From IMG/VR virus record IMGVR_UViG_3300044796_000596: a stretch of DNA of 64,000 bases; one strand, written 5' to 3'. Every line of letters starts with the position of its first letter. Position 1 is the stretch's first letter. The notes beneath the pieces are model-generated. The model did no database searches and was not told the DNA's origin. It saw only the letters and a program-made list of their open reading frames with translations. The translations under genes and the position numbers were made by a program. This DNA comes from an uncultured virus (IMG/VR IMGVR_UViG_3300044796_000596). Lineage: Duplodnaviria > Heunggongvirae > Uroviricota > Caudoviricetes. Positions 1 through 64,000 of this stretch are shown piece after piece.

Positions 1-206
1 CCCGCGGCTCCCCCCGCCCCCCTCCGCGACGCGGCCCGCCGTGCCGCCGAGGGCGCGATGACGGTGTGGACGGACCTCTGCCCCGTGCGCCTCCCCGTCG
101 TCGCGGGCGACGAGAGGTCGCCCGGCTCCGCTCATTGCCCCCGCGCCGCAAGGCCCGGGGGCTTTGGCGGTAGAGGCCCACCCATCGGTGGGCAGGAAAG
201 GAACGA

Positions 207-425
207 ATGGACACGCTTCGCAACAACTTTCACGGCACCGAGGTCCACGTGCGCGACGCCGATCGCACGCTCGGGATTCTGGACAGCCACGACGGCGACT
301 TGAGCAAGGCCGAGAAGGCGCACGCGCGGCGGGTGCGCGACGCGCTCTGCGGCGCCTGGCGCGCGCCCCCGAACGGGAGTGGCTGCACGTGCGGGATCGT
401 CCGCGGACCGCAGGGGGAGCCCTAG
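207..425 (+). CDS. hypothetical protein
   Basis: ATG after a purine-rich AGGAAAGGAA leader; 72 aa with a CxC motif. Confidence 0.5.
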   Translation: MDTLRNNFHGTEVHVRDADRTLGILDSHDGDLSKAEKAHARRVRDALCGAWRAPPNGSGCTCGIVRGPQGEP

Positions 426-479
426 CCATGGCCATCACGTGCGCCAACCACGGAGGTCGAGTCAGGAAGGGCGGCGGGC

Positions 480-995
480 GTGGGTGCTCGCGGACGGCGT
501 GCTGAAGGTGGGCATCGTCTGCCCCGGGTGCTTCGCCAAGTCGTGAGCCCCGCCAAGATCGGCCCGGAGCTCGTGACGCTCCGCCTCGTGCGGACCGCCG
601 TCGATGGAGCCCACGGCAAAGGGACCGTCCGGCTCGCTCTCTCGGTACTCCAGAACGCGACGATGGTCGGCTCGGTTCACGTCCCGCCGGACGGAACGCT
701 CGTCACGGACGAGTACGGATCGACCTTCAACGCGTGGGAGTACGAGGCGCGCGGGGATCCGCGCGAGACGATGGAGGCCGCGATCAAGGCGCTCGGACGC
801 GTCCTGCCGCCCGCGGATTGCCTCTGGAAGAGCCCCTCGCGCACAGCGCTCGCCCACGAGGATCTCCGCCGCGCGCTCGGGCTCGTCATGCTGGCGCTCT
901 ACGAGTACGAGGCCCACGAGGCCCACGAGGCCCACGCCACGGGAACGAGCCCCATGGCTGGCTCCGTGCCGCCGCCGAAGGATGGATCATGCTGA
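480..995 (+). CDS. hypothetical protein (start uncertain)
   Basis: GC3-biased frame; in-frame 9-bp repeat encoding EAH x3; overlaps the next start. Confidence 0.5.
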   Translation: MGARGRRAEGGHRLPRVLRQVVSPAKIGPELVTLRLVRTAVDGAHGKGTVRLALSVLQNATMVGSVHVPPDGTLVTDEYGSTFNAWEYEARGDPRETMEAAIKALGRVLPPADCLWKSPSRTALAHEDLRRALGLVMLALYEYEAHEAHEAHATGTSPMAGSVPPPKDGSC

Positions 996-1624
996 GCACG
1001 CTGAGCACGCTGAAGATCGCGGTGCACGTCCCCCTCGCGGCCGCACTCCGCCAGAACATCGCCAAGCTCGGCGCTGGCTACGTCGAGCTCGGAGACGCCC
1101 ACGTCGCCCGACTCAGCGAGGACGCGAAGGCGATCCTCACGCTGACGCTGCCCGACGAGGAGCGGCGGGCGCACCTCCGTACCGGCGAGATTTTCACGGG
1201 GCACGTCTTCCTGAAGGACCCCCCCCGTCGCCTGGAGGTCGAGACCATGGACGTCGAGCACGTGCTCGAGCAGCTCGAGCGGCTCGGCGCCCTCGCCCGG
1301 GAGCGCCGCGAGCGAGAGGCCGTCGACAAGGCTCGCGCCGAGGCCGAGGCGCCGATGCTCGAGGCCGAGGCGCGCGCGTGGCTCATCGAGCACGGGGACA
1401 AGCTCCCCGAGGGCGACGACTACGCCTTCCACCGCGCGGCGCGGGAGGGCCGGCTGGTCCGCGCCTCCCTCACCGCCTGTCTCGAGCGGAAGCTGACGGC
1501 CCTGATCGAAGAGGGCTGCCGGTCCGCCTGGCTCGTCGAGCGCGCGTACGGCGACGCGGTGCCGCGCGTGGACGTCCCGAGCCGCGAGGACCTCGCTGCT
1601 CCCTGGGGGCGTCTTGGACCGTGA
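989..1624 (+). CDS. hypothetical protein
   Basis: ATG at 989 (MLSTLSTLKIAVH) overlapping the upstream stop; GC3-biased frame. Confidence 0.6.
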   Translation: MLSTLSTLKIAVHVPLAAALRQNIAKLGAGYVELGDAHVARLSEDAKAILTLTLPDEERRAHLRTGEIFTGHVFLKDPPRRLEVETMDVEHVLEQLERLGALARERREREAVDKARAEAEAPMLEAEARAWLIEHGDKLPEGDDYAFHRAAREGRLVRASLTACLERKLTALIEEGCRSAWLVERAYGDAVPRVDVPSREDLAAPWGRLGP

Positions 1625-1809
1625 GCCCGATCTCTCGGCTGAACCTCCGCCCGCTCCACCAGAGGCCGCAGTACCGGACCGGCGTGCGGGTTACGTTCGC
1701 GCACCCGTGGCTCTCGTGGACCCTCGATCAGAACCGCCACGAGCTTCAGTGGAACATCCTCGCGGAGCCCCCGCCGACGGCGTCAGAGCGGGAGGATCGG
1801 GATCGATGA

Positions 1810-1959
1810 GTGGGGATCGCCTGTCGCCTCAGACGCCAGTCGTGTCCCCGACCGAAGTCGCGACCCAAGGCGCTCGACTGGATGTCGCTCGGGAAGCTCT
1901 CGCAAGCAATTCCGCCCGCGTACGCCGAATGGATCGCGACGCGGGCGCCACATCCATGA
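1810..1959 (+). pseudogene. C-terminal remnant of a phage-type DNA cytosine methyltransferase
   Basis: Frame reads ALDWMSLGKLSQAIPPAYAEWIA, resembling the GIDWM...LSQAIPPAYTEWIG C-terminus of phage C5-MTases; no N-terminal motifs; not in the ORF track. Confidence 0.5.
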
Positions 1960-2305
1960 GCACCGGCCCCGCACCGCCCTCAGGAGCACGTGCTGCTTCA
2001 GCAGCGACGGCGCGCCACCGTGCCCGTGCAGGACCGCCGCCTCAGGTTCGCGTGCTTCGAGGCCACGTCTTTGCTCGACCTGATGCGCAAGGTGCGGGTG
2101 CACGAAGGGGCGGCCGGCCATCATGCGCCCGCAGAGCGCCTCGCGCGAGCCCATCGCGGGGGTAGGCAGGCTTCTTGGAGCTCGCAGGCCCCGCCCGACT
2201 TGCCCGAGCGCACCGGAGAGTCTGCGCGGCGGCTTGTTATGCGCCTGCGGCCGTTCCCGCCGTCCGCGAGACGCGGTCGCCGCGGGACGAAGAGCGTTCC
2301 GTAGG

Positions 2306-2803
2306 TCAACCCTGCGGAGCCTGGAGGGCTTCCCTCGCCCAGTGCGCATAGGGGCCGTGGTAGACGACCCACTTCTTCAGCTCCGGGTCATAGCGGAGCG
2401 TCATCACCTGCTGGGTCGCGGGAGCTGGAGACGCGGCAAGCGCGCCAAGCAGACCGCCGATGAGTACGCCGAAGATCATCAAGTCCGAAACGTCTCCGCG
2501 CCGACCCTTGGCGCCTGCGGCGAGTACCCCCCCCATTGCGGCGCCTGCGGCGACCCCCGCGGCGACTCCTGCGGTGCCTGCATTGTCGTCCAGCTCGAAC
2601 CTGGCGACGTTAGCCTCTGGGAACAGCCTCATCCGAACGCGGAATGCTCCCGCGAGCGTCGTCCACACGTTCGTCTCTGCGGGCACGAACCCGTGGTTGG
2701 CCTCGACCTGAAGCTCCTCGACGTCCGACGCGAACACGTCAAGGTAGCGGAACGAGTGTCGGTTCCGGTTGAGCACATCGGCAATATTGGTCAGGTTGAC
2801 CAT
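2306..2803 (-). CDS. hypothetical membrane-associated protein (glycine-zipper-like segments)
   Basis: ATG 2803 (MVNLTNIADV); hydrophobic Gly/Ala stretches. Confidence 0.55.
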   Translation of the reverse strand: MVNLTNIADVLNRNRHSFRYLDVFASDVEELQVEANHGFVPAETNVWTTLAGAFRVRMRLFPEANVARFELDDNAGTAGVAAGVAAGAAMGGVLAAGAKGRRGDVSDLMIFGVLIGGLLGALAASPAPATQQVMTLRYDPELKKWVVYHGPYAHWAREALQAPQG

Positions 2804-3387
2804 GCTCCATTCCCCTAGCGCGTGATCGTCGCTGACGCCCGCACGGCGAAGCGCCAGAGCGACGGCGCGCCTTCCGCATTTCCGTGCGTTGCCGGCTGCC
2901 GCAAGGCGACCCTGGACAAGGAGGTGATGACGGCAACAGGAACGGCGGCGCCGGCCAGAAACGGCGACACCCGGGAGCGCAACGAACGCTTCCCGGGCGC
3001 CTGATTCTGTAACCCAAATTTTACGGCGGTCGCGTGACCGTCCGGTTGATCTTGCGCGCAAGGAGCGTCCTCTGCCGGGGACACTCCGAGCTTCTCACCC
3101 CGACGGCGGGGTTGTCAACGAGATCGTCCGGCGAAGCGTGCCGTTAGAGGTGAACCTCCATGATCCGCTTCAATCGGACCGAGAAAATCGGTCTCGGACT
3201 CGGCGCCCTGGCCCTGGTGGCGATGGCCTTCGCGGCCAGCGCCACCACCACCGGCGAGCCCGAGGGCCCCTACCCGCTGGGCGGCTGAACAAGATTCGGG
3301 CACTTGCGACCCTCCCGAGGACGCATCGGCTTACCCTGCCCCCTTTCTTTCTACGTGCGGCAGCCTAATGCTCTACAAAGTTCTGCC

Positions 3388-3681
3388 ATGATCCTGACCG
3401 TCCGCACAACCAAGGGCGAAATTCTGATCCGCCTCGCTTGGAGCAGCGGCCGGACGGTTACGGACTTCGTCGCCGACGACCTCCGGACAGCCGTGGACAA
3501 GTGGCTGGCGGAGGGGCTCGACGAGTTGGTCGGTCGCGGCATCGAGGCCCAACCGCGTCACACGTCGCCAACGGAACCAACGTTCTTGCCGCGGCTGGGC
3601 GAGTACCTTGAGCGGCAATTCCCAGTTGGCGCCGAGGTCCCGGGCACTGCTACGTGGCGAGCGAGTCCCTCTACCACCTGA
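3388..3681 (+). CDS. hypothetical protein
   Basis: ATG 3388 (MILTVRTTKGEIL); protein-like composition. Confidence 0.45.
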   Translation: MILTVRTTKGEILIRLAWSSGRTVTDFVADDLRTAVDKWLAEGLDELVGRGIEAQPRHTSPTEPTFLPRLGEYLERQFPVGAEVPGTATWRASPSTT

Positions 3682-4037
3682 AGGGCGGCCCGAAGTCCGG
3701 CCTCCACCCGATGAACGTGCAGCACGAGGGGACGCAGCACTGGTTTCTGAAGAGCGACGCCGGCGGCACGCTCATCGGCGTCGATCAGGCCAACGGCGGT
3801 AACACGACGTACGACGAGAACGGCGATCCGATCAGCTCTGGATTCGGCACGCTCGGCGTCACCGGGATCGGTCTCGCCGCCGGCAGCGCCGTACCCCTCG
3901 CCATCGGCATCCCGCTCTGGGTAGTCGGCGCCAGGGGGGAGGCGGTGCCCGTCGCTGGCGTTCCACGCCCGAACTTCGCCGTCATCACGCGGTCCGGCGT
4001 TCAGACGAAGACCGCCACGCTGTCGTGGAGCTTCTAG
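3654..4037 (+). CDS. hypothetical protein
   Basis: Strong GC3 bias, protein-like composition. Confidence 0.55.
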   Translation: MASESLYHLKGGPKSGLHPMNVQHEGTQHWFLKSDAGGTLIGVDQANGGNTTYDENGDPISSGFGTLGVTGIGLAAGSAVPLAIGIPLWVVGARGEAVPVAGVPRPNFAVITRSGVQTKTATLSWSF

Positions 4038-4256
4038 CGGCACCCCGTCGCTAACGATCGGCGAGTCCCATCATGTCGTACCACCGCCGACGCCACTCGG
4101 GGTGCGCCCAGAAGCGCTCGCCGTAGAGCCCACGCAAGCGGTCGCGCCACGCGGGGCGCTCCCAGATGTACTCGGACTCGCCGCCCAGGATCTCGCCGGT
4201 GTCGCGCGAGGGCGCGTCGAGGACTTGCCAGACCTCGCACGGCGCCTGGCGAAGAG

Positions 4257-4953
4257 CAACCGCGAGGCGATGGACCTCGTGGGCCCGGTCGTGCTCGACC
4301 TCGTCGGCGGCTAGTCGACTTAGGCGGCACGGCTCCGAGCCGCCCGCGTCTTGCGCTTGCGCGCGTGCTCGATGACGAACGGCGGAGCGATGCCCGGGGC
4401 CTGCCGCACGGCGCCGAGAACCTCCGCCCATGCAGCGCACTCGGCTCGACTTGGGCTTCGTGCCTCCGCCATCGCGCGTGCAACCACGAGCCCACGCAGC
4501 GTGAAGTCGTGCTGCGGGGAAATCGCTGCCGCCCCGCGTTCCCAATCCGCGACGGTCACGCGGTTCACGTTCATCCGGTCAGCGATTTCCTGCTGGCTCA
4601 GACGAAGGCGGCGCCGCAAGAATCGCGCGAGGTCCCCGGGGAGCAGTTGCTTCATCTGCACGATCGCGAAAACCAAGGATCGGAGCGCATCGTTGATCAC
4701 GTCGCCAGGGATGGTCTCGCCTCCGCACGCCTCGCACCGAAACCCGCGAGCGTCGTGGAGGGTCGACGGGATGCCCGCGAACGCACGAAAGTCAAAATCC
4801 TTCAGGGTCGCTCGCTTCAGGATCCCGCCGCACGTGCACTTGAGCATCATGTAGCCGTACACTACGCACGATCGGCCCTTCGCGCTAGGTCTACGTCAAC
4901 CGCGAGGCGATGGACCCTCGTGAGCCCGGTCGTGCTCGACCTCGTCGGCGGCT
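4257..4953. repeat. ~56-bp direct repeat pair (4257-4312, 4897-4953) flanking the MqsA-like gene
   Basis: caaccgcgaggcgatggacc(c)tcgtg(g/a)gcccggtcgtgctcgacctcgtcggcggct occurs twice, with 1 indel and 1 mismatch. Confidence 0.9.
4320..4850 (-). CDS. MqsA/YgiT-type antitoxin (Zn finger + XRE HTH)
   Basis: CxC...CxxCG Zn ligands followed by RFLRRRLRLSQQEIADRMNVNRVTVADWERG HTH. Confidence 0.8.
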   Translation of the reverse strand: MMLKCTCGGILKRATLKDFDFRAFAGIPSTLHDARGFRCEACGGETIPGDVINDALRSLVFAIVQMKQLLPGDLARFLRRRLRLSQQEIADRMNVNRVTVADWERGAAAISPQHDFTLRGLVVARAMAEARSPSRAECAAWAEVLGAVRQAPGIAPPFVIEHARKRKTRAARSRAA

Positions 4954-4977
4954 GGGGAGCGGGTCGACGTGTGGCTA

Positions 4978-5244
4978 TCAGTGGACGGCGACGTGGGCGG
5001 CGTACGAAACGGGGCCCATGGCGACCTCCAAGAGGGCCATGAGGGCGGCGCGCGCCGTGCTGCGGTTGCCGGCGATGGCGCCCACCCGATACAGGCCGCC
5101 TGCACGGTAGTTCACGATCGTGTTCGCGATCGTCCCGCCAGGACCGGGGACGGACAGGACGATGTCGTGGCCGAACTTCGCCGCGTTGAAGATCGCGACG
5201 CAGAGACCGAGGTTTTTGACGAAGACGGCGTCCTTGGCGTTCAC
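4978..5244 (-). CDS. hypothetical protein
   Basis: GTG overlapping the upstream stop; GC3 bias. Confidence 0.5.
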   Translation of the reverse strand: MNAKDAVFVKNLGLCVAIFNAAKFGHDIVLSVPGPGGTIANTIVNYRAGGLYRVGAIAGNRSTARAALMALLEVAMGPVSYAAHVAVH

Positions 5245-5849
5245 GATCCAACACCCATCGCCTGGACGCGCTTCCGCCACCAGATCCGGTTCAACTGAGG
5301 CCGGACGCCGAAGCTCGGCGCGAGCCTGTCCGCAACGAGGTTTGCGAGTTGCTCCTCCGCGCGCGCCTCGTGCGCCGCATCATCGGTCATGTACTGCTCG
5401 CTCTTCGGCTCGCTCCGGAACGCCCGCGCGATGTAGGGCGACGACACGAGTTCCAGATGCGTCAGCTCGTGCAGCATGAGCCAGAGCGCGGACCCCTTCG
5501 TCTCCGTCCCGTCCACGAAGATGTGGGTCTTGCCGTCCTTCGCCCAGGCGCGCAGCAGATACGTCCGTCTTCCCGGGAGATCCTGGCCGTCGTGCGTCGC
5601 GCGCCAGACCTCGTGAACGCGTGCCCGTGGCCAGAGAAACATCTCGACCGAGCCGCTCAGGAGATCCTCGATCGCGCGGGTCTCCTCCGGAGTCGGTGCC
5701 CACGGCTCCGTCCCGGGGGCCACGTGCACCGTGAACCTGACCGGATCGACCGGATCGACCGGATCGACCGGATCGACCGGGTCGAAAGAAGCATCGTGTC
5801 CGCTCAGGCCATCCAGGCGGAGGCCAAGCACATGGGCGTCGAGGCTCAT
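5241..5849 (-). CDS. zincin-like metallopeptidase (HExxH)
   Basis: LMLHELTHL plus downstream EEQLAN; TACGAT 7 nt before the ATG. Confidence 0.65.
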   Translation of the reverse strand: MSLDAHVLGLRLDGLSGHDASFDPVDPVDPVDPVDPVRFTVHVAPGTEPWAPTPEETRAIEDLLSGSVEMFLWPRARVHEVWRATHDGQDLPGRRTYLLRAWAKDGKTHIFVDGTETKGSALWLMLHELTHLELVSSPYIARAFRSEPKSEQYMTDDAAHEARAEEQLANLVADRLAPSFGVRPQLNRIWWRKRVQAMGVGS

Positions 5850-5964
5850 GGCGTCGATCGTATCGGAGATCGGAGATCGTGGTTGGGGATCGCCGTGCGT
5901 TTCAGCGGCTCGTTTTGTCCCGCCCGGCGTCGGAGGTCGGAGACGAGGGCGCGGGCGTGCCCGG

Positions 5965-8900
5965 TCACTTTTCGCTCTGCGCGGCGGCCCAGCCAAGAGC
6001 GACGCCGAGAGCGAGCACCACAAGCGTGCTCGTGTCGTCCGATTCGGGTTCGGTCGGCTCGCGCTCTTGAGGCGGCCTCCTCGGGACCGGCCGGCCGGGC
6101 GCGGGCACCCACACCCATCGTTCCTTCCCTCGTTCCTTCGGCGCGCCCGATGCAGCCGGGGCCGTCTGCGCGTGCACGGGTACCGACGCAAGCGCCTCCT
6201 CCACGGACACCTGTGCGGCCGCCTCCGTCGCTCCTGCGTTCGCTCCCGCAGGCGCTCCAGGCGCTCCCGTCGGCCCTCCCGTAGGTGCGCTCGCACCTCG
6301 ACCAGATCGTTGAAGGAGTCCAGCGCGGGTCACCACGGGCACCCCTGGGGCCGCTCGAGGCATGGAGTTGATCAGGGCCGTGATTTCGCGCAGGACATTT
6401 TCCACGGTAAGGGGCGGCGCGCCTGGACCTGGACCTGGACCTGGACCTGGACCTGGACCTGGGGGCGGCGCGCCAGCGCCTGCAACGCCAAGCGTCGGAG
6501 GAAGCGGAGGGCTGCCCGGCGGAGCCGCTCCGGCAGCCTCTTGCGCCGTCTGGGAAGCTGCGGCGACACGGACCCGCTTCTCCACGAACTCCATCCGCCG
6601 CGTGATCGCCTCGATCATGAGCGCGAGCTCGTCGAGGCTCGTCGGTCGCGCGGAGCCTGGAGGCGGCGCGACCATCGCAAGGAGCTTCTCGACGCTGGGG
6701 ACTTCGTCCCCACCAAGCGAGACGAGCTTCCTGTTGAGCTCCGCATGGCGCTCCGCGGAATCCTCTGCCTCGCGTTCTCGCTTCGCGCGCTCCTCCCTGC
6801 GATCCTCCTCCTCGCGTTCGCGCTGCTCCCGTGGGATCCACCCGCCACCACCACCACCACGCCCGAACGCGGGTGCAGGCTGGTAGAACGGCGGCGGGGG
6901 GGGCGGCGGCGGCGGCGGCGGGGGCTCCACATACCCGAACACCCGCCCGATCATCTCATCCGTCGCGATCCCGACGCCGCGGAGCGTGACGAGGTTGCCG
7001 ACCGTCGGGAGCCCGAGGGTCTCTTCGCTCGCGATCCCGACGCCTTGGGCCGTGACCGCATGTCCGAGGTAGCCGGTCGCAACGGTCTCGTCACTTCCGA
7101 TGCCGGTGGGCGCCACCGTATGGGTGTTTTCGGGCGTACTGAGAACCTCGCCCGACGCGATGCCCGAGGGCACGATCGCCGGGCCGGTATAGGGCTCCCC
7201 GAAGCTCTCTTCGCTCGGGATGCCCGCGGGGCCCGCCGTGACCGTCATCGTCGGCGAGGCGAGGCTCTCGTCGCTCGAGATGCCAAGGCCGCTCGCTACG
7301 AACGTGATCGCGGACGCTCCAACCGTCTCGTTCGATGCGATGCCCGAGGGCACGATCGCCGGACCGACGTAGGGCTCTCCGAAGCTCTCTTCGCTCGGGA
7401 TGCCCGCGGCTGTCGTCCCGACCTCGGTGATGACCGCGCCAACCGCCTCCGCGCTCGCAATGCCCGCCGTTCCGATCGCGGGTCCTACGAAAGGCGCACC
7501 GAGGGCCTCCGCGCTCGCAATCCCGCTCGCGGTCGCGCTCGTACCCGTCTGCGCGGCGCCGAGGACCTCCGCGCTCGCGATGCCCGCGGGAGCCGCGCCG
7601 AGGCCCGTCTGTGCGACGCCGAGGCTCTCGTCGCTCGCAATCCCGCTCGCGGTCGCGCGCGCGCCCGTTTGCGCGGCGCCGAGGACCTCCGCGCTCGCGA
7701 TGCCCGCGGGAGCCGCGCCAAGGCCCGTCTGCGCAGCACCGAGGACCTCCGCGCTCGCGATACCCGCAAGGACCGCTCCAACTCCCGCCTGGGGCGTGCC
7801 GAGCGACTCCGCGCTCGCGATGCCTACGGGAGCCGCGCTCGGACCCATCTGCGCAGCGCCGAGAGCTTCCGCGCTCGCGATGCCCGCGGGAGCCGCGCCA
7901 AGGCCCACCTGCGCAGCACCCATTGCTTCCGCGCTCGCGATGCCCGCGGGAGCCGCGCTCGATCCCATCTGCGCGGCGCCGAGGGCCTCTGCGCTCGCGA
8001 TGCCCGCGGGAGCCGCGCTCGGACCCATCTGCGCAGCGCCGAGAGCTTCCGCGCTCGCGATGCCTGCGGGAGCCGCGCCGAGGCCCGTCTGCGCAGCGCC
8101 CATTGCTTCCGCGCTCGCGATGCCCGCGGGAGCCGCGCTCGTGCCCATCTGCGCAGCGCCGAGGGCCTCTGCGCTCGCGATGCCGCTCGGCGTCGCGCCT
8201 TGGCCCGTCTGCGCAGCGCCGAGAGCCTCCGCGCTCGCGATGCCCGCGGGGGCCGCGCTCGGACCCATCTGCGCAGCGCCGATGGATTCCGCGCTCGCGA
8301 TACCCGCGAGGACCGCGCCCGTGCCCGTCTGCGCAGCGCCGATGGATTCTGCGCTTGCGATGCCTGCGGGAGCCGCGCCTTGGCCCATCTGCGCGGCGCC
8401 GAGGGCCTCCTCGCTCGCAATCCCGCTCGCGGTCGCGCTCGCGCCCATCTGCGCGGCGCCGAGAGTCTCTGCGCTCGCGATGCCCGCGGGGGCCGCGCTC
8501 GGACCCATCTGCGCGGCGCCAAGGGCCTCTGCGCTCGCGATGCCCGCGGGAGCCGCGCCTTGGCCCATCTGCGCGGCGCCGAGAGCCTCCGCGCTCGCAA
8601 TCCCGCTCGCGGTCGCGCTCGCGCCCATCTGCGCGGCGCCGAGAGTCTCTGCGCTCGCGATGCCCGCGGGGGCCGCGCTCGGACCCATCTGCGCGGCGCC
8701 AAGGGCCTCTGCGCTCGCGATGCCCGCGGGAGCCGCGCCTTGGCCCATCTGCGCGGCGCCGAGAGCCTCCGCGCTCGCAATGCCGATCGCCGTCGCGCTC
8801 GCGCCCATCTGCGCGGCGCCGAGAGTCTCTGCGCTCGCGATGCCCGCGGGGGCCGCGCTCGGACCCATCTGCGCGGCGCCAAGGGCCTCTGCGCTCGCGA

Positions 8901-9399
8901 TGCCCGCGGGAGCCGCGCCTTGGCCCATCTGCGCGGCGCCGAGGGCCTCCGCGGTCGCGATGCCGCTCGGCGTCGCGCCTTGGCCCGTCTGCGCGGCGCC
9001 GAAAGCCTCCTCGCTTGCGATGCCGTTCGCGGCGGAGATGGAACCGACCTGTGCGACGCCGAGGCTCTCGTCGCTCGCAACGCCGATTCCCGTAGCGTTG
9101 GTGCCGATCTGCGCGGCGCCGATCGCCTCCTCGCTGGCGATCCCGAGGGGACCCGCTGCAAGCCCAACAAGGGCTGCACCGATCGTCTCCTCGCTGGCGA
9201 TGCCGCTCGCCGCGACGCTCGCGCCGAGCAGCGCGGCGGCGACGCTCTCTTCGCTGGCAATGCCGATGAGGACGAACGACTGCGCCCCCGTCGGCGGAGG
9301 GATCGCGGTGACGTCGAACCACCCGGAGGGCCCGGCTGCGGTGACGTCGAACCACCCCGCTCGTACCGCCGTGACGTCGAACCAGCCAGCGCGAGCCAT
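5965..9399 (-). CDS. large repeat protein (20-aa GIASAEALG repeats, Pro-rich C-terminal part); possibly virion/surface structural
   Basis: 1144-aa ORF with about 35-40 repeats of PAGIASAEALGAAQ(M/T)GxxAx, poly-Pro, and a hydrophobic C-terminus. Confidence 0.75.
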   Translation of the reverse strand: MARAGWFDVTAVRAGWFDVTAAGPSGWFDVTAIPPPTGAQSFVLIGIASEESVAAALLGASVAASGIASEETIGAALVGLAAGPLGIASEEAIGAAQIGTNATGIGVASDESLGVAQVGSISAANGIASEEAFGAAQTGQGATPSGIATAEALGAAQMGQGAAPAGIASAEALGAAQMGPSAAPAGIASAETLGAAQMGASATAIGIASAEALGAAQMGQGAAPAGIASAEALGAAQMGPSAAPAGIASAETLGAAQMGASATASGIASAEALGAAQMGQGAAPAGIASAEALGAAQMGPSAAPAGIASAETLGAAQMGASATASGIASEEALGAAQMGQGAAPAGIASAESIGAAQTGTGAVLAGIASAESIGAAQMGPSAAPAGIASAEALGAAQTGQGATPSGIASAEALGAAQMGTSAAPAGIASAEAMGAAQTGLGAAPAGIASAEALGAAQMGPSAAPAGIASAEALGAAQMGSSAAPAGIASAEAMGAAQVGLGAAPAGIASAEALGAAQMGPSAAPVGIASAESLGTPQAGVGAVLAGIASAEVLGAAQTGLGAAPAGIASAEVLGAAQTGARATASGIASDESLGVAQTGLGAAPAGIASAEVLGAAQTGTSATASGIASAEALGAPFVGPAIGTAGIASAEAVGAVITEVGTTAAGIPSEESFGEPYVGPAIVPSGIASNETVGASAITFVASGLGISSDESLASPTMTVTAGPAGIPSEESFGEPYTGPAIVPSGIASGEVLSTPENTHTVAPTGIGSDETVATGYLGHAVTAQGVGIASEETLGLPTVGNLVTLRGVGIATDEMIGRVFGYVEPPPPPPPPPPPPFYQPAPAFGRGGGGGGWIPREQREREEEDRREERAKREREAEDSAERHAELNRKLVSLGGDEVPSVEKLLAMVAPPPGSARPTSLDELALMIEAITRRMEFVEKRVRVAAASQTAQEAAGAAPPGSPPLPPTLGVAGAGAPPPGPGPGPGPGPGPGAPPLTVENVLREITALINSMPRAAPGVPVVTRAGLLQRSGRGASAPTGGPTGAPGAPAGANAGATEAAAQVSVEEALASVPVHAQTAPAASGAPKERGKERWVWVPAPGRPVPRRPPQEREPTEPESDDTSTLVVLALGVALGWAAAQSEK
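7000..9265. repeat. 60-bp coding tandem repeat array
   Basis: Consecutive 60-nt lines align (e.g. gagrgcctccgcgctcgcgatgcccgcggg...). Confidence 0.95.
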
Positions 9400-9536
9400 G
9401 ATGCTAGTGGTCCTTGGGTCCTTACGGTCCTTGCAGCCTTACGGTCCTTGCGGCCCTTGCGGCCCTTGGGTCAGCGGAGAGAAATCCGCCTATTCTTGGG
9501 GATGATCAGGCCCTTCCACCGTTCGGTGCAGGGGGC

Positions 9537-11006
9537 TCAGATCCAGTACCCCTTGATCGTCGCCCCGACGGTGATCGCACCCGTCGTCGTCACGGCGGCA
9601 ATGTTGCGCGCCACGATCGCGATGTACTCGCCTGGGTTCACCGCGACCGGAGCCTGCGAGAGATCGAGATCGATCGGGACCGACGAACCGAGCGTGCCCA
9701 CCGCGGCCGTCGCCGGGTAGGTGTCGATGCCGATGAAAATCTTCCGCGGAGCCTTCGTCGTGCCGGTCGAGAAGGACGCGCCTTCGCCCGTCGCGAGCGA
9801 CACTGCGTTGTGCCCGAACGCAAGCTCGTAGAAATAGCTCACGGGACCGCCCGCCAGGATGACGCTGACGCACCCCTGGATTTGCACCCCGGTGCACATG
9901 AACGTGCGCGGGATCTGCGCGACGCCGCCCGCCGGCACCTGATACGAAAACAGGAGTCCGTCGTCGTTGACGGCGTAGGTCGGCAGGATGGCCGCGATGC
10001 CGCCGAGGCCGGTGACGTTGGCCGTGGTGTTGTTGAGGACCGCCGCAGCCGGGCCCGAGCCTGCGGCCGAGTTGGGGAGCGAAGCCGTCGAGCCCGGCGT
10101 GCCGCCCTCCCCGCCCTGGTAGCCCATGAGGCCCGCAGCCGCCTGAACCTGGGCGAACGGCATCCCCATGTCGAGGTCGTCCTGGACGACGTTGACGGCG
10201 GCGACCTTCATCTGGGCCTGCGCGCCCGTGATCGCGCCCTGGTTGCGCTGCTGGAAGCACCACGGCAGCGCGAGCGAGGAGAACGGCGCGCCCTGCCCGC
10301 TCGGCGTGGCGATCGTCGCGACGAGGACGTTGCTGATCCAGAACTCCGTCAGGGTCGTGGTGACGTTGATGCCGCACGTGTAGAGGATGCCGGCCTGAAG
10401 CACGCCGCCGTTGCCCGTGCCGAAGAAGCCGGCCGGCAACTGGACCTGGGTCTCCGTGCCGTTGTAGTTGATGATGCAGAGCGTGAAGCCCGTGTTGATG
10501 CGGAAGTACGCGCCGTCCGCGGGGAGCGTGGTCGTCGTCGCCTTGAAGAAGCCGAACTCCAGGAGCTGCCCGGCTTCGAGCTGGTTCGAGGCCACGATCA
10601 TGTTCTGCTGGCCGTACATCTCGGCCTGGCCCATGAGCTTGAAGTAGCGGCAGCTCTGGAGGCTGCATCCCGTCGCGGTCGTCGCGGTCGAGTTGGCGTT
10701 GCAGAGGACGGTGCCGCCGCCCTCCGTCATCGTCATGGTCGTGAAGGCGCAGAGCCACTGGCCGGTCGCCTGGGCGGCCCCGTTGAAGTTCCAGTCGAAC
10801 GTCGGCGTGCAGCGACCGACCGCGAGGCGGTAGTCGTCCGACGCGTACGCGTCCTTCACCGTGTTCGTGCCCGTCACCTGCCCCGAGTCATCGCGGAACG
10901 TGATGGCGACGAAGCCAGCCTGCGTGTCGAGGGCCGGAGTGTTGACCGCGACGGACGTCGCGGTGACGGGATCAAGCGGGGCTACGATGTCGGCGTCGAG
11001 AGCCAT
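9537..11006 (-). CDS. putative virion structural/tail-associated protein
   Basis: 489 aa, T/A/G/N-rich beta-type composition; adjacent to fibre-like genes. Confidence 0.55.
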   Translation of the reverse strand: MALDADIVAPLDPVTATSVAVNTPALDTQAGFVAITFRDDSGQVTGTNTVKDAYASDDYRLAVGRCTPTFDWNFNGAAQATGQWLCAFTTMTMTEGGGTVLCNANSTATTATGCSLQSCRYFKLMGQAEMYGQQNMIVASNQLEAGQLLEFGFFKATTTTLPADGAYFRINTGFTLCIINYNGTETQVQLPAGFFGTGNGGVLQAGILYTCGINVTTTLTEFWISNVLVATIATPSGQGAPFSSLALPWCFQQRNQGAITGAQAQMKVAAVNVVQDDLDMGMPFAQVQAAAGLMGYQGGEGGTPGSTASLPNSAAGSGPAAAVLNNTTANVTGLGGIAAILPTYAVNDDGLLFSYQVPAGGVAQIPRTFMCTGVQIQGCVSVILAGGPVSYFYELAFGHNAVSLATGEGASFSTGTTKAPRKIFIGIDTYPATAAVGTLGSSVPIDLDLSQAPVAVNPGEYIAIVARNIAAVTTTGAITVGATIKGYWI

Positions 11007-11039
11007 GGTTCCTCAATTCAGTTCCAATTCAGTTCCAGT

Positions 11040-11756
11040 TCAGTTCCAGTTGAATCGCAGGGCGAATTGGCCCACGAACTTCTGCGTGCTGCGCGCGTTG
11101 ATCGGGAAGCCGACTCCGGCCGTGACGACGCCCGCGGTGAGCCCGACGAGCGCCGCCGCGTACGCGTGGTCGTTCGGGGTGTGCCCGCCGATGGTCACGT
11201 CGGACATGAAAAAGACCTGCACCGCCGAGGTCGAGAGGATCGTGGTCTGCCCCGTCACGGTGACCGTCGCCTCGTTCGATCCGGGAAGCGGGCCGAAGTC
11301 GAGGGTCGCCGTCCCGATGTTCCCGGCGTTCGTCCCGTTCGTCCCGTTCGTGCCCGGGGCGCCGGTGTTGCCCTTGAGCCCGAGGCGCCCGCCATCGGGG
11401 GACATGACGTACCAGCCAGCGCCGGCGCCCTCGTAGTAGAGGCCCCACCCCGCCGGCAGCGCGACCGTAATCTCCGTCACGGCGGTCGTGCCGTCGAAGT
11501 TTTGGACGGTGACCTGACACGTGACGCTCGCGTCCGTGTTGAGCAGCGAGATTTTGTTGACGTTGCGCTGGAACGAGGCCGCCGGACCCATCACGAGAGG
11601 CACGGTCCCCGCGGCGGCGACGATCTGATTCGGCGCGACGCCGGGGTCGTAGGCGTTCGCGGGCCCCGCGTCGACGTACGACGCCGTCACGGCGATGGCC
11701 TGCGCCCCGCCCGTGATGAGGTTGATCTGAGCCGTGGGGACGTCGAGCTGGATCAC
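11040..11756 (-). CDS. putative tail fibre-like protein with short collagen-like G-x-y run
   Basis: GLKGNTGAPGTNGTNGTNAG motif; beta-rich composition. Confidence 0.55.
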   Translation of the reverse strand: MIQLDVPTAQINLITGGAQAIAVTASYVDAGPANAYDPGVAPNQIVAAAGTVPLVMGPAASFQRNVNKISLLNTDASVTCQVTVQNFDGTTAVTEITVALPAGWGLYYEGAGAGWYVMSPDGGRLGLKGNTGAPGTNGTNGTNAGNIGTATLDFGPLPGSNEATVTVTGQTTILSTSAVQVFFMSDVTIGGHTPNDHAYAAALVGLTAGVVTAGVGFPINARSTQKFVGQFALRFNWN

Positions 11757-11968
11757 GAGGGACCGCCAAGCGCGACCCGCGCGACCCGCGCGATACGCGT
11801 GACCCGCGTGACCCGCGTGACCCGCGCGACACGCGTGACCCGGGCCCGAAGCCCAGCGAGCGCGGAGACGCGCGGGCAGAGCTTCACGGGAAAATCAAAG
11901 CTCGTAGATGCCGGTGGGCGTGAGCGGCGTCGAGCGGTACAGTCCGTTCTGGAGCATCCAAGAGCGCA

Positions 11969-12526
11969 TCACGCCACCTTTTGGGGAGACGCCTTCGGGG
12001 CTGGCGCTACGGGGGCCACGGGCGCTGCCACGGCGGGCACGGAAGCCACGGGGGCGGGGGCGGGCGGACCGGCGAGAACAGGCGCCACCGACGTAGGCGC
12101 GACCGGCGCAGGCGCCGCTACGGGCGTCGGGGCCGCCGCTACGGGTGCCGGTGACCGGGCTGCGAGAACAGGCGCCGCTACGGGTGCAGGCGCCGCTACG
12201 GGTGCAGGCGCCGCTACGGGCGCAGGCGCCGCTACGGGCGCAGGCGCCGCTACGGGGGCGGGCGCCCGGGCCGCGGGGGCACCTGAGGGCGGACCGTCCC
12301 AGATGCTGGCCGCGCGGATGGTGATGTCGGTCACCTTCCAGGCTTGCTCCATCGACGCGATTTCATGGGGAGGCGAACGAAACACGTGATGCACATGCGT
12401 GCGCGTCGCCGCGAGGACGCTCGCGTGCGTCGACTCCTTCATGCGCCCGGCCGCGACTTCCTCGATCTCTCGCGCTGCTTCGCGCCGGTAGAGGACGAGG
12501 ATCTCATCCTTGGTCGGGATGCTCAT
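11969..12526 (-). CDS. hypothetical protein with Ala/Pro-rich repeat tail
   Basis: ATG 12526; 18-bp in-frame repeats (APAPVA)n. Confidence 0.6.
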   Translation of the reverse strand: MSIPTKDEILVLYRREAAREIEEVAAGRMKESTHASVLAATRTHVHHVFRSPPHEIASMEQAWKVTDITIRAASIWDGPPSGAPAARAPAPVAAPAPVAAPAPVAAPAPVAAPAPVAAPVLAARSPAPVAAAPTPVAAPAPVAPTSVAPVLAGPPAPAPVASVPAVAAPVAPVAPAPKASPQKVA

Positions 12527-12644
12527 GATGGCGCACGGTAGCATTGACGCGGACGCGCTCCTACAGCCAAGTGACCGTGGATCGTCCGTAGATCGCCGCG
12601 TTACGTCCGGAACTTCCGCGGCCGGAACGCCCTCGCCACTCGGC

Positions 12645-12688
12645 CAGATTCCTGCCAGATTCCTACGAGATTCCTACCGGACTCCTAC
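12645..12688. repeat. 4 x 11-bp intergenic tandem repeat (consensus agattcctac)
   Basis: cagattcctgc cagattcctac gagattcctac cggactcctac. Confidence 0.8.
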
Positions 12689-13683
12689 GAAAGAGCAGCG
12701 ATCCCGACGCCGTCCGGCGTCACCACGGCGAAATTCGTGCGTCCGTAGGTCCATGATCCCACGTCCACGAGCGGGATTCTCCGGCCGACGTCCACCTGGC
12801 ACCAGGAGATCCCAGGCCGGTGGGAGTGCCCCACGATCGCGAGGTCGAGCGGCTGGAGCACGCTGCGCTCCCAGTCGAGGAGCGGCTCACCGAGCTGCTC
12901 GGCGCCATCGCGTACGGTCCAAGGCGCCGTCCAGCCCGCCGGGGGGGAGACTCCCGGAGGCGCGGCGGGCCACGCGAGGCTCGTCTGCTCCGGCGTCTCG
13001 AAGATGGGATCGGCGAGGCTCTTGTCGAAGTACCGCTCGAGGGCCTCCACCGCGCCGCCGAGCACGGGCATGTCGCTCAGCGACTGCAGGAGCGAGAGGA
13101 GCCACGTCTGGTAGCTCACGTCGAGCTCGACATCGCGGAGCGACACGAGGTCGTTGCCGTGGCACGCCACCACGCCCGGCCCGAGCGCGCGGACGATGTG
13201 CGCGTTGATTCCGAGCTTCGGGAGGATGTCCCGGTGGTTGTAGAGCTCGTGGTCATGGTTGCCGATGCAGTGCAGCAGCGGGATGGCCTGCGCTTTCGCG
13301 TGCGCGCCGGGGTAGGCGTCGAGCACGATCGCGAGCCGCGCCTCGAAGGGGTCGGCCGGATCGCTCGACCGCATCACGTCGTAGTAGTCCCCGAGCTGCA
13401 CGGCCGCGAAGCGGAGCCCCAGCGCGTGCAGGTTGTCCCGGAGCGCGCTCGTGACGTCGAGAAATCGCTCCAGACGTCTCACACGCAGGATGTCGTTCTC
13501 CTGGAACACGTCGCCAGGACCGATGCCGAGGTGCACGTCCGGAATCACGATCGCCACGTCCACGTCGAGCGCGAGCGGCGCCGGCGCCGTCGCGATCATG
13601 GGAGCGTTCGCGGAGGGCTCGACGAGCCACTGGAACGGCATGTCGCGCGCGGCGAAGAAGCTCTGGACGTCGGCGAGATTCAC
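12685..13683 (-). CDS. calcineurin-like metallophosphoesterase
   Basis: DVHLG, GDYYD, GNHD, HG and GHSH motifs in canonical order. Confidence 0.85.
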   Translation of the reverse strand: MNLADVQSFFAARDMPFQWLVEPSANAPMIATAPAPLALDVDVAIVIPDVHLGIGPGDVFQENDILRVRRLERFLDVTSALRDNLHALGLRFAAVQLGDYYDVMRSSDPADPFEARLAIVLDAYPGAHAKAQAIPLLHCIGNHDHELYNHRDILPKLGINAHIVRALGPGVVACHGNDLVSLRDVELDVSYQTWLLSLLQSLSDMPVLGGAVEALERYFDKSLADPIFETPEQTSLAWPAAPPGVSPPAGWTAPWTVRDGAEQLGEPLLDWERSVLQPLDLAIVGHSHRPGISWCQVDVGRRIPLVDVGSWTYGRTNFAVVTPDGVGIAALS

Positions 13684-13997
13684 GTGGAACGATCTTTCGC
13701 AGGAGCCTTCGAAGAATCCCAGCCGTCGAGCCGGACCCATTCGTGAAACGTGCAGTTCGTGCCTGGACAGACGTAGCTCGGAAAGAGCGCGCCGTCATCG
13801 GCGATCCGGTGCACCGTGGAGACGATCCGGGACGAATGGCCGTACGGGCACGTCACGTTCACGAGGTCGTGCTGGAAGGCGCCTTGGCGGCATTTCGGAT
13901 CGCTGCTCGCGTAGTCCCACGTCTGCGTCGGCGGCAGGACACCGTGATCGGGGAAGCGCTGGTCGGCGTGCGCAAAGACGATCAACACGATCAACAC
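13680..13997 (-). CDS. small Cys/His protein, DUF6527-like
   Basis: CPxGH...LFPSYVCP..CTFHEWV. Confidence 0.5.
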   Translation of the reverse strand: MLIVLIVFAHADQRFPDHGVLPPTQTWDYASSDPKCRQGAFQHDLVNVTCPYGHSSRIVSTVHRIADDGALFPSYVCPGTNCTFHEWVRLDGWDSSKAPAKDRST

Positions 13998-14323
13998 ATC
14001 CGCACATCGCCATCCGTGACGAAGAAGTGCGCCATGCACCCGCTGGTGATCTGCACGGACGAGGAGGATGCGCGGAGCGTGAGGTCATCGATCCCGGTCC
14101 CGAGAATCTCCCAGCGACCCGGCCCGGGCGACAGGCTCGGCGGGACGCCGGGCGTCCAGCAGAGGACCGAGTGCACGCCCTCCGCTTGGCTCCCGTTCTC
14201 GAGGAAGCACTTCGGACAGAGGAACCAGACGCCCTGCGCGTCCGCGATCGCGACGTCGGCGTAGCGGTAGGTCGTCTCGTCCTCGACGATCAGAAGCTCG
14301 GGGCAGAGATCGCGAAACTTCAT
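13991..14323 (-). CDS. small Cys/His protein, DUF6527-like
   Basis: FLCPKC...RWEILG...DLTL...SV...CMAHFFVTDG. Confidence 0.6.
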   Translation of the reverse strand: MKFRDLCPELLIVEDETTYRYADVAIADAQGVWFLCPKCFLENGSQAEGVHSVLCWTPGVPPSLSPGPGRWEILGTGIDDLTLRASSSSVQITSGCMAHFFVTDGDVRMC

Positions 14324-14592
14324 GCCTGAATCCACTTCCCTTCGCGGATGAACCCGTGGTGCTGGCACGCCGTGCACAGGAGCGACGGCGAGAGAGTGAG
14401 AGGATCCTCGCTCAGGAGATCCCACCCGTCCGGCCACTCGGGCTTCACGGAGACGAAGTCTTCCGAGTCCGGGCGGCCGTTGCACGTGTGCCAGTAGGCC
14501 ACGCCGTGGATCACGTCTCCGATGCGCCGCACCTGCGCGCGCACGCCGTGCCCAAGGTCGCGCAGAGGGTCGGGCCCCGGGTCGATGATCAC
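14320..14592 (-). CDS. DUF6527-like protein
   Basis: W...PLTLSPSLLCTACQHHGFIREGKW. Confidence 0.65.
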   Translation of the reverse strand: MIIDPGPDPLRDLGHGVRAQVRRIGDVIHGVAYWHTCNGRPDSEDFVSVKPEWPDGWDLLSEDPLTLSPSLLCTACQHHGFIREGKWIQA

Positions 14593-14774
14593 GGCTCCTC
14601 GGTCGGGGGGTCGATCGGGAGGTCGATCGGGCCGCCGTCGCCCCTGCGCGGAGGTGCATCGCGCCAATGGGCCGCGATCCCCGGCGCGCCCTCGGCGAGC
14701 AGAAGATGTCCGCACCCGAGCCCGCAACCGAGAAGCAGCGCCGCACCGAAGACGCCAAGGACGACCGCCCTCAC
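14589..14774 (-). CDS. small putative lipoprotein/membrane peptide
   Basis: GTG overlapping the upstream stop; hydrophobic N-terminus ending LLLGC. Confidence 0.4.
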   Translation of the reverse strand: MRAVVLGVFGAALLLGCGLGCGHLLLAEGAPGIAAHWRDAPPRRGDGGPIDLPIDPPTEEP

Positions 14775-14908
14775 GATCGGCCCTCGTCGCGCTCGTGGCG
14801 CTCGTCGCGCGCGCGCACCGTACGCACCGTACGCACCGTACGCACCGGCCAGAAAGCCAAGCCCAGTCCGACGACCACGATGGCGACGACGATCCAGAGG
14901 AGGCCCAT
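14771..14908 (-). CDS. small single-TM protein
   Basis: MGLLWIVVAIVVVGLGLAFW followed by a charged tail. Confidence 0.5.
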   Translation of the reverse strand: MGLLWIVVAIVVVGLGLAFWPVRTVRTVRTVRARDERHERDEGRS

Positions 14909-14940
14909 GGCGTTTGCTCCGGCTGCGCAGACCTTGCGGC

Positions 14941-15579
14941 CTACTGCGGCGCGATCCCCTCCCACGAAAGAGAGAGGGCGAGAAGCCGATAGTAGCACGC
15001 GCCCGAGGGCGTTTCCGCCGCGCGCTCCGGACGATGCAGGCCGGGATCGTCGTAGAAGAGCAGATGCACGGCGAGGCCGCTTGCCCACGCGCGGTACTGG
15101 CGGTTGGGGCACGCGGACGGGCCACATGGCGGCGCCCTCACCCCGAGGGGCTCCTCGACGAGCGGTCCAGGGAACGCCGGGCAGACCTCGCGCGGCTGCC
15201 CGTCCACGGTGCCGCTCCCGCGCACGATCGCCGTCATGTCGTCGATGGGGTCGTCCGGAAGAAATGGCGCGCGCGCGTTCGGCACGTTCGGCGCGTTCGG
15301 CCCATCCGGCCCATCCGACGCGAGAAGTTTGCCCGCGCACCGGACCGGGGAAGGGTGCGACGGCGCGACCCGGACGGGCTCGAGGACGGGGTTCTCGGCG
15401 GCTGTGGAGAGCTCCGCTCCGCGCTGGCTCGCGACGAGCACGCACCGCTCCATCTTCCGGCTGGTCGGGCACCCCGTGAGCACCGTGAGCACCGCGAGCA
15501 CCGTGAACGCCGTGAGCGCGAGCGCCAAGGCGCTCAGGAGGGACCGGAGGTTCCGGAGGAGGCGAGGTTGCGGGGTCAT
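14941..15579 (-). CDS. putative lipoprotein
   Basis: Basic N-terminus, hydrophobic helix, lipobox LTGC. Confidence 0.6.
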   Translation of the reverse strand: MTPQPRLLRNLRSLLSALALALTAFTVLAVLTVLTGCPTSRKMERCVLVASQRGAELSTAAENPVLEPVRVAPSHPSPVRCAGKLLASDGPDGPNAPNVPNARAPFLPDDPIDDMTAIVRGSGTVDGQPREVCPAFPGPLVEEPLGVRAPPCGPSACPNRQYRAWASGLAVHLLFYDDPGLHRPERAAETPSGACYYRLLALSLSWEGIAPQ

Positions 15580-15827
15580 TGGAGGGGGACCTCCATGGCG
15601 CACGAGACGCGAAGCGCGAGCCGCCCGGCCGCCGTGGCCGTGTAGACGTCCCAGACTTCTCCGTCCCGGTCGACCTGCTCCTCCACGGTCACGCGACCGC
15701 ATCGCATGAGGTCCCGGAGCACGACGTCCTCCCGGTCGTCGATCTCGTGGAGCACATCGCCGAGCACCGGGGACGCTGCGGCAACGTTCGCGAGGATCTC
15801 CCACTCCGAGGTCGTCAACGCTCTCAT
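15576..15827 (-). CDS. hypothetical protein (possible wHTH)
   Basis: ATG overlapping the upstream stop; Y.xT.aG.x.L ending. Confidence 0.5.
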   Translation of the reverse strand: MRALTTSEWEILANVAAASPVLGDVLHEIDDREDVVLRDLMRCGRVTVEEQVDRDGEVWDVYTATAAGRLALRVSCAMEVPLQ

Positions 15828-16465
15828 GCCGCTCCTGCTCCCGCCCCTGCCGCTTGGAGAAACAGCGCCTTCTGCGCAGCGTTCCTCCCAACGAGCCCGG
15901 GCCCCTTCATCGCGCACTGTGCCGCCGCCCCGGGCCAATCCTGACGGCTCACCGCGGCATGGAGATGCGGCCACTCGGGCGACGTGAGCCCGGGGTCTTC
16001 GGGGCCTACGCCGAGCGCCCACGCCATCCCCGCAAGAGCTTGCTGGGCGGCGGGCGGAAACGTCGAGAAGGCCGGCCAGAAGCGCGCGAGCACGGCAACG
16101 TCCGCGTCGAGGCGCTGAAACACAAGCGCCTCGATCGCGTCGTCGGCGAGCGCGAGCGCGTGGAGCGCATCGGGGTTCCGGTAGTCCACTGCGAGAAGGC
16201 CCCCCGGCATGGCGCGCACACGCGCCCACTCGGCCGCGATCGCGGATGCGGACGCCGGCGATCCATCCGAGAGCCGGAACGGGAGCGCGAGGGCATCGTC
16301 GAGGCTCTGAATGGCGCAGCCCACGCCGATGGTCATGATCGCCACGGGCTTGTGGGCGTCGAGGTAAAGCTCGTTTTCCCAGCCTTCCCACGGCTCGGAC
16401 CAGCGAGGAAAGGCGGCGCGGACCCCAGGATCGAGGATCGTGAGAATCGTCGTCGCGCTGCTCAC
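15824..16465 (-). CDS. phage lysozyme-like muramidase (GH24/T4L-like)
   Basis: WEG...LYLD...MTIGVG catalytic-like pattern; QQAL..MAWALG, W..AA..C, RN..ALF. Confidence 0.7.
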   Translation of the reverse strand: MSSATTILTILDPGVRAAFPRWSEPWEGWENELYLDAHKPVAIMTIGVGCAIQSLDDALALPFRLSDGSPASASAIAAEWARVRAMPGGLLAVDYRNPDALHALALADDAIEALVFQRLDADVAVLARFWPAFSTFPPAAQQALAGMAWALGVGPEDPGLTSPEWPHLHAAVSRQDWPGAAAQCAMKGPGLVGRNAAQKALFLQAAGAGAGAA

Positions 16466-16853
16466 GGTAGCCCCATTCTGCGGAGAGCCCGCTGCTCGGC
16501 CATGTGGCCGAAGCAGGCCGCCCATGCGCGGCCGATGTCCTCGAAGCCGCGTCGAATGTCGTCGAGTCCTTTGACGAGGCCACGGCTCCACACGATGCGC
16601 CGCGCGAGGTGGCCGACCCTCGGCCTCGCACGGAGCCGACGCACGCGGCGGGAGCCGAACGACGTCACGGCAGCGCCCCGAGCGCGGCCACGAAGTCGCT
16701 TGAGGCTTGAGGCGCAGTTCGAGGCGCAGCGGCAGCATGGTTCGCGCTCGCGTCCGCGCCCGCACACGACGATCGACACCGAGGACACATCCCGAGAATA
16801 CCTCGTTTCGTCCTGGGTTCAATGCTGCATGGCGAGACGCCCGACGCCCGTCG

Positions 16854-17516
16854 TCATGTTTTCTTGCTCCTGCCGCCCTTGATCACGCGAAGGACGGGGC
16901 GCGCGTCCGGCTTGGTCCGCGGCGCCTCGACGCATGCCTTGCAAAATCGATCGTCGCCGCTTCCGTTGCGGCCGTGCCGGTACGCCGACGTGCCCGTCGG
17001 GATCTCGGCGGAGCAGGCTGCGCATCGTCTCGGGCGCGGGCTCGCACGACGCACCCCCGCCTGGTAGCGCGCGAGCGGGGTCTCCTGGTTCATGTACCGG
17101 ACGAAGTACGCGCCATCCCGACACACGAAGGAGAAGCGATCGATCCCGGCGAGGTGCGCACGGCGCGCGCGGGATTGAAACGCCAGGAACTGCAGCGACT
17201 CCAGCATCTGGCTCGCCTCGTACGGGCTCATCGTGCTGGCCGTCGCCTGGTCCACCGCGAAGGTCACCGATCCTTCGCGGTTCACGTGGCCGCAGTACCG
17301 CACGCCTCCGTTGGGTGGCTTTCGGTGAAACTCCGTCCCGTCGTACATCGTTCTCGGCGGCCAGAAGAGCTCGGTCGCAGCGCCTTCGCAGAGCTCGTAC
17401 GTCTCGCAGCCCGGGCACCACACGACATGACCGTCCTGCACGTCGGACGCCACGGCATGGAGAAACGGGAGCCCGCAGCGGCAGGCGACGCCGCGGTAGA
17501 CGAGATGGACCACCAT
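16854..17516 (-). CDS. hypothetical Cys-rich (Zn-binding) protein
   Basis: Several CxC/CxxC motifs. Confidence 0.5.
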   Translation of the reverse strand: MVVHLVYRGVACRCGLPFLHAVASDVQDGHVVWCPGCETYELCEGAATELFWPPRTMYDGTEFHRKPPNGGVRYCGHVNREGSVTFAVDQATASTMSPYEASQMLESLQFLAFQSRARRAHLAGIDRFSFVCRDGAYFVRYMNQETPLARYQAGVRRASPRPRRCAACSAEIPTGTSAYRHGRNGSGDDRFCKACVEAPRTKPDARPVLRVIKGGRSKKT

Positions 17517-17551
17517 CTGGATACTCAGGACTGGGCGAAATCAGACCGAGA

Positions 17552-18103
17552 TCAGACCGAGATCCACCCGACGATCGTCTCGACGGTGTCCTTGATCGAC
17601 CGCGCTGCGAGCGTCACGGCGCCGGGCACGCCTTGGTTGCCGCCGATGCAGTCCCACACGCCGTCCCCGATCGTCTCCTTCACGAAGCAGACGTGGCCGA
17701 GGCCCCCCGTGCGCGGATCCTCGCCATCCCGCGCGAGGATGCAGAGGTCGCCAGGGCTTGGGGCGTAGCCCTCGCTCACGTCGTGCCAGGTGTTCGTCGC
17801 CTTGGCGTCCGTGACGAGCTCGGAGACAGCGGCACGGTAGCCGATCGTCGGAAGCGGTGCGGGCGGCGGGGCCGTCCAGTGCTGCGCAAGCGTCGGATCC
17901 AGGTTGGCGCCCGTCCACACGCAGAACGACGCGAAACTCGCGCACCAGTTGACGCCGAAGAGGTGCAGGAGCGCGCCGCGCCGAACGCAGAACGAGACGT
18001 ACTTGTCGACCTCGGGCCCGCGATGGATGCCCCCCTGCTCACGGACGTGGGCATCGAGGGCTTGCCGGGCAATCGCAAGGGCAGCGTCTCCGAGATCGCT
18101 CAT
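17552..18103 (-). CDS. CHAP-domain peptidoglycan hydrolase
   Basis: NWCASF, PSPGDL, GHVCFV and IGGNQ motifs. Confidence 0.8.
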   Translation of the reverse strand: MSDLGDAALAIARQALDAHVREQGGIHRGPEVDKYVSFCVRRGALLHLFGVNWCASFASFCVWTGANLDPTLAQHWTAPPPAPLPTIGYRAAVSELVTDAKATNTWHDVSEGYAPSPGDLCILARDGEDPRTGGLGHVCFVKETIGDGVWDCIGGNQGVPGAVTLAARSIKDTVETIVGWISV

Positions 18104-18275
18104 AGTTTCGGGATCCTATCACGCGCGGGCCGGGACAAGGAACGCGGCGGGACGTGAAGCGATCCCCAATTTCAAAAGATCAGGAATCGACAGGGGGATC
18201 GTTTTCGGGCATACGTGGGCCCATAGGCGCGCAGGCGCGCCAGAGTTTCGGGGAAGGGACAGAAGGGACACGTCG

Positions 18276-21200
18276 TTGGGACTCGCGCACGATCTCGCTG
18301 CGCAGTGCGGGCTCAAGCCGGGAACCGTCTCCTGGCGCCTCCGGCACGGCATGAGCCCCGAGGAGATCCTTGCGCGGCCGGCCCGCAAGCTCGGCATCCT
18401 GCCGAACGATCGCTTCGTTCACCTCACGGTGATCCGGCGATCGGGCACGACGAAGAACCGCAAAGCTCTTTTCCTCTGCCGTTGCGTCTGCGGGCGCGAG
18501 AAAGAAATCATCGGCAGCGACCTCAAGAGCGGCCGGACGACGTCGTGCGGTTGCGCCCATGCCGAAGGCTCCCGCATTCGCGCGGGGCTGCGTGCCGAGG
18601 ACCTGACCGGCAAGCGCTTCGGGGACGATGCGAACCCGGTCGTCGTAATTGGTCGGTCGTCCGGCGTCCGGCGCCGCAAGAACAACACGGTCGTGCGGCT
18701 CTGGCGTTGCCATTGTCCGTGCGGTCGTGGGTTCGACGCGAAGGCGTCCGCGCTCCGCATCGGGCAGGTGACCTCGTGCGGCTGCGGTCTCGTGCATGCC
18801 GCCCGGGTGCGCGCCGCCGCCGCTGCGCGCGCGACCCGCGTGGTCATCTCCGGCAAGGAGATGACGATCGTCGACATCGCAAACGTCGCTGGCGTCACGA
18901 CCGCGGCGATCCGCTACAGGCTCCGCGAGATCCGCAAGCAAGGTCTTTCGCCGATCGAAGCCCTCGGCCCGAGTCGGAAGCCGTACATGCGCCAGAGCCA
19001 AGCGCAGACGGCGCAGACGGCGCAGACGGCCGACGCCAGCGCAGCAAGCGCAGCCAACGACGTCGCCCCGCTCGAGAGGCGCGCGGACGTGCTCCCGGCG
19101 AGCGACGCCGGGAGGATGGCATCCGGGCCAGGAAAGGTGCACGATGGCGCTCCCGCTCGACGGGAAGAGGCGCCGCCGGTGGGGACGAGGAAGAAAACGA
19201 CGCCGAAGGCCCCTGAGAAGCCCCCTGAGAAGCCCCCTGAGAAGCCTAGAAAGGCCAGGAAGGCCAAGGAGGTCAGAAAGTTCGCGGACATCGAGCCCGA
19301 GGAGGACCTCGACACCATCCTCCGGTACCTGCGCGGCGATTCCACCGAGCCCGCGGCGACTCGGCCCGCGGCGGCCCGACCCGCGATCGTCACCACCAAG
19401 CCCGCTGCCGCTTCCCAAGCTTCCCAAGCAGAGAAGGACCCCGACTCAAGCGACGACGACGACGACCCGATCGACGAGGCTTCCGAGGCTTCCGAGGCTT
19501 CCGAGGCTTCCGAGGCGAAGGGACCGAAGCTCAAGCGGGAGGCGGGCGTCGACCTCGGGAGCGACCCCATGCTCGGGCGCTACTTCCGGGACGTCGCGCG
19601 CTACCCGCTCCTGGGTCTCGAGGATGAAATCGCGGCGGCGCGTGCTGTCGAGGAAGGCGAGATCGAGCACTGGGTCGCGCTGCTCGCTCACCTCCCCGTC
19701 GCCGAGTCGATCCTCCTCGCGCTCGACAAGCAGGTGACCGCGCGGATGAGCAAGGCCGCCGTCGCGGCGCAGGCGCAGGCCGACGACGCACAGCCCGGCG
19801 ACGATGCGCCGACCGAAGACGGGGACGACACACCCGATCCTGAGTCCACGGAGTCCACGGAGTCCACGGAGTCCACGGATTCCTTGACGCTCGGCCAGCG
19901 CGCCGACGAAGCCCTTGTTGCGGTCCGGACGGTCCTCGTCGACGCGCTTGCGATCACGCGCGGGGCGACGTCGACCGCACCAAGCACGCATCCAGGAAAG
20001 ACCAGCAAGCCCGGCAAGGCCGGCAAGGCCGGCAAGGCCGGCAAGGCCGGCAAGGAGCGCGCGCGGTACGACACGCTGTGCGGAGACCTCGGTCGCCTTC
20101 TTCGGCCCCATGACTACGAGCGCAAGTGGATGACCGCCGCGCGTCAGCTTGCGCAGCAGCTTGCGCGTCAGCTTGCGCAGCAGCTTGCGCGTCAGCTTGC
20201 GCAGCAGACCGCAGACGAAGATCGAACCCTCGCCGGCTACCTGGAGCGCATCGAGACGACCTTCAAGGCGCAGCAGGAAGCGAAGAAGCTCTTCACCAAC
20301 GCGAATCTTCGCCTCGTCGTGTCGATCGCGCGTCGCTACAACGGGGGCGGCCTCCCTCTCCTCGATCTCATCCAAGAGGGGACATTCGGGCTCATGCGAG
20401 CCGTCGATCGGTACGACCGCAACCGCGGATTTCGCTTCTCGACGTACGCCACGTGGTGGATCAAGCAGGCCGTCAGCCGGTCGCTCGACGACAAGGCCAC
20501 GGCGGTGCGCGTTCCGGTGCATCTCCGCGATGTCGGCAAGAAGGTCCACCGGACGATGGCGTCGTTTACGGCGCGCATGGGCCGGAAACCGACCGACGAG
20601 GAGATCCAGGAAGAGACCGGCGTCTCGCTGGAGAAACTCGCAAAAATCCGCGAGATCCACACGGGCCAGGCATCCTCGCTCGACGCACCGCTGGGCGACG
20701 AGGATGGCCGGACGCACCTCGACATCCTCACGGACGGGACGTCCTCACCCGAAGAGCAGATGCACGAGGAGACGACCGCCGCGAGAGTGCGCAAGCTCCT
20801 CAAGCGTCTTCCCCCGCAGCAGGCATCCATTCTCGCGAAGCGATTCGGGATCGACACCGACGAGCTCACGCTCAAGCAGGTGGGCAGCGAGTACAACGTG
20901 ACGCGCGAGCGGATCCGACAAATCCAGGAGAAGGCGCTCGGAAATCTCCGCAAGGTGTTCAAGTACGAGGACGCCCAGTACGGTCCGCGCCGCACGGAGG
21001 CCGCCGAGGGCAACCCTCCGAACAACCGGCCGAAGCCCGCGCCCGCGCATGGACTGCCCGTGCCGCCCGTGCCGCCCGTGCCGCCCGTGCCCAAGCGCGA
21101 TCCCAAGGATCCCTTGGATCCCAAAAATCCCAAGGACGCACTGCTGAGCTCTCTGCTGGAAAACGTGCAGCCCTTGGCCCGGGCGCCAGTGACCTACACG

Positions 21201-21908
21201 GCTGAGGCGCTGATCGACCGAATCCGGCGAGTGCACCCTTGGGCGACGGGACTCGAGAACGTCACGGACGAGCGCTTCGCGACGCTGCCTCCCGCCCTTC
21301 ATCGGGCGCTCGTCGCGCTCTACCTCGACCCCGACGGACCCAAGGATGTGCCCCTCGCAGCCGTGGATCTGCGGATCCTCCCCGTGTCGCTCGCGTCCTT
21401 GCGGAGCAAAGCGTTCACGCGCCTCGACGTCTCTATCCAACGGCCCGCGGACACGGCGGAACCGCGCGAAGCTGCACAGCGAAAGGCATCACGACAGGCC
21501 GAGCGCAAGACCCTGGAAGACCTCGATTTCAAGGCGTGGCGCGAGCGAACGTCCCGCGCGCAGCCCCACCTGCCTGCCCTCGTGCCTGCCCTCGTGCCTG
21601 CCTCCGTGCCTGCCTCCGTGCCTGCCTCCGAGCTGACGCCGAGCGCCGTCGCCGCGAATTTTCGCAGGGCTCGAGAGCGGCGCGCCGCCGAGGCTCAGAG
21701 CCTGACCGATCAACCTGCCGATCAACCTGCCGATCAACCTGCCGATCAACCTGCCGATCGCCCCGTCGGTCCGGAGAAACGCGGCGTTCCGGACGATCCT
21801 GTGCCCTCGCGCTGGCGCCCGCCCTCCCTCGCCTCGCTCCCGGCCTCTCCCCGCAATGTCCAGGAGGTACTGCACGCTCGACGCGACGGCGGCTCAAGAA
21901 ACCGCTAG
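18276..21908 (+). CDS. RpoD-like sigma-70 factor with N-terminal phage CxCG...TSCGC repeats and HTHs (start approximate)
   Basis: Region 1.2 (YFRDVARYPLL..EDE), region 2 (NLRLVVSIARRY...DLIQEG..GLMRAVDRYD..RGFRFSTYATWWIKQA), region 3, region 4 (TLKQVGSEYNVTRERIRQIQEKAL); TTG after a purine-rich leader. Confidence 0.85.
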   Translation: MGLAHDLAAQCGLKPGTVSWRLRHGMSPEEILARPARKLGILPNDRFVHLTVIRRSGTTKNRKALFLCRCVCGREKEIIGSDLKSGRTTSCGCAHAEGSRIRAGLRAEDLTGKRFGDDANPVVVIGRSSGVRRRKNNTVVRLWRCHCPCGRGFDAKASALRIGQVTSCGCGLVHAARVRAAAAARATRVVISGKEMTIVDIANVAGVTTAAIRYRLREIRKQGLSPIEALGPSRKPYMRQSQAQTAQTAQTADASAASAANDVAPLERRADVLPASDAGRMASGPGKVHDGAPARREEAPPVGTRKKTTPKAPEKPPEKPPEKPRKARKAKEVRKFADIEPEEDLDTILRYLRGDSTEPAATRPAAARPAIVTTKPAAASQASQAEKDPDSSDDDDDPIDEASEASEASEASEAKGPKLKREAGVDLGSDPMLGRYFRDVARYPLLGLEDEIAAARAVEEGEIEHWVALLAHLPVAESILLALDKQVTARMSKAAVAAQAQADDAQPGDDAPTEDGDDTPDPESTESTESTESTDSLTLGQRADEALVAVRTVLVDALAITRGATSTAPSTHPGKTSKPGKAGKAGKAGKAGKERARYDTLCGDLGRLLRPHDYERKWMTAARQLAQQLARQLAQQLARQLAQQTADEDRTLAGYLERIETTFKAQQEAKKLFTNANLRLVVSIARRYNGGGLPLLDLIQEGTFGLMRAVDRYDRNRGFRFSTYATWWIKQAVSRSLDDKATAVRVPVHLRDVGKKVHRTMASFTARMGRKPTDEEIQEETGVSLEKLAKIREIHTGQASSLDAPLGDEDGRTHLDILTDGTSSPEEQMHEETTAARVRKLLKRLPPQQASILAKRFGIDTDELTLKQVGSEYNVTRERIRQIQEKALGNLRKVFKYEDAQYGPRRTEAAEGNPPNNRPKPAPAHGLPVPPVPPVPPVPKRDPKDPLDPKNPKDALLSSLLENVQPLARAPVTYTAEALIDRIRRVHPWATGLENVTDERFATLPPALHRALVALYLDPDGPKDVPLAAVDLRILPVSLASLRSKAFTRLDVSIQRPADTAEPREAAQRKASRQAERKTLEDLDFKAWRERTSRAQPHLPALVPALVPASVPASVPASELTPSAVAANFRRARERRAAEAQSLTDQPADQPADQPADQPADRPVGPEKRGVPDDPVPSRWRPPSLASLPASPRNVQEVLHARRDGGSRNR

Positions 21909-21917
21909 AATGCCTCC

Positions 21918-23522
21918 GTGAATTGCGCGCCGAGCGCGCGACTCGGACCGGACATGTCCCCGCCGCGTGCACTGAAGCCGAAATCGAAATCGAAATCCAT
22001 CGCGCAGGCGAAGCCATCTGCGCCGCCTGTTCCGCCGCCGATCCGTCTGCCGATCCGTCCGCCGATCCGTCCGCCGATCCCTCCGCCTGTCGCCGTCCGG
22101 ACGATCCCGAACGAGACCCCGAAGATCCCGAAGGTCCCGAAGGTTTCGGCCATTCAGACGCGGCCGATCGCGCGCACGCTCTCGGCCAGGCCGTCGTTCC
22201 GCCGGCTCTCGGCCGAGGAGGAAGCCGCTCTCATTCTGCAGTACCAAGAAGGCAACGAACGCGATCGCAGCGAGGCGGGTCGCATCCTCCTCGAAGCCTA
22301 CGACGCGTTCATGTGGAAGATGGCGATCAAGCTCCGCGGGCGAGGGCTCGACGACGAGGACCTCGTCCAAGAGGCCCGCATCGGGTTCTTGAAGGCCGTC
22401 GACCATTTCGATCCGAGCCACGGCTGCAAGCTCATCACCTACGCCCACTACTGGTCGCAGCAGGTCCCCCGCATCGCGATCATGAACACGGGCGGCACGG
22501 TGCGGTTGCCATCGCACGTGCACGAGAGCCTCGCGCAGGGCTACCAGCGGGGCATCGACACCGCGCAGGGCTTCGCCGACGCCGGGCTCCTCCCCGAGGC
22601 GCACGTGATGGTCGCCCTGGAGGCGAAGCACCATCCCTTGAGCCTCGATGCGCCCCGGCACGTCGAAGGGGAGCACTCGCTGGCCGACACGCTCGCGAGC
22701 TCCGACCCGGATCCCGAGGAGCAGGTCTCTCTTGAGCAACGTCGTCGCTACGCACAGAAACAAGCGGAGGCTTTGCTCGCGACCTTGACCCCGCGCGAAC
22801 GGGATGTGCTCATCGCGCGCCTCGCGCCGCCCGACGGCGTCGCGGAGACGCTCGACGCTCTTGGCGAGCGCTGCGACATCACGCGCGAGCGGATCCGTCA
22901 GATCCAGAACACCGCGATCACCAAGATCCGTACCAACGCGAGGCGCCTCGCGATGGTGGATCCCGACGGATGGGCCGAGCTACTGGCGCGCACGCCGCCC
23001 GTTACACGCCATCGCGCGAAGTCTGCCCCGCCCGACGAATCCTTCGGACCATCCTCCGGACCATCCTCCGAGCCGATCTCCGAGCCGGTCTCCGAGCCGG
23101 TCTCCGAGCCGGAGTCCTCGACCGACGACCGCATCGCGCACCACTCGTGCATTCTCGGCCGAAAAAAGACGCTGCGGCTCATCTACGACGGGAAGCTGCC
23201 CGCAGAGCGCGTCGGGCGCGCCTACCTCGTTCGCCGTGTGGATCTCGACGCGTACCTCGCGGCTCAACTCGCTGCTCAGATCGCCGCTCAACTCGCGGCT
23301 CAGATCGCGCCCACCACCACGCCGAAGTCCACGACCCGAACCGAGATCCTGTGCGGGGTCTGCGGCGACGTCGTCCCGCAGAAGCGCCAGCAAGGCCGCC
23401 CGGCGCGATTCTGCGAGCCACCGAAGCCCTGTCGTGCCGAAGCTCTCCGAAAGAGCAACAACCGCGCGAACCAAGAGAGAAGGGCCGCGCTCAAACGCGC
23501 TCGCCTCGCGCCCGCCCGCTAG
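21918..23522 (+). CDS. second sigma-70 factor fused to an excisionase-like HTH and a Zn ribbon
   Basis: DLVQEARIGFLKAVDHFD...ITYAHYW; TRERIRQIQ; IYDGKLPAERVGRAYLVRRVDLDAYL; CGVCG...FC...CR; TAGAAT 6 nt before the GTG. Confidence 0.85.
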   Translation: MNCAPSARLGPDMSPPRALKPKSKSKSIAQAKPSAPPVPPPIRLPIRPPIRPPIPPPVAVRTIPNETPKIPKVPKVSAIQTRPIARTLSARPSFRRLSAEEEAALILQYQEGNERDRSEAGRILLEAYDAFMWKMAIKLRGRGLDDEDLVQEARIGFLKAVDHFDPSHGCKLITYAHYWSQQVPRIAIMNTGGTVRLPSHVHESLAQGYQRGIDTAQGFADAGLLPEAHVMVALEAKHHPLSLDAPRHVEGEHSLADTLASSDPDPEEQVSLEQRRRYAQKQAEALLATLTPRERDVLIARLAPPDGVAETLDALGERCDITRERIRQIQNTAITKIRTNARRLAMVDPDGWAELLARTPPVTRHRAKSAPPDESFGPSSGPSSEPISEPVSEPVSEPESSTDDRIAHHSCILGRKKTLRLIYDGKLPAERVGRAYLVRRVDLDAYLAAQLAAQIAAQLAAQIAPTTTPKSTTRTEILCGVCGDVVPQKRQQGRPARFCEPPKPCRAEALRKSNNRANQERRAALKRARLAPAR

Positions 23523-23643
23523 CGCAGGTCCAAGCGCCGCCTCGATCGGAGACGCCGCGTGGGCTTCGTGCTCGCGCTGGACCGCGTTCGCCCAGGCCGC
23601 GACGTCGGATGCCGCCATGGCGTCGATCGTATCAGAACCGCGT

Positions 23644-24513
23644 TCAGAACCGCAGCCCGAGCCAGCGCGGCCCGATCACGTCCTGCATCGGATGGAGGTA
23701 CGCCTCGCCGTTCGCGCGGACGAGCGGCTTCTGGAGGATTTGCTGCGGCCACGGATGCGCCGCGAGGTTCGGGAACGCCTGGCGGTTCGCGGCGAGCGTC
23801 ACCACGTCCTCGTCCGTCAGGATCCCCGGGTCGTCCGACTCCGTGAGACCCAGCGACCAGTGCGCGCGGTTGTAGCCCATGATCGACGCGCCGGCCTTCA
23901 TATCCTGCCCGTGCTGGTTCGCGTGCGCGAGCCCGAAGGCGTGCCCGATTTCGTGGATCAACGTCGACTGGAAGTGCTTGCCGTCGAGCAGATTGTTGAA
24001 CTCCATCTGGACGAAGCCACCTCCCGATCCGGGAGGTCCGTTGAACGTCCGGCCGCCGCCGAAGCACTTCACGCCGTTCTGACCGCAGGGTCGGTCGGGG
24101 TTCCGGATGACGAGCGCGACGAAGACCCGCCGAGACGTGTTCCGATCGTCGTTCCGCCAGGCAAGCAGATCCCGCGCCATCGCGTGCGCGCTATCCGGAA
24201 CGGACGCCTCCAGTTCCTGGGTCGTGAGCCGCGATCGGTAGGTGATCGGCCGCTCGATGGCGTAGGCGAAGGTGTCGATGCCGTTCAGCATCGTGCGGTA
24301 GCGGGCCTGCGCGAGCGCGAGGTGCGCCGCCATGAGCCCTGTCGCGCTGGCTTCGATCGCCGGGTCGAGGGCCGCCACGTCGCGGGGCAAGTAGAAGACG
24401 GGCGTGACGACGATGCGCTCGCCGATGCGCTGATGGTCGCGCTGGTGGTCGCGCTGGTGGTCGCGCTGGTGGTCGCGCGAGGGGTCGCGCGAGGGGTCGC
24501 GAGGCGCGGACAT
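23644..24513 (-). CDS. metzincin-type metallopeptidase
   Basis: HEIGHAFGLAH plus Met-turn SIMGY. Confidence 0.8.
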   Translation of the reverse strand: MSAPRDPSRDPSRDHQRDHQRDHQRDHQRIGERIVVTPVFYLPRDVAALDPAIEASATGLMAAHLALAQARYRTMLNGIDTFAYAIERPITYRSRLTTQELEASVPDSAHAMARDLLAWRNDDRNTSRRVFVALVIRNPDRPCGQNGVKCFGGGRTFNGPPGSGGGFVQMEFNNLLDGKHFQSTLIHEIGHAFGLAHANQHGQDMKAGASIMGYNRAHWSLGLTESDDPGILTDEDVVTLAANRQAFPNLAAHPWPQQILQKPLVRANGEAYLHPMQDVIGPRWLGLRF

Positions 24514-25028
24514 CAGACGCGCGCCGGAGCGTGGGCCGGGTGGTAGTGGCGCTCCGTGCCGCCCGTCTGGAACGTCAGCGGGTGCCCTGCGATGGGCTTG
24601 TCACACGCCGCGCAGGCGACGCTTCGGGCGCGCGTGCCGGGGTGCAGAAGTTCCTCGTAGGCGGCGGCGTTCAGGTGGGGCCTCGACGCCTCGACGCGCT
24701 CCGCGCGCGTGAAGTAGACAGACTTCCGGATGGTGTCCGCGTGCGAGCGACGCGCGCGGATCGCAAGGATCGACGCGTAGGAGATGTACTCCGACGTGGA
24801 CAGCCACGTCGGGTCCGTGAGCACCGACGCGAAGAACGCGAGCGCGCGGTTCTTCTCGTGCGCCCCGAACGTCTTCTCGTTCGGCACCTTGAGAATCTGA
24901 CCCGGCCTCGCGGCCGCGCGCGCGCCGTAGCCATCGGCAAGCAGTTCGGGGTGGTCGACCGTCGTCGAGTAGAACACCCGGTAGCCGACGATCGGGCCGT
25001 ACTCCTTGGTGGTGAAGCGGATGCCCAT
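24513..25028 (-). CDS. hypothetical protein with C-terminal CxxC-YHPxH tag
   Basis: Ends CAACDKPIAGHPLTFQTGGTERHYHPAHAPARV. Confidence 0.7.
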   Translation of the reverse strand: MGIRFTTKEYGPIVGYRVFYSTTVDHPELLADGYGARAAARPGQILKVPNEKTFGAHEKNRALAFFASVLTDPTWLSTSEYISYASILAIRARRSHADTIRKSVYFTRAERVEASRPHLNAAAYEELLHPGTRARSVACAACDKPIAGHPLTFQTGGTERHYHPAHAPARV

Positions 25029-25078
25029 GCCGCGAGATCGTATCGCCCACGGGCGCGACCCGCTAGTTCCACGTGGCC

Positions 25079-26428
25079 TCAGCGCTTTGCGCTCACCCGG
25101 TCCGCGAGCGCGAACACCATCTCAAGGGCCTGCCGGTAGTTCAGGCGTGGATCGCAGAGGCTCTCGTACCGGCGGCTGAGTTCGTCCTCCGTGATGCCGC
25201 CCCCGGTGCACTCGGTGACGTCCTCGCCCGTCAGCTCGAAGTGCACGCCGCCGAGGCGCGAGCCCTCTGCGGCGTGGACGTCGAAGCTCGTCTCGACCTC
25301 GCGCAGCACGTCCGCGAAGCTCCGCGTCTTGATCCCGCGTGCGGTGCATTGGGTGTTGCCGTGCATCGGGTCGCACACCCACAGCACCCGCCGCCCGAGC
25401 GCGTTGACCCCGCGGACGAGGGAGGGGAGCTTCTCGGCGACGTGCGCCGCGCCAACGCGCGTGATGAGGACGATCTTGCCGGGCGCGTCGCGCGGGTTGA
25501 GCTGCTCGAGCAAGCGGGCGACATCGGACGGCTCGGCCTTTGGCCCGAGCTTGACCCCGATCGGGTTCTCGACGCCCGCGAAGAAGGCGACGTGCGCGCC
25601 CGAGGGGTCGCGCGTGCGCTCGCCGATCCAGGGTAGGTGCGTCGTGAGGTCGTAGTAGCCCGGGAGGTGCGCGACGCGCTGGGTCTGCGCCGCTTCGTAG
25701 GGCAAGTGCAGCCCCTCGTGGCTCGTGAAGAACTCGACGCGCGTGAGGTCGTCGATGCTCGACTGCGTGACGGCTTGCATGAAGCGGAGCGCGTCGGCGA
25801 TGCGCTCGCTCGTGCGCACGTAGCTCGCGCGTAGATCCTCGGGCAGATCCGCCCGCGCGAAGAACGAGAGATCCCAGCGCTCCGGGTGGTGCAGGTCGGC
25901 GAATCCGCCCGCCGAGAGCGACCGGATGAAGTTCAGCGTCAGCGCCGCGTGGTGGTACGCACGGAGCAGCAACTCGGGCGCGGCGCGGCGCCGGTCCGGC
26001 GTGAACTCGGGGTGGTTCACGAGGTCGCCGAAGTACGAAGGCAGGGTGATGTCGCCGCGCGTCTCCGTGGCCTTGCTCCGCGGCTTCGCGTACTGCCCCG
26101 CGAGGCGCCCGACCCGGATGACGGGAAGCTTCCCGGCGTGGATGAGCACGAGCGACATCTGCAGCAGGATCTTGAGCTGGTTGGTGATCACGCCGGGGCG
26201 ACAGTCGTCGATGCTCTCGGCGCAGTCGCCACCCTGGAGGAGGAACCGGCGCCCTTCCTGCGCGTCGGCGATCTGGCGCTTCAGGCGCTCGACCTCCCAC
26301 GCCGTCACGAGCGGCGGGAGGGAGCGCAGATGGGCGCACGCGCGCGCCAACGCGTCCGCGTCCTCATAGACCACGGCGTGCGCGTTCGGGCGCGAGGCCC
26401 ATGCGTCCGGCGACCATTCGGGGTTCAC
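25079..26428 (-). CDS. class II DAHP synthase (3-deoxy-7-phosphoheptulonate synthase)
   Basis: LLQGGDCAES, GRLAGQYAKPRS, FFTSHEGL, WIGERTR, CDPMHGNT, Y.SLCDPRLN motifs. Confidence 0.95.
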   Translation of the reverse strand: MNPEWSPDAWASRPNAHAVVYEDADALARACAHLRSLPPLVTAWEVERLKRQIADAQEGRRFLLQGGDCAESIDDCRPGVITNQLKILLQMSLVLIHAGKLPVIRVGRLAGQYAKPRSKATETRGDITLPSYFGDLVNHPEFTPDRRRAAPELLLRAYHHAALTLNFIRSLSAGGFADLHHPERWDLSFFARADLPEDLRASYVRTSERIADALRFMQAVTQSSIDDLTRVEFFTSHEGLHLPYEAAQTQRVAHLPGYYDLTTHLPWIGERTRDPSGAHVAFFAGVENPIGVKLGPKAEPSDVARLLEQLNPRDAPGKIVLITRVGAAHVAEKLPSLVRGVNALGRRVLWVCDPMHGNTQCTARGIKTRSFADVLREVETSFDVHAAEGSRLGGVHFELTGEDVTECTGGGITEDELSRRYESLCDPRLNYRQALEMVFALADRVSAKR

Positions 26429-26447
26429 CGGAGCTACCCTCCTACCC

Positions 26448-27884
26448 CTACGACCATTTGCCCTCGGCCGTCTCGACAAGCGCATTGAGCGTCTCGCCGT
26501 AGCGGTCGGCCGCCTTTCGGACCTGCCGTTCCTTCCTCGCCATCGCCTTCAGCGGGAGCAGATCCTCGGTGACCTTGATGTGCTTCCCTTCCCGAACGAC
26601 GCTAGGAATCCCGTCGATCCCGTCGATCTCAAGGAGGTCGTGCCACCTTTCCTCGTCCGGCGCGTCGTAGATGTCCTCGCCATTGTCCCGCGCCATCTGG
26701 AGCGCGATCTCGGTCACGAAGGCCGCGAACGGCCGGTCGTAGTCGATCCGGTAAAGAAACGTCCCGACGCGCGGCGCGTCCCGGAAGAACCCGTAGCCGT
26801 GGATGTACGTCGCGTCCTGGTCTTCCAGGAACCGCTTGTCGTACACCACGAACGAGACGCCCTCCGGGTCGACGTACACGAGGATCTCCTTTGGCGCCTT
26901 GGCCTTGGGGACCTCCTCCGCGGGCGTGGGCGCGCGCTTCGCGACGCCGGCCAGGATGGCCTTCACACGGGCCTTGGAGAGCCTCCCCTCGCGGACCAGC
27001 GCCGAGTACCAGCCACGGGCGCCAAAGTCCCGCACGCGGTCGTTCCAGAGCGCCACGGCGTTGTCCTGGCCCTTCCGCGTGAAGCCCCCGCTCGTCATCG
27101 TCGGGTTTCGCTCGTACCAGAGCCAGCCGATGATCTTGCCGAGGCCCTTGCCGCGGTACTCCTGCGCCACCGTGAGCAGGGTCGCGCCCCACTCGTTCGA
27201 GGCGCGCGCGACCACGAGGCCGTCCCGGTTCACGATCGCGAGGTCGATGCCCTGCTCCGGCGTCTCTGCGCGCACCGTCATCGGCTCGCCCTTCACGACG
27301 ATCCGCTGGAGCACCACGGGGAAGCGCTCCTCGTTCGTCGCGGCGATCGACGTCATGATCGGCGTCATCTCGGAGAGGTACTTCACGCGCTGGAACGAGA
27401 CGATCCCGAGATCCTTCGGCTTCTGCCGGTTGTCGTAGATGTCGTAGACCACGCGCGGCAGGCTGTTCTTGAGGTGCGGCTTGTCGTAGTAGGCGACCCC
27501 ATCCCGCACGTACGCGATGAGCTTGCCCTCGCGCAGCATGCGCAGGCCACCGCGCACCTTCTGGACCGTCACCGCCTCGTCGGCGCGCCAGCCGGCGGTG
27601 CCCACCGTGCTCGCGTACTCCCGGTTCAACTGCGCAAGGTCGAAATCGTAGGAATCGGCGCCGTGCGACCTCCCCTCGGGGTTCCGGAAGTGCAGGAACT
27701 CGTCCCGCGTCATCAACCCGATCTCGGTCGGCGGAAACGAAGCGGGGGGTGGTCCTGCAACGCCAGCGACCGTCTCCGGCGCATGGCCCGGGTGGTAGCT
27801 CGTCTCGACGCCGCCCACCGTGAAGGTCACGGGCACGCCGCGGATCGCCTTGCCGCACGCCGCGCACGCCGCGCAGGTGCTCAC
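26448..27884 (-). CDS. CxxC-YHPxH-tagged protein with GNAT acetyltransferase-like domain
   Basis: N-terminal tag; LTVAQEYRGKGLGKII acetyl-CoA motif A; GTG overlapping the upstream stop. Confidence 0.7.
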   Translation of the reverse strand: MSTCAACAACGKAIRGVPVTFTVGGVETSYHPGHAPETVAGVAGPPPASFPPTEIGLMTRDEFLHFRNPEGRSHGADSYDFDLAQLNREYASTVGTAGWRADEAVTVQKVRGGLRMLREGKLIAYVRDGVAYYDKPHLKNSLPRVVYDIYDNRQKPKDLGIVSFQRVKYLSEMTPIMTSIAATNEERFPVVLQRIVVKGEPMTVRAETPEQGIDLAIVNRDGLVVARASNEWGATLLTVAQEYRGKGLGKIIGWLWYERNPTMTSGGFTRKGQDNAVALWNDRVRDFGARGWYSALVREGRLSKARVKAILAGVAKRAPTPAEEVPKAKAPKEILVYVDPEGVSFVVYDKRFLEDQDATYIHGYGFFRDAPRVGTFLYRIDYDRPFAAFVTEIALQMARDNGEDIYDAPDEERWHDLLEIDGIDGIPSVVREGKHIKVTEDLLPLKAMARKERQVRKAADRYGETLNALVETAEGKWS

Positions 27885-28747
27885 AGGACCTCGACGCTCT
27901 CGACGCGCACGTCGTCGGCGTTGAACACAGCGACCTCCGGGTGGCCTTCGACGAGGCCGCTTCCCAGGTACACGACGCTGTCGTAGCCCTTCGATCGCGC
28001 GGACCGCGCCTTCGCTCGGCTCGCGGTGACGAGCGGTCTCCGCACCTTCACCCGAACCGTGTAGATCCTCGGACGGTAGAGGTTCGCGTCGAGTCCGACG
28101 CGATCGATCACGTCGTAGATCCACGAAGGCGCCCCGGTGCTCTGGTTGAAGATGTTGACGAACCCCGAGTCGTCGCCGAGCGGCTTCGTCTTGCTGCCGA
28201 TGATGTAGCCAGCGAGGTCGCCGATCGCGTTCGGGTCCACGCCGAGGTGCTCGTCGAACGCCACGAGGTCGATCTGCCGCTCGCCGAGCGGTGGATCCTC
28301 GCGCCAGGGCCGGTGGCGTTTCCAGTACCACTCCCATCCGTCGGCCCCGTGCGTGTAGAGCGCCCGCAGGAAGGCCCCCGCGTTGGCATTCTTCGCGCTG
28401 AGATCGTCGATGATCGACGGCTCGAAGCCGATGTTCCGGTTCGCGAACGCGTACTTCTCCGCGATGCTCTTCGATGGCGTGAGGAAGATCCCGATGCCGT
28501 AGTAGTCGTTCACGAGCTCGCGGCGACTCTTGCCGAGATCGAACGCTTGAAACGATCGCGTCGTGCCGTGGTAGAGCGTCGCCCCTTCGCCTCGCAGGAG
28601 CGCTTTGATCTCGCGGTCCTCATCGTCGGGCAGCCCAACCACGCTCTCCGGCGCGTGCTTCGGGTGGTAGCTCGTCTCGACACCGCCGACCGTGAAGGTC
28701 ACCGGCGCGCCACGGATCGCCTTGCCGCACGCGGTGCACGTCGCCAT
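27881..28747 (-). CDS. CxxC-YHPxH-tagged ADP-ribosyltransferase-like (ART-PolyVal-type) protein
   Basis: LYHGT..F..F, GIFLT....AEKYA, GYDSV, EVAVF motifs. Confidence 0.75.
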   Translation of the reverse strand: MATCTACGKAIRGAPVTFTVGGVETSYHPKHAPESVVGLPDDEDREIKALLRGEGATLYHGTTRSFQAFDLGKSRRELVNDYYGIGIFLTPSKSIAEKYAFANRNIGFEPSIIDDLSAKNANAGAFLRALYTHGADGWEWYWKRHRPWREDPPLGERQIDLVAFDEHLGVDPNAIGDLAGYIIGSKTKPLGDDSGFVNIFNQSTGAPSWIYDVIDRVGLDANLYRPRIYTVRVKVRRPLVTASRAKARSARSKGYDSVVYLGSGLVEGHPEVAVFNADDVRVESVEVL

Positions 28748-28749
28748 GA

Positions 28750-29034
28750 TCACGTGCCCCCGTGCTCGACGACGCGGAGCCCCGCGCGCGTCACCCAGCC
28801 GCGGCCCTCGTCGCTCATCGGCGCGAAGGCACAGTCGAGCCCGATCGACTTCGCGATCTCCGCGAGCCACGCCGCAAAGCCCATGCGCCGGTAGTCGGGC
28901 GCGAGGTAGACGCTGTTGATGCAGAGGTCGCCGTCGTGTTCGGCGAAGAACGCGCCGCCGTACGCCGCGTTGGCGCGCGCATCATACGATGCTGCCTGCG
29001 CCGAGCGCGTCGAGCTTGGCCTTGTCGGCGGCGC
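28750..29034 (-). pseudogene. GNAT acetyltransferase fragment without a start codon
   Basis: Open frame reads LCINSVYLAPDYRRMGFAAWL...PMSDEGRGW; in-frame stop at 29035-29037 and no ATG/GTG before the motif. Confidence 0.55.
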
Positions 29035-29219
29035 TCATGATGCCCGGGGCGATGTCGGTGGCGAGGGCCACGGACCACGTTTGGCCCACCGGAGCGGCGT
29101 CCCTTGCCACTTCCTCGTCGGGCACGAGGAGGCTTTGCCTTTTTTCTGCTTGCTGCCCAGCAATTCGCCTCGCTGCCCAGCAATTTGCGCGGCGCGTTAG
29201 CCGCTGCACCGCAGGGACG

Positions 29220-30761
29220 TCATCCAACGTCGACAAGACCGAGTTGCGCGCAGTCTGTCTTCCGCTTCTTCCTTGGGGTGGGCGCAGTGTTTTTTCGCAG
29301 CAGCCGCACGCCACCCTCAGCACGGATAAGTGCATCGAGCGAAATTGACTGCAACAGGGCCTTGTTAATGGGCCGCTTCGCATCCCAAAACACGCGTGCT
29401 TGGAAAAACTCGCCTGCTCGTGCGCCGTTAAGCGCTCGCACGAGCTGCTCTGCTTGCTCCAAGTCCGAGCACGGAAGAAAATACGAGATGTCGTCGACTA
29501 GTGCAGGACGTCCGGCTACCGGCCCGATCATCTGGAACGACAGGCGCTTGTAGAGACCGCAGATCGCGATCTTGTATGGCGCGAAGGAGTAATCACCCAC
29601 GCCGAACATCGCGAATGGTGGCTGCCCGCGGTAGATCGAACTCTTGCGCGCGTCGAACTGTCGTCGATGCGCGTCAAGGTAAGCCCATGTCTTTGGGGCC
29701 GCTGTTCGGATCTGTTCGGTGTCGTCGCCCAGCAAGCGTTGGGTCACGAGCACGAAACGGTTCGGGGCGCGACCATTCGCGACGTCTGACCCCTTTCGGA
29801 ACGGGTAGAGGTAGTCCGGTTCGATATCGATCGCTTCACCGAGGCCGTTGACCAAAACGCCGTCCTCGTGCTGGAGCAGTTCCATAACTGCTGCGCAGTC
29901 GTGCTTGATGCCTGAGCGCCACTCGATTTCAGAACGGCCGGCGAGTGAGTGCGTTCGACGGAGAGCATCTAGATCGCTGTAGAGCGCACCGTCCACGATG
30001 CCCGTGAAGCGCGATGGGGCTCGCGAGTTCAAGTCGTCATGTACGGCCCAACGCCATTCGTGGACGGTCTTCGACTTGGGATGAGTCTCTCGCTTGGTCT
30101 CCACGACAAGGAGGACCGCGTCGACCGCCGTGTCGAAATGCGCCTTGGCATCGAGCCGCCACGTGGCCCCGTCGACCGCCCACCCTTGGCCGTGAGCGTG
30201 CTCCATTACCCGCCGCGCGACGCTCGACTTACAGAGCATCGCGAGCACGAAGTCTCGGCCGATGGCCGCTTCCAGAAGTCTCAGGATCATCCACTCCGAG
30301 ATGTCGAAGTTGGCCTTCCCTGTCATCGCATCGAAGCCGCTGTGACCCTTGAAGTTCTCCTTCACGGGCAGGTTGTCGGATGCGAGCGCACCGAGAGTCG
30401 CCGACGTGACCCATGGCGGGTTCCCGACAATCAACACGGGAGCCTCGACGCGACGTAGCACCGCGGTCCAGTCCACGTTGAAGAAGTCCGCGTGATGGAA
30501 CTTCGCGCTCCCGGGGACCGAAGATCGAGCAGCGGCGAGATGCGCAGCGGACAGTTCGTAACCGTGGATCGACGAGTCAGGAAACGCGTGGGCCGCAGCC
30601 TTCAGGAAAGCGCCTCGACCGCAGGTTGGCTCGATCACGGTGCCGGGCGCCACGCGCCGGTCTTTGAGAAGTCGAACCACTCGCTCGGCAAGGTTGTCGG
30701 GGGTCTGCCAGTCCCCTTGCTCAACGCGCCGCGCACTCCGCTCGCTGCCCTCAGTCGTCAC
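29220..30761 (-). CDS. amino (N6-adenine/N4-cytosine) DNA methyltransferase, type II RM-associated
   Basis: GDWQTP, IEPTCGRGAF (motif I), VGNPPW (motif IV). Confidence 0.9.
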   Translation of the reverse strand: MTTEGSERSARRVEQGDWQTPDNLAERVVRLLKDRRVAPGTVIEPTCGRGAFLKAAAHAFPDSSIHGYELSAAHLAAARSSVPGSAKFHHADFFNVDWTAVLRRVEAPVLIVGNPPWVTSATLGALASDNLPVKENFKGHSGFDAMTGKANFDISEWMILRLLEAAIGRDFVLAMLCKSSVARRVMEHAHGQGWAVDGATWRLDAKAHFDTAVDAVLLVVETKRETHPKSKTVHEWRWAVHDDLNSRAPSRFTGIVDGALYSDLDALRRTHSLAGRSEIEWRSGIKHDCAAVMELLQHEDGVLVNGLGEAIDIEPDYLYPFRKGSDVANGRAPNRFVLVTQRLLGDDTEQIRTAAPKTWAYLDAHRRQFDARKSSIYRGQPPFAMFGVGDYSFAPYKIAICGLYKRLSFQMIGPVAGRPALVDDISYFLPCSDLEQAEQLVRALNGARAGEFFQARVFWDAKRPINKALLQSISLDALIRAEGGVRLLRKNTAPTPRKKRKTDCAQLGLVDVG

Positions 30762-31070
30762 AGCCGCCTCACTCCCGCGACGTTTCCGGCGTCACGAATG
30801 GCGTGCCCGTACTGTAGCCGCCACTGCAAGGCGTTCGAGATCGTCAGGTACCCTTGCGTCGGGGTGTGCTTGAGAACCTGCTGCGCGATGGCTTTCGCGC
30901 CAATGTCGTCTACCGGAAGGTTTCGGTCTGAAAGAAGCTCGACGATGTCGTCCTCGTTGGCGCCGTCGCCGACCATCTCACGGAGGCGTCTGGTCAGCGT
31001 GTAGTCGCCGGTAGCGTTGGCGTCGATGAAGATGGTGTGCGCCACGCGATGTACGAGCTTGGGATCGACG
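30758..31070 (-). pseudogene. C-terminal part of the cognate restriction endonuclease (5' truncated)
   Basis: HTIFID...DRNLP...GYLTISNALQWRLQY recalls the REase family paired with this MTase type; N-terminal catalytic half not seen; stop overlaps the MTase start. Confidence 0.55.
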
Positions 31071-31137
31071 AGCCCAGCTTCACCGGCGCGGCGTCGCGGC
31101 TCCCGGTAATCCAGACGCACGGCGAGGAGGTGTTCGC

Positions 31138-31416
31138 GTGAACCCGACCGACTTGACCGCGACCGAGCAGACGAACGTCCGCACGGCGCTCCGCTTCCTA
31201 CGTGCTCGCTGCGGTGGCTGGCAGCCGCTAGCACGCGCCCTCCGCTTCAAGGCAACCTACCTCGCGAAGGTCGGCACGGAGCGCGTGCCGAGCGCCAGCA
31301 TGGCCCTGCGCATCGCACGTCTTGCGCAGGTCGGCGTGGACGAGCTGCTGGCCGGGAAGTACCCGCCGGCCGGCACGTGCCCCCACTGCGGGCTGAACCG
31401 GGGCGAGAGTGCTTGA
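31138..31416 (+). CDS. XRE-type HTH regulator with C-terminal CPHCG
   Basis: LARAL...PSASMALRIARLAQVGVDELL. Confidence 0.7.
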   Translation: MNPTDLTATEQTNVRTALRFLRARCGGWQPLARALRFKATYLAKVGTERVPSASMALRIARLAQVGVDELLAGKYPPAGTCPHCGLNRGESA

Positions 31417-31872
31417 CGCACCCGACGCGGCTGCCCAGCAATTCACCCTCCCCGATGAGAAAAAAGGCAAAGCCGCACGAGGAGCGCGGGCAAACGATCC
31501 ACTCGGCCGCGAGGTCCGGCGAGAGGCCGGCCGCGTCGCCCGCCTCGCCACCGCCGATGGTGACGTACTGCGCCCACATCCAGCCCGTGAGCCCCGCGGC
31601 CGGCTCACCGCCCCGGACGATGTTGGCCAAGCCACCGCCAGCCTGCGCCCTGGTGCCCGACGTCGCGCGAACCTCTCGCAGAGCCGCCGCCCGCGCGCGT
31701 CCACAATGTCGACGCTGCCGTCGCCGCCGCCCGCGATTACGAGCGCCGTCCGCTTGAACTGGCCATCGTCGTAGGTCGTGGTCTTCGTGAGCGCGGCACG
31801 GCTCGGAGCCTTGCTCTGCTTCGTCTTCTTCGGCGTCGCCATGATCGTTTCCTCGGCTGGTTGGTGGCTGGT

Positions 31873-32442
31873 TCAGGCGTGATACTTCGCGTGATGCTCG
31901 TGGTAGTGCTTCGTGGGCTGGCCCTCGGCCGAGAACGACACCGGGGTTTCGTCGATTGGGCGCATGCACGAGGCGCAGATCGGAGGCAGCGCCTTCCGGC
32001 GCTTCAACTCGTTGACGACCCGGTCGTACTCCCCGAGGCGGTGGTCGAACGACCGGACGGATTCGCCGCGCGCCCTGGTCACCTGCGCGCCGATGGCGAG
32101 GTAGCGAAGGCGCTCGAGGAGGTCCTCCGTGGACATGGCGCGTTCGGTCGCCTGCTTCGCGGACTTCGACGGCGTACCGAGGATGCGTGCCTCGATGGCG
32201 GCGAGTTCCTCCGGGCTCCGATCCTTCGTCCCGCGATGCGGTCCGAAAGCGAACGGGACCTTGATTTTCACGAGCCGCTTCCACTCGTCGGGGTCGGTCG
32301 AGATGGTCTTCGCGTACAACTTCGCCCAGCGGCGCGCGTTCGCGTAGTCGCCCGTGACGATCGCGTTGTGGAGGTAGGTGAGGCCCATGGCGCGGACGAG
32401 CGCCTTGGAAGGGCGGCCGTGCCTGGTGCGCGTCGTCATCAT
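31873..32442 (-). CDS. hypothetical protein with divergent C-terminal CxxC-YH tag
   Basis: Ends ICASCMRPIDETPVSFSAEGQPTKHYHEHHA. Confidence 0.65.
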   Translation of the reverse strand: MMTTRTRHGRPSKALVRAMGLTYLHNAIVTGDYANARRWAKLYAKTISTDPDEWKRLVKIKVPFAFGPHRGTKDRSPEELAAIEARILGTPSKSAKQATERAMSTEDLLERLRYLAIGAQVTRARGESVRSFDHRLGEYDRVVNELKRRKALPPICASCMRPIDETPVSFSAEGQPTKHYHEHHAKYHA

Positions 32443-32903
32443 CGGTCGTGCTCCTCAAGCCTTGAGGGCTTCTTGCTGTACGTGAACTTGTCGAGGTCCT
32501 GCTCCTCGCCTTCCTCTTCGTTCTCTTCGCGATCGTACTCTTCGCGCTCGTGTCCCGTGGAGCGCTCGAAGTCGCTCGGGGAGGGCATCCACCGCTGGCC
32601 TGCGCGAACGAGGCGGAAGCGAGCTTCCTCACCGGACCCCTCCACGTAGAATCCGTGATCCTTCTCGAATTGGAGCACCGCGTGGAACGCCTTGTGGGCC
32701 TTCCCCTTGAAGCGCTCGGGCAGCTCCCAGTTGTCCTCGATGACGCTGAGGTCATGCAGGATCGCGCGCGCAACAGGGTAGTCGCTCCCGTCGCCGCTCC
32801 GCTCCCACGAGTGGTAGGTGCCGTCGTACGGGCAGCGGTCGGGGTCGTTCAGAGGAAGGTCGGGGAAGGGCATGGGGAAGGCCATCAGAGACATCAGAGA
32901 CAT
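32439..32903 (-). CDS. hypothetical acidic protein
   Basis: Translationally coupled on both sides; GC3 bias. Confidence 0.55.
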   Translation of the reverse strand: MSLMSLMAFPMPFPDLPLNDPDRCPYDGTYHSWERSGDGSDYPVARAILHDLSVIEDNWELPERFKGKAHKAFHAVLQFEKDHGFYVEGSGEEARFRLVRAGQRWMPSPSDFERSTGHEREEYDREENEEEGEEQDLDKFTYSKKPSRLEEHDR

Positions 32904-34204
32904 CAGAGAGCCTGCATAAACGCCTGGAGCGGCTCCGGCAAGGGCTTGCCCCGCACGAACGCGAGGAAGCTCTCGGCGAAGTTCTCCTCCCAGGACTCGC
33001 CGCCGTAGGACGAGGCGAGCACCGGCCGGAGCTTGTGCTCGTCCTCGACCACGCGGAGATTGCCGCCGAGCCAGGAACGGGCAAGCGCATCGCGAAGCGC
33101 AGGCGCGACGGCATCCTCTCCAGCCTCGAACCGCCGCATCAGCGGCGCCGCCCGTGCGCGAAACTCCTCCTTCGCCTCTCCCTTCACAAAGCTCCCGAAG
33201 AAGATGTCCGCGTTCGGCGAGAGATCGACCGGCCCCTCGTTTCCGAAGTCGGGATCGTCACGGAAGCCCCGCAGCCGAGCGATGTACTCGTCCGCGAACC
33301 CAAGCCGGTCCCGAAGCTGGAAGAAGTGCTCGCGCACGTCGCCCACCGTCGAAAGCTGCACGAACCGCTCGCGCGCGTCGCCCGTGAGGATCCTCGTGTG
33401 GTAGCGGTGCCCGAGCTCGTGGATCAGCGTGTCGACGCTCGTGCGCGTGGGGGTCGCGTACATGCTGAGCGTGATCGTGTCCTTTGCCCCCTGGTAGGAG
33501 CCCGCGACGGAACCGCTGCTCCCGGGCCGCGGATCGTACGTCCCCTTCGGCCGGAGATCCTTCCGGACGTAGACCTTGCCGTAGAGCACCGCGGGGAACT
33601 TCGCCTGCACGAGCGCGGCCGCCTCCTCGAGCGTGCGCACGGCGTCCGTCGTGTTCTCGACGCCCTTCGTCGGGATGATGATGAACGCCCCGTGGCCGTG
33701 GCCGTGGCTCTCGTCCCGGTGCATCGCCTCGATCCTCGGGAGGTCCTCGCGAAGTTGGTCGAGGAGGTTCCTCACGGCGTACGCGTCAAATTCATGGCGG
33801 CGCCCGACGTGCTGGGCGATGGCGTAGAGCGTCTCCGCGAAGGACACGAAGACGTCCTGATCGTGTTGGTCGGCCGCGCCGAGCCACTCGGTGTGCACGC
33901 GCATCACCGGGTCGACCGTCCCGACGATCGTGATGCCGAACCGCTGCGCGAAGCTCTGGATCGCTTGGATTGCTTGGATCGCTTCCCTCGCCGCCAGCCC
34001 GTCCTCGGCGTCGAGGAGCCTCGCGATGCCGTCGAGACAGCCCTTGAGCCCCGTATCGCCCGTATCGCTCGGGTCTGAGGACGGTGGGCACGGTGGCGCG
34101 GCCCGCGGCGCGTGGCCGGGATGGTAGGCCACGGCCCCGCGCGCGAGCGTGAACGTCACCGGCTCGCCGGCGATGGACTTCCCGCACCGCGCGCAGATGG
34201 GCAT
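32903..34204 (-). CDS. CxxC-YHPxH-tagged zincin metallopeptidase
   Basis: N-terminal tag; LIHELGHRYH and SSYG..SWEENFAESF (lethal-factor/MPTase-like). Confidence 0.75.
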   Translation of the reverse strand: MPICARCGKSIAGEPVTFTLARGAVAYHPGHAPRAAPPCPPSSDPSDTGDTGLKGCLDGIARLLDAEDGLAAREAIQAIQAIQSFAQRFGITIVGTVDPVMRVHTEWLGAADQHDQDVFVSFAETLYAIAQHVGRRHEFDAYAVRNLLDQLREDLPRIEAMHRDESHGHGHGAFIIIPTKGVENTTDAVRTLEEAAALVQAKFPAVLYGKVYVRKDLRPKGTYDPRPGSSGSVAGSYQGAKDTITLSMYATPTRTSVDTLIHELGHRYHTRILTGDARERFVQLSTVGDVREHFFQLRDRLGFADEYIARLRGFRDDPDFGNEGPVDLSPNADIFFGSFVKGEAKEEFRARAAPLMRRFEAGEDAVAPALRDALARSWLGGNLRVVEDEHKLRPVLASSYGGESWEENFAESFLAFVRGKPLPEPLQAFMQAL

Positions 34205-34755
34205 CAGAGGAGCCCTCGCCATCGCGCGTCGCTGACGACTGCGTCGTACTCCGCCTTCGGCATGAACATGCGGACCGCGCAGTCGCCGCGGTAGTGCGCG
34301 GCGAGCGCCCGGTGGTTTCCATCGGTGACGTACGCCTTGCCCGAACGTCGCCACCCGCTGTAAACGGCGGTGCCAGGGGGGAACGGCCCTGTGCGCGCGG
34401 CGTAGGCGCGCGCTCGCGCCATCCTTTGCTCCGAGGATTCCTCCTCGCTCTGGTAGTTCAGGATGGAGAGCGGCAGTTCTGCCAGCACCCAGGCGCTTCC
34501 GTGCTCGACCACCCGACGTATCAGTGCTGGGTCCGGTGGCTCTCCGTGTCGACCCTCGCGATAGAGCTTCTGGTAGGACGCGAGCACATCGGAGAGGTCG
34601 TGCTCGCTCAGGATGCGCGGCTCGCACGTCGCGCCAGGCGCGACGGTCGCGGGTGCATGGCCCGGGTGGTAGCTCGTCGCGACGCCGCCCACCGTGAACG
34701 TCACCGGCTCGCCAGCGATGGACTTCCCGCACCGCGCACAGATGGGCGTGCTCAT
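34204..34755 (-). CDS. CxxC-YHPxH-tagged ParB/Srx-like domain protein
   Basis: N-terminal tag; YVTDGNHRALAA motif. Confidence 0.7.
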   Translation of the reverse strand: MSTPICARCGKSIAGEPVTFTVGGVATSYHPGHAPATVAPGATCEPRILSEHDLSDVLASYQKLYREGRHGEPPDPALIRRVVEHGSAWVLAELPLSILNYQSEEESSEQRMARARAYAARTGPFPPGTAVYSGWRRSGKAYVTDGNHRALAAHYRGDCAVRMFMPKAEYDAVVSDARWRGLL

Positions 34756-35699
34756 GATCCTGCCATGACCTTCTCGAATGCGGCGACCTTGTCCGCGCCG
34801 TACTCGGTCATCCCGAAGTTCGAGAGGGCGAACAGCTCCGCGAACGCTTCCCCTTCCGTCGTGCTGTACCGCGTGGTGATCCACTCGCTCTGGTCGAAGT
34901 CCACGGGAGGCCGATGGCGCATTTCGTACCTGTGCCCGAGCTCGTGCACGATCACGTACGCGAGGCCGCCGTAGCGCGAGCCGCCCTTCTCGATGCGGCC
35001 TCCCGGCGTGGCCCGGATCCAGAGCGCATCGTCCGCGCGGTGGTAGCGGCCGCTCGCCGTGCCGCGAAAGTCCTTGGGGCCCGCGAAGACCACCTTGATC
35101 CCGCCCGCAATGGCCTTTTTTCGCCAGCCGTGAAGCGACGCGAAGACGTCCTCGAGGGTCGCGATCATGTCGTTCAGCCGAGCGTCGCTCGCGCCCACCA
35201 TGTTCACGTAGGTGTTCTCGCCGAGCGTCCTCTCACGCAGGATCGTCGTCCGCTTCCCCTCGGCGGTGAAAAGCTCGACCCACCGTGGAAGCGCCTCCAA
35301 GACAGCGCTCCCCGCCTGGCCCCCGTACATCCTGGCAAATGCGCCAGGCACCGCGCCGCCGTGCTCGGCCCACGCCATGCCCCTCCAGAAGCGGTCCACG
35401 TCATCCTTCTCGCGCTTGCCGCCCTTCGGCGTCCGGTCCCAAAAGAAGTTCTTGAGGACCCAGGCACGAAACGCGGCGACGTCCCGCGGCGACGGGCTCT
35501 CTGGCGCATCGAGCAACTTCCGAAAGCGCTCGGTGAACTCCCCTTGAAGTCCCGGCGTGCCAACGCGTGGCTCGCACGTCGCGCCAGGCGCGACGGTCGC
35601 GGGCGCATGGCCCGGGTGGTAGCTCGTCGCGACGCCGCCCACCGTGAAGGTCACCGGCGCGCCGGCAATCTCCTTCCCGCAGTGCGCGCACGTGGCCAT
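34752..35699 (-). CDS. CxxC-YHPxH-tagged zincin metallopeptidase
   Basis: N-terminal tag; IVHELGHRYE, TRYS..EGEAFAELF; TACGAT 7 nt upstream. Confidence 0.75.
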   Translation of the reverse strand: MATCAHCGKEIAGAPVTFTVGGVATSYHPGHAPATVAPGATCEPRVGTPGLQGEFTERFRKLLDAPESPSPRDVAAFRAWVLKNFFWDRTPKGGKREKDDVDRFWRGMAWAEHGGAVPGAFARMYGGQAGSAVLEALPRWVELFTAEGKRTTILRERTLGENTYVNMVGASDARLNDMIATLEDVFASLHGWRKKAIAGGIKVVFAGPKDFRGTASGRYHRADDALWIRATPGGRIEKGGSRYGGLAYVIVHELGHRYEMRHRPPVDFDQSEWITTRYSTTEGEAFAELFALSNFGMTEYGADKVAAFEKVMAGS

Positions 35700-35776
35700 G
35701 CGCACGATCGTATCATCCTCGCGCCAGGTCGTCGTCGCAGACGAGGCACGGCGGAGAGAGTACCGCCCGGGCCTGA

Positions 35777-36028
35777 TCACCGCGCCGCCTTCCTCGCAAC
35801 CGCGGCGCTCAGGCATGTGCCCGTTCCGAGGCATCGCACGCACACGACCTCGACGGCGGGCGGCGCGTACGTTTTGCCGTGCCCCCAGCAGTCCACGCAC
35901 GCGCCACGCGGCAGCGGCCCTGGTGCTCCACTGAACCACGGTTGCGCGCGGCGCCAAGCCTCGCAGGACGCGCGCGCCATCAAGCCGAGTACAGCCGCCG
36001 ACCTCACGTCGCCCTTGAAGGTGCACAT
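35777..36028 (-). CDS. small protein with DnaJ-type CxxCxGxG repeats
   Basis: CVDCWGHG and CVRCLGTG. Confidence 0.5.
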   Translation of the reverse strand: MCTFKGDVRSAAVLGLMARASCEAWRRAQPWFSGAPGPLPRGACVDCWGHGKTYAPPAVEVVCVRCLGTGTCLSAAVARKAAR

Positions 36029-36699
36029 GGTCCAAGCGCCGCGTGGATTTGTGGCCCCCCCAGCGTTCCATGCGCCTCGAGTCGTGCGGCGAGCCATCGA
36101 AGCGCTCTGATCTCGGCCCGCACGATGCGTAGCGCATGGACGTAGCCGAGTCGCAGCGCGTCCTCGGGCGAGCGTGCGACCACCCGCGCCACCTCCTGGC
36201 GTTCCGGCAGACTCCACGGCGGAGCCGTTCCGGGGAGCGACGACGCCATCGTTCGGGCCGTCTGCAGATCCGAGTCGTAGCTGTCGTGGTCGCCTTGGGG
36301 CCGTCCAAAGTGCACCGTCTCGGCCACGATCCCGCCGAGCGCCATCATCATCAGGCCCCACCGTTGCCGAGAGGGGACGAGATCGAGCGGGAACGATTGA
36401 GGGTCGACGCGCGTCACGCCATCCGGGTCTGGCAGCGGCATCCGAAGGCCCGCCGGAAGATCCTCCAAGGAGATCGAGAACCGCGGGGTCGCGAACCGGA
36501 CCCAGCCGAGCCGGCCCCACCCCCGATGGTCGTCGATGGTCGCTCGGAGAACGGGCGTCTCGGGCAGGATCCGTCTGCCCACGAGCGCGTGCCCCGCCTC
36601 GTGGATCGCCATCCATCCGGAGACGCGGCGGCTCTCGTCCTCCGCGACGACAAGCCAACCGAGGGCCGCAAGAAAGACGGGGATCATGGCGCCGCGCAT
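36004..36699 (-). CDS. M41 (FtsH-protease-like) stand-alone metallopeptidase
   Basis: AIHEAGHALV, ALGGIVAE, SDLQTA. Confidence 0.7.
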   Translation of the reverse strand: MRGAMIPVFLAALGWLVVAEDESRRVSGWMAIHEAGHALVGRRILPETPVLRATIDDHRGWGRLGWVRFATPRFSISLEDLPAGLRMPLPDPDGVTRVDPQSFPLDLVPSRQRWGLMMMALGGIVAETVHFGRPQGDHDSYDSDLQTARTMASSLPGTAPPWSLPERQEVARVVARSPEDALRLGYVHALRIVRAEIRALRWLAARLEAHGTLGGPQIHAALGPCAPSRAT

Positions 36700-36782
36700 C
36701 TGCCGCGCATCTGCCGCATCGGGCGTTGAATCTCGCGTGATCTCGCGTGATCTCGCGGATCACCGTATGCAGACGAAGGAGT

Positions 36783-37130
36783 GGCCTCGGAGCGCGCTAA
36801 CGCTCCGAGGCCGAAATCAACCTGTTGTGGAGGTCGACATGTCCTTGGTACAGCCTCGCCACGCGAGCAGCAACAGTTCTCGTGGACCGCCCCGCATCGT
36901 CTAAACGAACGACGCAATCACGCCACACGTGTGGCGCGCGCGCCGTCGCAAACACCTCCGATTTTGCGTAAATCGGCCTTAATCGGCGTTGGTGCTGGCG
37001 GTTCGCATCGTGCATGAAGCTTGACGCTACGAGATCGGCCCCGGGGCGCGCTAACGCTCCGAGGCTGGCGACAACCTGTTGTGGAGGTTCCATGTCCAGC
37101 GTTCAGCCTCGCCGAGCGAGCATCCCCGAC
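36783..37130 (+). promoter_or_regulatory. duplicated hairpin + palindrome + RBS cassette (copies at ~36783-36870 and ~37037-37120)
   Basis: 12-bp stem with CGCTAA loop, CAACCTGTTG, GGAGGT, then ATGTCC in both copies. Confidence 0.6.
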
Positions 37131-37301
37131 GAGTCTCTTTCACCGCCCGAGCTCGGACCGCCCTATCCGCGTCCCATCCTGTCGGCTTCCGAGGAGCGGA
37201 ACGAAGCGGCATGGCACCGCCTCTCGCACGCGCTCGACGGGCGCACGGAGGAGGAACCGCTCGTCTTTCGCACTCCGGCGCGACGACGGGCGCGGACGTG
37301 A
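37092..37301 (+). CDS. small hypothetical protein
   Basis: Strong SD GGAGG; N-terminus paralogous to the 21-aa ORF 36839-36904. Confidence 0.45.
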   Translation: MSSVQPRRASIPDESLSPPELGPPYPRPILSASEERNEAAWHRLSHALDGRTEEEPLVFRTPARRRART

Positions 37302-37374
37302 GCCGATCCGCCGGCAGCAGCCCGCCGCGACGCAGATTCGCGCGACGCGAACTCGCGCTTTACGCGAACTCGCG

Positions 37375-38247
37375 CTACGCGGTTTCGCGAACAGCCAGAT
37401 CCGGTGCGGGATCCGGTGCGGGCTCTGTCGCCGGCGGATCGGTGTCCGCCCTCGCGCGATCCACGCTCCCGAGGTCCGCGAGCCGCTCGACGGTCTCACG
37501 AGCCGCTCGCGCGTCCGGGACGAACGGCTCCCGAACGAGCACGACCGCTCGCGCGTCCGGGACGAACGGCTCCCGAACGAGCACGACCGCTCGCGCGTCC
37601 GGGACGAACGGCTCCCGAACGAGCACGACCGCGTCACCCCCGGCGTCGCCCCCGTTGGGTACGTCGGGCACGTGATCCACGTGATCCACGTGATCCACGT
37701 GATCCGCGACGTGATCCGCAGGATCCAGGGGGCGCTCTTCGGCACCTTCAGACGGTTCGACACCTTGAGACGGTTGGTTCTGTTCGGCAATCTTGGACTG
37801 TTCGACGCCCTTGGGCTCTTCGGGCTCTTCGGGCTCTTCGGTCCGAGGGGGCTGTTCGGACGTCTCCCCAAGCGCCTCGGTCGCCGCCTCGGTCGCCGCC
37901 TCGGTCGCCTTCTCCTCGGTGGGCTTCGAGGGGAGAGCGGCGGGCTCGGAGAGGGTCTCGGAAACGACCTCGGAAACGTCGGCGGTCTTCCGCAGCACCT
38001 CGCGCGCGATGGCGCGAAGGAGCCGCTTGCCCGCCACGATTCGCGCGTCACCGGGTTCGGCACGCAGGAACATGCCGAGTTCGACACGAAGGTAATTCGC
38101 GGCGAGCGGCAGCGCATCGAGCGTGGCCCGAGCGATCTGCTCGCGCTCCGCCGGGTCGAGAAGCGCGGGAGCCTCGATGCGCTCCTCCATCGCGCGGAGC
38201 ATGCTCACCGCCTGGACCATTGCTTGCAACTCGGGACTCGTGCTCAT
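37375..38247 (-). CDS. acidic low-complexity protein with 42-bp x3 internal repeat
   Basis: Purine-rich SD; AVVLVREPFVPDAR x3. Confidence 0.65.
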   Translation of the reverse strand: MSTSPELQAMVQAVSMLRAMEERIEAPALLDPAEREQIARATLDALPLAANYLRVELGMFLRAEPGDARIVAGKRLLRAIAREVLRKTADVSEVVSETLSEPAALPSKPTEEKATEAATEAATEALGETSEQPPRTEEPEEPEEPKGVEQSKIAEQNQPSQGVEPSEGAEERPLDPADHVADHVDHVDHVDHVPDVPNGGDAGGDAVVLVREPFVPDARAVVLVREPFVPDARAVVLVREPFVPDARAARETVERLADLGSVDRARADTDPPATEPAPDPAPDLAVRETA

Positions 38248-38442
38248 GGACTCATCTCCCTCTCCACTCCTCGGGATCGTGCAGCTCCGCGTTCAGAGAG
38301 GCGCGCCGGTCGTGATCGTTCGGCTCGCTCGAATCGACGAACGTGTAGAGCGTGTAAAGCCACTCCCCCGTCGCGGGGTCGGGACGCCGCTCGTAAGGGA
38401 CCCGAGGCTCATTCTGCCCGCTGGGGGCCCGCTGGTGGGCGC

Positions 38443-38877
38443 TCACGCGACGGGATGCGAAGCGGGCGAGGCGGGCGACGCCGGGGGGGTGCCTTGACCG
38501 TCTGCTTGACCGTCTGCTGGACCGTCTGCTTGACCGTCTGCTTCGACGTGTGCTTGGAACGCTCTCGTCTGGAGCGCCATCTGGAGCTTCACGGCGTTGA
38601 GCGCGGCCTCGAGGTCGGTCACCTTCTTCGCGTCCCCCGCCGAGATGAAGCCGGCGGCCACGAGGAACAGAAACGCGACGTGTCCGTCGGCAGGGACCCA
38701 CGCCGGCCCGATGTGAGCGCGCGTGGCGATCTGCGACGCGACCTCCGCAAGGACACCGAGCGTACCGAGCGAGGTGCGCCAGTGCACCGTGATCCACGCG
38801 TACAGCGAGGCGAGGAACCCAGGAGCAGGAGCGGGAGCAGGAGCAGGAGCGGACGCAGTGATCGGAGAGGTGTCCAT
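38443..38877 (-). CDS. small 2-TM membrane protein (holin-like)
   Basis: WRTSLG helix and FLFLVAAGFISAGD helix; TACCGT 7 nt upstream. Confidence 0.5.
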   Translation of the reverse strand: MDTSPITASAPAPAPAPAPGFLASLYAWITVHWRTSLGTLGVLAEVASQIATRAHIGPAWVPADGHVAFLFLVAAGFISAGDAKKVTDLEAALNAVKLQMALQTRAFQAHVEADGQADGPADGQADGQGTPPASPASPASHPVA

Positions 38878-39339
38878 GCGCCGAACGGTAGCACCGCTCC
38901 GCGCGGCGTCGCTAGCGCAACGCGACCCGTGGTCTCGCCGTCCATCGCGTCGATCGCAGCGAAACCGGCGAGACCGGCGAGATCAGCGAGACCGGCGAGA
39001 TCAGCGAGCGCGGACGCCGGACGACGAGACGCCGCTGGAGGGCGCACGCACGGCCGGTGTCTCACCGCTCCGATGCGCTGCGCGAGCGCACAGGCGCTCG
39101 AGCACCTCACGGCGATTCGGAGCTGGCGCCGGCGCCGGGTACGTCCCCGGGGAGGGGTTCGAAATCTCCGCAGCCTCCAGAAGTTCGTCCATGGCGTCGA
39201 GCACATCGTCGTCCGTGCACGGGTCTACTTTGCGGGCAGTGGCGGTCTTCATCGAGGTGCTCCTACGTTGCGTTCTGGTCATCGTATGCGAAGAGCACCC
39301 GGTTGCGGAAGGCCCCTCGTATTTCGCCGCGCGGCGAGG

Positions 39340-40014
39340 TCAGGTTCCGTTCCCTTCCTCGTCGCGCTCCTCCTGCTCGATCGTGATCTTCATGCGCTCC
39401 AAGATGCGGGCGAGCCGCTGGAGCACCTTCTCGCGGAAGCGAAGCTGCTGCGCGTCCGACTGGTCGTTGCGCGCGACGAGCTTTTCGAGCTCGCGGCGCG
39501 TCGCCACCGGCTCCATCGGGAGGTTGTTTGCGAGGGCCTGCATCTCGCGCCGGGTCACGACATCGGCGAGCGCCGCTTGAAGCTCGCGCCGGGTCACGAC
39601 ATCCGTCGGAGGCGCAGGGAGAGCGGCGAGCGTGGTCTGGAACTCGCGCCGCGTCACGACCTCCGCCATCGACACGACCCCGGGCGGCAGCGTGGAGGCC
39701 ATCGGGGAAGAGGGTCGATTCGCGAGCGCGGTCTCTACGGCGTGCTCGATCAGCACCTGCATCTCGTGCGCGGGCAACGCGAGCGGTGCGGGCTGTGCTA
39801 GCGCTGGCGCCGGTGGCGCCGGTAGCGCCGGTGCCGCGGGTTGCCCACCCACGTTCACGATCACCTGCGACGAGGTTTCCCCACTTTCGAGCTTCTTTTT
39901 GAGGAACTCGAACAGCCACTTGAGCCCCGGCCACACGAAGGAGACGAGGCCCGCTCCGCCGACCCATCCGGCGACGTGTACCAACCAGGTCGGAATCTGC
40001 GTCTGATCGGACAC
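39340..40014 (-). CDS. membrane-anchored coiled-coil protein
   Basis: N-terminal TM; repeated VVTRRE motifs; TACGAT 7 nt before the GTG. Confidence 0.6.
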   Translation of the reverse strand: MSDQTQIPTWLVHVAGWVGGAGLVSFVWPGLKWLFEFLKKKLESGETSSQVIVNVGGQPAAPALPAPPAPALAQPAPLALPAHEMQVLIEHAVETALANRPSSPMASTLPPGVVSMAEVVTRREFQTTLAALPAPPTDVVTRRELQAALADVVTRREMQALANNLPMEPVATRRELEKLVARNDQSDAQQLRFREKVLQRLARILERMKITIEQEERDEEGNGT

Positions 40015-40176
40015 GTAGAAGATCGTACATGGCCGCGGGCCCTCCAGCTAGAGAACCGCAAAACGTTGCAGAGCAAATACCGTTCCACACGGCATTTTTG
40101 CTTGTTTTGTATTCCGTGGCGGGACCTTGCATTTCACCCCTTGCGGCGGAGGCAAACCCCGGGGTACTCGTATTAC

Positions 40177-40440
40177 ATGCCCTCGCGCCCCCCCTCGCGG
40201 TACCACCATCGCAAGCGCCCGATCCTGCTCGTGACCGTCGATCCAGAGGTCGAGCTGGCGGTGCGAGCGCGGGCGACAGCCGCGAAGATGCCGCTGAGCC
40301 ACATGACCGACTGCTTGCTGCGCTTTGCGCTCGGCATGACCCCCGCCGTGGAGATCGCCATCGCCGGCGCCGCGCCGGCGCCGGCGGACGTGCCCGACGC
40401 GACCGACATCCCCGAACGAAACCGACGACGCGCTGCCTGA
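40177..40440 (+). CDS. small DNA-binding protein (ribbon-helix-helix-like)
   Basis: LLVTVDPEVELAVRARA..AKMPLS pattern. Confidence 0.5.
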   Translation: MPSRPPSRYHHRKRPILLVTVDPEVELAVRARATAAKMPLSHMTDCLLRFALGMTPAVEIAIAGAAPAPADVPDATDIPERNRRRAA

Positions 40441-40488
40441 TCGGGCCGTGCAAGGAGCCGCCGCCACACCTGTGGCGGCGGCGTCGTT

Positions 40489-42129
40489 TTGCCTTCGGAG
40501 GTCATCGTGTCGATGCAGCACGTCGGATCGGGAACGCAGGCGCGGCAAGCGGAACATGGCGGCGAAGAGGCGGGCCGTGGGATGGACGATGTCCATGGCG
40601 CGGATCATGGCGCGGATCATGGCGCGGATCATGGCGCGGATGACGGCGCGGGGGATCAGGAGGCCGCAAGCGGTCCGCGAGCGAAGACGGCCCGCCGCGG
40701 CAAGAAGGCGATCCACGCGAGCACGAACGATGCGCGCTGGAAGAAGGTCCTGCGCAATCCTGACGGCAGCCTTCGGCCCCTCACCGCGATCTCGGAGGTC
40801 GTCCGCTACTCGACCTGCTTGAATGCACGCGAGAAGCTCCTGCTCATCGCGCTCACGATCCTCTGCGACAACGCGACGTGCCGGATCGATGGCAAGGGCG
40901 AATTTGCAGTCACGATCCTCGAACTCGTCAAGATGGTCATGTTCTCGAAGAACACGATCCTGCGAGCCCTTCACGTCCTCGAACGACCCAGCCAGGAGAG
41001 GAACGAGTCGGACGCGGCCTACGCCGCACGGCTCGCGACCAGCGCGAACGTCGTCCGCGTGACGCGGCATAGCATCGGGAGCCGCCACCTCCCGAGTTCG
41101 TTCGAACTCCTGCCCGAGGCGATCCTCGCGCTGCCCCAGAAGCGCCCCGGCTCCTGGAACGAACGGTTTAAGAGCGCGAAGAGCGCGAAGAGCGCGAAGG
41201 GCACCACGAGCATCTCGGACGAGATGGCGCGTCAGGCGCGCGCGCTGGCGCGTCACACGTTTGCGCCGGACGACGTTCGAGCGCCCCTCCTCGCACGCGA
41301 GCTTGCCGACCTGGTGCACCGCTACGAGGTGGTGGTGCCCAAGCCGAAGGGTGACCGGACCGCCACTGAACGCGTGAAGGGTCGTGCCAAGACGGCACCG
41401 AAGTCGACGGCTACCCCGTCGACGGCTACCCCGCAGTTTGCTCTGCCGTTTTCCCCTCTCGAACACGAGGCGAACGCCGCTGCGTTGGCCGCCAGCGACG
41501 CCGCGAAGGCGGCGGCGGAGACGCCGGCAACGCACGCCGTTGGCACCACGAATGGCACCATGAATGGCACCACGAAGGGCACCATGAACGATGGTGCCAA
41601 CGTGGCGCCGGAGGTCGCGCCGAAGGCGGCGCCGGTGGCCGTTTCGAACGTCTCGGTGGTCACGGGTGGCACCATCAACACGCCGGCGGTCCAGGCGCCT
41701 CCGGCGGTCCACACGCCTCCAGCGGTCCAGGCGCCCGCGCTCGCCGTCGCTCCTCGTTCGGCCGCTCGACCGGCCGCTGCCGCGCCGACCGCTGCCGCGC
41801 CGGGTGAAATCTCCGACGCCGACCGCGCGGCATGGGTCCGCGTGCTCGGAACCCAGAAGCACAAGTTCTGCGCGGGGCTCCTCGAAGCGATGGACAGGAA
41901 TGGCGGCGTGCTCCGGCTTTCGCCTCTGCAACGTCCGGCGCTTGATCGCGTCATCAAGGAACAGTCCCAGGAGGGCCCCGGGCTCGCGAAGCGCAAGTTC
42001 AACTCGGGAAAACAAGAGGGCGCGGACGAGTATTTTGATCGAATCGATCGACTGAAGCGCGCGCAGCGCGCGCGAGAGAAGGCGGAGCGCGAGCTGCAAG
42101 CGCAGCAAATGGGAACCGGCACGGGATAA
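40489..42129 (+). CDS. putative replication initiator (wHTH)
   Basis: LNAREKLLLIAL...TILELVKMVMFSKNTILRALHVLE; directly upstream of a DnaC-like ATPase. Confidence 0.55.
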   Translation: MPSEVIVSMQHVGSGTQARQAEHGGEEAGRGMDDVHGADHGADHGADHGADDGAGDQEAASGPRAKTARRGKKAIHASTNDARWKKVLRNPDGSLRPLTAISEVVRYSTCLNAREKLLLIALTILCDNATCRIDGKGEFAVTILELVKMVMFSKNTILRALHVLERPSQERNESDAAYAARLATSANVVRVTRHSIGSRHLPSSFELLPEAILALPQKRPGSWNERFKSAKSAKSAKGTTSISDEMARQARALARHTFAPDDVRAPLLARELADLVHRYEVVVPKPKGDRTATERVKGRAKTAPKSTATPSTATPQFALPFSPLEHEANAAALAASDAAKAAAETPATHAVGTTNGTMNGTTKGTMNDGANVAPEVAPKAAPVAVSNVSVVTGGTINTPAVQAPPAVHTPPAVQAPALAVAPRSAARPAAAAPTAAAPGEISDADRAAWVRVLGTQKHKFCAGLLEAMDRNGGVLRLSPLQRPALDRVIKEQSQEGPGLAKRKFNSGKQEGADEYFDRIDRLKRAQRAREKAERELQAQQMGTGTG

Positions 42130-42208
42130 CCCGTCGCCGGGGTCGCTGGGGAACGCGGGGAACGCGGGGGACACGGGGAACGCGGGGGACACGGGAAAAG
42201 GGAGCATC

Positions 42209-43558
42209 ATGGGGAGTACGGCAGGCAAGAGGCGGGAGAAGAACGGGGCAGCGACGAAGGGGGCGACGGCGAAGGGAGCGACAGCGAAGGGTGCTCCCGT
42301 GCCTGCGCGACCGAAGGCCAAGGCGCTTCGCGCGAAGGACACCACGGCCAAGAGAAGGCGCCTCGAAGCTTCGAACGACTCCGCGAATCCCGCGATTGAT
42401 CCCGCGATCGCTCCCGTGATCGCTCCCGTGATCGCTCCCGTGATCGCTCCCGTGATCGCTTCCGCGATGGATCCCGTCATGGTCGATCCGATGGCCCATC
42501 CCATCGGGATCCCGATGAAGGACGCGAAGGGCCAATGGCAATGGGTGGACCCGGACACGCTCCCGAGCGACGTGCCCCTTGCCGAAGCGCAAGCGACGCT
42601 CGTGCGGCGCCGCGAGGAGCTTCACATCCTTCCCGCGACACCGGAGCAGGCCGCTGCTTCCGCGCGCTGGCATGAGACCCTGGCGAAGCGCAAGACCGAG
42701 ACGCTCGGCGATGCCATTCGCGACGCCGCTCGCTCCGTCGGCATCGAGCTTCCGGTTGTGGCACCCGGTGCGCGCGTGAAGCGCCCGAACTTCCCGCTGC
42801 CGCCGCTCGTCGCGGCCGATGCGGAGCCCGAACGCATGCCCATCACCGATCCGGAACAGCTCCAGTTCGCCCGCTTCGACGCGGACATCCCCGTGTGCTT
42901 CACCGTGTGCCCCGGGGGATGTCCCTACACCGACGGCGATCTCGTCTGTCTTCGCTGCAAGAGGCGCCTCGTGCCGGTCACCTGGTCACTCCTCGCGAAC
43001 CTCGAAGGGAAAGGGGGCATGGGCATTCCCGCGCTCGGCCGGGTGGAAACCGTCGACGGTATCTTCCTGAAGGGCGTTGCCGCCATCCTCGAATTGAAGG
43101 CGCGCTTGCGCGCCTCGCGACAGGTCGTACTCCTCGGCAAGAGCCGCGTCGGCAAGAGCATCTCCATCGCCGCGTACGCGGATACCGAGATTCGCGCGGG
43201 CGCCGAACGCGTCCGGTGGATGAGCCCGTTCGCGATCCGGGACAGCGCCATCGACCGCGCTCTCGGCGCGAAGACCCTCATCATCGACGACATCGGGGAG
43301 GAGGTCGCCACGGCGTCGGAGGACACCGGCCTCTCGGCGCAGCGCGTGGCTCCGCTCGCCGAGGTGATGGCTGCGCTCGCGCGCTCGCGCGGCAAGAAGC
43401 TCATCGTCACGACGTTCATGGATCGCAAGAGAATGGACAAGCACTACGGCGGCGGCGTCGCTGCGCGCGTTTTCGACGGCGCGGACGTCGTTCGACTTCA
43501 TCACCATCAGGACGAAGACGACGAAGAGGCGACAGCGCTGGATCACTCTCCGGAGTGA
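42209..43558 (+). CDS. DnaC/IstB-like AAA+ ATPase (helicase loader)
   Basis: Walker A GKSRVGKS, Walker B LIIDDIGEE, LIVTT, YG..VAARV. Confidence 0.7.
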   Translation: MGSTAGKRREKNGAATKGATAKGATAKGAPVPARPKAKALRAKDTTAKRRRLEASNDSANPAIDPAIAPVIAPVIAPVIAPVIASAMDPVMVDPMAHPIGIPMKDAKGQWQWVDPDTLPSDVPLAEAQATLVRRREELHILPATPEQAAASARWHETLAKRKTETLGDAIRDAARSVGIELPVVAPGARVKRPNFPLPPLVAADAEPERMPITDPEQLQFARFDADIPVCFTVCPGGCPYTDGDLVCLRCKRRLVPVTWSLLANLEGKGGMGIPALGRVETVDGIFLKGVAAILELKARLRASRQVVLLGKSRVGKSISIAAYADTEIRAGAERVRWMSPFAIRDSAIDRALGAKTLIIDDIGEEVATASEDTGLSAQRVAPLAEVMAALARSRGKKLIVTTFMDRKRMDKHYGGGVAARVFDGADVVRLHHHQDEDDEEATALDHSPE

Positions 43559-44289
43559 CCGGAGTGACGAGCGTGACGAGCGTGAGGAGGATCCACCTGC
43601 CCGGCGTCGGGGACAGGTACGATGGCGTCGGAACGAACGTCACGCTCAACGGGCGACCCGTCACCGAAGTCGAGACGGCGATGCAAGGCCCGAAGATTCG
43701 ACCCATCTATCCGGCGCTCGGCCTTCCCGATCCCGTCCTTGAGCGCGAACAAGCGCTTCTCGGCGCCGTCCTGCTCGATTGGTGCGAGATCGAAGACGTC
43801 GACCGCGCGATCGAGAACCCCTTCCTTCGCCAGATCGTCGACGCCTTGGCTCAGATCGAGCTCGGCACCGGCGACCGCGTGACCCTCGCCATCCAGTGGT
43901 GCCGCGGGCTTGGCATCGACCGCGTCCTGCTCGGTGCCTCGCGCTCGAGGGGCTTCCTCGCCGGATGCGTCCACCGCGCCAGGCAGATGCCCGGACCTCG
44001 ACCGACGCGTCAGCGCCCTCGTCCAGAGAACAGAGTCGTCATCGACGAGAAACCCGCTCAGGAGGCGCCGCTGGACGACGCCTGGACGTCGCCGCCTCCC
44101 GACGCGCTTCCCGACGCGCTTCCCAACGCGCTTCCCGACGCGCTTCCCGACGCGCTTCCCGAGGAGGGATCGGCCATGCCTCCCGAGGACGACGTGCCCG
44201 AGCACATGCCCGAGGACATGCCCGACGACGAGCAGCCCCTCTTCGACCCTTCCTTCGATTCCTACGACCCTTCCTTCGACGAGCCCTGA
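43555..44289 (+). CDS. protein with DnaB-helicase N-terminal-like motif and acidic tail
   Basis: EREQALLGAVLLD; GTGA coupling to the upstream gene. Confidence 0.5.
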   Translation: MTGVTSVTSVRRIHLPGVGDRYDGVGTNVTLNGRPVTEVETAMQGPKIRPIYPALGLPDPVLEREQALLGAVLLDWCEIEDVDRAIENPFLRQIVDALAQIELGTGDRVTLAIQWCRGLGIDRVLLGASRSRGFLAGCVHRARQMPGPRPTRQRPRPENRVVIDEKPAQEAPLDDAWTSPPPDALPDALPNALPDALPDALPEEGSAMPPEDDVPEHMPEDMPDDEQPLFDPSFDSYDPSFDEP

Positions 44290-44892
44290 CGCGCGTTCCG
44301 CGGACGCTTCGCGTCGATCGTTGCGCCGGCCGCGTCCCGTCACGCCCGTGAAGAGGCGCCGGACGAGGTAGCTCGACGACACGGCGCGGCTCGTCGCGTC
44401 GTCTGCTTGGCACCATCAAAAACCATCCGTTTGGCACCCCCCTGGGCGTGTTTTCGATGGTTCACAGGTGGCGTCGGCGTGTGCCTGGAGGTGCCAAGAC
44501 GGACCCGTTGCGTGGTTCACGTCTGGACTGCGTGATGGTGCAGGGCTGGCACGCTCTGATCTGCTTCTCCAGAACCTGCTCTACGATCTACACAAGAGAG
44601 AGAGCAGATACGCTCGTGGTGAGAATTTTTAAGAAGTTTCCCGAGAGGAGACGAGAGCGCCTGCGGCGCCAGCACCGGACGGGGAGCGCCACACGAGCGA
44701 GGACAACGGGGTGTCGTCAGGGGGGCGGCGCGCGGGTCACCCGGAGGCGCGGGGGCTGCCCGGGGGGGCCGCGGGGGCTGGCGCGGGAGGGGGCGGCGCG
44801 CGGGTGCGCAGGATGGCCGCGCCGGCCCGTGGCGTGCCCGTGGAGGGGCGCGCGGGTCGGCCTCCACACCGGAGGGCCTCGTCGGGGGTGGC

Positions 44893-46338
44893 TCAGTCCG
44901 CGGGGCCGCTCGTGCGACCGCTCGTGCGACCGCTCGTGTGACCGCTCGTGCGACCGCGGGGGCGGCGCGTCTTGGCCCCGAGAAGCTTCGGTCCCGCGGG
45001 CGGCGCCGAGGCGTTGGGAACGAGGCCCAGCGTCCCTTCCATCCACGCGTTGAACGTGCGGCCGATCTGGTTCAAGAACGGCTCCAGCGGCTCCACGTCG
45101 CGGAGCTTCTCGTTTGCCGCGTTGGCGGCGTCGATCTCTTCGTGCTTCTTCGCACGGAGCAACGCTTCGACGAGCCGTCGTTCGCCTGTCTCCGCCCCGT
45201 TCGGTCCGCTTGCGCTTGTTGCGCTCGCACGGTTTGCGCTCCCGAGATGCGCCCCGATCTTCGCGAAGGCTCCCTCGTACATGGCTCTGCCTTTCGCGCA
45301 GAGTCCTTGGGTCATCTCACCCCCGCCGTGCACGCAGCAGCCGGCCTCGTCGTTGCCCCAGCACCGTGAGACGGGGTGGATCCGGCGCACTCCGTAGCCG
45401 AAGGGGTGCACGTGGTCGCCATGGCAGACCGGACACGTGACCGCGTGATCGAACGTGTCGGCTGCCGCGAGCCGATCCCAGCCGTCGCTCTCCGCGCCCA
45501 TCCGAGCGGCGCAGCCGGCGCACACGAGCGCGACCAGATCGAACGTCCCGCGCTGCATCACCGGGGAGGTCTGCGCCGCGCGGAAGGAGACCCCGATCGC
45601 GTCCTCGAGATATTTCGCCTTCGAGTTCCCGAGGAGCTTGTAGAGCGTCTTGCCGACCCGGCCGTCGATCTTCTCGGGCAGGAGCATCGTGCACACCATC
45701 CTCGCGGCATCGGTGGCGCTGACGGTCGAGGACTGCGGGTCCGCGATCATCGAGGCGTATCCGATGGACCGGCCGTCCGAGCCGAGGAGCGAGGCACGCG
45801 CAGCGAGGAGCAGGGTGGCGGCGATCTGCTCCATCGGCGCGACGGGCGACAGGAGGAGGCCCATGTAGGCCGCCCGGAGCGCCGTCACGGCGCGGAGCAC
45901 CTCGGGGCCGACGCTGCCCTCCTCGGGGTCGTGGAGGCCCTGGCAGAGGAAGATGGGTCCGTGGCACTCGGCGCAGGACACGGGGCCGCGAGGGCGCTCC
46001 AGAAGGCCCTCGCGTAGGTCGTCGACCGTGACCGTGATGGGCGGCGGCGGCCTCTTTCCATCCTTTCCATCCTTTCCCTCTTTCCCCGTGGCTCTCGGAC
46101 GCTTCCGGCGAGGGCCCGGCGTCGGGTCGCCGTCGCGTGGCGTCGGGTCGCCCGGCACGGGGACGGGGTCGGAGTCGCCCGGCACGGGGTCGCCCGGCTT
46201 GCCCACGTCGCGTGGCGTCGGGTCGCCCGGGTCCTTGGGGCCGTCACCTCCGGAGGAACTGCTGGATTCTCTGGACCCCCCGGATCCTCCGCCCGTGCCG
46301 CCTTGGTGGAGCACGAGCCCGGTGCGCTTGTTCGCCAT
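44893..46338 (-). CDS. hypothetical Cys-rich protein
   Basis: CAEC, CAGC and CPVC motifs; low-complexity N-terminus. Confidence 0.6.
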   Translation of the reverse strand: MANKRTGLVLHQGGTGGGSGGSRESSSSSGGDGPKDPGDPTPRDVGKPGDPVPGDSDPVPVPGDPTPRDGDPTPGPRRKRPRATGKEGKDGKDGKRPPPPITVTVDDLREGLLERPRGPVSCAECHGPIFLCQGLHDPEEGSVGPEVLRAVTALRAAYMGLLLSPVAPMEQIAATLLLAARASLLGSDGRSIGYASMIADPQSSTVSATDAARMVCTMLLPEKIDGRVGKTLYKLLGNSKAKYLEDAIGVSFRAAQTSPVMQRGTFDLVALVCAGCAARMGAESDGWDRLAAADTFDHAVTCPVCHGDHVHPFGYGVRRIHPVSRCWGNDEAGCCVHGGGEMTQGLCAKGRAMYEGAFAKIGAHLGSANRASATSASGPNGAETGERRLVEALLRAKKHEEIDAANAANEKLRDVEPLEPFLNQIGRTFNAWMEGTLGLVPNASAPPAGPKLLGAKTRRPRGRTSGHTSGRTSGRTSGPAD

Positions 46339-46425
46339 GCTTCTCTCAGGAACGTAACACGCCGGACGCCGCGCGGGGTCTACCGAGGGGGCCTCGGGAC
46401 GTTCCGCGACGATTTCTGGACGAAA

Positions 46426-46590
46426 AGCCTACTCAAGAAATCCTAGGCTCGTCGTAGGCTCGTCGTAGGCTTTGTGTAGGCTTTTTCGAGGGCATTTTTT
46501 CGGGTGTCCGAGCCTAGGCCGATCCTAGGAGGTAGCCTACGCCGACCTCTCGGGGACGATTTCGACAAAAACCAAGGCTTCCCCTAGGCT
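46426..46590. promoter_or_regulatory. cluster of TAGGCT sites, four of them at 11-bp period, between divergent genes
   Basis: TAGGCT at 46444, 46455, 46466, 46477 and 46585; AGCCTA at 46426, 46511 and 46534. Confidence 0.6.
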
Positions 46591-46595
46591 CGGAC

Positions 46596-49208
46596 ATGGC
46601 TATGCTCGGGTCCATGCCCCCGACGGACGCGGACGACGAGACCGACGAGAACGAAACGGACGAGGACGAGACCGACGAGAACGAAACGGACGACGAGTCG
46701 GACGAGAACGAGACGGACGACGAGTCGGACGAAGGGGAGGCGCGCGAGGGGCAGAGCGCCCAACCGACCCAGGACCGCCTCCTGAGCGTTCCCGAGCAGA
46801 TCGAGCAAGAGCAGCGGCGTCTCTATGCCGAAGAGGAGCGGCGCGCCCTCGAGTATCGCTCCACAAACGGCCGCTCCAACGGCTCCAACGGCTCCTCGAA
46901 TGGCCGATCTAGCTCGAACGGCAGCGCGAACGGCAGCGTGAACGGCACCGGCCACCCCGGCCACCCCGGCGCGCACGTCGCCGAGGAGCCGAGGCGTCAA
47001 AAGATCAAGAAGCGCGAGGAGAAGCCGAAGACGGGCCTCATGAAGACACACCCGCTTTTCCCAACGGCTGCAGGTTCGGGCGACCGCGAGGGCGACTTCG
47101 TGTGGCTCCACATCTCACGGCTTCGGCCGGATGGCGCGATCGAGCAGTTCCCGCGACGTTTTCCCGCGGGCGAGATCACGAGCTGGGAGCAGATCCACGA
47201 GGTCTGTGGCGGTGGCGAGTACCGGATCTGGGCGACCAACGACGACAACAAGTTCGTGGCGTTCTTCCCCGCCAACCGCGAGGAATTCTACCTTATCGAC
47301 GCGCCTCCGAAGCCGTTCTTCGTGGACAAGACGAGGGCGAACGTCAACCGCCGAGGTGCGCTCGTAGGGGCAGAGGCGGCGTGGCCTGGCCTCGTGTCTC
47401 CCGCTGCGCAAGCGGGGCAGGCGGCGCCCTCCGTCCCGGCCGCCACGGCTCCTCCCGCGCTTACGGCTGCGGATGTCGGCAAGATCGTCGCGGAGCAGAT
47501 GGCGGCGGCGATGGCCGCCTTGGCGGCCGCGAACGCGCCGAAGCCCGAGCCGCCGGTCACGGCTGCGGACGTCGGCAAGATCGTTGCGGAGCAGATGGCG
47601 GCGACGGTGGCCGCGCTGGCGGCCGCGAACGCGCCGAAGCCCGAGCCGCCGCTCTCGGCGGCCGACGTCTCGCGGATCGTCGCGGACGCGATGAAGGCGT
47701 CGGTGCCGCCCGTGGACATCGCGCGGACCGTCGCCGACGCGGTGAAGGCCGCAACGCCCGTGAACAACATGGCCGAGGTCGTGACGGCCATCGGCGCTCT
47801 CGCGGTGCCGATCACGCAGGCGATCTTGAGCCGCCCTGTCCCCGTCCCGCCGGACACGCTGACGCCGCTGATCACGATGATGCAAATGTCGTCGAACGAG
47901 CGCGTCGCCATGATGAACTCGGACAACAAGAGACCGGATCCGACGCTCAAGATGCTGGAGATCATGAACGCCACGCGTGAGAAGCCGATGACCCCGGCGG
48001 AGCTCATGTCGTTCGTGAAGACGATGAGCGGCGACAAGATGTCCCCCGCGGATCTCCTCGCGTTCGCGAAGGCCGTGAATGGCGGCGGCGACAAGCCGAA
48101 GAACGGTCTCGAGCAGGTTGCCGAGACGATGGCGCTCGTGGACCGAATCCGCCCGCCTGCGCCCGCCGGTGGCGGCGCGTCGGAGCTCGGTGAACTGACC
48201 CAGATGGTCACGGCGCTGGCCCCCATCTTGAAGACCGAAGGCAAGACCGAGGAGCCGGCGGCGGCTGCCAAGCCGAAGACGTCGCTGATCTTGGCAGGCG
48301 TGGGGGAGATCACGAATCCGAGCCCGGAGCTCGTCCGATCGATTCACGAGGCGGCCGCGGGCAGGATGCCTGGCGCGCAGACCCGCGCTCCCGCGCAGGC
48401 AGCTTCCGCGGCTCCCGCGCAGGCAGCTCCCGTCTATGCCCCCGTCGTCCCGGCGCCTCTTCCGGCCGCACCTGTGCCGCCAGCGACTGCTCCCGTCGCA
48501 CAGACCTCCCCGCTGCCTGTCGCGCCCATCGTCGCGGCTCCCGTCGCGGCTCCCGTCGCGGCCCCTGTCGTGGCCGAGATGAGCGACGACGACGAGAGGG
48601 AAATGGACGCCGCATTCCAGGCTGCGATCGAGCCTGGAATCGCATCTTTGACGCTCCCCGTGTCGGGGGTTGCCGCAGCGGACCAGGTTCCGTCTGCCGC
48701 ACCGTCTGCCGCACCGACCGCACCAGATCCAGATCCAGATCCAGCACCTGCCCCCACCGCGTTGACGGCGGAGGAATTCGTGCTTCGGCTCAAGAACGAT
48801 CCGGCGTTCCAAGCCGAGGTGAAGAGCAAGCTCGCCGAGGCACACGCTCAGGAACAGGCGCAGCAAGCGCACGCGCGAGCACAGGCCGAAGAGCAGGAGC
48901 GAGCACACGCCGAGGCACAGGCCCAAGCGCAGCCCGCCACGCCAGCGGCTCCCGCGGGGCCTCAGATCGACGCCGACATGGTGAGGACTCTGGCGCACAT
49001 GGCACCGGACAAGCTCGCGGAGATGCTCACGCCGGCGATGGGGGCCCAGGAGGCCGCGACGTTTGCCGAGGGCCTTGCGCACATCCCGGATGTCGGCAAG
49101 GCGTTCTTCCTGAAGGCGTTCCCCTCGGATGGTCTCAGGGCCCTCCTGACAGGACAGATCGAGCTGCCGAAAAACCTCGATCCGAAGTTCATGAGCGCGA
49201 TGTCGTGA
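46596..49208 (+). CDS. large Ala/Pro/Met-rich hypothetical protein
   Basis: 870-aa GC3-biased ORF with acidic repeats and internal duplications. Confidence 0.75.
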   Translation: MAMLGSMPPTDADDETDENETDEDETDENETDDESDENETDDESDEGEAREGQSAQPTQDRLLSVPEQIEQEQRRLYAEEERRALEYRSTNGRSNGSNGSSNGRSSSNGSANGSVNGTGHPGHPGAHVAEEPRRQKIKKREEKPKTGLMKTHPLFPTAAGSGDREGDFVWLHISRLRPDGAIEQFPRRFPAGEITSWEQIHEVCGGGEYRIWATNDDNKFVAFFPANREEFYLIDAPPKPFFVDKTRANVNRRGALVGAEAAWPGLVSPAAQAGQAAPSVPAATAPPALTAADVGKIVAEQMAAAMAALAAANAPKPEPPVTAADVGKIVAEQMAATVAALAAANAPKPEPPLSAADVSRIVADAMKASVPPVDIARTVADAVKAATPVNNMAEVVTAIGALAVPITQAILSRPVPVPPDTLTPLITMMQMSSNERVAMMNSDNKRPDPTLKMLEIMNATREKPMTPAELMSFVKTMSGDKMSPADLLAFAKAVNGGGDKPKNGLEQVAETMALVDRIRPPAPAGGGASELGELTQMVTALAPILKTEGKTEEPAAAAKPKTSLILAGVGEITNPSPELVRSIHEAAAGRMPGAQTRAPAQAASAAPAQAAPVYAPVVPAPLPAAPVPPATAPVAQTSPLPVAPIVAAPVAAPVAAPVVAEMSDDDEREMDAAFQAAIEPGIASLTLPVSGVAAADQVPSAAPSAAPTAPDPDPDPAPAPTALTAEEFVLRLKNDPAFQAEVKSKLAEAHAQEQAQQAHARAQAEEQERAHAEAQAQAQPATPAAPAGPQIDADMVRTLAHMAPDKLAEMLTPAMGAQEAATFAEGLAHIPDVGKAFFLKAFPSDGLRALLTGQIELPKNLDPKFMSAMS

Positions 49209-49816
49209 GCGCGACGGATCGACGGTTTCGAGGACGCGAGAACGCGAGGACGAAAAAGATGCTGAATGACGACGAAATGATCGCCTTCGACCGCAGGCGC
49301 CGCGCGGAGGACGCCTGGCGTGCCGCGCGGCGCACCTCGGGCCTCACAGACCCCAAGGTCCTGATCGACGCTTCCGAGGAGTTTGACGCCGCGATCGAAG
49401 CTTGGAATGCGCTCCCGCGCCCGCAGGAGGACCCGCTCCCACGCCCGCAGGAGGACCCGCTCCTCGTGGCGATTCAGGCGCTCGCATCGCAGGCGCATAC
49501 CCAGACCGCTCTGCTCGGGGCGATCGTGAACCAGCCGCAGGACAACACGCTGTTTCTGTCCTTGTTCAAGAACTACAGCGACACCATGGTCACCATGCTC
49601 ATGCGTGCCGAGCCTCGTCAGGACTATGCTTCGCTGCTCCCTCTGCTCCCTCTGCTCCTGGAGTGCATGAAGGAGCGGCGCGAGACGGTGCCCGTCGCGC
49701 GTCCGCAGGCCGCCACGCCGCCGCTGCGCGCGCCGCGCACCAAGGGTGGCAAGGGTGGCAAGGGTGGCAAGGGTGGCGCGAAGGTCTTCTCCTCCGTGAA
49801 GTCGCGGGACGCGTGA
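49205..49816 (+). CDS. hypothetical protein
   Basis: GTGA coupling; in-frame repeats. Confidence 0.6.
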   Translation: MSATDRRFRGRENARTKKMLNDDEMIAFDRRRRAEDAWRAARRTSGLTDPKVLIDASEEFDAAIEAWNALPRPQEDPLPRPQEDPLLVAIQALASQAHTQTALLGAIVNQPQDNTLFLSLFKNYSDTMVTMLMRAEPRQDYASLLPLLPLLLECMKERRETVPVARPQAATPPLRAPRTKGGKGGKGGKGGAKVFSSVKSRDA

Positions 49817-50157
49817 GCTTCCACCGCGAGCATCTGCAGGCCGTGCCGCGTCTCCGGACGTGGCTCGACGAGGCGCGTATCCGTCTCACCAGTCCGCGGA
49901 CGCGCCGACGCGCGACGCGGGTCGTCCTCGCGGCGGCCGTGCTTTCGGCGGGCATCGGCTGCGGCGCCTCGCTCTCCGCGCTGGACCAGCGCGCGCTCAT
50001 CACCTCGACCGAGCTCTCGGCGAAGGCGTACTGCTCGTTCGACGTGGACGCCGGCGTCGCCGCGCGCGGGCTCATCCGGACCGTACACGCGTCGGACATC
50101 GGCATCCTCCGCAGGAACAACGTCGACGCGGGCTCCGACATCATCCTCTGTCCGTGA
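49813..50157 (+). CDS. putative lipoprotein/secreted protein
   Basis: RRR followed by VVLAAAVLSAGIGC. Confidence 0.45.
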   Translation: MSFHREHLQAVPRLRTWLDEARIRLTSPRTRRRATRVVLAAAVLSAGIGCGASLSALDQRALITSTELSAKAYCSFDVDAGVAARGLIRTVHASDIGILRRNNVDAGSDIILCP

Positions 50158-50313
50158 GAGGCTCGCTGGGCGGGGATCGCCTCACGCCCCGCATGCTCGG
50201 CGTGTCCCGTGAAGTCCCGTAAAGTCGTCGCGCGGGACACGTAGAGCCTCCGCGATCTCAAGCGATCCCCACCATCCCCACCATCCTGCTGTCTCGGAGG
50301 AGGTACCCGCGCC

Positions 50314-50607
50314 ATGGCCATGAACCTCGAGGACATCCAAGCCGCTGCAAACCTCTCGCCGGATGAGCTCGCCGCGTTCGCGTCCCTCCCCCCGCGAGAC
50401 CTCCGCGACATCGAGGTGCTGGCGGAGCGCGACCCGGCGGGAGCGCTGCTGGCGGCCCAAGGCTACGCGCTCGCTCAACAGGACGCCCCGGTCTCGCCGT
50501 GGGCGGTGTTCGTGAAGGTCGTCGGCGTGATCGGTCAGGTGGCCGGCGTCGTGTCGCCCATCGGGTCCGCCGTGCAGGCCATCGTCGGCGTCGCCAAGGT
50601 TCTCTGA
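50314..50607 (+). CDS. small protein with hydrophobic C-terminus
   Basis: SD GGAGGAGG; GC3 bias. Confidence 0.65.
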   Translation: MAMNLEDIQAAANLSPDELAAFASLPPRDLRDIEVLAERDPAGALLAAQGYALAQQDAPVSPWAVFVKVVGVIGQVAGVVSPIGSAVQAIVGVAKVL

Positions 50608-50635
50608 CCAAGGTTCTCTGAAAGGTCCTCTGAAC

Positions 50636-50926
50636 GTGCTCACAGCGCTTCCTTGCGGCGGCCTCGGCGAACTCGATCCGGATCCCGCGACCGGCATGCA
50701 GATCGCGTGCAAGCTGCACCGTGAATTTCCGAAGGATCCGGCGACCGGGCTCTACATCCTCGCGACGTCGCCCCACCCCGACGCACGCAGTCACGGGGCT
50801 CACGGAGGTCACGGCGAGCGCGAGGAGAAGCTCTTCCAGTACCGTGATCGCCCGTCGTGCGGCGCCGTCACGGATCTCGTGCAGGGCGGAATCCGCGTGG
50901 TCGTGTCCACGCCGGATTCCCCGTAG
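50636..50926 (+). CDS. hypothetical protein
   Basis: GC3-biased frame in the operon direction. Confidence 0.4.
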   Translation: MLTALPCGGLGELDPDPATGMQIACKLHREFPKDPATGLYILATSPHPDARSHGAHGGHGEREEKLFQYRDRPSCGAVTDLVQGGIRVVVSTPDSP

Positions 50927-50963
50927 GACGACGGCTCCCAGGAGAGTGTAGGATCGGAGGGCC

Positions 50964-52691
50964 ATGGCCCGATCCAGTGCCGCCAAGTCCCGCGCGCCCG
51001 CTCTCCCAGCGCTCCCAGCGCTCCCAGCGACCGTCGAGGTGAACCCGCCGCCCGAGATCAGTAAGCGCCCGGGCCCGTTCGTCTACTGGGTGAAGGACAT
51101 CGGCAACGGCCGCGTGGTGCTCACGCGGAGCGCCGAGGAGACGCACGGGATCAAGATGCCCGCTGCGTCGGTCAAGCACTTCGTGAACGACCTCTCGGGC
51201 AAGGTCGAGGGGCCGAAGAGCAAGCGCCCGGAGATTCAGGCGGTGCTCTCGGGCAAGGCGACCTTCCTCGGCAAGGGGGACGACGGCCTCGCGTTTCGCG
51301 TGAAGGACAAGCACGGCGACAAGGTCGTGAAGGTCTCGACGACGGTCCCCTACATCCCCGAGAACGACTACCACGCGACGCCGGAGGAGGCGATCCACCG
51401 CCTGCGCGAGCAGACGAAGATGCACAACCGGCTCGCCGACGTGACGGGCAACACGTGCCTCCAGCGGGCCGAGTTCGTGGTCCACGGCGACAAGGGTTTT
51501 CAAATCAAGCCGTACGTCGAAGGGGTCGTGCAGTTCACGCGGGACGAGCTCGACCGGCTGCAGGACTGCGTGATCGCGATCCACAAGGCCGGGTACGCGA
51601 TTCGGGACAACGTCCAGGCGGGGCTCGGGCCGAAGGGTCAGCCGGTGATGTTCGACGTCGGCAAGGCCAAGGCGATCTCGCCGGAGGAAGCGCAGGCGAC
51701 GACATGGCACTCGCCCGCGGGCAACGACATGGAGAAACTCGCCGACCTCTACAAGGAATCGGGGCACGAGTTCGTGCGCCGCGACCACGACGAGGGGCAG
51801 CAGGCGTGGGACAAGGCCGTGTCGCTCGCGATGACGGCCGTCCGGAAGACGGACCAGCCTGCGCTCCGCGGCGTCGCCTGGCGGGAGCTGACCCGTGCGG
51901 CGGAGAAGCGCCGCGCCATCGCCCGCGCGACGCTCAAGGGTGACGCGCTCATCGAGAAGCTCCAGGACGCCGACGAGGCGCTTCGTTGGCGGCGCGACGA
52001 TCTCGCGATGGACGACATCGAGAAGGTGCTCGGCGAATTCGAGGAATGGTACCAGGGTGAGGATCCGGTCGCTCGAAAGGACAGGCAGGCCGAGGTGGAG
52101 CATGCAGTGGCGCGCGCGCTCACGGCCGGCGCCCGCCCGCCGCTGCGCTTCCAGGGCATGGGCGGCGAGGGGATCGTGATCTGCGACGCGCGGGGGCACG
52201 CGTACAAGATGGGTCGCAGTCGCGATCTCGCGGACGAGGCGGCGTGGTTGGAGACGGCGATGACGCTCCCCGAGGTCGCGAAGCACGTCGCCCGAATGGT
52301 CACGTATCACCCAGAAGTAGACGCCATCGAACGCGAGTGCGTGCCGCGCACGGACAACCCGATGCCACGCTGGAAGGTCGACCTCTGGGATTTGCACGAT
52401 ACGATCCAGAAGGAGATGCGGAAAAACGGCTGGACCGCTCCGGAGTACAAGGAAGACTCCTACATCGAGACCGCCGACCGTGGGTTTGTGCTCGTCGACG
52501 CGGGCTTCGTCCAGCGCCTCGGCGATCGCATGGCCTCCTACGTCGAGGACGTGCTTGCCGGCCGGCGCCCTTGGCGCAAGGACAAGCCCAAGGATCTCGC
52601 GTGGGCGCTTGAGGCGGACTTCGCCGAGCCGAGGCCCGCCAGGGTCGAGGCGCTTCTGGCCGAGCTCAAGCGCCGGGAGGACGCCGGCTGA
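50964..52691 (+). CDS. protein with two kinase-like (PKL-fold) domains
   Basis: FLGKGDDGLAF..VVKV...VMFDVG and FQGMGGEGIV..AYK...VLVDAG. Confidence 0.55.
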   Translation: MARSSAAKSRAPALPALPALPATVEVNPPPEISKRPGPFVYWVKDIGNGRVVLTRSAEETHGIKMPAASVKHFVNDLSGKVEGPKSKRPEIQAVLSGKATFLGKGDDGLAFRVKDKHGDKVVKVSTTVPYIPENDYHATPEEAIHRLREQTKMHNRLADVTGNTCLQRAEFVVHGDKGFQIKPYVEGVVQFTRDELDRLQDCVIAIHKAGYAIRDNVQAGLGPKGQPVMFDVGKAKAISPEEAQATTWHSPAGNDMEKLADLYKESGHEFVRRDHDEGQQAWDKAVSLAMTAVRKTDQPALRGVAWRELTRAAEKRRAIARATLKGDALIEKLQDADEALRWRRDDLAMDDIEKVLGEFEEWYQGEDPVARKDRQAEVEHAVARALTAGARPPLRFQGMGGEGIVICDARGHAYKMGRSRDLADEAAWLETAMTLPEVAKHVARMVTYHPEVDAIERECVPRTDNPMPRWKVDLWDLHDTIQKEMRKNGWTAPEYKEDSYIETADRGFVLVDAGFVQRLGDRMASYVEDVLAGRRPWRKDKPKDLAWALEADFAEPRPARVEALLAELKRREDAG

Positions 52692-52723
52692 TTTTTCGCT
52701 TGGCGAGACGTGGGGCGCGCCGT

Positions 52724-52954
52724 TCAGCTAAACACGCCGTGCTCGAGGCGCCCGAGCACGTCGAGAGCCTCTTGGGTGCCCACGTCGGTGTCGACGAGGC
52801 TCAGAGGCGAAGCGTCGCCGAGCGCGCGCAGCGGCGTCCGCAGCCACCGCGCGACGGTGGTCGCGTTCCCTTGGAACACATGGATGGCGCGCTCCGCGAG
52901 CCGCGCGAGCCGCACGACGCGGTCAGACTCGTTGTTCGCGGCGATGGTTGCCAT
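52724..52954 (-). CDS. MbcA/ParS/Xre antitoxin toxin-binding domain, stand-alone
   Basis: A..VF...ARWLRTPLRALG..SPLSL.DTD.G..E..DVLGRLEHGVFS. Confidence 0.8.
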   Translation of the reverse strand: MATIAANNESDRVVRLARLAERAIHVFQGNATTVARWLRTPLRALGDASPLSLVDTDVGTQEALDVLGRLEHGVFS

Positions 52955-53050
52955 GTGGCAAGAGTCTGTGCGCCAGATGGCACGTGTCAAGCGCCATGCG
53001 AATCGCGAAGGAGGCAACGGCGGACGACGTAGGATACGATCTCGGGCACG

Positions 53051-54367
53051 ATGCAGTCGCTCAAGGAGATCACCGCGATGCTGCTCGCTCCGAAGGCGCT
53101 TCCGGCGCCAGGGGTGCAGACGTTCGTGGTGCCCTCCCCCACGCTGGAGCCACCCGTGCGGAAGAAGCTGTCGCTCAAACTCCTCGAGCCCGGGGCTGCG
53201 GGGGGCGAGGGCGAGACGCGCCGGGAGCGCGCCGTGCGCCTCCGGGCCGAGTACCCGTCGCTCTCGTACGACTTCGCGCCGTCCCCGAGCGACGAGGCCG
53301 TCGATCCGTTCTCGTACGACATCATCATCGTGGCGTTCTCGGGCGGGAAGGACTCGCTCGCGCTGCTCCTGCTTCTTCTCGAGATGGGCGTGCCGAAGGA
53401 CCGGATCGAGCTCTGGCACCACGACGTGGACGGGCGCGAGGGGTCCACCTTGATGGACTGGCCCTGCACGCACGACTACTGCCAGAAGGTCGCCGATGCG
53501 CTCGGAATCAAGCTCTACTTCTCCTGGAAAGTCGGCGGCTACGAGCGAGAGATGACCCGCAACCTCGCACCGACCGCGGAGTACCGCTACGAGGTGCCTG
53601 GCGGTCGTGTCGAACAGAGTCGCGAACCCGACGAACGAGCGAACCGCGCGGCCCGGTCGGAGTACGTGAGCGTCTACGGGGAGGGCGACCCCAAGCAGAG
53701 CGGTGAGGAGGCGATCCTCGCCGCGAAGCGCGCCAAGCTCGGCTACCGCATGGTGTTCCCTCAGAAGGCCGCTGACCTGAAAGTACGATGGTGCAGCGCC
53801 TACGTGAAGATCATGGTGTGCGACTCGGCGCTTGCGAACCAGGGACGGTTCAAGGGCAGGCGAACGCTGGTCCTTACGGGCGAGCGCGCCGAGGAGAGCG
53901 CTGGGCGCGCGAAGTACGCCATCTTCGAGCCCGACCGCGCCGATCTTCGCACGGGACGAACGCCGAGGCACATCGACCACTGGCGCCCCGTGCTGCACTG
54001 GCCAGAGACCGAGGTCTGGAAGATTATCGATCGCTATCGCGTGAACGCGCACCCGGCGTACCACCTTGGATGGGGCCGCGTGTCGTGCGCGCCGTGCATC
54101 TTCGGCAGCCCTGACCAGTGGGCTTCGCTCCGCGTCGTGAACCCGGAGCAGTTCAACGAGGTCGCGGCCTATGAGACGAAGTTCGGCAAGACGATCGACC
54201 GCAAGTACGACATCAACGAGATGGCGGAGCGCGGGAGCCCCTTCGCGGGCATGACGGCGCGGTGGATCAAGGCGGCGACGTCGCGCGAGTACACCGAGCC
54301 CGTGTTCGTGGATCCGTGGGATCTGCCGAGCGGCGCGATTCTGGGCGATGGCAGCGGACCGACGTAG
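53051..54367 (+). CDS. PAPS-reductase-family PP-loop protein
   Basis: VAFSGGKDS, RWCSAYVK, GERAEES..RA, HPAY..GWGRVSCAPC. Confidence 0.85.
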   Translation: MQSLKEITAMLLAPKALPAPGVQTFVVPSPTLEPPVRKKLSLKLLEPGAAGGEGETRRERAVRLRAEYPSLSYDFAPSPSDEAVDPFSYDIIIVAFSGGKDSLALLLLLLEMGVPKDRIELWHHDVDGREGSTLMDWPCTHDYCQKVADALGIKLYFSWKVGGYEREMTRNLAPTAEYRYEVPGGRVEQSREPDERANRAARSEYVSVYGEGDPKQSGEEAILAAKRAKLGYRMVFPQKAADLKVRWCSAYVKIMVCDSALANQGRFKGRRTLVLTGERAEESAGRAKYAIFEPDRADLRTGRTPRHIDHWRPVLHWPETEVWKIIDRYRVNAHPAYHLGWGRVSCAPCIFGSPDQWASLRVVNPEQFNEVAAYETKFGKTIDRKYDINEMAERGSPFAGMTARWIKAATSREYTEPVFVDPWDLPSGAILGDGSGPT

Positions 54368-54385
54368 GACGCAGGGAGTGAAAAC

Positions 54386-54751
54386 ATGAGCGACATGAAG
54401 AGCTACAAGGTGCTGGTCGGCGGCGAGGGCCAGGCGGGACTCGTCCTGGCGTCGGATCCCGAGGAGGCCATCCGCCTCTGGCGACAGGCGGGCAAGGGCC
54501 GGGCGAACACGAAGAACGTGACCGCCATCGCGTCTGCGTCGGACGCGCACGCCCGACTCCTCGCTCACGCGGAGCTCTTGGCGGCGCTCATCGAGGCCGC
54601 CAGCGCGCACGGTCGCGCGTTCGGGCCCGAGCACGAGGTTGGCGATCTCCAGGAGATTCTCCGGACGTGCTGGAACAAGCTCTCGCCGTCTCAGCAGCGC
54701 TCCGTGTACAACCATCACCAGGAGATCGTCGAAGAGTGGGGCGAGGACTGA
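54386..54751 (+). CDS. hypothetical protein
   Basis: SD GGGAG; GC3 bias. Confidence 0.55.
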   Translation: MSDMKSYKVLVGGEGQAGLVLASDPEEAIRLWRQAGKGRANTKNVTAIASASDAHARLLAHAELLAALIEAASAHGRAFGPEHEVGDLQEILRTCWNKLSPSQQRSVYNHHQEIVEEWGED

Positions 54752-54755
54752 CCCG

Positions 54756-56330
54756 ATGAAGTCCCTGCGCGCTCTCACGGCGAGGCTCCTCGGCACGATC
54801 GACGTCGACGTCGAGGACGAGGTCGAGGACGCCGACGCGATGCCGTCGAGCGGCCCTCCGCGCACGCTGCTCTCGCTCTTCGATCACTCGGGCGAGTGGT
54901 CGCGGCCCTTCGCCGAGGCCGGCTGGAACGTGCTCCAGGTGGATCTGAAGCACGGGGACGACATTCGCCAGTTCTCGGCGAAGTGGCTCCTCGAGAACGT
55001 GCTTCAGGGCTACGACACCATCGACGGGATCCTCGCCGCGCCTCCCTGCACGGACTTCACCGTGAGCGCCGCGCGACACTGGAAGAAGCAGGACGCCACC
55101 GGGAGCACGGCGTGCTCCATCGAGCTCGTGCGGCAGACTCTGCGAACGGTCGACTTCTTGAAGCCTGCCTTCTGGGCCATCGAGAACCCGGCCGGTCGGA
55201 TCGCCGCCTTGGTGCCCGGCGTCGGCGGGCGAAAGATGGTGTGGGATCCGTGCGACTTCGCCGGCTGGACATCCCCGACGGCGAAGGATCTCGCGAGGCT
55301 TGAGAAGCTCCGCAAGAAGAACCTGCACGCGGGCGACACGTTCTCGAAGGAGGACGTGGACCTCGTGAAGCGGATCAACGCCTACACGAAGCGAACGGTG
55401 CTCTACGGCGACTTCAACGCGCTTCAAAAGCGCCGGATCGAGCCCGTCAACACGAGCAAGTGGGGATCGTGGCTCCAGTCGCTCGGGGGCAAGAGCGCGA
55501 AGACGAAGGAGCTTCGGTCGGTCACGCCGGCCGGCTTCGCGCGCGCGTTCTACGAGGCGAACAAGAACCGCCGGTACGTCGAGGACGTCGAGGAGAAAGA
55601 GCGGTCCACGCGGCGGCCGCCGACCTCGGCGACAGGCAAGCCGCCAACCACGAGCGCTCGGCAGGCGACGCTCGTCCCGGCGACGCCTCGCTCGACGACG
55701 CCGGGGTTCGTGGTCTACGGGATGCCGACCGCGACGTGCACGCGCAAGGTGCTGCTCGCGCTCGCCGAGAAGGGCCAGGAGGCGACCTTCGTCCTGGTCG
55801 ATCTCGCGAAGGGCGAGCACAAGCAGCCGGCGCACCTCGCGCGGCAGCCCTTCGGACGCATCCCCGTGCTGGAGCATGGGAGCTACCGGCTCTACGAGTC
55901 CCGCGCGATTCTCCAGTACCTCGACGTGATCCTGAAGGGCCCGAGCCTCACGCCTGCATCGCCGGAAGCGATGGGCCTCATGGCGCAGTGGATCAGCGTT
56001 GAATACTCGTATTTCGCGCCCGCCGCGCAGACGATCTTCATGGAGATCCTTTGGGGGGACCGTTCGCAGGGCGACATGGCGAAGGTCGTCGAGGGCCGGG
56101 CGGGCGTGGCGGAAGCCCTCGACGTGGTGGACGCGTGGCTTGGCGAGAGCGGCAAGCCCTACCTCGGTGGGGACGCGTTCTCGCTTGGGGACATCTGCTG
56201 GATGCCGGGCATCGAGAACCTCTTCCTGTGCGGACAGGGCGATCTCATCATGAGCCGAGCGCACGTGGCCGCCTGGTGGACGCGCGTGAGCGCGCGGCCG
56301 ACATGGAAGAAGGTCCTCGCGGCTCGATAA
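54756..56330 (+). CDS. phage-type C5 cytosine methyltransferase fused to glutathione S-transferase
   Basis: LSLFD.SG, AAPPCTDF, AIENPAG, YTKRT, RSVTP.GFA; then GST motifs QPFGRIPVL, LYESRAILQYL, YLGGDAFSLGDI in the same frame. Confidence 0.8.
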   Translation: MKSLRALTARLLGTIDVDVEDEVEDADAMPSSGPPRTLLSLFDHSGEWSRPFAEAGWNVLQVDLKHGDDIRQFSAKWLLENVLQGYDTIDGILAAPPCTDFTVSAARHWKKQDATGSTACSIELVRQTLRTVDFLKPAFWAIENPAGRIAALVPGVGGRKMVWDPCDFAGWTSPTAKDLARLEKLRKKNLHAGDTFSKEDVDLVKRINAYTKRTVLYGDFNALQKRRIEPVNTSKWGSWLQSLGGKSAKTKELRSVTPAGFARAFYEANKNRRYVEDVEEKERSTRRPPTSATGKPPTTSARQATLVPATPRSTTPGFVVYGMPTATCTRKVLLALAEKGQEATFVLVDLAKGEHKQPAHLARQPFGRIPVLEHGSYRLYESRAILQYLDVILKGPSLTPASPEAMGLMAQWISVEYSYFAPAAQTIFMEILWGDRSQGDMAKVVEGRAGVAEALDVVDAWLGESGKPYLGGDAFSLGDICWMPGIENLFLCGQGDLIMSRAHVAAWWTRVSARPTWKKVLAAR

Positions 56331-56469
56331 AACGGATTCAGGGTCCGGGGTCCGGGGGGTCCGGGGTCCGTGGTGGGTCCGTGGTGGGTCCAGGGTGGGG
56401 ATCGCCGTGTCTCGCGGAGGCCGTGCTTGTCCCGACGCTCACGCGGAAATCTTGGGATAAGATCCTTGC

Positions 56470-56853
56470 ATGGCTCCGCCGAAACGACCCGCAAAGCCCG
56501 CGCGCGGCGCTCGTCAGGTCGCGGACGACGACACGGGGACGCTCGACGCGGGGGCGATCACGAAGCGCCTCACGAACACGTGGGAGGTCCACACGAAGCT
56601 CGCCGAGCAGCTCGCCACCGAGCTCGACGCGGCCGAGCGCGACGTGCGCGCCACGCGCCCCGACCGCGCGGCCTTCCTGCGCGGCCTTCGGCTCTCGCTC
56701 CGCTACTTCGTGGACCGCTTCGGCCAGTGGACGACGGACAAGTCGATCGCGTTCGAGGACAAGAGCCGCGACCTCCAAGAGTTCCAGATCGTGCGCGATG
56801 CGGTGATGGCGCTCCTGAACCTCCCCGCGACGCCGACGCCGAAAGCCACGTGA
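56470..56853 (+). CDS. hypothetical protein
   Basis: TAAGAT 6 nt before the ATG; GC3 bias. Confidence 0.6.
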   Translation: MAPPKRPAKPARGARQVADDDTGTLDAGAITKRLTNTWEVHTKLAEQLATELDAAERDVRATRPDRAAFLRGLRLSLRYFVDRFGQWTTDKSIAFEDKSRDLQEFQIVRDAVMALLNLPATPTPKAT

Positions 56854-56931
56854 AGCAGTGGCGCATCACCGCGGACATCCTCGAGTTCTACGAGGCGCAG
56901 AGCGGCCCTCAAGGCTGACCCAAAGGAATCA

Positions 56932-58044
56932 ATGGCATCGCTCAAGGGAATTACGGCCATTCTCGTCGCGCCTCCGAGCGAACCTGCGCCCGCACCGTCG
57001 AAGCGGTGCCGGCTCAAGACGGCGACGACGGACGCTGGAGATCCGGTCATGCCGGACCTCGCGAGCTACGACTTTGTGATCGTCGCCTTCTCGGGCGGCA
57101 AAGACTCGCTCGCGTGCCTCCTGCACCTGCTCGACCTCGGCGTTCCGCGCGCGAAGATCGAACTCTGGCACTACGACGTGGACGGGCGCGAGGGGTCGAA
57201 CCTCTTCGACTGGCCGTGCACGCGCGACTACTGCCGGAAGTTCGCCGCCGCGTTCGGGGTGCCCATCCGCTTCGGGTGGAAGGTCGGCGGCATCGAGGGC
57301 GAGATGAACCGGGACGATGCCCCGACAAAGCCCACCCGCTTCGAGACGCCCGAAGGCGCGATCGTCGAGATCGGCGGCGATGGACCGCCTGGAACCAGGC
57401 TCAAGTACCCTCAGCCGGCCGCGGACCTCACCGTCCGCTGGTGCTCGGCGTACGCGAAGATCGACATCGCTTCCAAGATGGTGACGAACCAGGACCGCTT
57501 CCTCGGCAAGCGCACGCTCATCGTCACGGGGGAGCGCGCGCAGGAGTCCGCGAACCGCGCGAAGTACGAGCCCTTCGAGCCCGATCGCGCCGACCGACGC
57601 GAGGGTAAGCGTGCGCGCCGGCACGTCGACCACTGGCTTCCGGTGCACGGCTGGTCGGAGCACGACGTCTGGAACCTCATCGAGAAGCACCGGGTGAATC
57701 CGCACCCGGCGTACCGTCTCGGCTGGTCGCGCGTCTCGTGCGCGGCGTGCATCTTCGGCGACGAGCACCAGTGGGCGAGCCTCCGGTGGGTGAACCCACG
57801 GCAGTTCAAGCAGCATGAGGCGTACGAGGCGCGCTTTGGCCGATCGATCAAGCGCCCCGTGCACCGGAAGCGCGACAACCGGCACCTCACCGTGCTCGCG
57901 TCGTGGGCCGACGTCGGGACGCCCTACGAGATGGAGACCGCGGACATCGGCGCGGCCATGTCGCACACGTTCGACGAGCCGATCATCGTCGAGACGTGGA
58001 CGCTCCCGCGCGGCGCCTACGGGCACTCGTGCGGCCCGACGTGA
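56932..58044 (+). CDS. PAPS-reductase-family PP-loop protein (paralog of 53051-54367)
   Basis: VAFSGGKDS, RWCSAYAK, GERAQES, RVSCAAC; ends GPT like its paralog. Confidence 0.85.
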   Translation: MASLKGITAILVAPPSEPAPAPSKRCRLKTATTDAGDPVMPDLASYDFVIVAFSGGKDSLACLLHLLDLGVPRAKIELWHYDVDGREGSNLFDWPCTRDYCRKFAAAFGVPIRFGWKVGGIEGEMNRDDAPTKPTRFETPEGAIVEIGGDGPPGTRLKYPQPAADLTVRWCSAYAKIDIASKMVTNQDRFLGKRTLIVTGERAQESANRAKYEPFEPDRADRREGKRARRHVDHWLPVHGWSEHDVWNLIEKHRVNPHPAYRLGWSRVSCAACIFGDEHQWASLRWVNPRQFKQHEAYEARFGRSIKRPVHRKRDNRHLTVLASWADVGTPYEMETADIGAAMSHTFDEPIIVETWTLPRGAYGHSCGPT

Positions 58045-58073
58045 CCGATGTCTGATGTGATAGGATCCGGTCC

Positions 58074-58475
58074 ATGGCCAGGCCGACCAAGCCCACGTCC
58101 ACCTGCTCAAGGTGCGGGAAGGACATTCGCGGCGAGCCCGTGACGTTCACCGTGGACGGCAGGACGCTCCACTACCATCCGGCCCACGCGCCCACGGTGG
58201 CTCCGGGGAAAGAGACCGAGCTCGACCGGCTCGTTCAAATGTCGAACAGGCTCGGTCGTGCGCGCTTCCTCGTCGTCATTCACGCCCGCGGTAAGGATCG
58301 CATCGGGACGATCGATCCATCGTTGGATGGAGCGCGGGCGTGGGCCGAGCGCGAAGTCGCGGAGGGCTACGCCGACACCGCGTTCATCGTCGACAAGGAC
58401 CTGCGCCAAGGCGCCCGCGGCGTCGTCTGGCGGTCGGAACCCGCGACCATGAGCGAGACGTTAGAGCCCGGCTAG
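58074..58475 (+). CDS. CxxC-YHPxH-tagged hypothetical protein
   Basis: CSRCGKDIRGEPVTFTVDGRTLHYHPAHAP. Confidence 0.7.
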   Translation: MARPTKPTSTCSRCGKDIRGEPVTFTVDGRTLHYHPAHAPTVAPGKETELDRLVQMSNRLGRARFLVVIHARGKDRIGTIDPSLDGARAWAEREVAEGYADTAFIVDKDLRQGARGVVWRSEPATMSETLEPG

Positions 58476-59155
58476 CGCATCCGCTTCGGGCGCTCGTCGA
58501 TGATCCACGCCGGGACGTGCGTCACGCCGTTCTCACGCCAGAAGTGCACGCGGTGGTTGCCGTCCCACAGTTCGACCTTTCCGGTCTTGTCGATGTGGAC
58601 CTCGGGCACCGGGAAGCCGCCCCGCCGCATCGAGAACTCGCTCCAGTCGTACCCACCGCCCTCTTGCTCATGGACCTCGGTGCTCTCACACGAGGGGCAT
58701 GTCCGCGGTCCGAACCGCCTGCCCTTGAGGAAGGCAGCCTCCTCGTCGAGGTGCCCGCAATCCGCGCACTCGAAGAGCTTCTCGTCTTCCTCAGCGAGTT
58801 TTTCGTCGAGGTACTCGATCGGCACGTAGCCCTCGTAGATCGAAGCGCTCTTCGGGAGCCTGCTCCGTTCCTTCGCGTGGCGCGCGCGGACCTGCGCCTC
58901 GTCCACACGGGCCACGCCCGAGTCGTAAAGGTCCGTCTTGGCGAAGTCGTACTGCGGGAGCTTCGCGCCATCCCAGCTACGCGGCATCTTCTCAAGCGCG
59001 GCACGCCGGATCCGTTCGTCTACGGGACGCGCTGGCGTTGCGAGGGTGACCCCCGTCGGCGCGTGGCTCGGGTGGTAGTAGGCCGCCTCGCCGTGGACCT
59101 CGAAGGTGACGGGCACGCCGCGGATTGGACGCTGGCACTTCGCGCACGTGGGCAT
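58472..59155 (-). CDS. CxxC-YHPxH-tagged ParB/Srx-like protein with inserted Zn ribbon
   Basis: Tag; CADC...CPSC; LWDGNHR...GVTHVPA. Confidence 0.7.
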   Translation of the reverse strand: MPTCAKCQRPIRGVPVTFEVHGEAAYYHPSHAPTGVTLATPARPVDERIRRAALEKMPRSWDGAKLPQYDFAKTDLYDSGVARVDEAQVRARHAKERSRLPKSASIYEGYVPIEYLDEKLAEEDEKLFECADCGHLDEEAAFLKGRRFGPRTCPSCESTEVHEQEGGGYDWSEFSMRRGGFPVPEVHIDKTGKVELWDGNHRVHFWRENGVTHVPAWIIDERPKRMR

Positions 59156-59534
59156 GCGCCCGATCGTACCATCGGATCTGCCCGTGGGAAGTTCCTAAAG
59201 CGCGGCGCGCTTCGCGTCCCAAGCGATGCTCGTGCTCGACGTCGACCTTGAAGTGATCGCCGAGTAACCTCAGCCACGGAGCCAGATCCGCGCCTTGGTA
59301 GCCGCCGTCGAACGCCGCCATCTCGACCTGACCTGCGGGGTCCGTCGCTTCGATCAACTCCGTGCGCACGAGGATCTCCAGTTCGCCGAGCGCAACCTGG
59401 ACTTCTTTCTCGTGCGAAAGGAGCCTGGCGCGCGCGGGCGCGTGCCCCGGGTGGTAGTGCGTGAGCTTGCCGTGGACCTCAAAGGTGACGGGCACGCCGC
59501 GGATTGGATGCTGGCACTTCGCGCACGTGGGCAT
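58992..59534 (-). CDS. CxxC-YHPxH-tagged hypothetical protein (3' end overlaps the next gene, possibly degenerate)
   Basis: MPTCAKCQHPIRGVPVTFEVHGKLTHYHPGHAP. Confidence 0.55.
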   Translation of the reverse strand: MPTCAKCQHPIRGVPVTFEVHGKLTHYHPGHAPARARLLSHEKEVQVALGELEILVRTELIEATDPAGQVEMAAFDGGYQGADLAPWLRLLGDHFKVDVEHEHRLGREARRALGTSHGQIRWYDRAHAHVREVPASNPRRARHLRGPRRGGLLPPEPRADGGHPRNASASRRRTDPACRA

Positions 59535-59562
59535 GCGCCCGATCGTACGATACGATCGGCCC

Positions 59563-60764
<1,202 letters not shown>

Positions 60765-60768
<4 letters not shown>

Positions 60769-61307
60769 GGACCGTGAGGACGCTGACGCAGACCAGCCTC
60801 CATCCCTCGGGCAATTGCTTCCAGACGTCGATCGCGTGCCTGCTGGAGATCGAGCCCGAGGCGATGCCGCCGCAGGTCGACTACGACAAGAGGGCCGAGA
60901 ACGCGCACGGCGTGACCGTCTTCGGCCCGTTGTACCTGAGCGTTCTCGGCCCGTACCTGCGCAAGCACCACGGGCTCGCCTATGTCGAGATGCACACGCC
61001 CGCGGAGCTGACGCCCATGCTGCGCATCGCGCCGCCTGGCTGGCACCTGCTCACGGGGGAGACGGTGCGCAGCGAGGCGTACGGAGGCGAGCGCCACGTC
61101 GTCGTCGGGCGCTACGGCGAGTGCGTATGGGACCCGCACCCGAGCCGCGCGGGGCTCCTCAGGAACATCAACTGGGCCTTCCTCGTCCCGTTCCCGAAGG
61201 CGTGGGTCGCCTACTGGGATCAGCGCAACGACCCTTGCGTGTGCCCTGCTTGCGTCACGGCGGGGCTCACGGCGGGACTCACGGCGGGGCTCACGGCGGG
61301 AGCATGA
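60765..61307 (+). CDS. papain-fold (C39-like) peptidase
   Basis: Q...GNCFQTSIACLL, HVVV, WDPHPS. Confidence 0.55.
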
Positions 61308-61866
61308 GGCGCGCGAGCGCGGGAGCGAGGGTGTCGCCGCTCGTCCCGGAGAGGTCCTGAAAGCTCCCGCCGCACTTCGTGGCGATCTCCGTCATGAACG
61401 TCTTTGCCGCGCGATCGTTGTGGTCCCCGACGAAGATCGTCTCGAGGACGCCCGGAAGGCTCCTGGCTTCGTGGAGGGCGGCCGCCTGGCTCTCCGGCTC
61501 GCCGTCGCTGATCAGCACCGTGCGCGCCGGCTTCTTCGTGGCGGCCAGCCGGATCGCGAGGTGGAGATCCGTCCCTCCACAGGGCGGCGGAATCCGTGCA
61601 CCCTCTCGGATCTCGGTGACGCTCGAGGAGAACGCGATGATGCACACGTTCGCTTGGCCGCGGTACGGCTTCACCGCCTCGCACATCGCGTCGTACCGCG
61701 ACTTCAAGGGCTGGCCTGGTGCGGGATTCCCAGCGGCATATTCCATCGACCCGGACGTGTCGATGAGCACCACGACTCCTTGGCCCCCGGTGAGGAGTCG
61801 ATCGAAGAGTTCGTCCGAAGCGTCGTCGAGCGACTCCATGTCGAAGATGACGAGGTCCGTGGACAT
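61291..61866 (-). CDS. von Willebrand factor A domain protein
   Basis: MIDAS DTSGS, GGT, ISDGEP. Confidence 0.85.
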   Translation of the reverse strand: MSTDLVIFDMESLDDASDELFDRLLTGGQGVVVLIDTSGSMEYAAGNPAPGQPLKSRYDAMCEAVKPYRGQANVCIIAFSSSVTEIREGARIPPPCGGTDLHLAIRLAATKKPARTVLISDGEPESQAAALHEARSLPGVLETIFVGDHNDRAAKTFMTEIATKCGGSFQDLSGTSGDTLAPALARLMLPP

Positions 61867-61903
61867 ACGAGGGCTCCTTGTCGCAGTCGTTTCAGTAGTC
61901 GTT

Positions 61904-62653
61904 TCAGTAGTTGATCGCCATCACGGCGTAGGTGTCGAGCGAGTTCTTGGCGCCGGCCACGGCGACGCGGCCGTTGCCCGCTCCCTCGACTGCGACCGTG
62001 AGGCAGCATCCGTGCGGGCTTCCGTGGCTTGCGTGCGGGCCTCCCGTCGCCGCAGGCCGCGGCGCAAGCTGCTGCACGGAGAGGCGGGTCGCGTCCCGGA
62101 TCCAGTGCTCCACGTACACGACGTCCTCCTTGATCACCGCCGTGTAGCTCCGCGGCCAGAACGCAGGATCGTCCGTGTCCACGATCGCCTTCGAGGTCTT
62201 CGGAAACGCCTTCCAGTCGTTGCCGGCCCAGACCTTCCCCTCCGCGATCCGGAACGTCGTCGTGACCTCGATGACCGACCCATGGCCCCACTCGGGCGGC
62301 CGCACGAGCTCGTAACGGTTGGAAGGCCCCCCGACCTGCTGCACGATGTACGGGCCCTGATCCGCCGGCGTGCCGCCGAGCCCGACCGCAAGCGTCACGG
62401 GCAGGAACACGCGGTCGTTCACCTCGATGTCGACGTCGTCAGCGAGGAACGCCCCCGGAAACCGCCCCGTGATCTTGCCGGAGCCGCTCCCGTCGAAGGT
62501 CCCCATCGACGTCAGGACCGCGCGGCAGGGCGGCGGCGACCAGCGGGCGATCGCCAGCGCGAGCCCGACCAGGTGGTTCCAGAGCGCCTGGTAGTAGTTC
62601 ACCGTGTTGTTGGTCCGGAGGCTTGGCGGCGGAGGCGGGAGCGGGAGCGACAC
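61904..62653 (-). CDS. tail-fibre-like domain protein (paralog of the C-terminal half of 62718-63968)
   Basis: CRAVLT...DDV.I.VNDRVFL...QGPYIV...RP.EW...EG..W. Confidence 0.55.
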   Translation of the reverse strand: MSLPLPPPPPSLRTNNTVNYYQALWNHLVGLALAIARWSPPPCRAVLTSMGTFDGSGSGKITGRFPGAFLADDVDIEVNDRVFLPVTLAVGLGGTPADQGPYIVQQVGGPSNRYELVRPPEWGHGSVIEVTTTFRIAEGKVWAGNDWKAFPKTSKAIVDTDDPAFWPRSYTAVIKEDVVYVEHWIRDATRLSVQQLAPRPAATGGPHASHGSPHGCCLTVAVEGAGNGRVAVAGAKNSLDTYAVMAINY

Positions 62654-62669
62654 GAGGACCTCGACGAAG

Positions 62670-62724
62670 TTGATCCGAAATTGATCCGAAATTGATCCGA
62701 ACTTGATCAGAAATTGATCAGAAA
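62670..62724. repeat. 5 x 11-bp tandem repeat ttgatc(c/a)gaaa spanning a stop codon
   Basis: Read directly from the sequence. Confidence 0.9.
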
Positions 62725-63968
62725 TTGACCGCGACGACGGTGAAGGCGCTTCCTGTCGTGCCCGTGATGCGGACGGAGCTGAAGCCAGGCACGCCGGGCA
62801 CGACCTTGAGGACGAACGGATCGGCGTTGGTGCGAGCGGTCGCGCGTACGCGCGAGACGTCACGGATCCACCAGAGGGGCGCGGAGGCTGCGCCCTCGAT
62901 CACCTCGCCCGAGGAGATGCGCGGGAAGAAGCACGGGTCGTCGCGACCGATGAGAGGAAGACCGTTCCGCCGCGCGATCACGGAGGCGAGCGAGTCGCTC
63001 GGGAAGGCGCGCCATTCGCTTCCACCCCAACGTCTCCCTTCCGTGCCGATCGTGAAGATCGTCTCGTGGGCCACGGCCCCGTCCGTCCACTCCGACGGCC
63101 GCTCGAGGAGCACCCGCTCGTTCGGGCTCCCCTGGTTTGTGATCGCAATGACGACGTAGGGCCCCGCGATCGTCGCGTCGAGCGCCCGGTGGGCTCCCTG
63201 GAGATCGAGCACGCATGCCGGAAGGAAGAGCCGATCCCCGATGCCGAACGGCACGTCATCGGCGACCACGCTCCCATTCACGGAGAGGACGCCGTGCGAC
63301 GACGTGCACGGCGCCATCCGCGTGATTACGGCCCGGCAGGACGGCGCATGGCGATGAAGCTCCTCGACGAGCTTCAGGAGGTAGTGCCAGAGCACCGCCG
63401 CGCGGTTGGGTGCGTTCTGGCGCAAGCTCGCCGGGGGCAACGGCAACGCGCACGCGGGTCGCGCAGGCGGAGGCGGCGGCGGCGGAGGCGGCGGCGGCGG
63501 AGGCGGCGGCGGCGGAGGCGGCGGCGGCGCGTGCTGCGCGTGCGGGCTTTGGTGACCATGGTGACCCGGCGGCGCCTGGTTCTGCGTGCGGCCCCGTCGC
63601 GTCGCGCCCGCCGTTTGGGCTTGGGGAGTACCCGCGCCTGCACCTGCACCCGCGCTCGCACCTGCGCTCGCACCTGCGCTCGCGCCTGCATCCGCACCGG
63701 CCGCGCGGAGTCGCTCTTCCGCGACGGCGAGCCGCTCGTAGAAATGGGTGAGCCATTCGACGGCCTTGGTGGCGTTTGCGTAAACGGCGATCTCCTCGTC
63801 GCCAGCGCCGGTGTCCGGATGCTTGAGCACGCCGGCGCCGATGAGCTTCCGGCGGGCTCTCCGGACGGCCTCGGCGTTTCGCGCCTCCTCGGGCTGCATC
63901 TGGAGGATGACGCGCGCCTGACGTTCGGTGTCGAGAAAAGAGGGCCGGGCGGGTCGCGGCGGCGGCAT
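62718..63968 (-). CDS. J-domain-like + poly-Pro linker + tail-fibre-like domain protein
   Basis: A..IL...AVRRARRKL...KHPD (HPD motif); long poly-Pro run; C-terminal domain paralogous to the neighbouring gene. Confidence 0.6.
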   Translation of the reverse strand: MPPPRPARPSFLDTERQARVILQMQPEEARNAEAVRRARRKLIGAGVLKHPDTGAGDEEIAVYANATKAVEWLTHFYERLAVAEERLRAAGADAGASAGASAGASAGAGAGAGTPQAQTAGATRRGRTQNQAPPGHHGHQSPHAQHAPPPPPPPPPPPPPPPPPPPPPARPACALPLPPASLRQNAPNRAAVLWHYLLKLVEELHRHAPSCRAVITRMAPCTSSHGVLSVNGSVVADDVPFGIGDRLFLPACVLDLQGAHRALDATIAGPYVVIAITNQGSPNERVLLERPSEWTDGAVAHETIFTIGTEGRRWGGSEWRAFPSDSLASVIARRNGLPLIGRDDPCFFPRISSGEVIEGAASAPLWWIRDVSRVRATARTNADPFVLKVVPGVPGFSSVRITGTTGSAFTVVAVNF

Positions 63969-64000
63969 CGGAGGAGAGGGAGCCTAGCACGGGGGCCCGA

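Follow-up and report, generated by a model that had tools for sequence, protein, structure and literature searches.

Background

LIM domains consist of two contiguous zinc fingers with eight ligands, following the consensus C-x2-C-x16-23-H-x2-C, and LIM-type fingers are protein-protein interaction modules. The ligand pattern of TRASH is C-x2-C-x19-22-C-x3-C, and PARP-type fingers are spaced C-x2-C-x28-30-H-x2-C.

Polyvalent proteins combine 2-15 domains within a single polypeptide and are predicted to act early and to be delivered with the DNA (PMC5512222). ART-PolyVal (PF18760) is found in proteins for which packaging is predicted (PMC5512222). Much smaller elements can also direct a protein into a phage particle; the first 30 residues of P1 DarB are sufficient to bring a cargo into the phage head, as was shown with a reporter, and BLAST analysis gave no consensus among the N-termini of the P1 Dar proteins (PMC9024508).

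The stretch of DNA analysed here (the window, 64,000 nucleotides) belongs to a phage-like contig of 174,839 bp. Ten of its ORFs (Table 1) carry a motif of ~30 residues, C-x2-C-x20/21-H-x2-H, that is almost certainly a real portable domain and is referred to below as the tag, with the remainder of each product as its cargo.

The tag and its copies

The original prediction gave the motif as C-x2-C-x3-I-x-G-x-P-[VL]-T-F-x3-G-x4-Y-H-P-x-H-A-P on ten ORFs. An HMM built from the ten copies and searched over every stop-to-stop piece of the window in six frames recovered every one of them where it had been placed, at 60-73 bits, with the next match at 6.3 bits. The back-translated DNA pattern P-[VL]-T-F-x8-Y-H-P-x-H-A-P occurs at 9 sites, as opposed to 0.00 expected from 100 shuffles. 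Nine positions are invariant across the ten window copies (C4, C7, I11, P15, F18, Y27, H28, H31 and A32), and six of them (C4, C7, I11, P15, H28 and H31) across 21 sequences taken from this contig and others, all of which have H-x2-H as the second knuckle. Tag codons have a GC3 of 0.85-0.95, as in real genes here. N-terminal tags (type A) are near-neutral, with a net charge of 0 to +2, and C-terminal tags (type B) are basic and His-rich (net charge up to +4, 7-9 His) and are carried by small proteins rich in Lys and Arg. Inspection by eye of the residues downstream of the tag revealed no conserved protease site.

Table 1. Tagged ORFs of the window, with the coordinates of each tag and the character of each cargo
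ORF (strand)	Product (aa)	Tag position	Tag coordinates	Cargo	Tag HMM score (bits)	GC3
24513..25028 (-)	171	C-terminal	24519-24620	domain without assignment	63.6	0.85-1.0
26448..27884 (-)	478	N-terminal	27771-27875	phrog_29287 (8e-104); GNAT-like as a lead only		
27881..28747 (-)	288	N-terminal	28646-28747	ART-PolyVal domain		
31873..32442 (-)	189	C-terminal, divergent (HYHEHHA type)	31879-31986	domain without assignment	60.3	
32903..34204 (-)	433	N-terminal	34103-34204	zincin-like, HELGH...ENFAE		
34204..34755 (-)	183	N-terminal	34645-34749	ParB_N-like (lead only)		
34752..35699 (-)	315	N-terminal	35595-35699	zincin-like, HELGH...EAFAE		
58074..58475 (+)	133	N-terminal	58095-58196	without assignment	72	
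58472..59155 (-)	227	N-terminal	59054-59155	internal CxxC...CxxC zinc ribbon, C-terminal DGNHR motif		
58992..59534 (-)	180	N-terminal	59430-59534	~65 further coding-looking residues	71	

Modularity, selection and exchange

Similarity at the DNA level between tagged genes ends at the borders of the tag, and the cargos otherwise share nothing, or very little; the tag is the sole shared part of the 58472-59155 and 34204-34755 products, for instance. The linkers are short and often rich in Pro, Ala or Gly. The motif itself, these sharp borders and the comparison of cargos all support the claim, made at the outset, of a portable module with a CCHH ligand pattern on unrelated proteins.

Recent exchange is evident in three tag pairs, two of them in adjacent genes and the third in the genes starting at 27884 and 35699, and in one mosaic tag, that of 34204-34755, whose DNA is mixed from that of its neighbours. 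The genes starting at 59155 and 59534 have both promoter and tag duplicated. Exchange of this kind is what would be seen if gene conversion or duplication simply carried the segment from one gene to its neighbours, where it was tolerated, with no function shared by its carriers. Between distant copies, however, synonymous codon identity is as expected from codon usage (10/20 versus 11.4 in one example), and because the residues are kept while synonymous sites are saturated, the codon comparison indicates that the tag is under purifying selection. Retention of nine invariant positions in the window and six across contigs, persistence of the family elsewhere with the same ligands, and a confidently predicted fold (pLDDT 90.9) make a segment without shared function hardly credible. 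Recent copy-and-paste of a DNA cassette was likewise rejected as a general explanation, because of the saturation between distant copies.

Cargos of the tagged proteins

The cargos had originally been labelled as a GNAT, an ART, two zincins and two ParB/Srx-like domains, and these labels fared unequally. The ART label holds, with PF18760 on the 27881-28747 product at 35.9 bits compared to the Pfam cut-off of 31.2, while GNAT is a lead taken from the protein atlas. Both zincin labels come down to HELGH motifs and sub-threshold matches, such as a YgjP-like match at E=0.039 for the 34752-35699 product. A full-length fold of that product from a 3-row alignment has a mean pLDDT of 39, only the tag (residues 1-30) reaching 71-81; the model is unusable for fold search, and 'zincin' therefore stays a motif-level description. 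The 32903-34204 product has a tagged ortholog, P0004. One of the ParB/Srx-like labels is an atlas lead to ParB_N, the 34204-34755 cargo aligning with ParB_N clusters at TM 0.5-0.62, which is under the bar for naming a family, and the other is the DGNHR motif alone of 58472-59155, a product whose ribbon matches Zn_ribbon_8 (E=0.012) and HVO_0649 (E=7e-4). Searches of four cargos against PDB sequences with phmmer gave nothing meaningful, and PADLOC and NCBIfam models on 17 proteins gave only scraps at E>=7e-4.

The C-terminal half of the 31873-32442 product is similar to P0031 and P0023 from other contigs. At the other end of the window, the coding look of 58992-59534 is limited to the first ~100 codons, after which GC3 is 0.5-0.65, and the ORF overlaps the next tagged gene, which starts at 59155, by 164 nt; the 3' part of this ORF is probably non-coding.

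Predicted fold and neighbouring zinc-finger families

AlphaFold models the tag (pLDDT 90.9) as a zinc knuckle with a beta-hairpin, and as modelled it is a treble-clef finger, nearest to TRASH and to LIM finger 1. The four ligands would be Cys4 and Cys7 in the CxxC knuckle and His28 and His31 in the HxxH knuckle, with zinc binding predicted from the model. Each tag has one C-x2-C...H-x2-H unit, and no second Cys/His pair is conserved after type A tags. A complex prediction with two tag copies and Zn scored 0.06, relative to a mark of 0.42, and counts neither for nor against self-association.

The best structural fits are to LIM fingers, L24e, ZZ, C1 and PARP fingers. PINCH1 LIM4/5 superimposes on the tag with an rmsd of 1.3 A over 30 columns (TMq 0.65), paxillin LIM2/3 is also among the best fits, and LIM chains in general fit with rmsds of 1.3-2.3 A over 30-32 residues, at Foldseek E>1 and VIA Z scores of 3.0-3.4, tied with ZZ, C1, L24e and PARP. 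All of the structural matches have Z<=3.5, so nucleic-acid-binding and protein-binding fingers are not discriminated. It is conceivable that the finger attaches to DNA or RNA, be it the phage genome, host DNA or a transcript, and tethers enzymes there, in the manner of PARP-type, Fpg/MutM and L24e fingers. The neighbours of the tag include PARP-1 Zn1/Zn2 on DNA (Z 3.2), the MutM zinc finger and rRNA-binding L24e, the basic, His-rich type B tags in Lys/Arg-rich small proteins would suit such a role, and so would the ParB-like, HTH and SprT-like zincin cargos, as proteins of these kinds often act on DNA. Yet the type A tags carry little net charge, the protein-binding LIM, ZZ and C1 fingers match just as well in structure, and the conserved non-ligand residues I11, P15, V16, F18 and Y27 look like a core rather than a basic surface, and a nucleic-acid tether is considered unlikely.

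Sequence comparisons locate the tag near, but outside of, described families. None of the 21 tag segments reaches the Pfam gathering score of any family, bearing out the initial impression that no described family could be recognised. LIM (PF00412) matches 3 of the 21 segments at E<=1 (best 0.081), with full-length P0010 at 15.9 bits compared to a cut-off of 22.9, and matches of the tag profile include a PINCH LIM (E=0.0035), LMO2, FHL2, a bacterial LIM protein (E=8e-4) and an insect leupaxin-like protein (E=7e-3). DUF7576 (PF24461) matches three segments (best E=8.4e-6), with full-length P0017 at 22.4 bits and a cut-off of 27. There is no match to zf-PARP at E<=1 among tag segments or tagged proteins, and the spacing in the tag is 20-21. 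The tag belongs to the treble-clef class but not to the LIM or TRASH families; in terms of sequence, it is an uncatalogued family close to TRASH and LIM finger 1 and, even with its function left aside, amounts to a new family of zinc fingers.

Of the Pfam families that come near without reaching threshold, those of TRASH type are the most frequent (5 of 21 segments at E<=1, best E=0.0043; whole-protein matches of 12-15.9 bits versus a gathering score of 27). This proximity favours a role without any address, in which the tag would act on each cargo separately, as a metal sensor, a metallochaperone, a redox switch or a cap that aids folding or stability, as has been proposed for TRASH. Extra His residues that flank the second knuckle point the same way, as does the association with metallopeptidase-like proteins: zincin-like HExxH sequences are present in two tagged proteins, and a further gene, metzincin-like (23644-24513), is translationally coupled to a tagged ORF, its ATG overlapping the stop of 24513-25028. 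Most cargos (ART, GNAT-like, ParB-like, HTH), however, have no evident need for metal, flexible linkers and placement at either end argue against intimate regulation of each fold, and the second knuckle is HxxH and not the CxxxC of TRASH. A role of this sort is distinctly improbable.

Occurrence and genomic context

The contig appears to encode five more tagged proteins, bringing the total to at least 15. Placement of the tag is N-terminal in 8 and C-terminal in 2 of the ten window ORFs, and, among the five additional proteins assigned to the contig, N-terminal in one and C-terminal in four. Tags are C-terminal in P0017, P0021, P0034 and P0035 and internal in L002 331-882. P0006 is a tagged HTH protein, so named from its HTH matches, and the sole PHROGs result among 16 outside proteins.

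Elsewhere the family is very rare, with roughly twelve members among billions of proteins, and only a few large high-GC phage-like contigs carry it; P0010, P0012 and P0030 come from contigs of 65, 104 and 42 kb. None was found in IMG/VR. The type-A DNA pattern gave 0 matches in metagenome contigs, and the type-B peptide pattern one contig of 1,068 bp; the window's own contig was absent from the results of these metagenome scans. With the tag alone, tblastn against 50,697 phage records returned only partial matches at E>=3, and megablast of 12 kb against phages returned no match. Eleven long proteins among 26 profile matches were set aside as chance or repeat matches, judged from the match table (best stretch of 11-18 profile positions, 2-11 stretches). 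One possibility raised in the original prediction was that the tag might prove to be a generic LIM- or PARP-type domain of housekeeping proteins. The generic treble-clef class is indeed grazed (LIM, TRASH), but under the Pfam cut-offs, and GTDB, searched at one genome per species over 185,579 species of prokaryotes, has 0 matches, so the tag is not on housekeeping proteins.

Tagged genes lie among genes for DAHP synthase, methyltransferases and PAPS-reductase-like proteins, and two phage sigma-factor genes adjoin them; no recognisable head genes lie beside them. A TA(C/G)GATC box occurs at 17 sites in the window, with 5.6 expected, and upstream of 5 of the 10 tagged genes, in the case of 58074-58475 as TAGGATC 7 nt before the ATG. 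It also precedes untagged genes at 5849, 18103, 40014 and 53051, and a tag-specific promoter was therefore rejected.

For seven cargos the whole protein was searched, and three of these have untagged homologs in huge phages. Residues 47-478 of the 26448-27884 product are 40% identical to Atu_ph07 gp377, and residues 46-288 of the 27881-28747 product (53%) and 135-433 of the 32903-34204 product (29%) to ORFs of the uncultured phage LR745208.1, the latter a stand-alone ORF. Because these three homologs have no tag, the tag is taken to have been added in this lineage. Atu_ph07 gp377 is listed in the virion mass spectrometry table (Table S5) with 6 unique peptides and 16.7% coverage, and its identity was checked by mass (49.72 versus 49.73 kDa). 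The Atu_ph07 virion proteome comprises 131 proteins from PEG-purified particles and may contain contaminants, and gp377 is packaged in that phage without any tag.

Proposed function of the tag

The preferred reading is that the tag would be an autonomous zinc-binding mini-domain, a treble-clef of ~30 residues, used as an address label. As a docking domain it would provide one common binding partner for at least 15 cargos (ART, zincin-like, ParB-like, GNAT-like, HTH and many without assignment), and a changeable set of enzymes would in this way be brought to one place. That the tag gives its carriers a common docking function is reasonably probable.

The virion is the leading candidate for the destination, if a tentative one. 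Tagged cargos might dock to the assembling capsid or the ejection apparatus and be injected with the DNA, and the tag system would then be the non-covalent equivalent of polyvalent proteins and of the capsid-targeting signals in T4 and P1. For eight of the ten window tags the position is the extreme N-terminus, which is also the site of the P1 DarB and T4 signals, and ART-PolyVal, the domain of the 27881-28747 cargo, occurs in proteins whose packaging is predicted. The idea that the tag sorts cargo to the virion or a shared scaffold, already part of the original prediction, gains indirectly from the presence of an untagged cargo homolog, gp377, in the Atu_ph07 virion proteome. It loses from C-terminal and internal tags, which are unlike known capsid-targeting peptides, from the tagged HTH protein P0006, which is not an obvious packaged effector, from the lack of recognisable head genes nearby, from a promoter box that untagged genes have as well, and from the lack of a conserved protease site after the tag (by eye); gp377, moreover, enters the Atu_ph07 particle untagged.

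Alternatively, the tag could dock cargos to a hub outside of the virion, either a host machine, such as RNA polymerase, the ribosome or a nucleoid protein, or a complex for phage replication or transcription. In that case the ART, the peptidases and the acetyltransferase-like and ParB-like enzymes would be gathered on one target while the infection proceeds. Modularity, selection and expansion of the family fit such a hub equally well, and the resemblance to LIM-type protein interaction modules, the two sigma-factor genes and the non-structural genes adjacent to tagged genes are in line with it; tags at either end and on an HTH protein are more easily reconciled with a recruitment domain than with a packaging peptide. 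The sole experimental datum, gp377 in Atu_ph07 virions, nevertheless points to the particle, and a non-virion hub is rather unlikely.

Taken to its full extent, the preferred docking reading would have a huge phage use a mini zinc finger as a universal 'postcode', whereby any protein tagged at either end is docked to a hub in the assembling particle and injected with the genome, and an arsenal of at least 15 takeover enzymes is reshuffled by tag exchange; this complete scheme is possible but doubtful. If it were correct, the postcode would replace giant polyvalent proteins with something non-covalent and evolvable, and would be a portable tag for phage-mediated protein delivery. A true address label would be the first such case found in our literature search; the signals described in the papers cited are short peptides (T4 IPIII, P1 DarB), and no description was found of a conserved, folded and recognisable targeting domain common to many of one phage's cargos. 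It would also mark, in the genome sequence itself, co-delivered or co-localised proteins, mostly of unassigned function, would reveal tag grafting and gene conversion as the way in which such a set evolves, and could serve as a small tag for loading foreign proteins. Even without a function, the tag offers a testable handle on uncharacterised huge-phage genes.

Comparison with known systems

With LIM (PF00412) the tag shares the order and spacing of CxxC...HxxC/H, the Ile three residues after the second Cys and the aromatic residue before the His. It differs in having a single four-ligand finger where LIM has two fingers and eight ligands, in having His as the last ligand, and in being phage-borne and used as a terminal tag. 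The TRASH-type families (PF08394 Arc_trans_TRASH, PF24273, zf-FCS and DUF7576, of the L24e fold) have a similar first knuckle, CxxCGK-x-I, and a beta-hairpin of similar length, whereas the second knuckle of the tag is H-x2-H as opposed to C-x3-C, all scores are under gathering, and the context is one of phage enzymes as opposed to metal-resistance or archaeal regulators.

Capsid targeting signals (T4 CTS and P1 DarB's 30 N-terminal residues) resemble the tag, in its proposed role, as short N-terminal elements with varied cargos and co-injection. They are short peptides, however, while the tag is a folded, conserved zinc finger on at least 15 proteins, C-terminal in some, and its role in packaging is predicted.

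The likeness to polyvalent proteins lies in the kinds of effector domain, with ART-PolyVal confirmed and zincin-like and ParB-like domains suggested by motifs, and in the envisaged delivery of early enzymes along with the DNA; the Pfam models for MPTase-PolyVal and DdrB-ParB have no match at E<=1 on tagged proteins. The distributed polyvalent system originally envisaged survives as an analogy only, with one polyvalent-type Pfam domain confirmed and the huge-phage homologs of tagged cargos being stand-alone genes. In polyvalent proteins the domains are joined in one chain, whereas here they are encoded by separate genes, each with at most one recognisable cargo domain and each with the same small tag.

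Tag copies in the window

When the six reading frames of the window were scanned with a regular expression and the ORFs translated, every motif position given in the original prediction proved exact. The tag, a putative zinc-finger motif of ~30 residues, lies at the N-terminus of eight ORFs and at the C-terminus of two (one of them divergent), the remainder of each protein being its cargo. An HMM of the ten copies, searched against every stop-to-stop piece that the window contains, recovered those ten at 61-73 bits, with the runner-up at just 6.3 bits, and the back-translated DNA pattern has nine sites in the window as against none expected from 100 shuffles. Invariant in all ten copies are C4, C7, I11, P15, F18, Y27, H28, H31 and A32, and codon-position GC places the tags within genuine coding sequence. 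In the ORF at 58992-59534 (-) the GC3 coding signature disappears past about codon 100; it is missing from the 3' ~80 codons, which extend across the next tagged gene's promoter and start. The ORF may be a decaying duplicate or may contain an assembly error.

Structure and classification of the tag

Across 21 sequences from the window and other contigs, C4, C7, I11, P15, H28 and H31 are still invariant, and the ligand pattern is C-x2-C-x20/21-H-x2-H. An AlphaFold2 model built on this alignment (mean pLDDT 90.9) has a knuckle and, after it, a beta-hairpin formed by residues 16-20 and 23-27. The tag is predicted to bind zinc; that its role is itself one of metal handling or regulation is improbable. 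No Foldseek match to the model passed E<=0.001; in geometry the model came closest to LIM fingers (PINCH1 LIM4/5, rmsd 1.3 A over 30 columns, and paxillin LIM2/3) and the L24e, PHD and MutM fingers, while a second, independent structural aligner left ZZ, C1, LIM, L24e and PARP fingers all tied at Z<=3.5. Among PDB sequences the top match of the tag profile was PINCH LIM4 (E=0.0035), in an alignment confined to the first knuckle. Pfam searches of individual segments gave TRASH in 5 of 21, DUF7576 in 3 of 21 and LIM in 3 of 21, and none of the 21 reached a gathering score, which bears out the original statement that no described family was recognised. On these sub-threshold matches and structural fits, the tag is probably a treble-clef finger of the TRASH/LIM neighbourhood that belongs to no curated family; the concern that it might be a generic finger thus applies to its neighbourhood but not to family membership.

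Two types of tag can be distinguished. Type A, with a YHPxHAP ending, is nearly always N-terminal and near-neutral, and its cargos are mostly enzyme-like; type B (CHHCKKPI...HYHxHHAxHH) is mostly C-terminal, basic and His-rich, and is found on small proteins without a family. A linker of 10-25 residues, frequently rich in Pro, Ala and Gly, follows the tag.

Tagged proteins beyond the window

In a word-indexed search of 5.8 billion proteins the tag profile matched nine, of which seven are the window's own; P0006 joins the tag to an HTH, and P0004, on a 3.7-kb contig, is a tagged ortholog of the window's 433-aa protein. When 1.84 billion cluster representatives were searched exhaustively with HMMER, 26 matched at E<=0.001: 14 of these cover the whole tag, and one, aligned in part, is a true LIM protein from a bacterium; the remaining 11, long proteins with partial multi-stretch alignments as judged from the match table, were set aside. 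A broader profile found 16 proteins, the new ones being P0033-P0037 and an insect leupaxin-like LIM protein (E=7e-3). Nothing matched in 185,579 prokaryote species, each represented by one genome, in IMG/VR, or among 50,697 phage records.

For five tagged proteins (P0006, P0017, P0021, P0034 and P0035) the recorded contig is 174,839 bp long, as it is for the window's proteins; we infer that all lie on the same contig, so that one genome would encode at least 15 tagged proteins. L002, a 1,068-bp metagenome contig, has two tagged ORFs side by side, in one of which the tag is internal. The ORF fragment 5' of them carries a CHSGQDRS motif, which resembles a Cys-x5-Arg phosphatase signature, and has no Pfam match at E<=0.01.

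Genomic setting

Most predicted proteins of the window, which has a G+C content of 68%, are without a family. Because of the 174,839-bp contig, and because the sole database relatives of three cargos come from phages of 440-490 kb, the window is taken to belong to a large uncultured phage. Composition, leaderless-looking promoters and one weak match to a mycobacteriophage tail protein point, weakly, to a host that is probably a high-GC bacterium.

The DAHP synthase gene, an unusual auxiliary metabolic gene in a phage, sits within the tagged-gene cluster, and the PAPS-reductase-like and methyltransferase genes, which may form a DNA-modification module, flank the second tagged group. The metzincin-like gene begins with an ATG that overlaps the stop of the tagged ORF ending at 24513, whose tag is C-terminal; this arrangement suggests translational coupling.

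The box TA(C/G)GATC occurs at 17 sites in the window (5.6 expected; none of 100 shuffles reaches 17), mostly 5-10 nt upstream of a start codon and ahead of tagged and untagged genes alike. Such placement points to leaderless promoters of one class, which the phage's own sigma factors may recognise, and box position suggests starts at 50964 rather than 51039 and at 59563 for the PAPS-reductase-like gene. Many genes are also preceded by short direct repeats in tandem that reach the start codon, with 2-5 copies of a 7-12-nt unit that differs from gene to gene, for instance ctggaactgaa x4 before 11006 and a ~11-nt unit containing gatcaa x5 before 62653.

Features of the window and of contig L002
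Feature	Coordinates	Strand	Remarks
ORFs with N-terminal tag (starts)	27884, 28747, 34204, 34755, 35699, 59155, 59534	-	
ORF with N-terminal tag (start)	58074	+	
ORF with C-terminal tag	24513-25028		
ORF with C-terminal tag, divergent	31873-32442		
Minor tail protein, repeat-rich			phrog_13352, 4e-77
CHAP domain protein			Pfam E=1.7e-5, narrowly under cut-off
Sigma-70 family gene	18276-21908	+	1,210 aa; N-terminal HNH-endonuclease PHROG match (3.9e-22), then sigma regions 1.2, 2, 3, 4
Sigma-70 family gene, adjacent	21954-23522	+	
Metzincin-like protein, untagged	23644-24513	-	HEIGHAFGLAH; Peptidase_M10 4e-4
Class II DAHP synthase, full-length	25079-26428	-	PF01474, 2.6e-175
Three PAPS-reductase-like genes and a DNA methyltransferase/glutathione S-transferase fusion	53051-54367, 54756-56330, 57049-58044, 59461/59563-60768	+	
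DNA methyltransferases			among window proteins with a family
TA(C/G)GATC box, examples	5856-5862, 18112-18118, 25036-25042, 35706-35712, 40021-40027, 59162-59168, 59541-59547	-	
TA(C/G)GATC box, examples	50949-50955, 53035-53041, 58061-58067, 59551-59557	+	
Tandem repeats upstream of starts	11006, 11756, 62653, 61866, 17516, 38446, 14592	-	
Tandem repeats upstream of starts	51039, 50314, 49813, 42416	+	
L002 ORFs	1-327, 331-882, 886-1068	+	

Origin of the tagged genes

Tagged genes show high DNA identity to each other only across the 90-nt tag core, at whose borders it drops to background, except that 34755 and 35699 also have ~30 nt of linker in common, and 59155 and 59534 ~45 nt of promoter. 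The 34755 tag is a mosaic, with a 5' half like that of 34204 and a 3' half and linker like those of 35699. Distant pairs of tags show no excess of matching same-residue codons over the expectation from codon usage (10 of 20 vs 11.4; 8 of 16 vs 9.3), whereas the adjacent-gene pairs 28747/27884, 34755/35699 and 59155/59534 match at 21-22 of 24-27 codons vs ~14 expected, and 27884/35699 is a fourth pair with a similarly raised match; cargos of such close pairs are unrelated to each other. So most copies are old and kept by protein-level selection, with gene conversion now and then.

Whole-protein searches of annotated phages with seven tagged ORFs (starts 27884, 28747, 34204, 34755, 35699 and 59155, and 31873-32442) found homologs for three, and the tag is absent from all three sets; ORFs 24513-25028 and 58074, searched likewise, gave no match. 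Residues 47-478 of the 478-aa protein align to untagged proteins of the huge phages Atu_ph07 and SCTP-2, residues 46-288 of the ART protein to a protein of the uncultured huge phage LR745208.1 whose N-terminus is Cys-free, and residues 135-433 of the 433-aa HELGH protein to a stand-alone, untagged LR745208.1 ORF. Pre-existing huge-phage genes therefore acquired the tag by grafting.

The cargo labels of the original prediction fared unequally. Pfam confirmed an ART-PolyVal domain in one cargo. The GNAT and ParB labels are leads: the 478-aa protein, a member of phrog_29287, is GNAT-like by a protein-atlas lead (scores 0.90-0.91), and the 183-aa protein matches ParB_N clusters at TM 0.5-0.62, under the tool's naming bar. 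The zincin label comes down to motifs that the two HELGH proteins share with each other and the LR745208.1 ORF, neither matching a peptidase family at threshold.

Possible function of the tag

An independently folding finger, terminal and joined by a linker, with strict conservation of its apparent core and ligand residues, carried by numerous unrelated proteins of a single genome and limited to one small phage clade, would fit a docking module that gives diverse cargos one common partner; that the copies have no shared function is highly improbable. Virion loading is the leading, still tentative, reading of where tagged cargos would go. The sole experimental datum on destination concerns FDI40_gp377, a protein of Atu_ph07 that is homologous to the 26448-27884 cargo: in Table S5 of PMC6102473, Gp 377 appears among the virion proteins (49.73 kDa, 6 unique peptides, 16.7% coverage), and the mass computed from the sequence record is 49.72 kDa. 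The ART-PolyVal domain (PMC5512222), the mainly N-terminal position of the tags, and the precedent of T4 and P1 capsid-targeting signals (PMC9024508) also favour loading. Weighing against it are tags at C-termini and internal positions, the tagged HTH protein, the non-structural neighbourhood of the tagged genes, the packaging of gp377 without a tag, and the generous Atu_ph07 proteome, which comprises 131 proteins from PEG-purified particles (PMC6102473). Docking to a hub outside the virion is a rather doubtful alternative, and a nucleic-acid tether is unlikely.

Literature searches on phage LIM, TRASH and zinc-finger modules and on capsid-targeting sequences yielded no account of this module. 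The tag's domain family is uncatalogued; the idea of a targeting element common to diverse effectors is already known.
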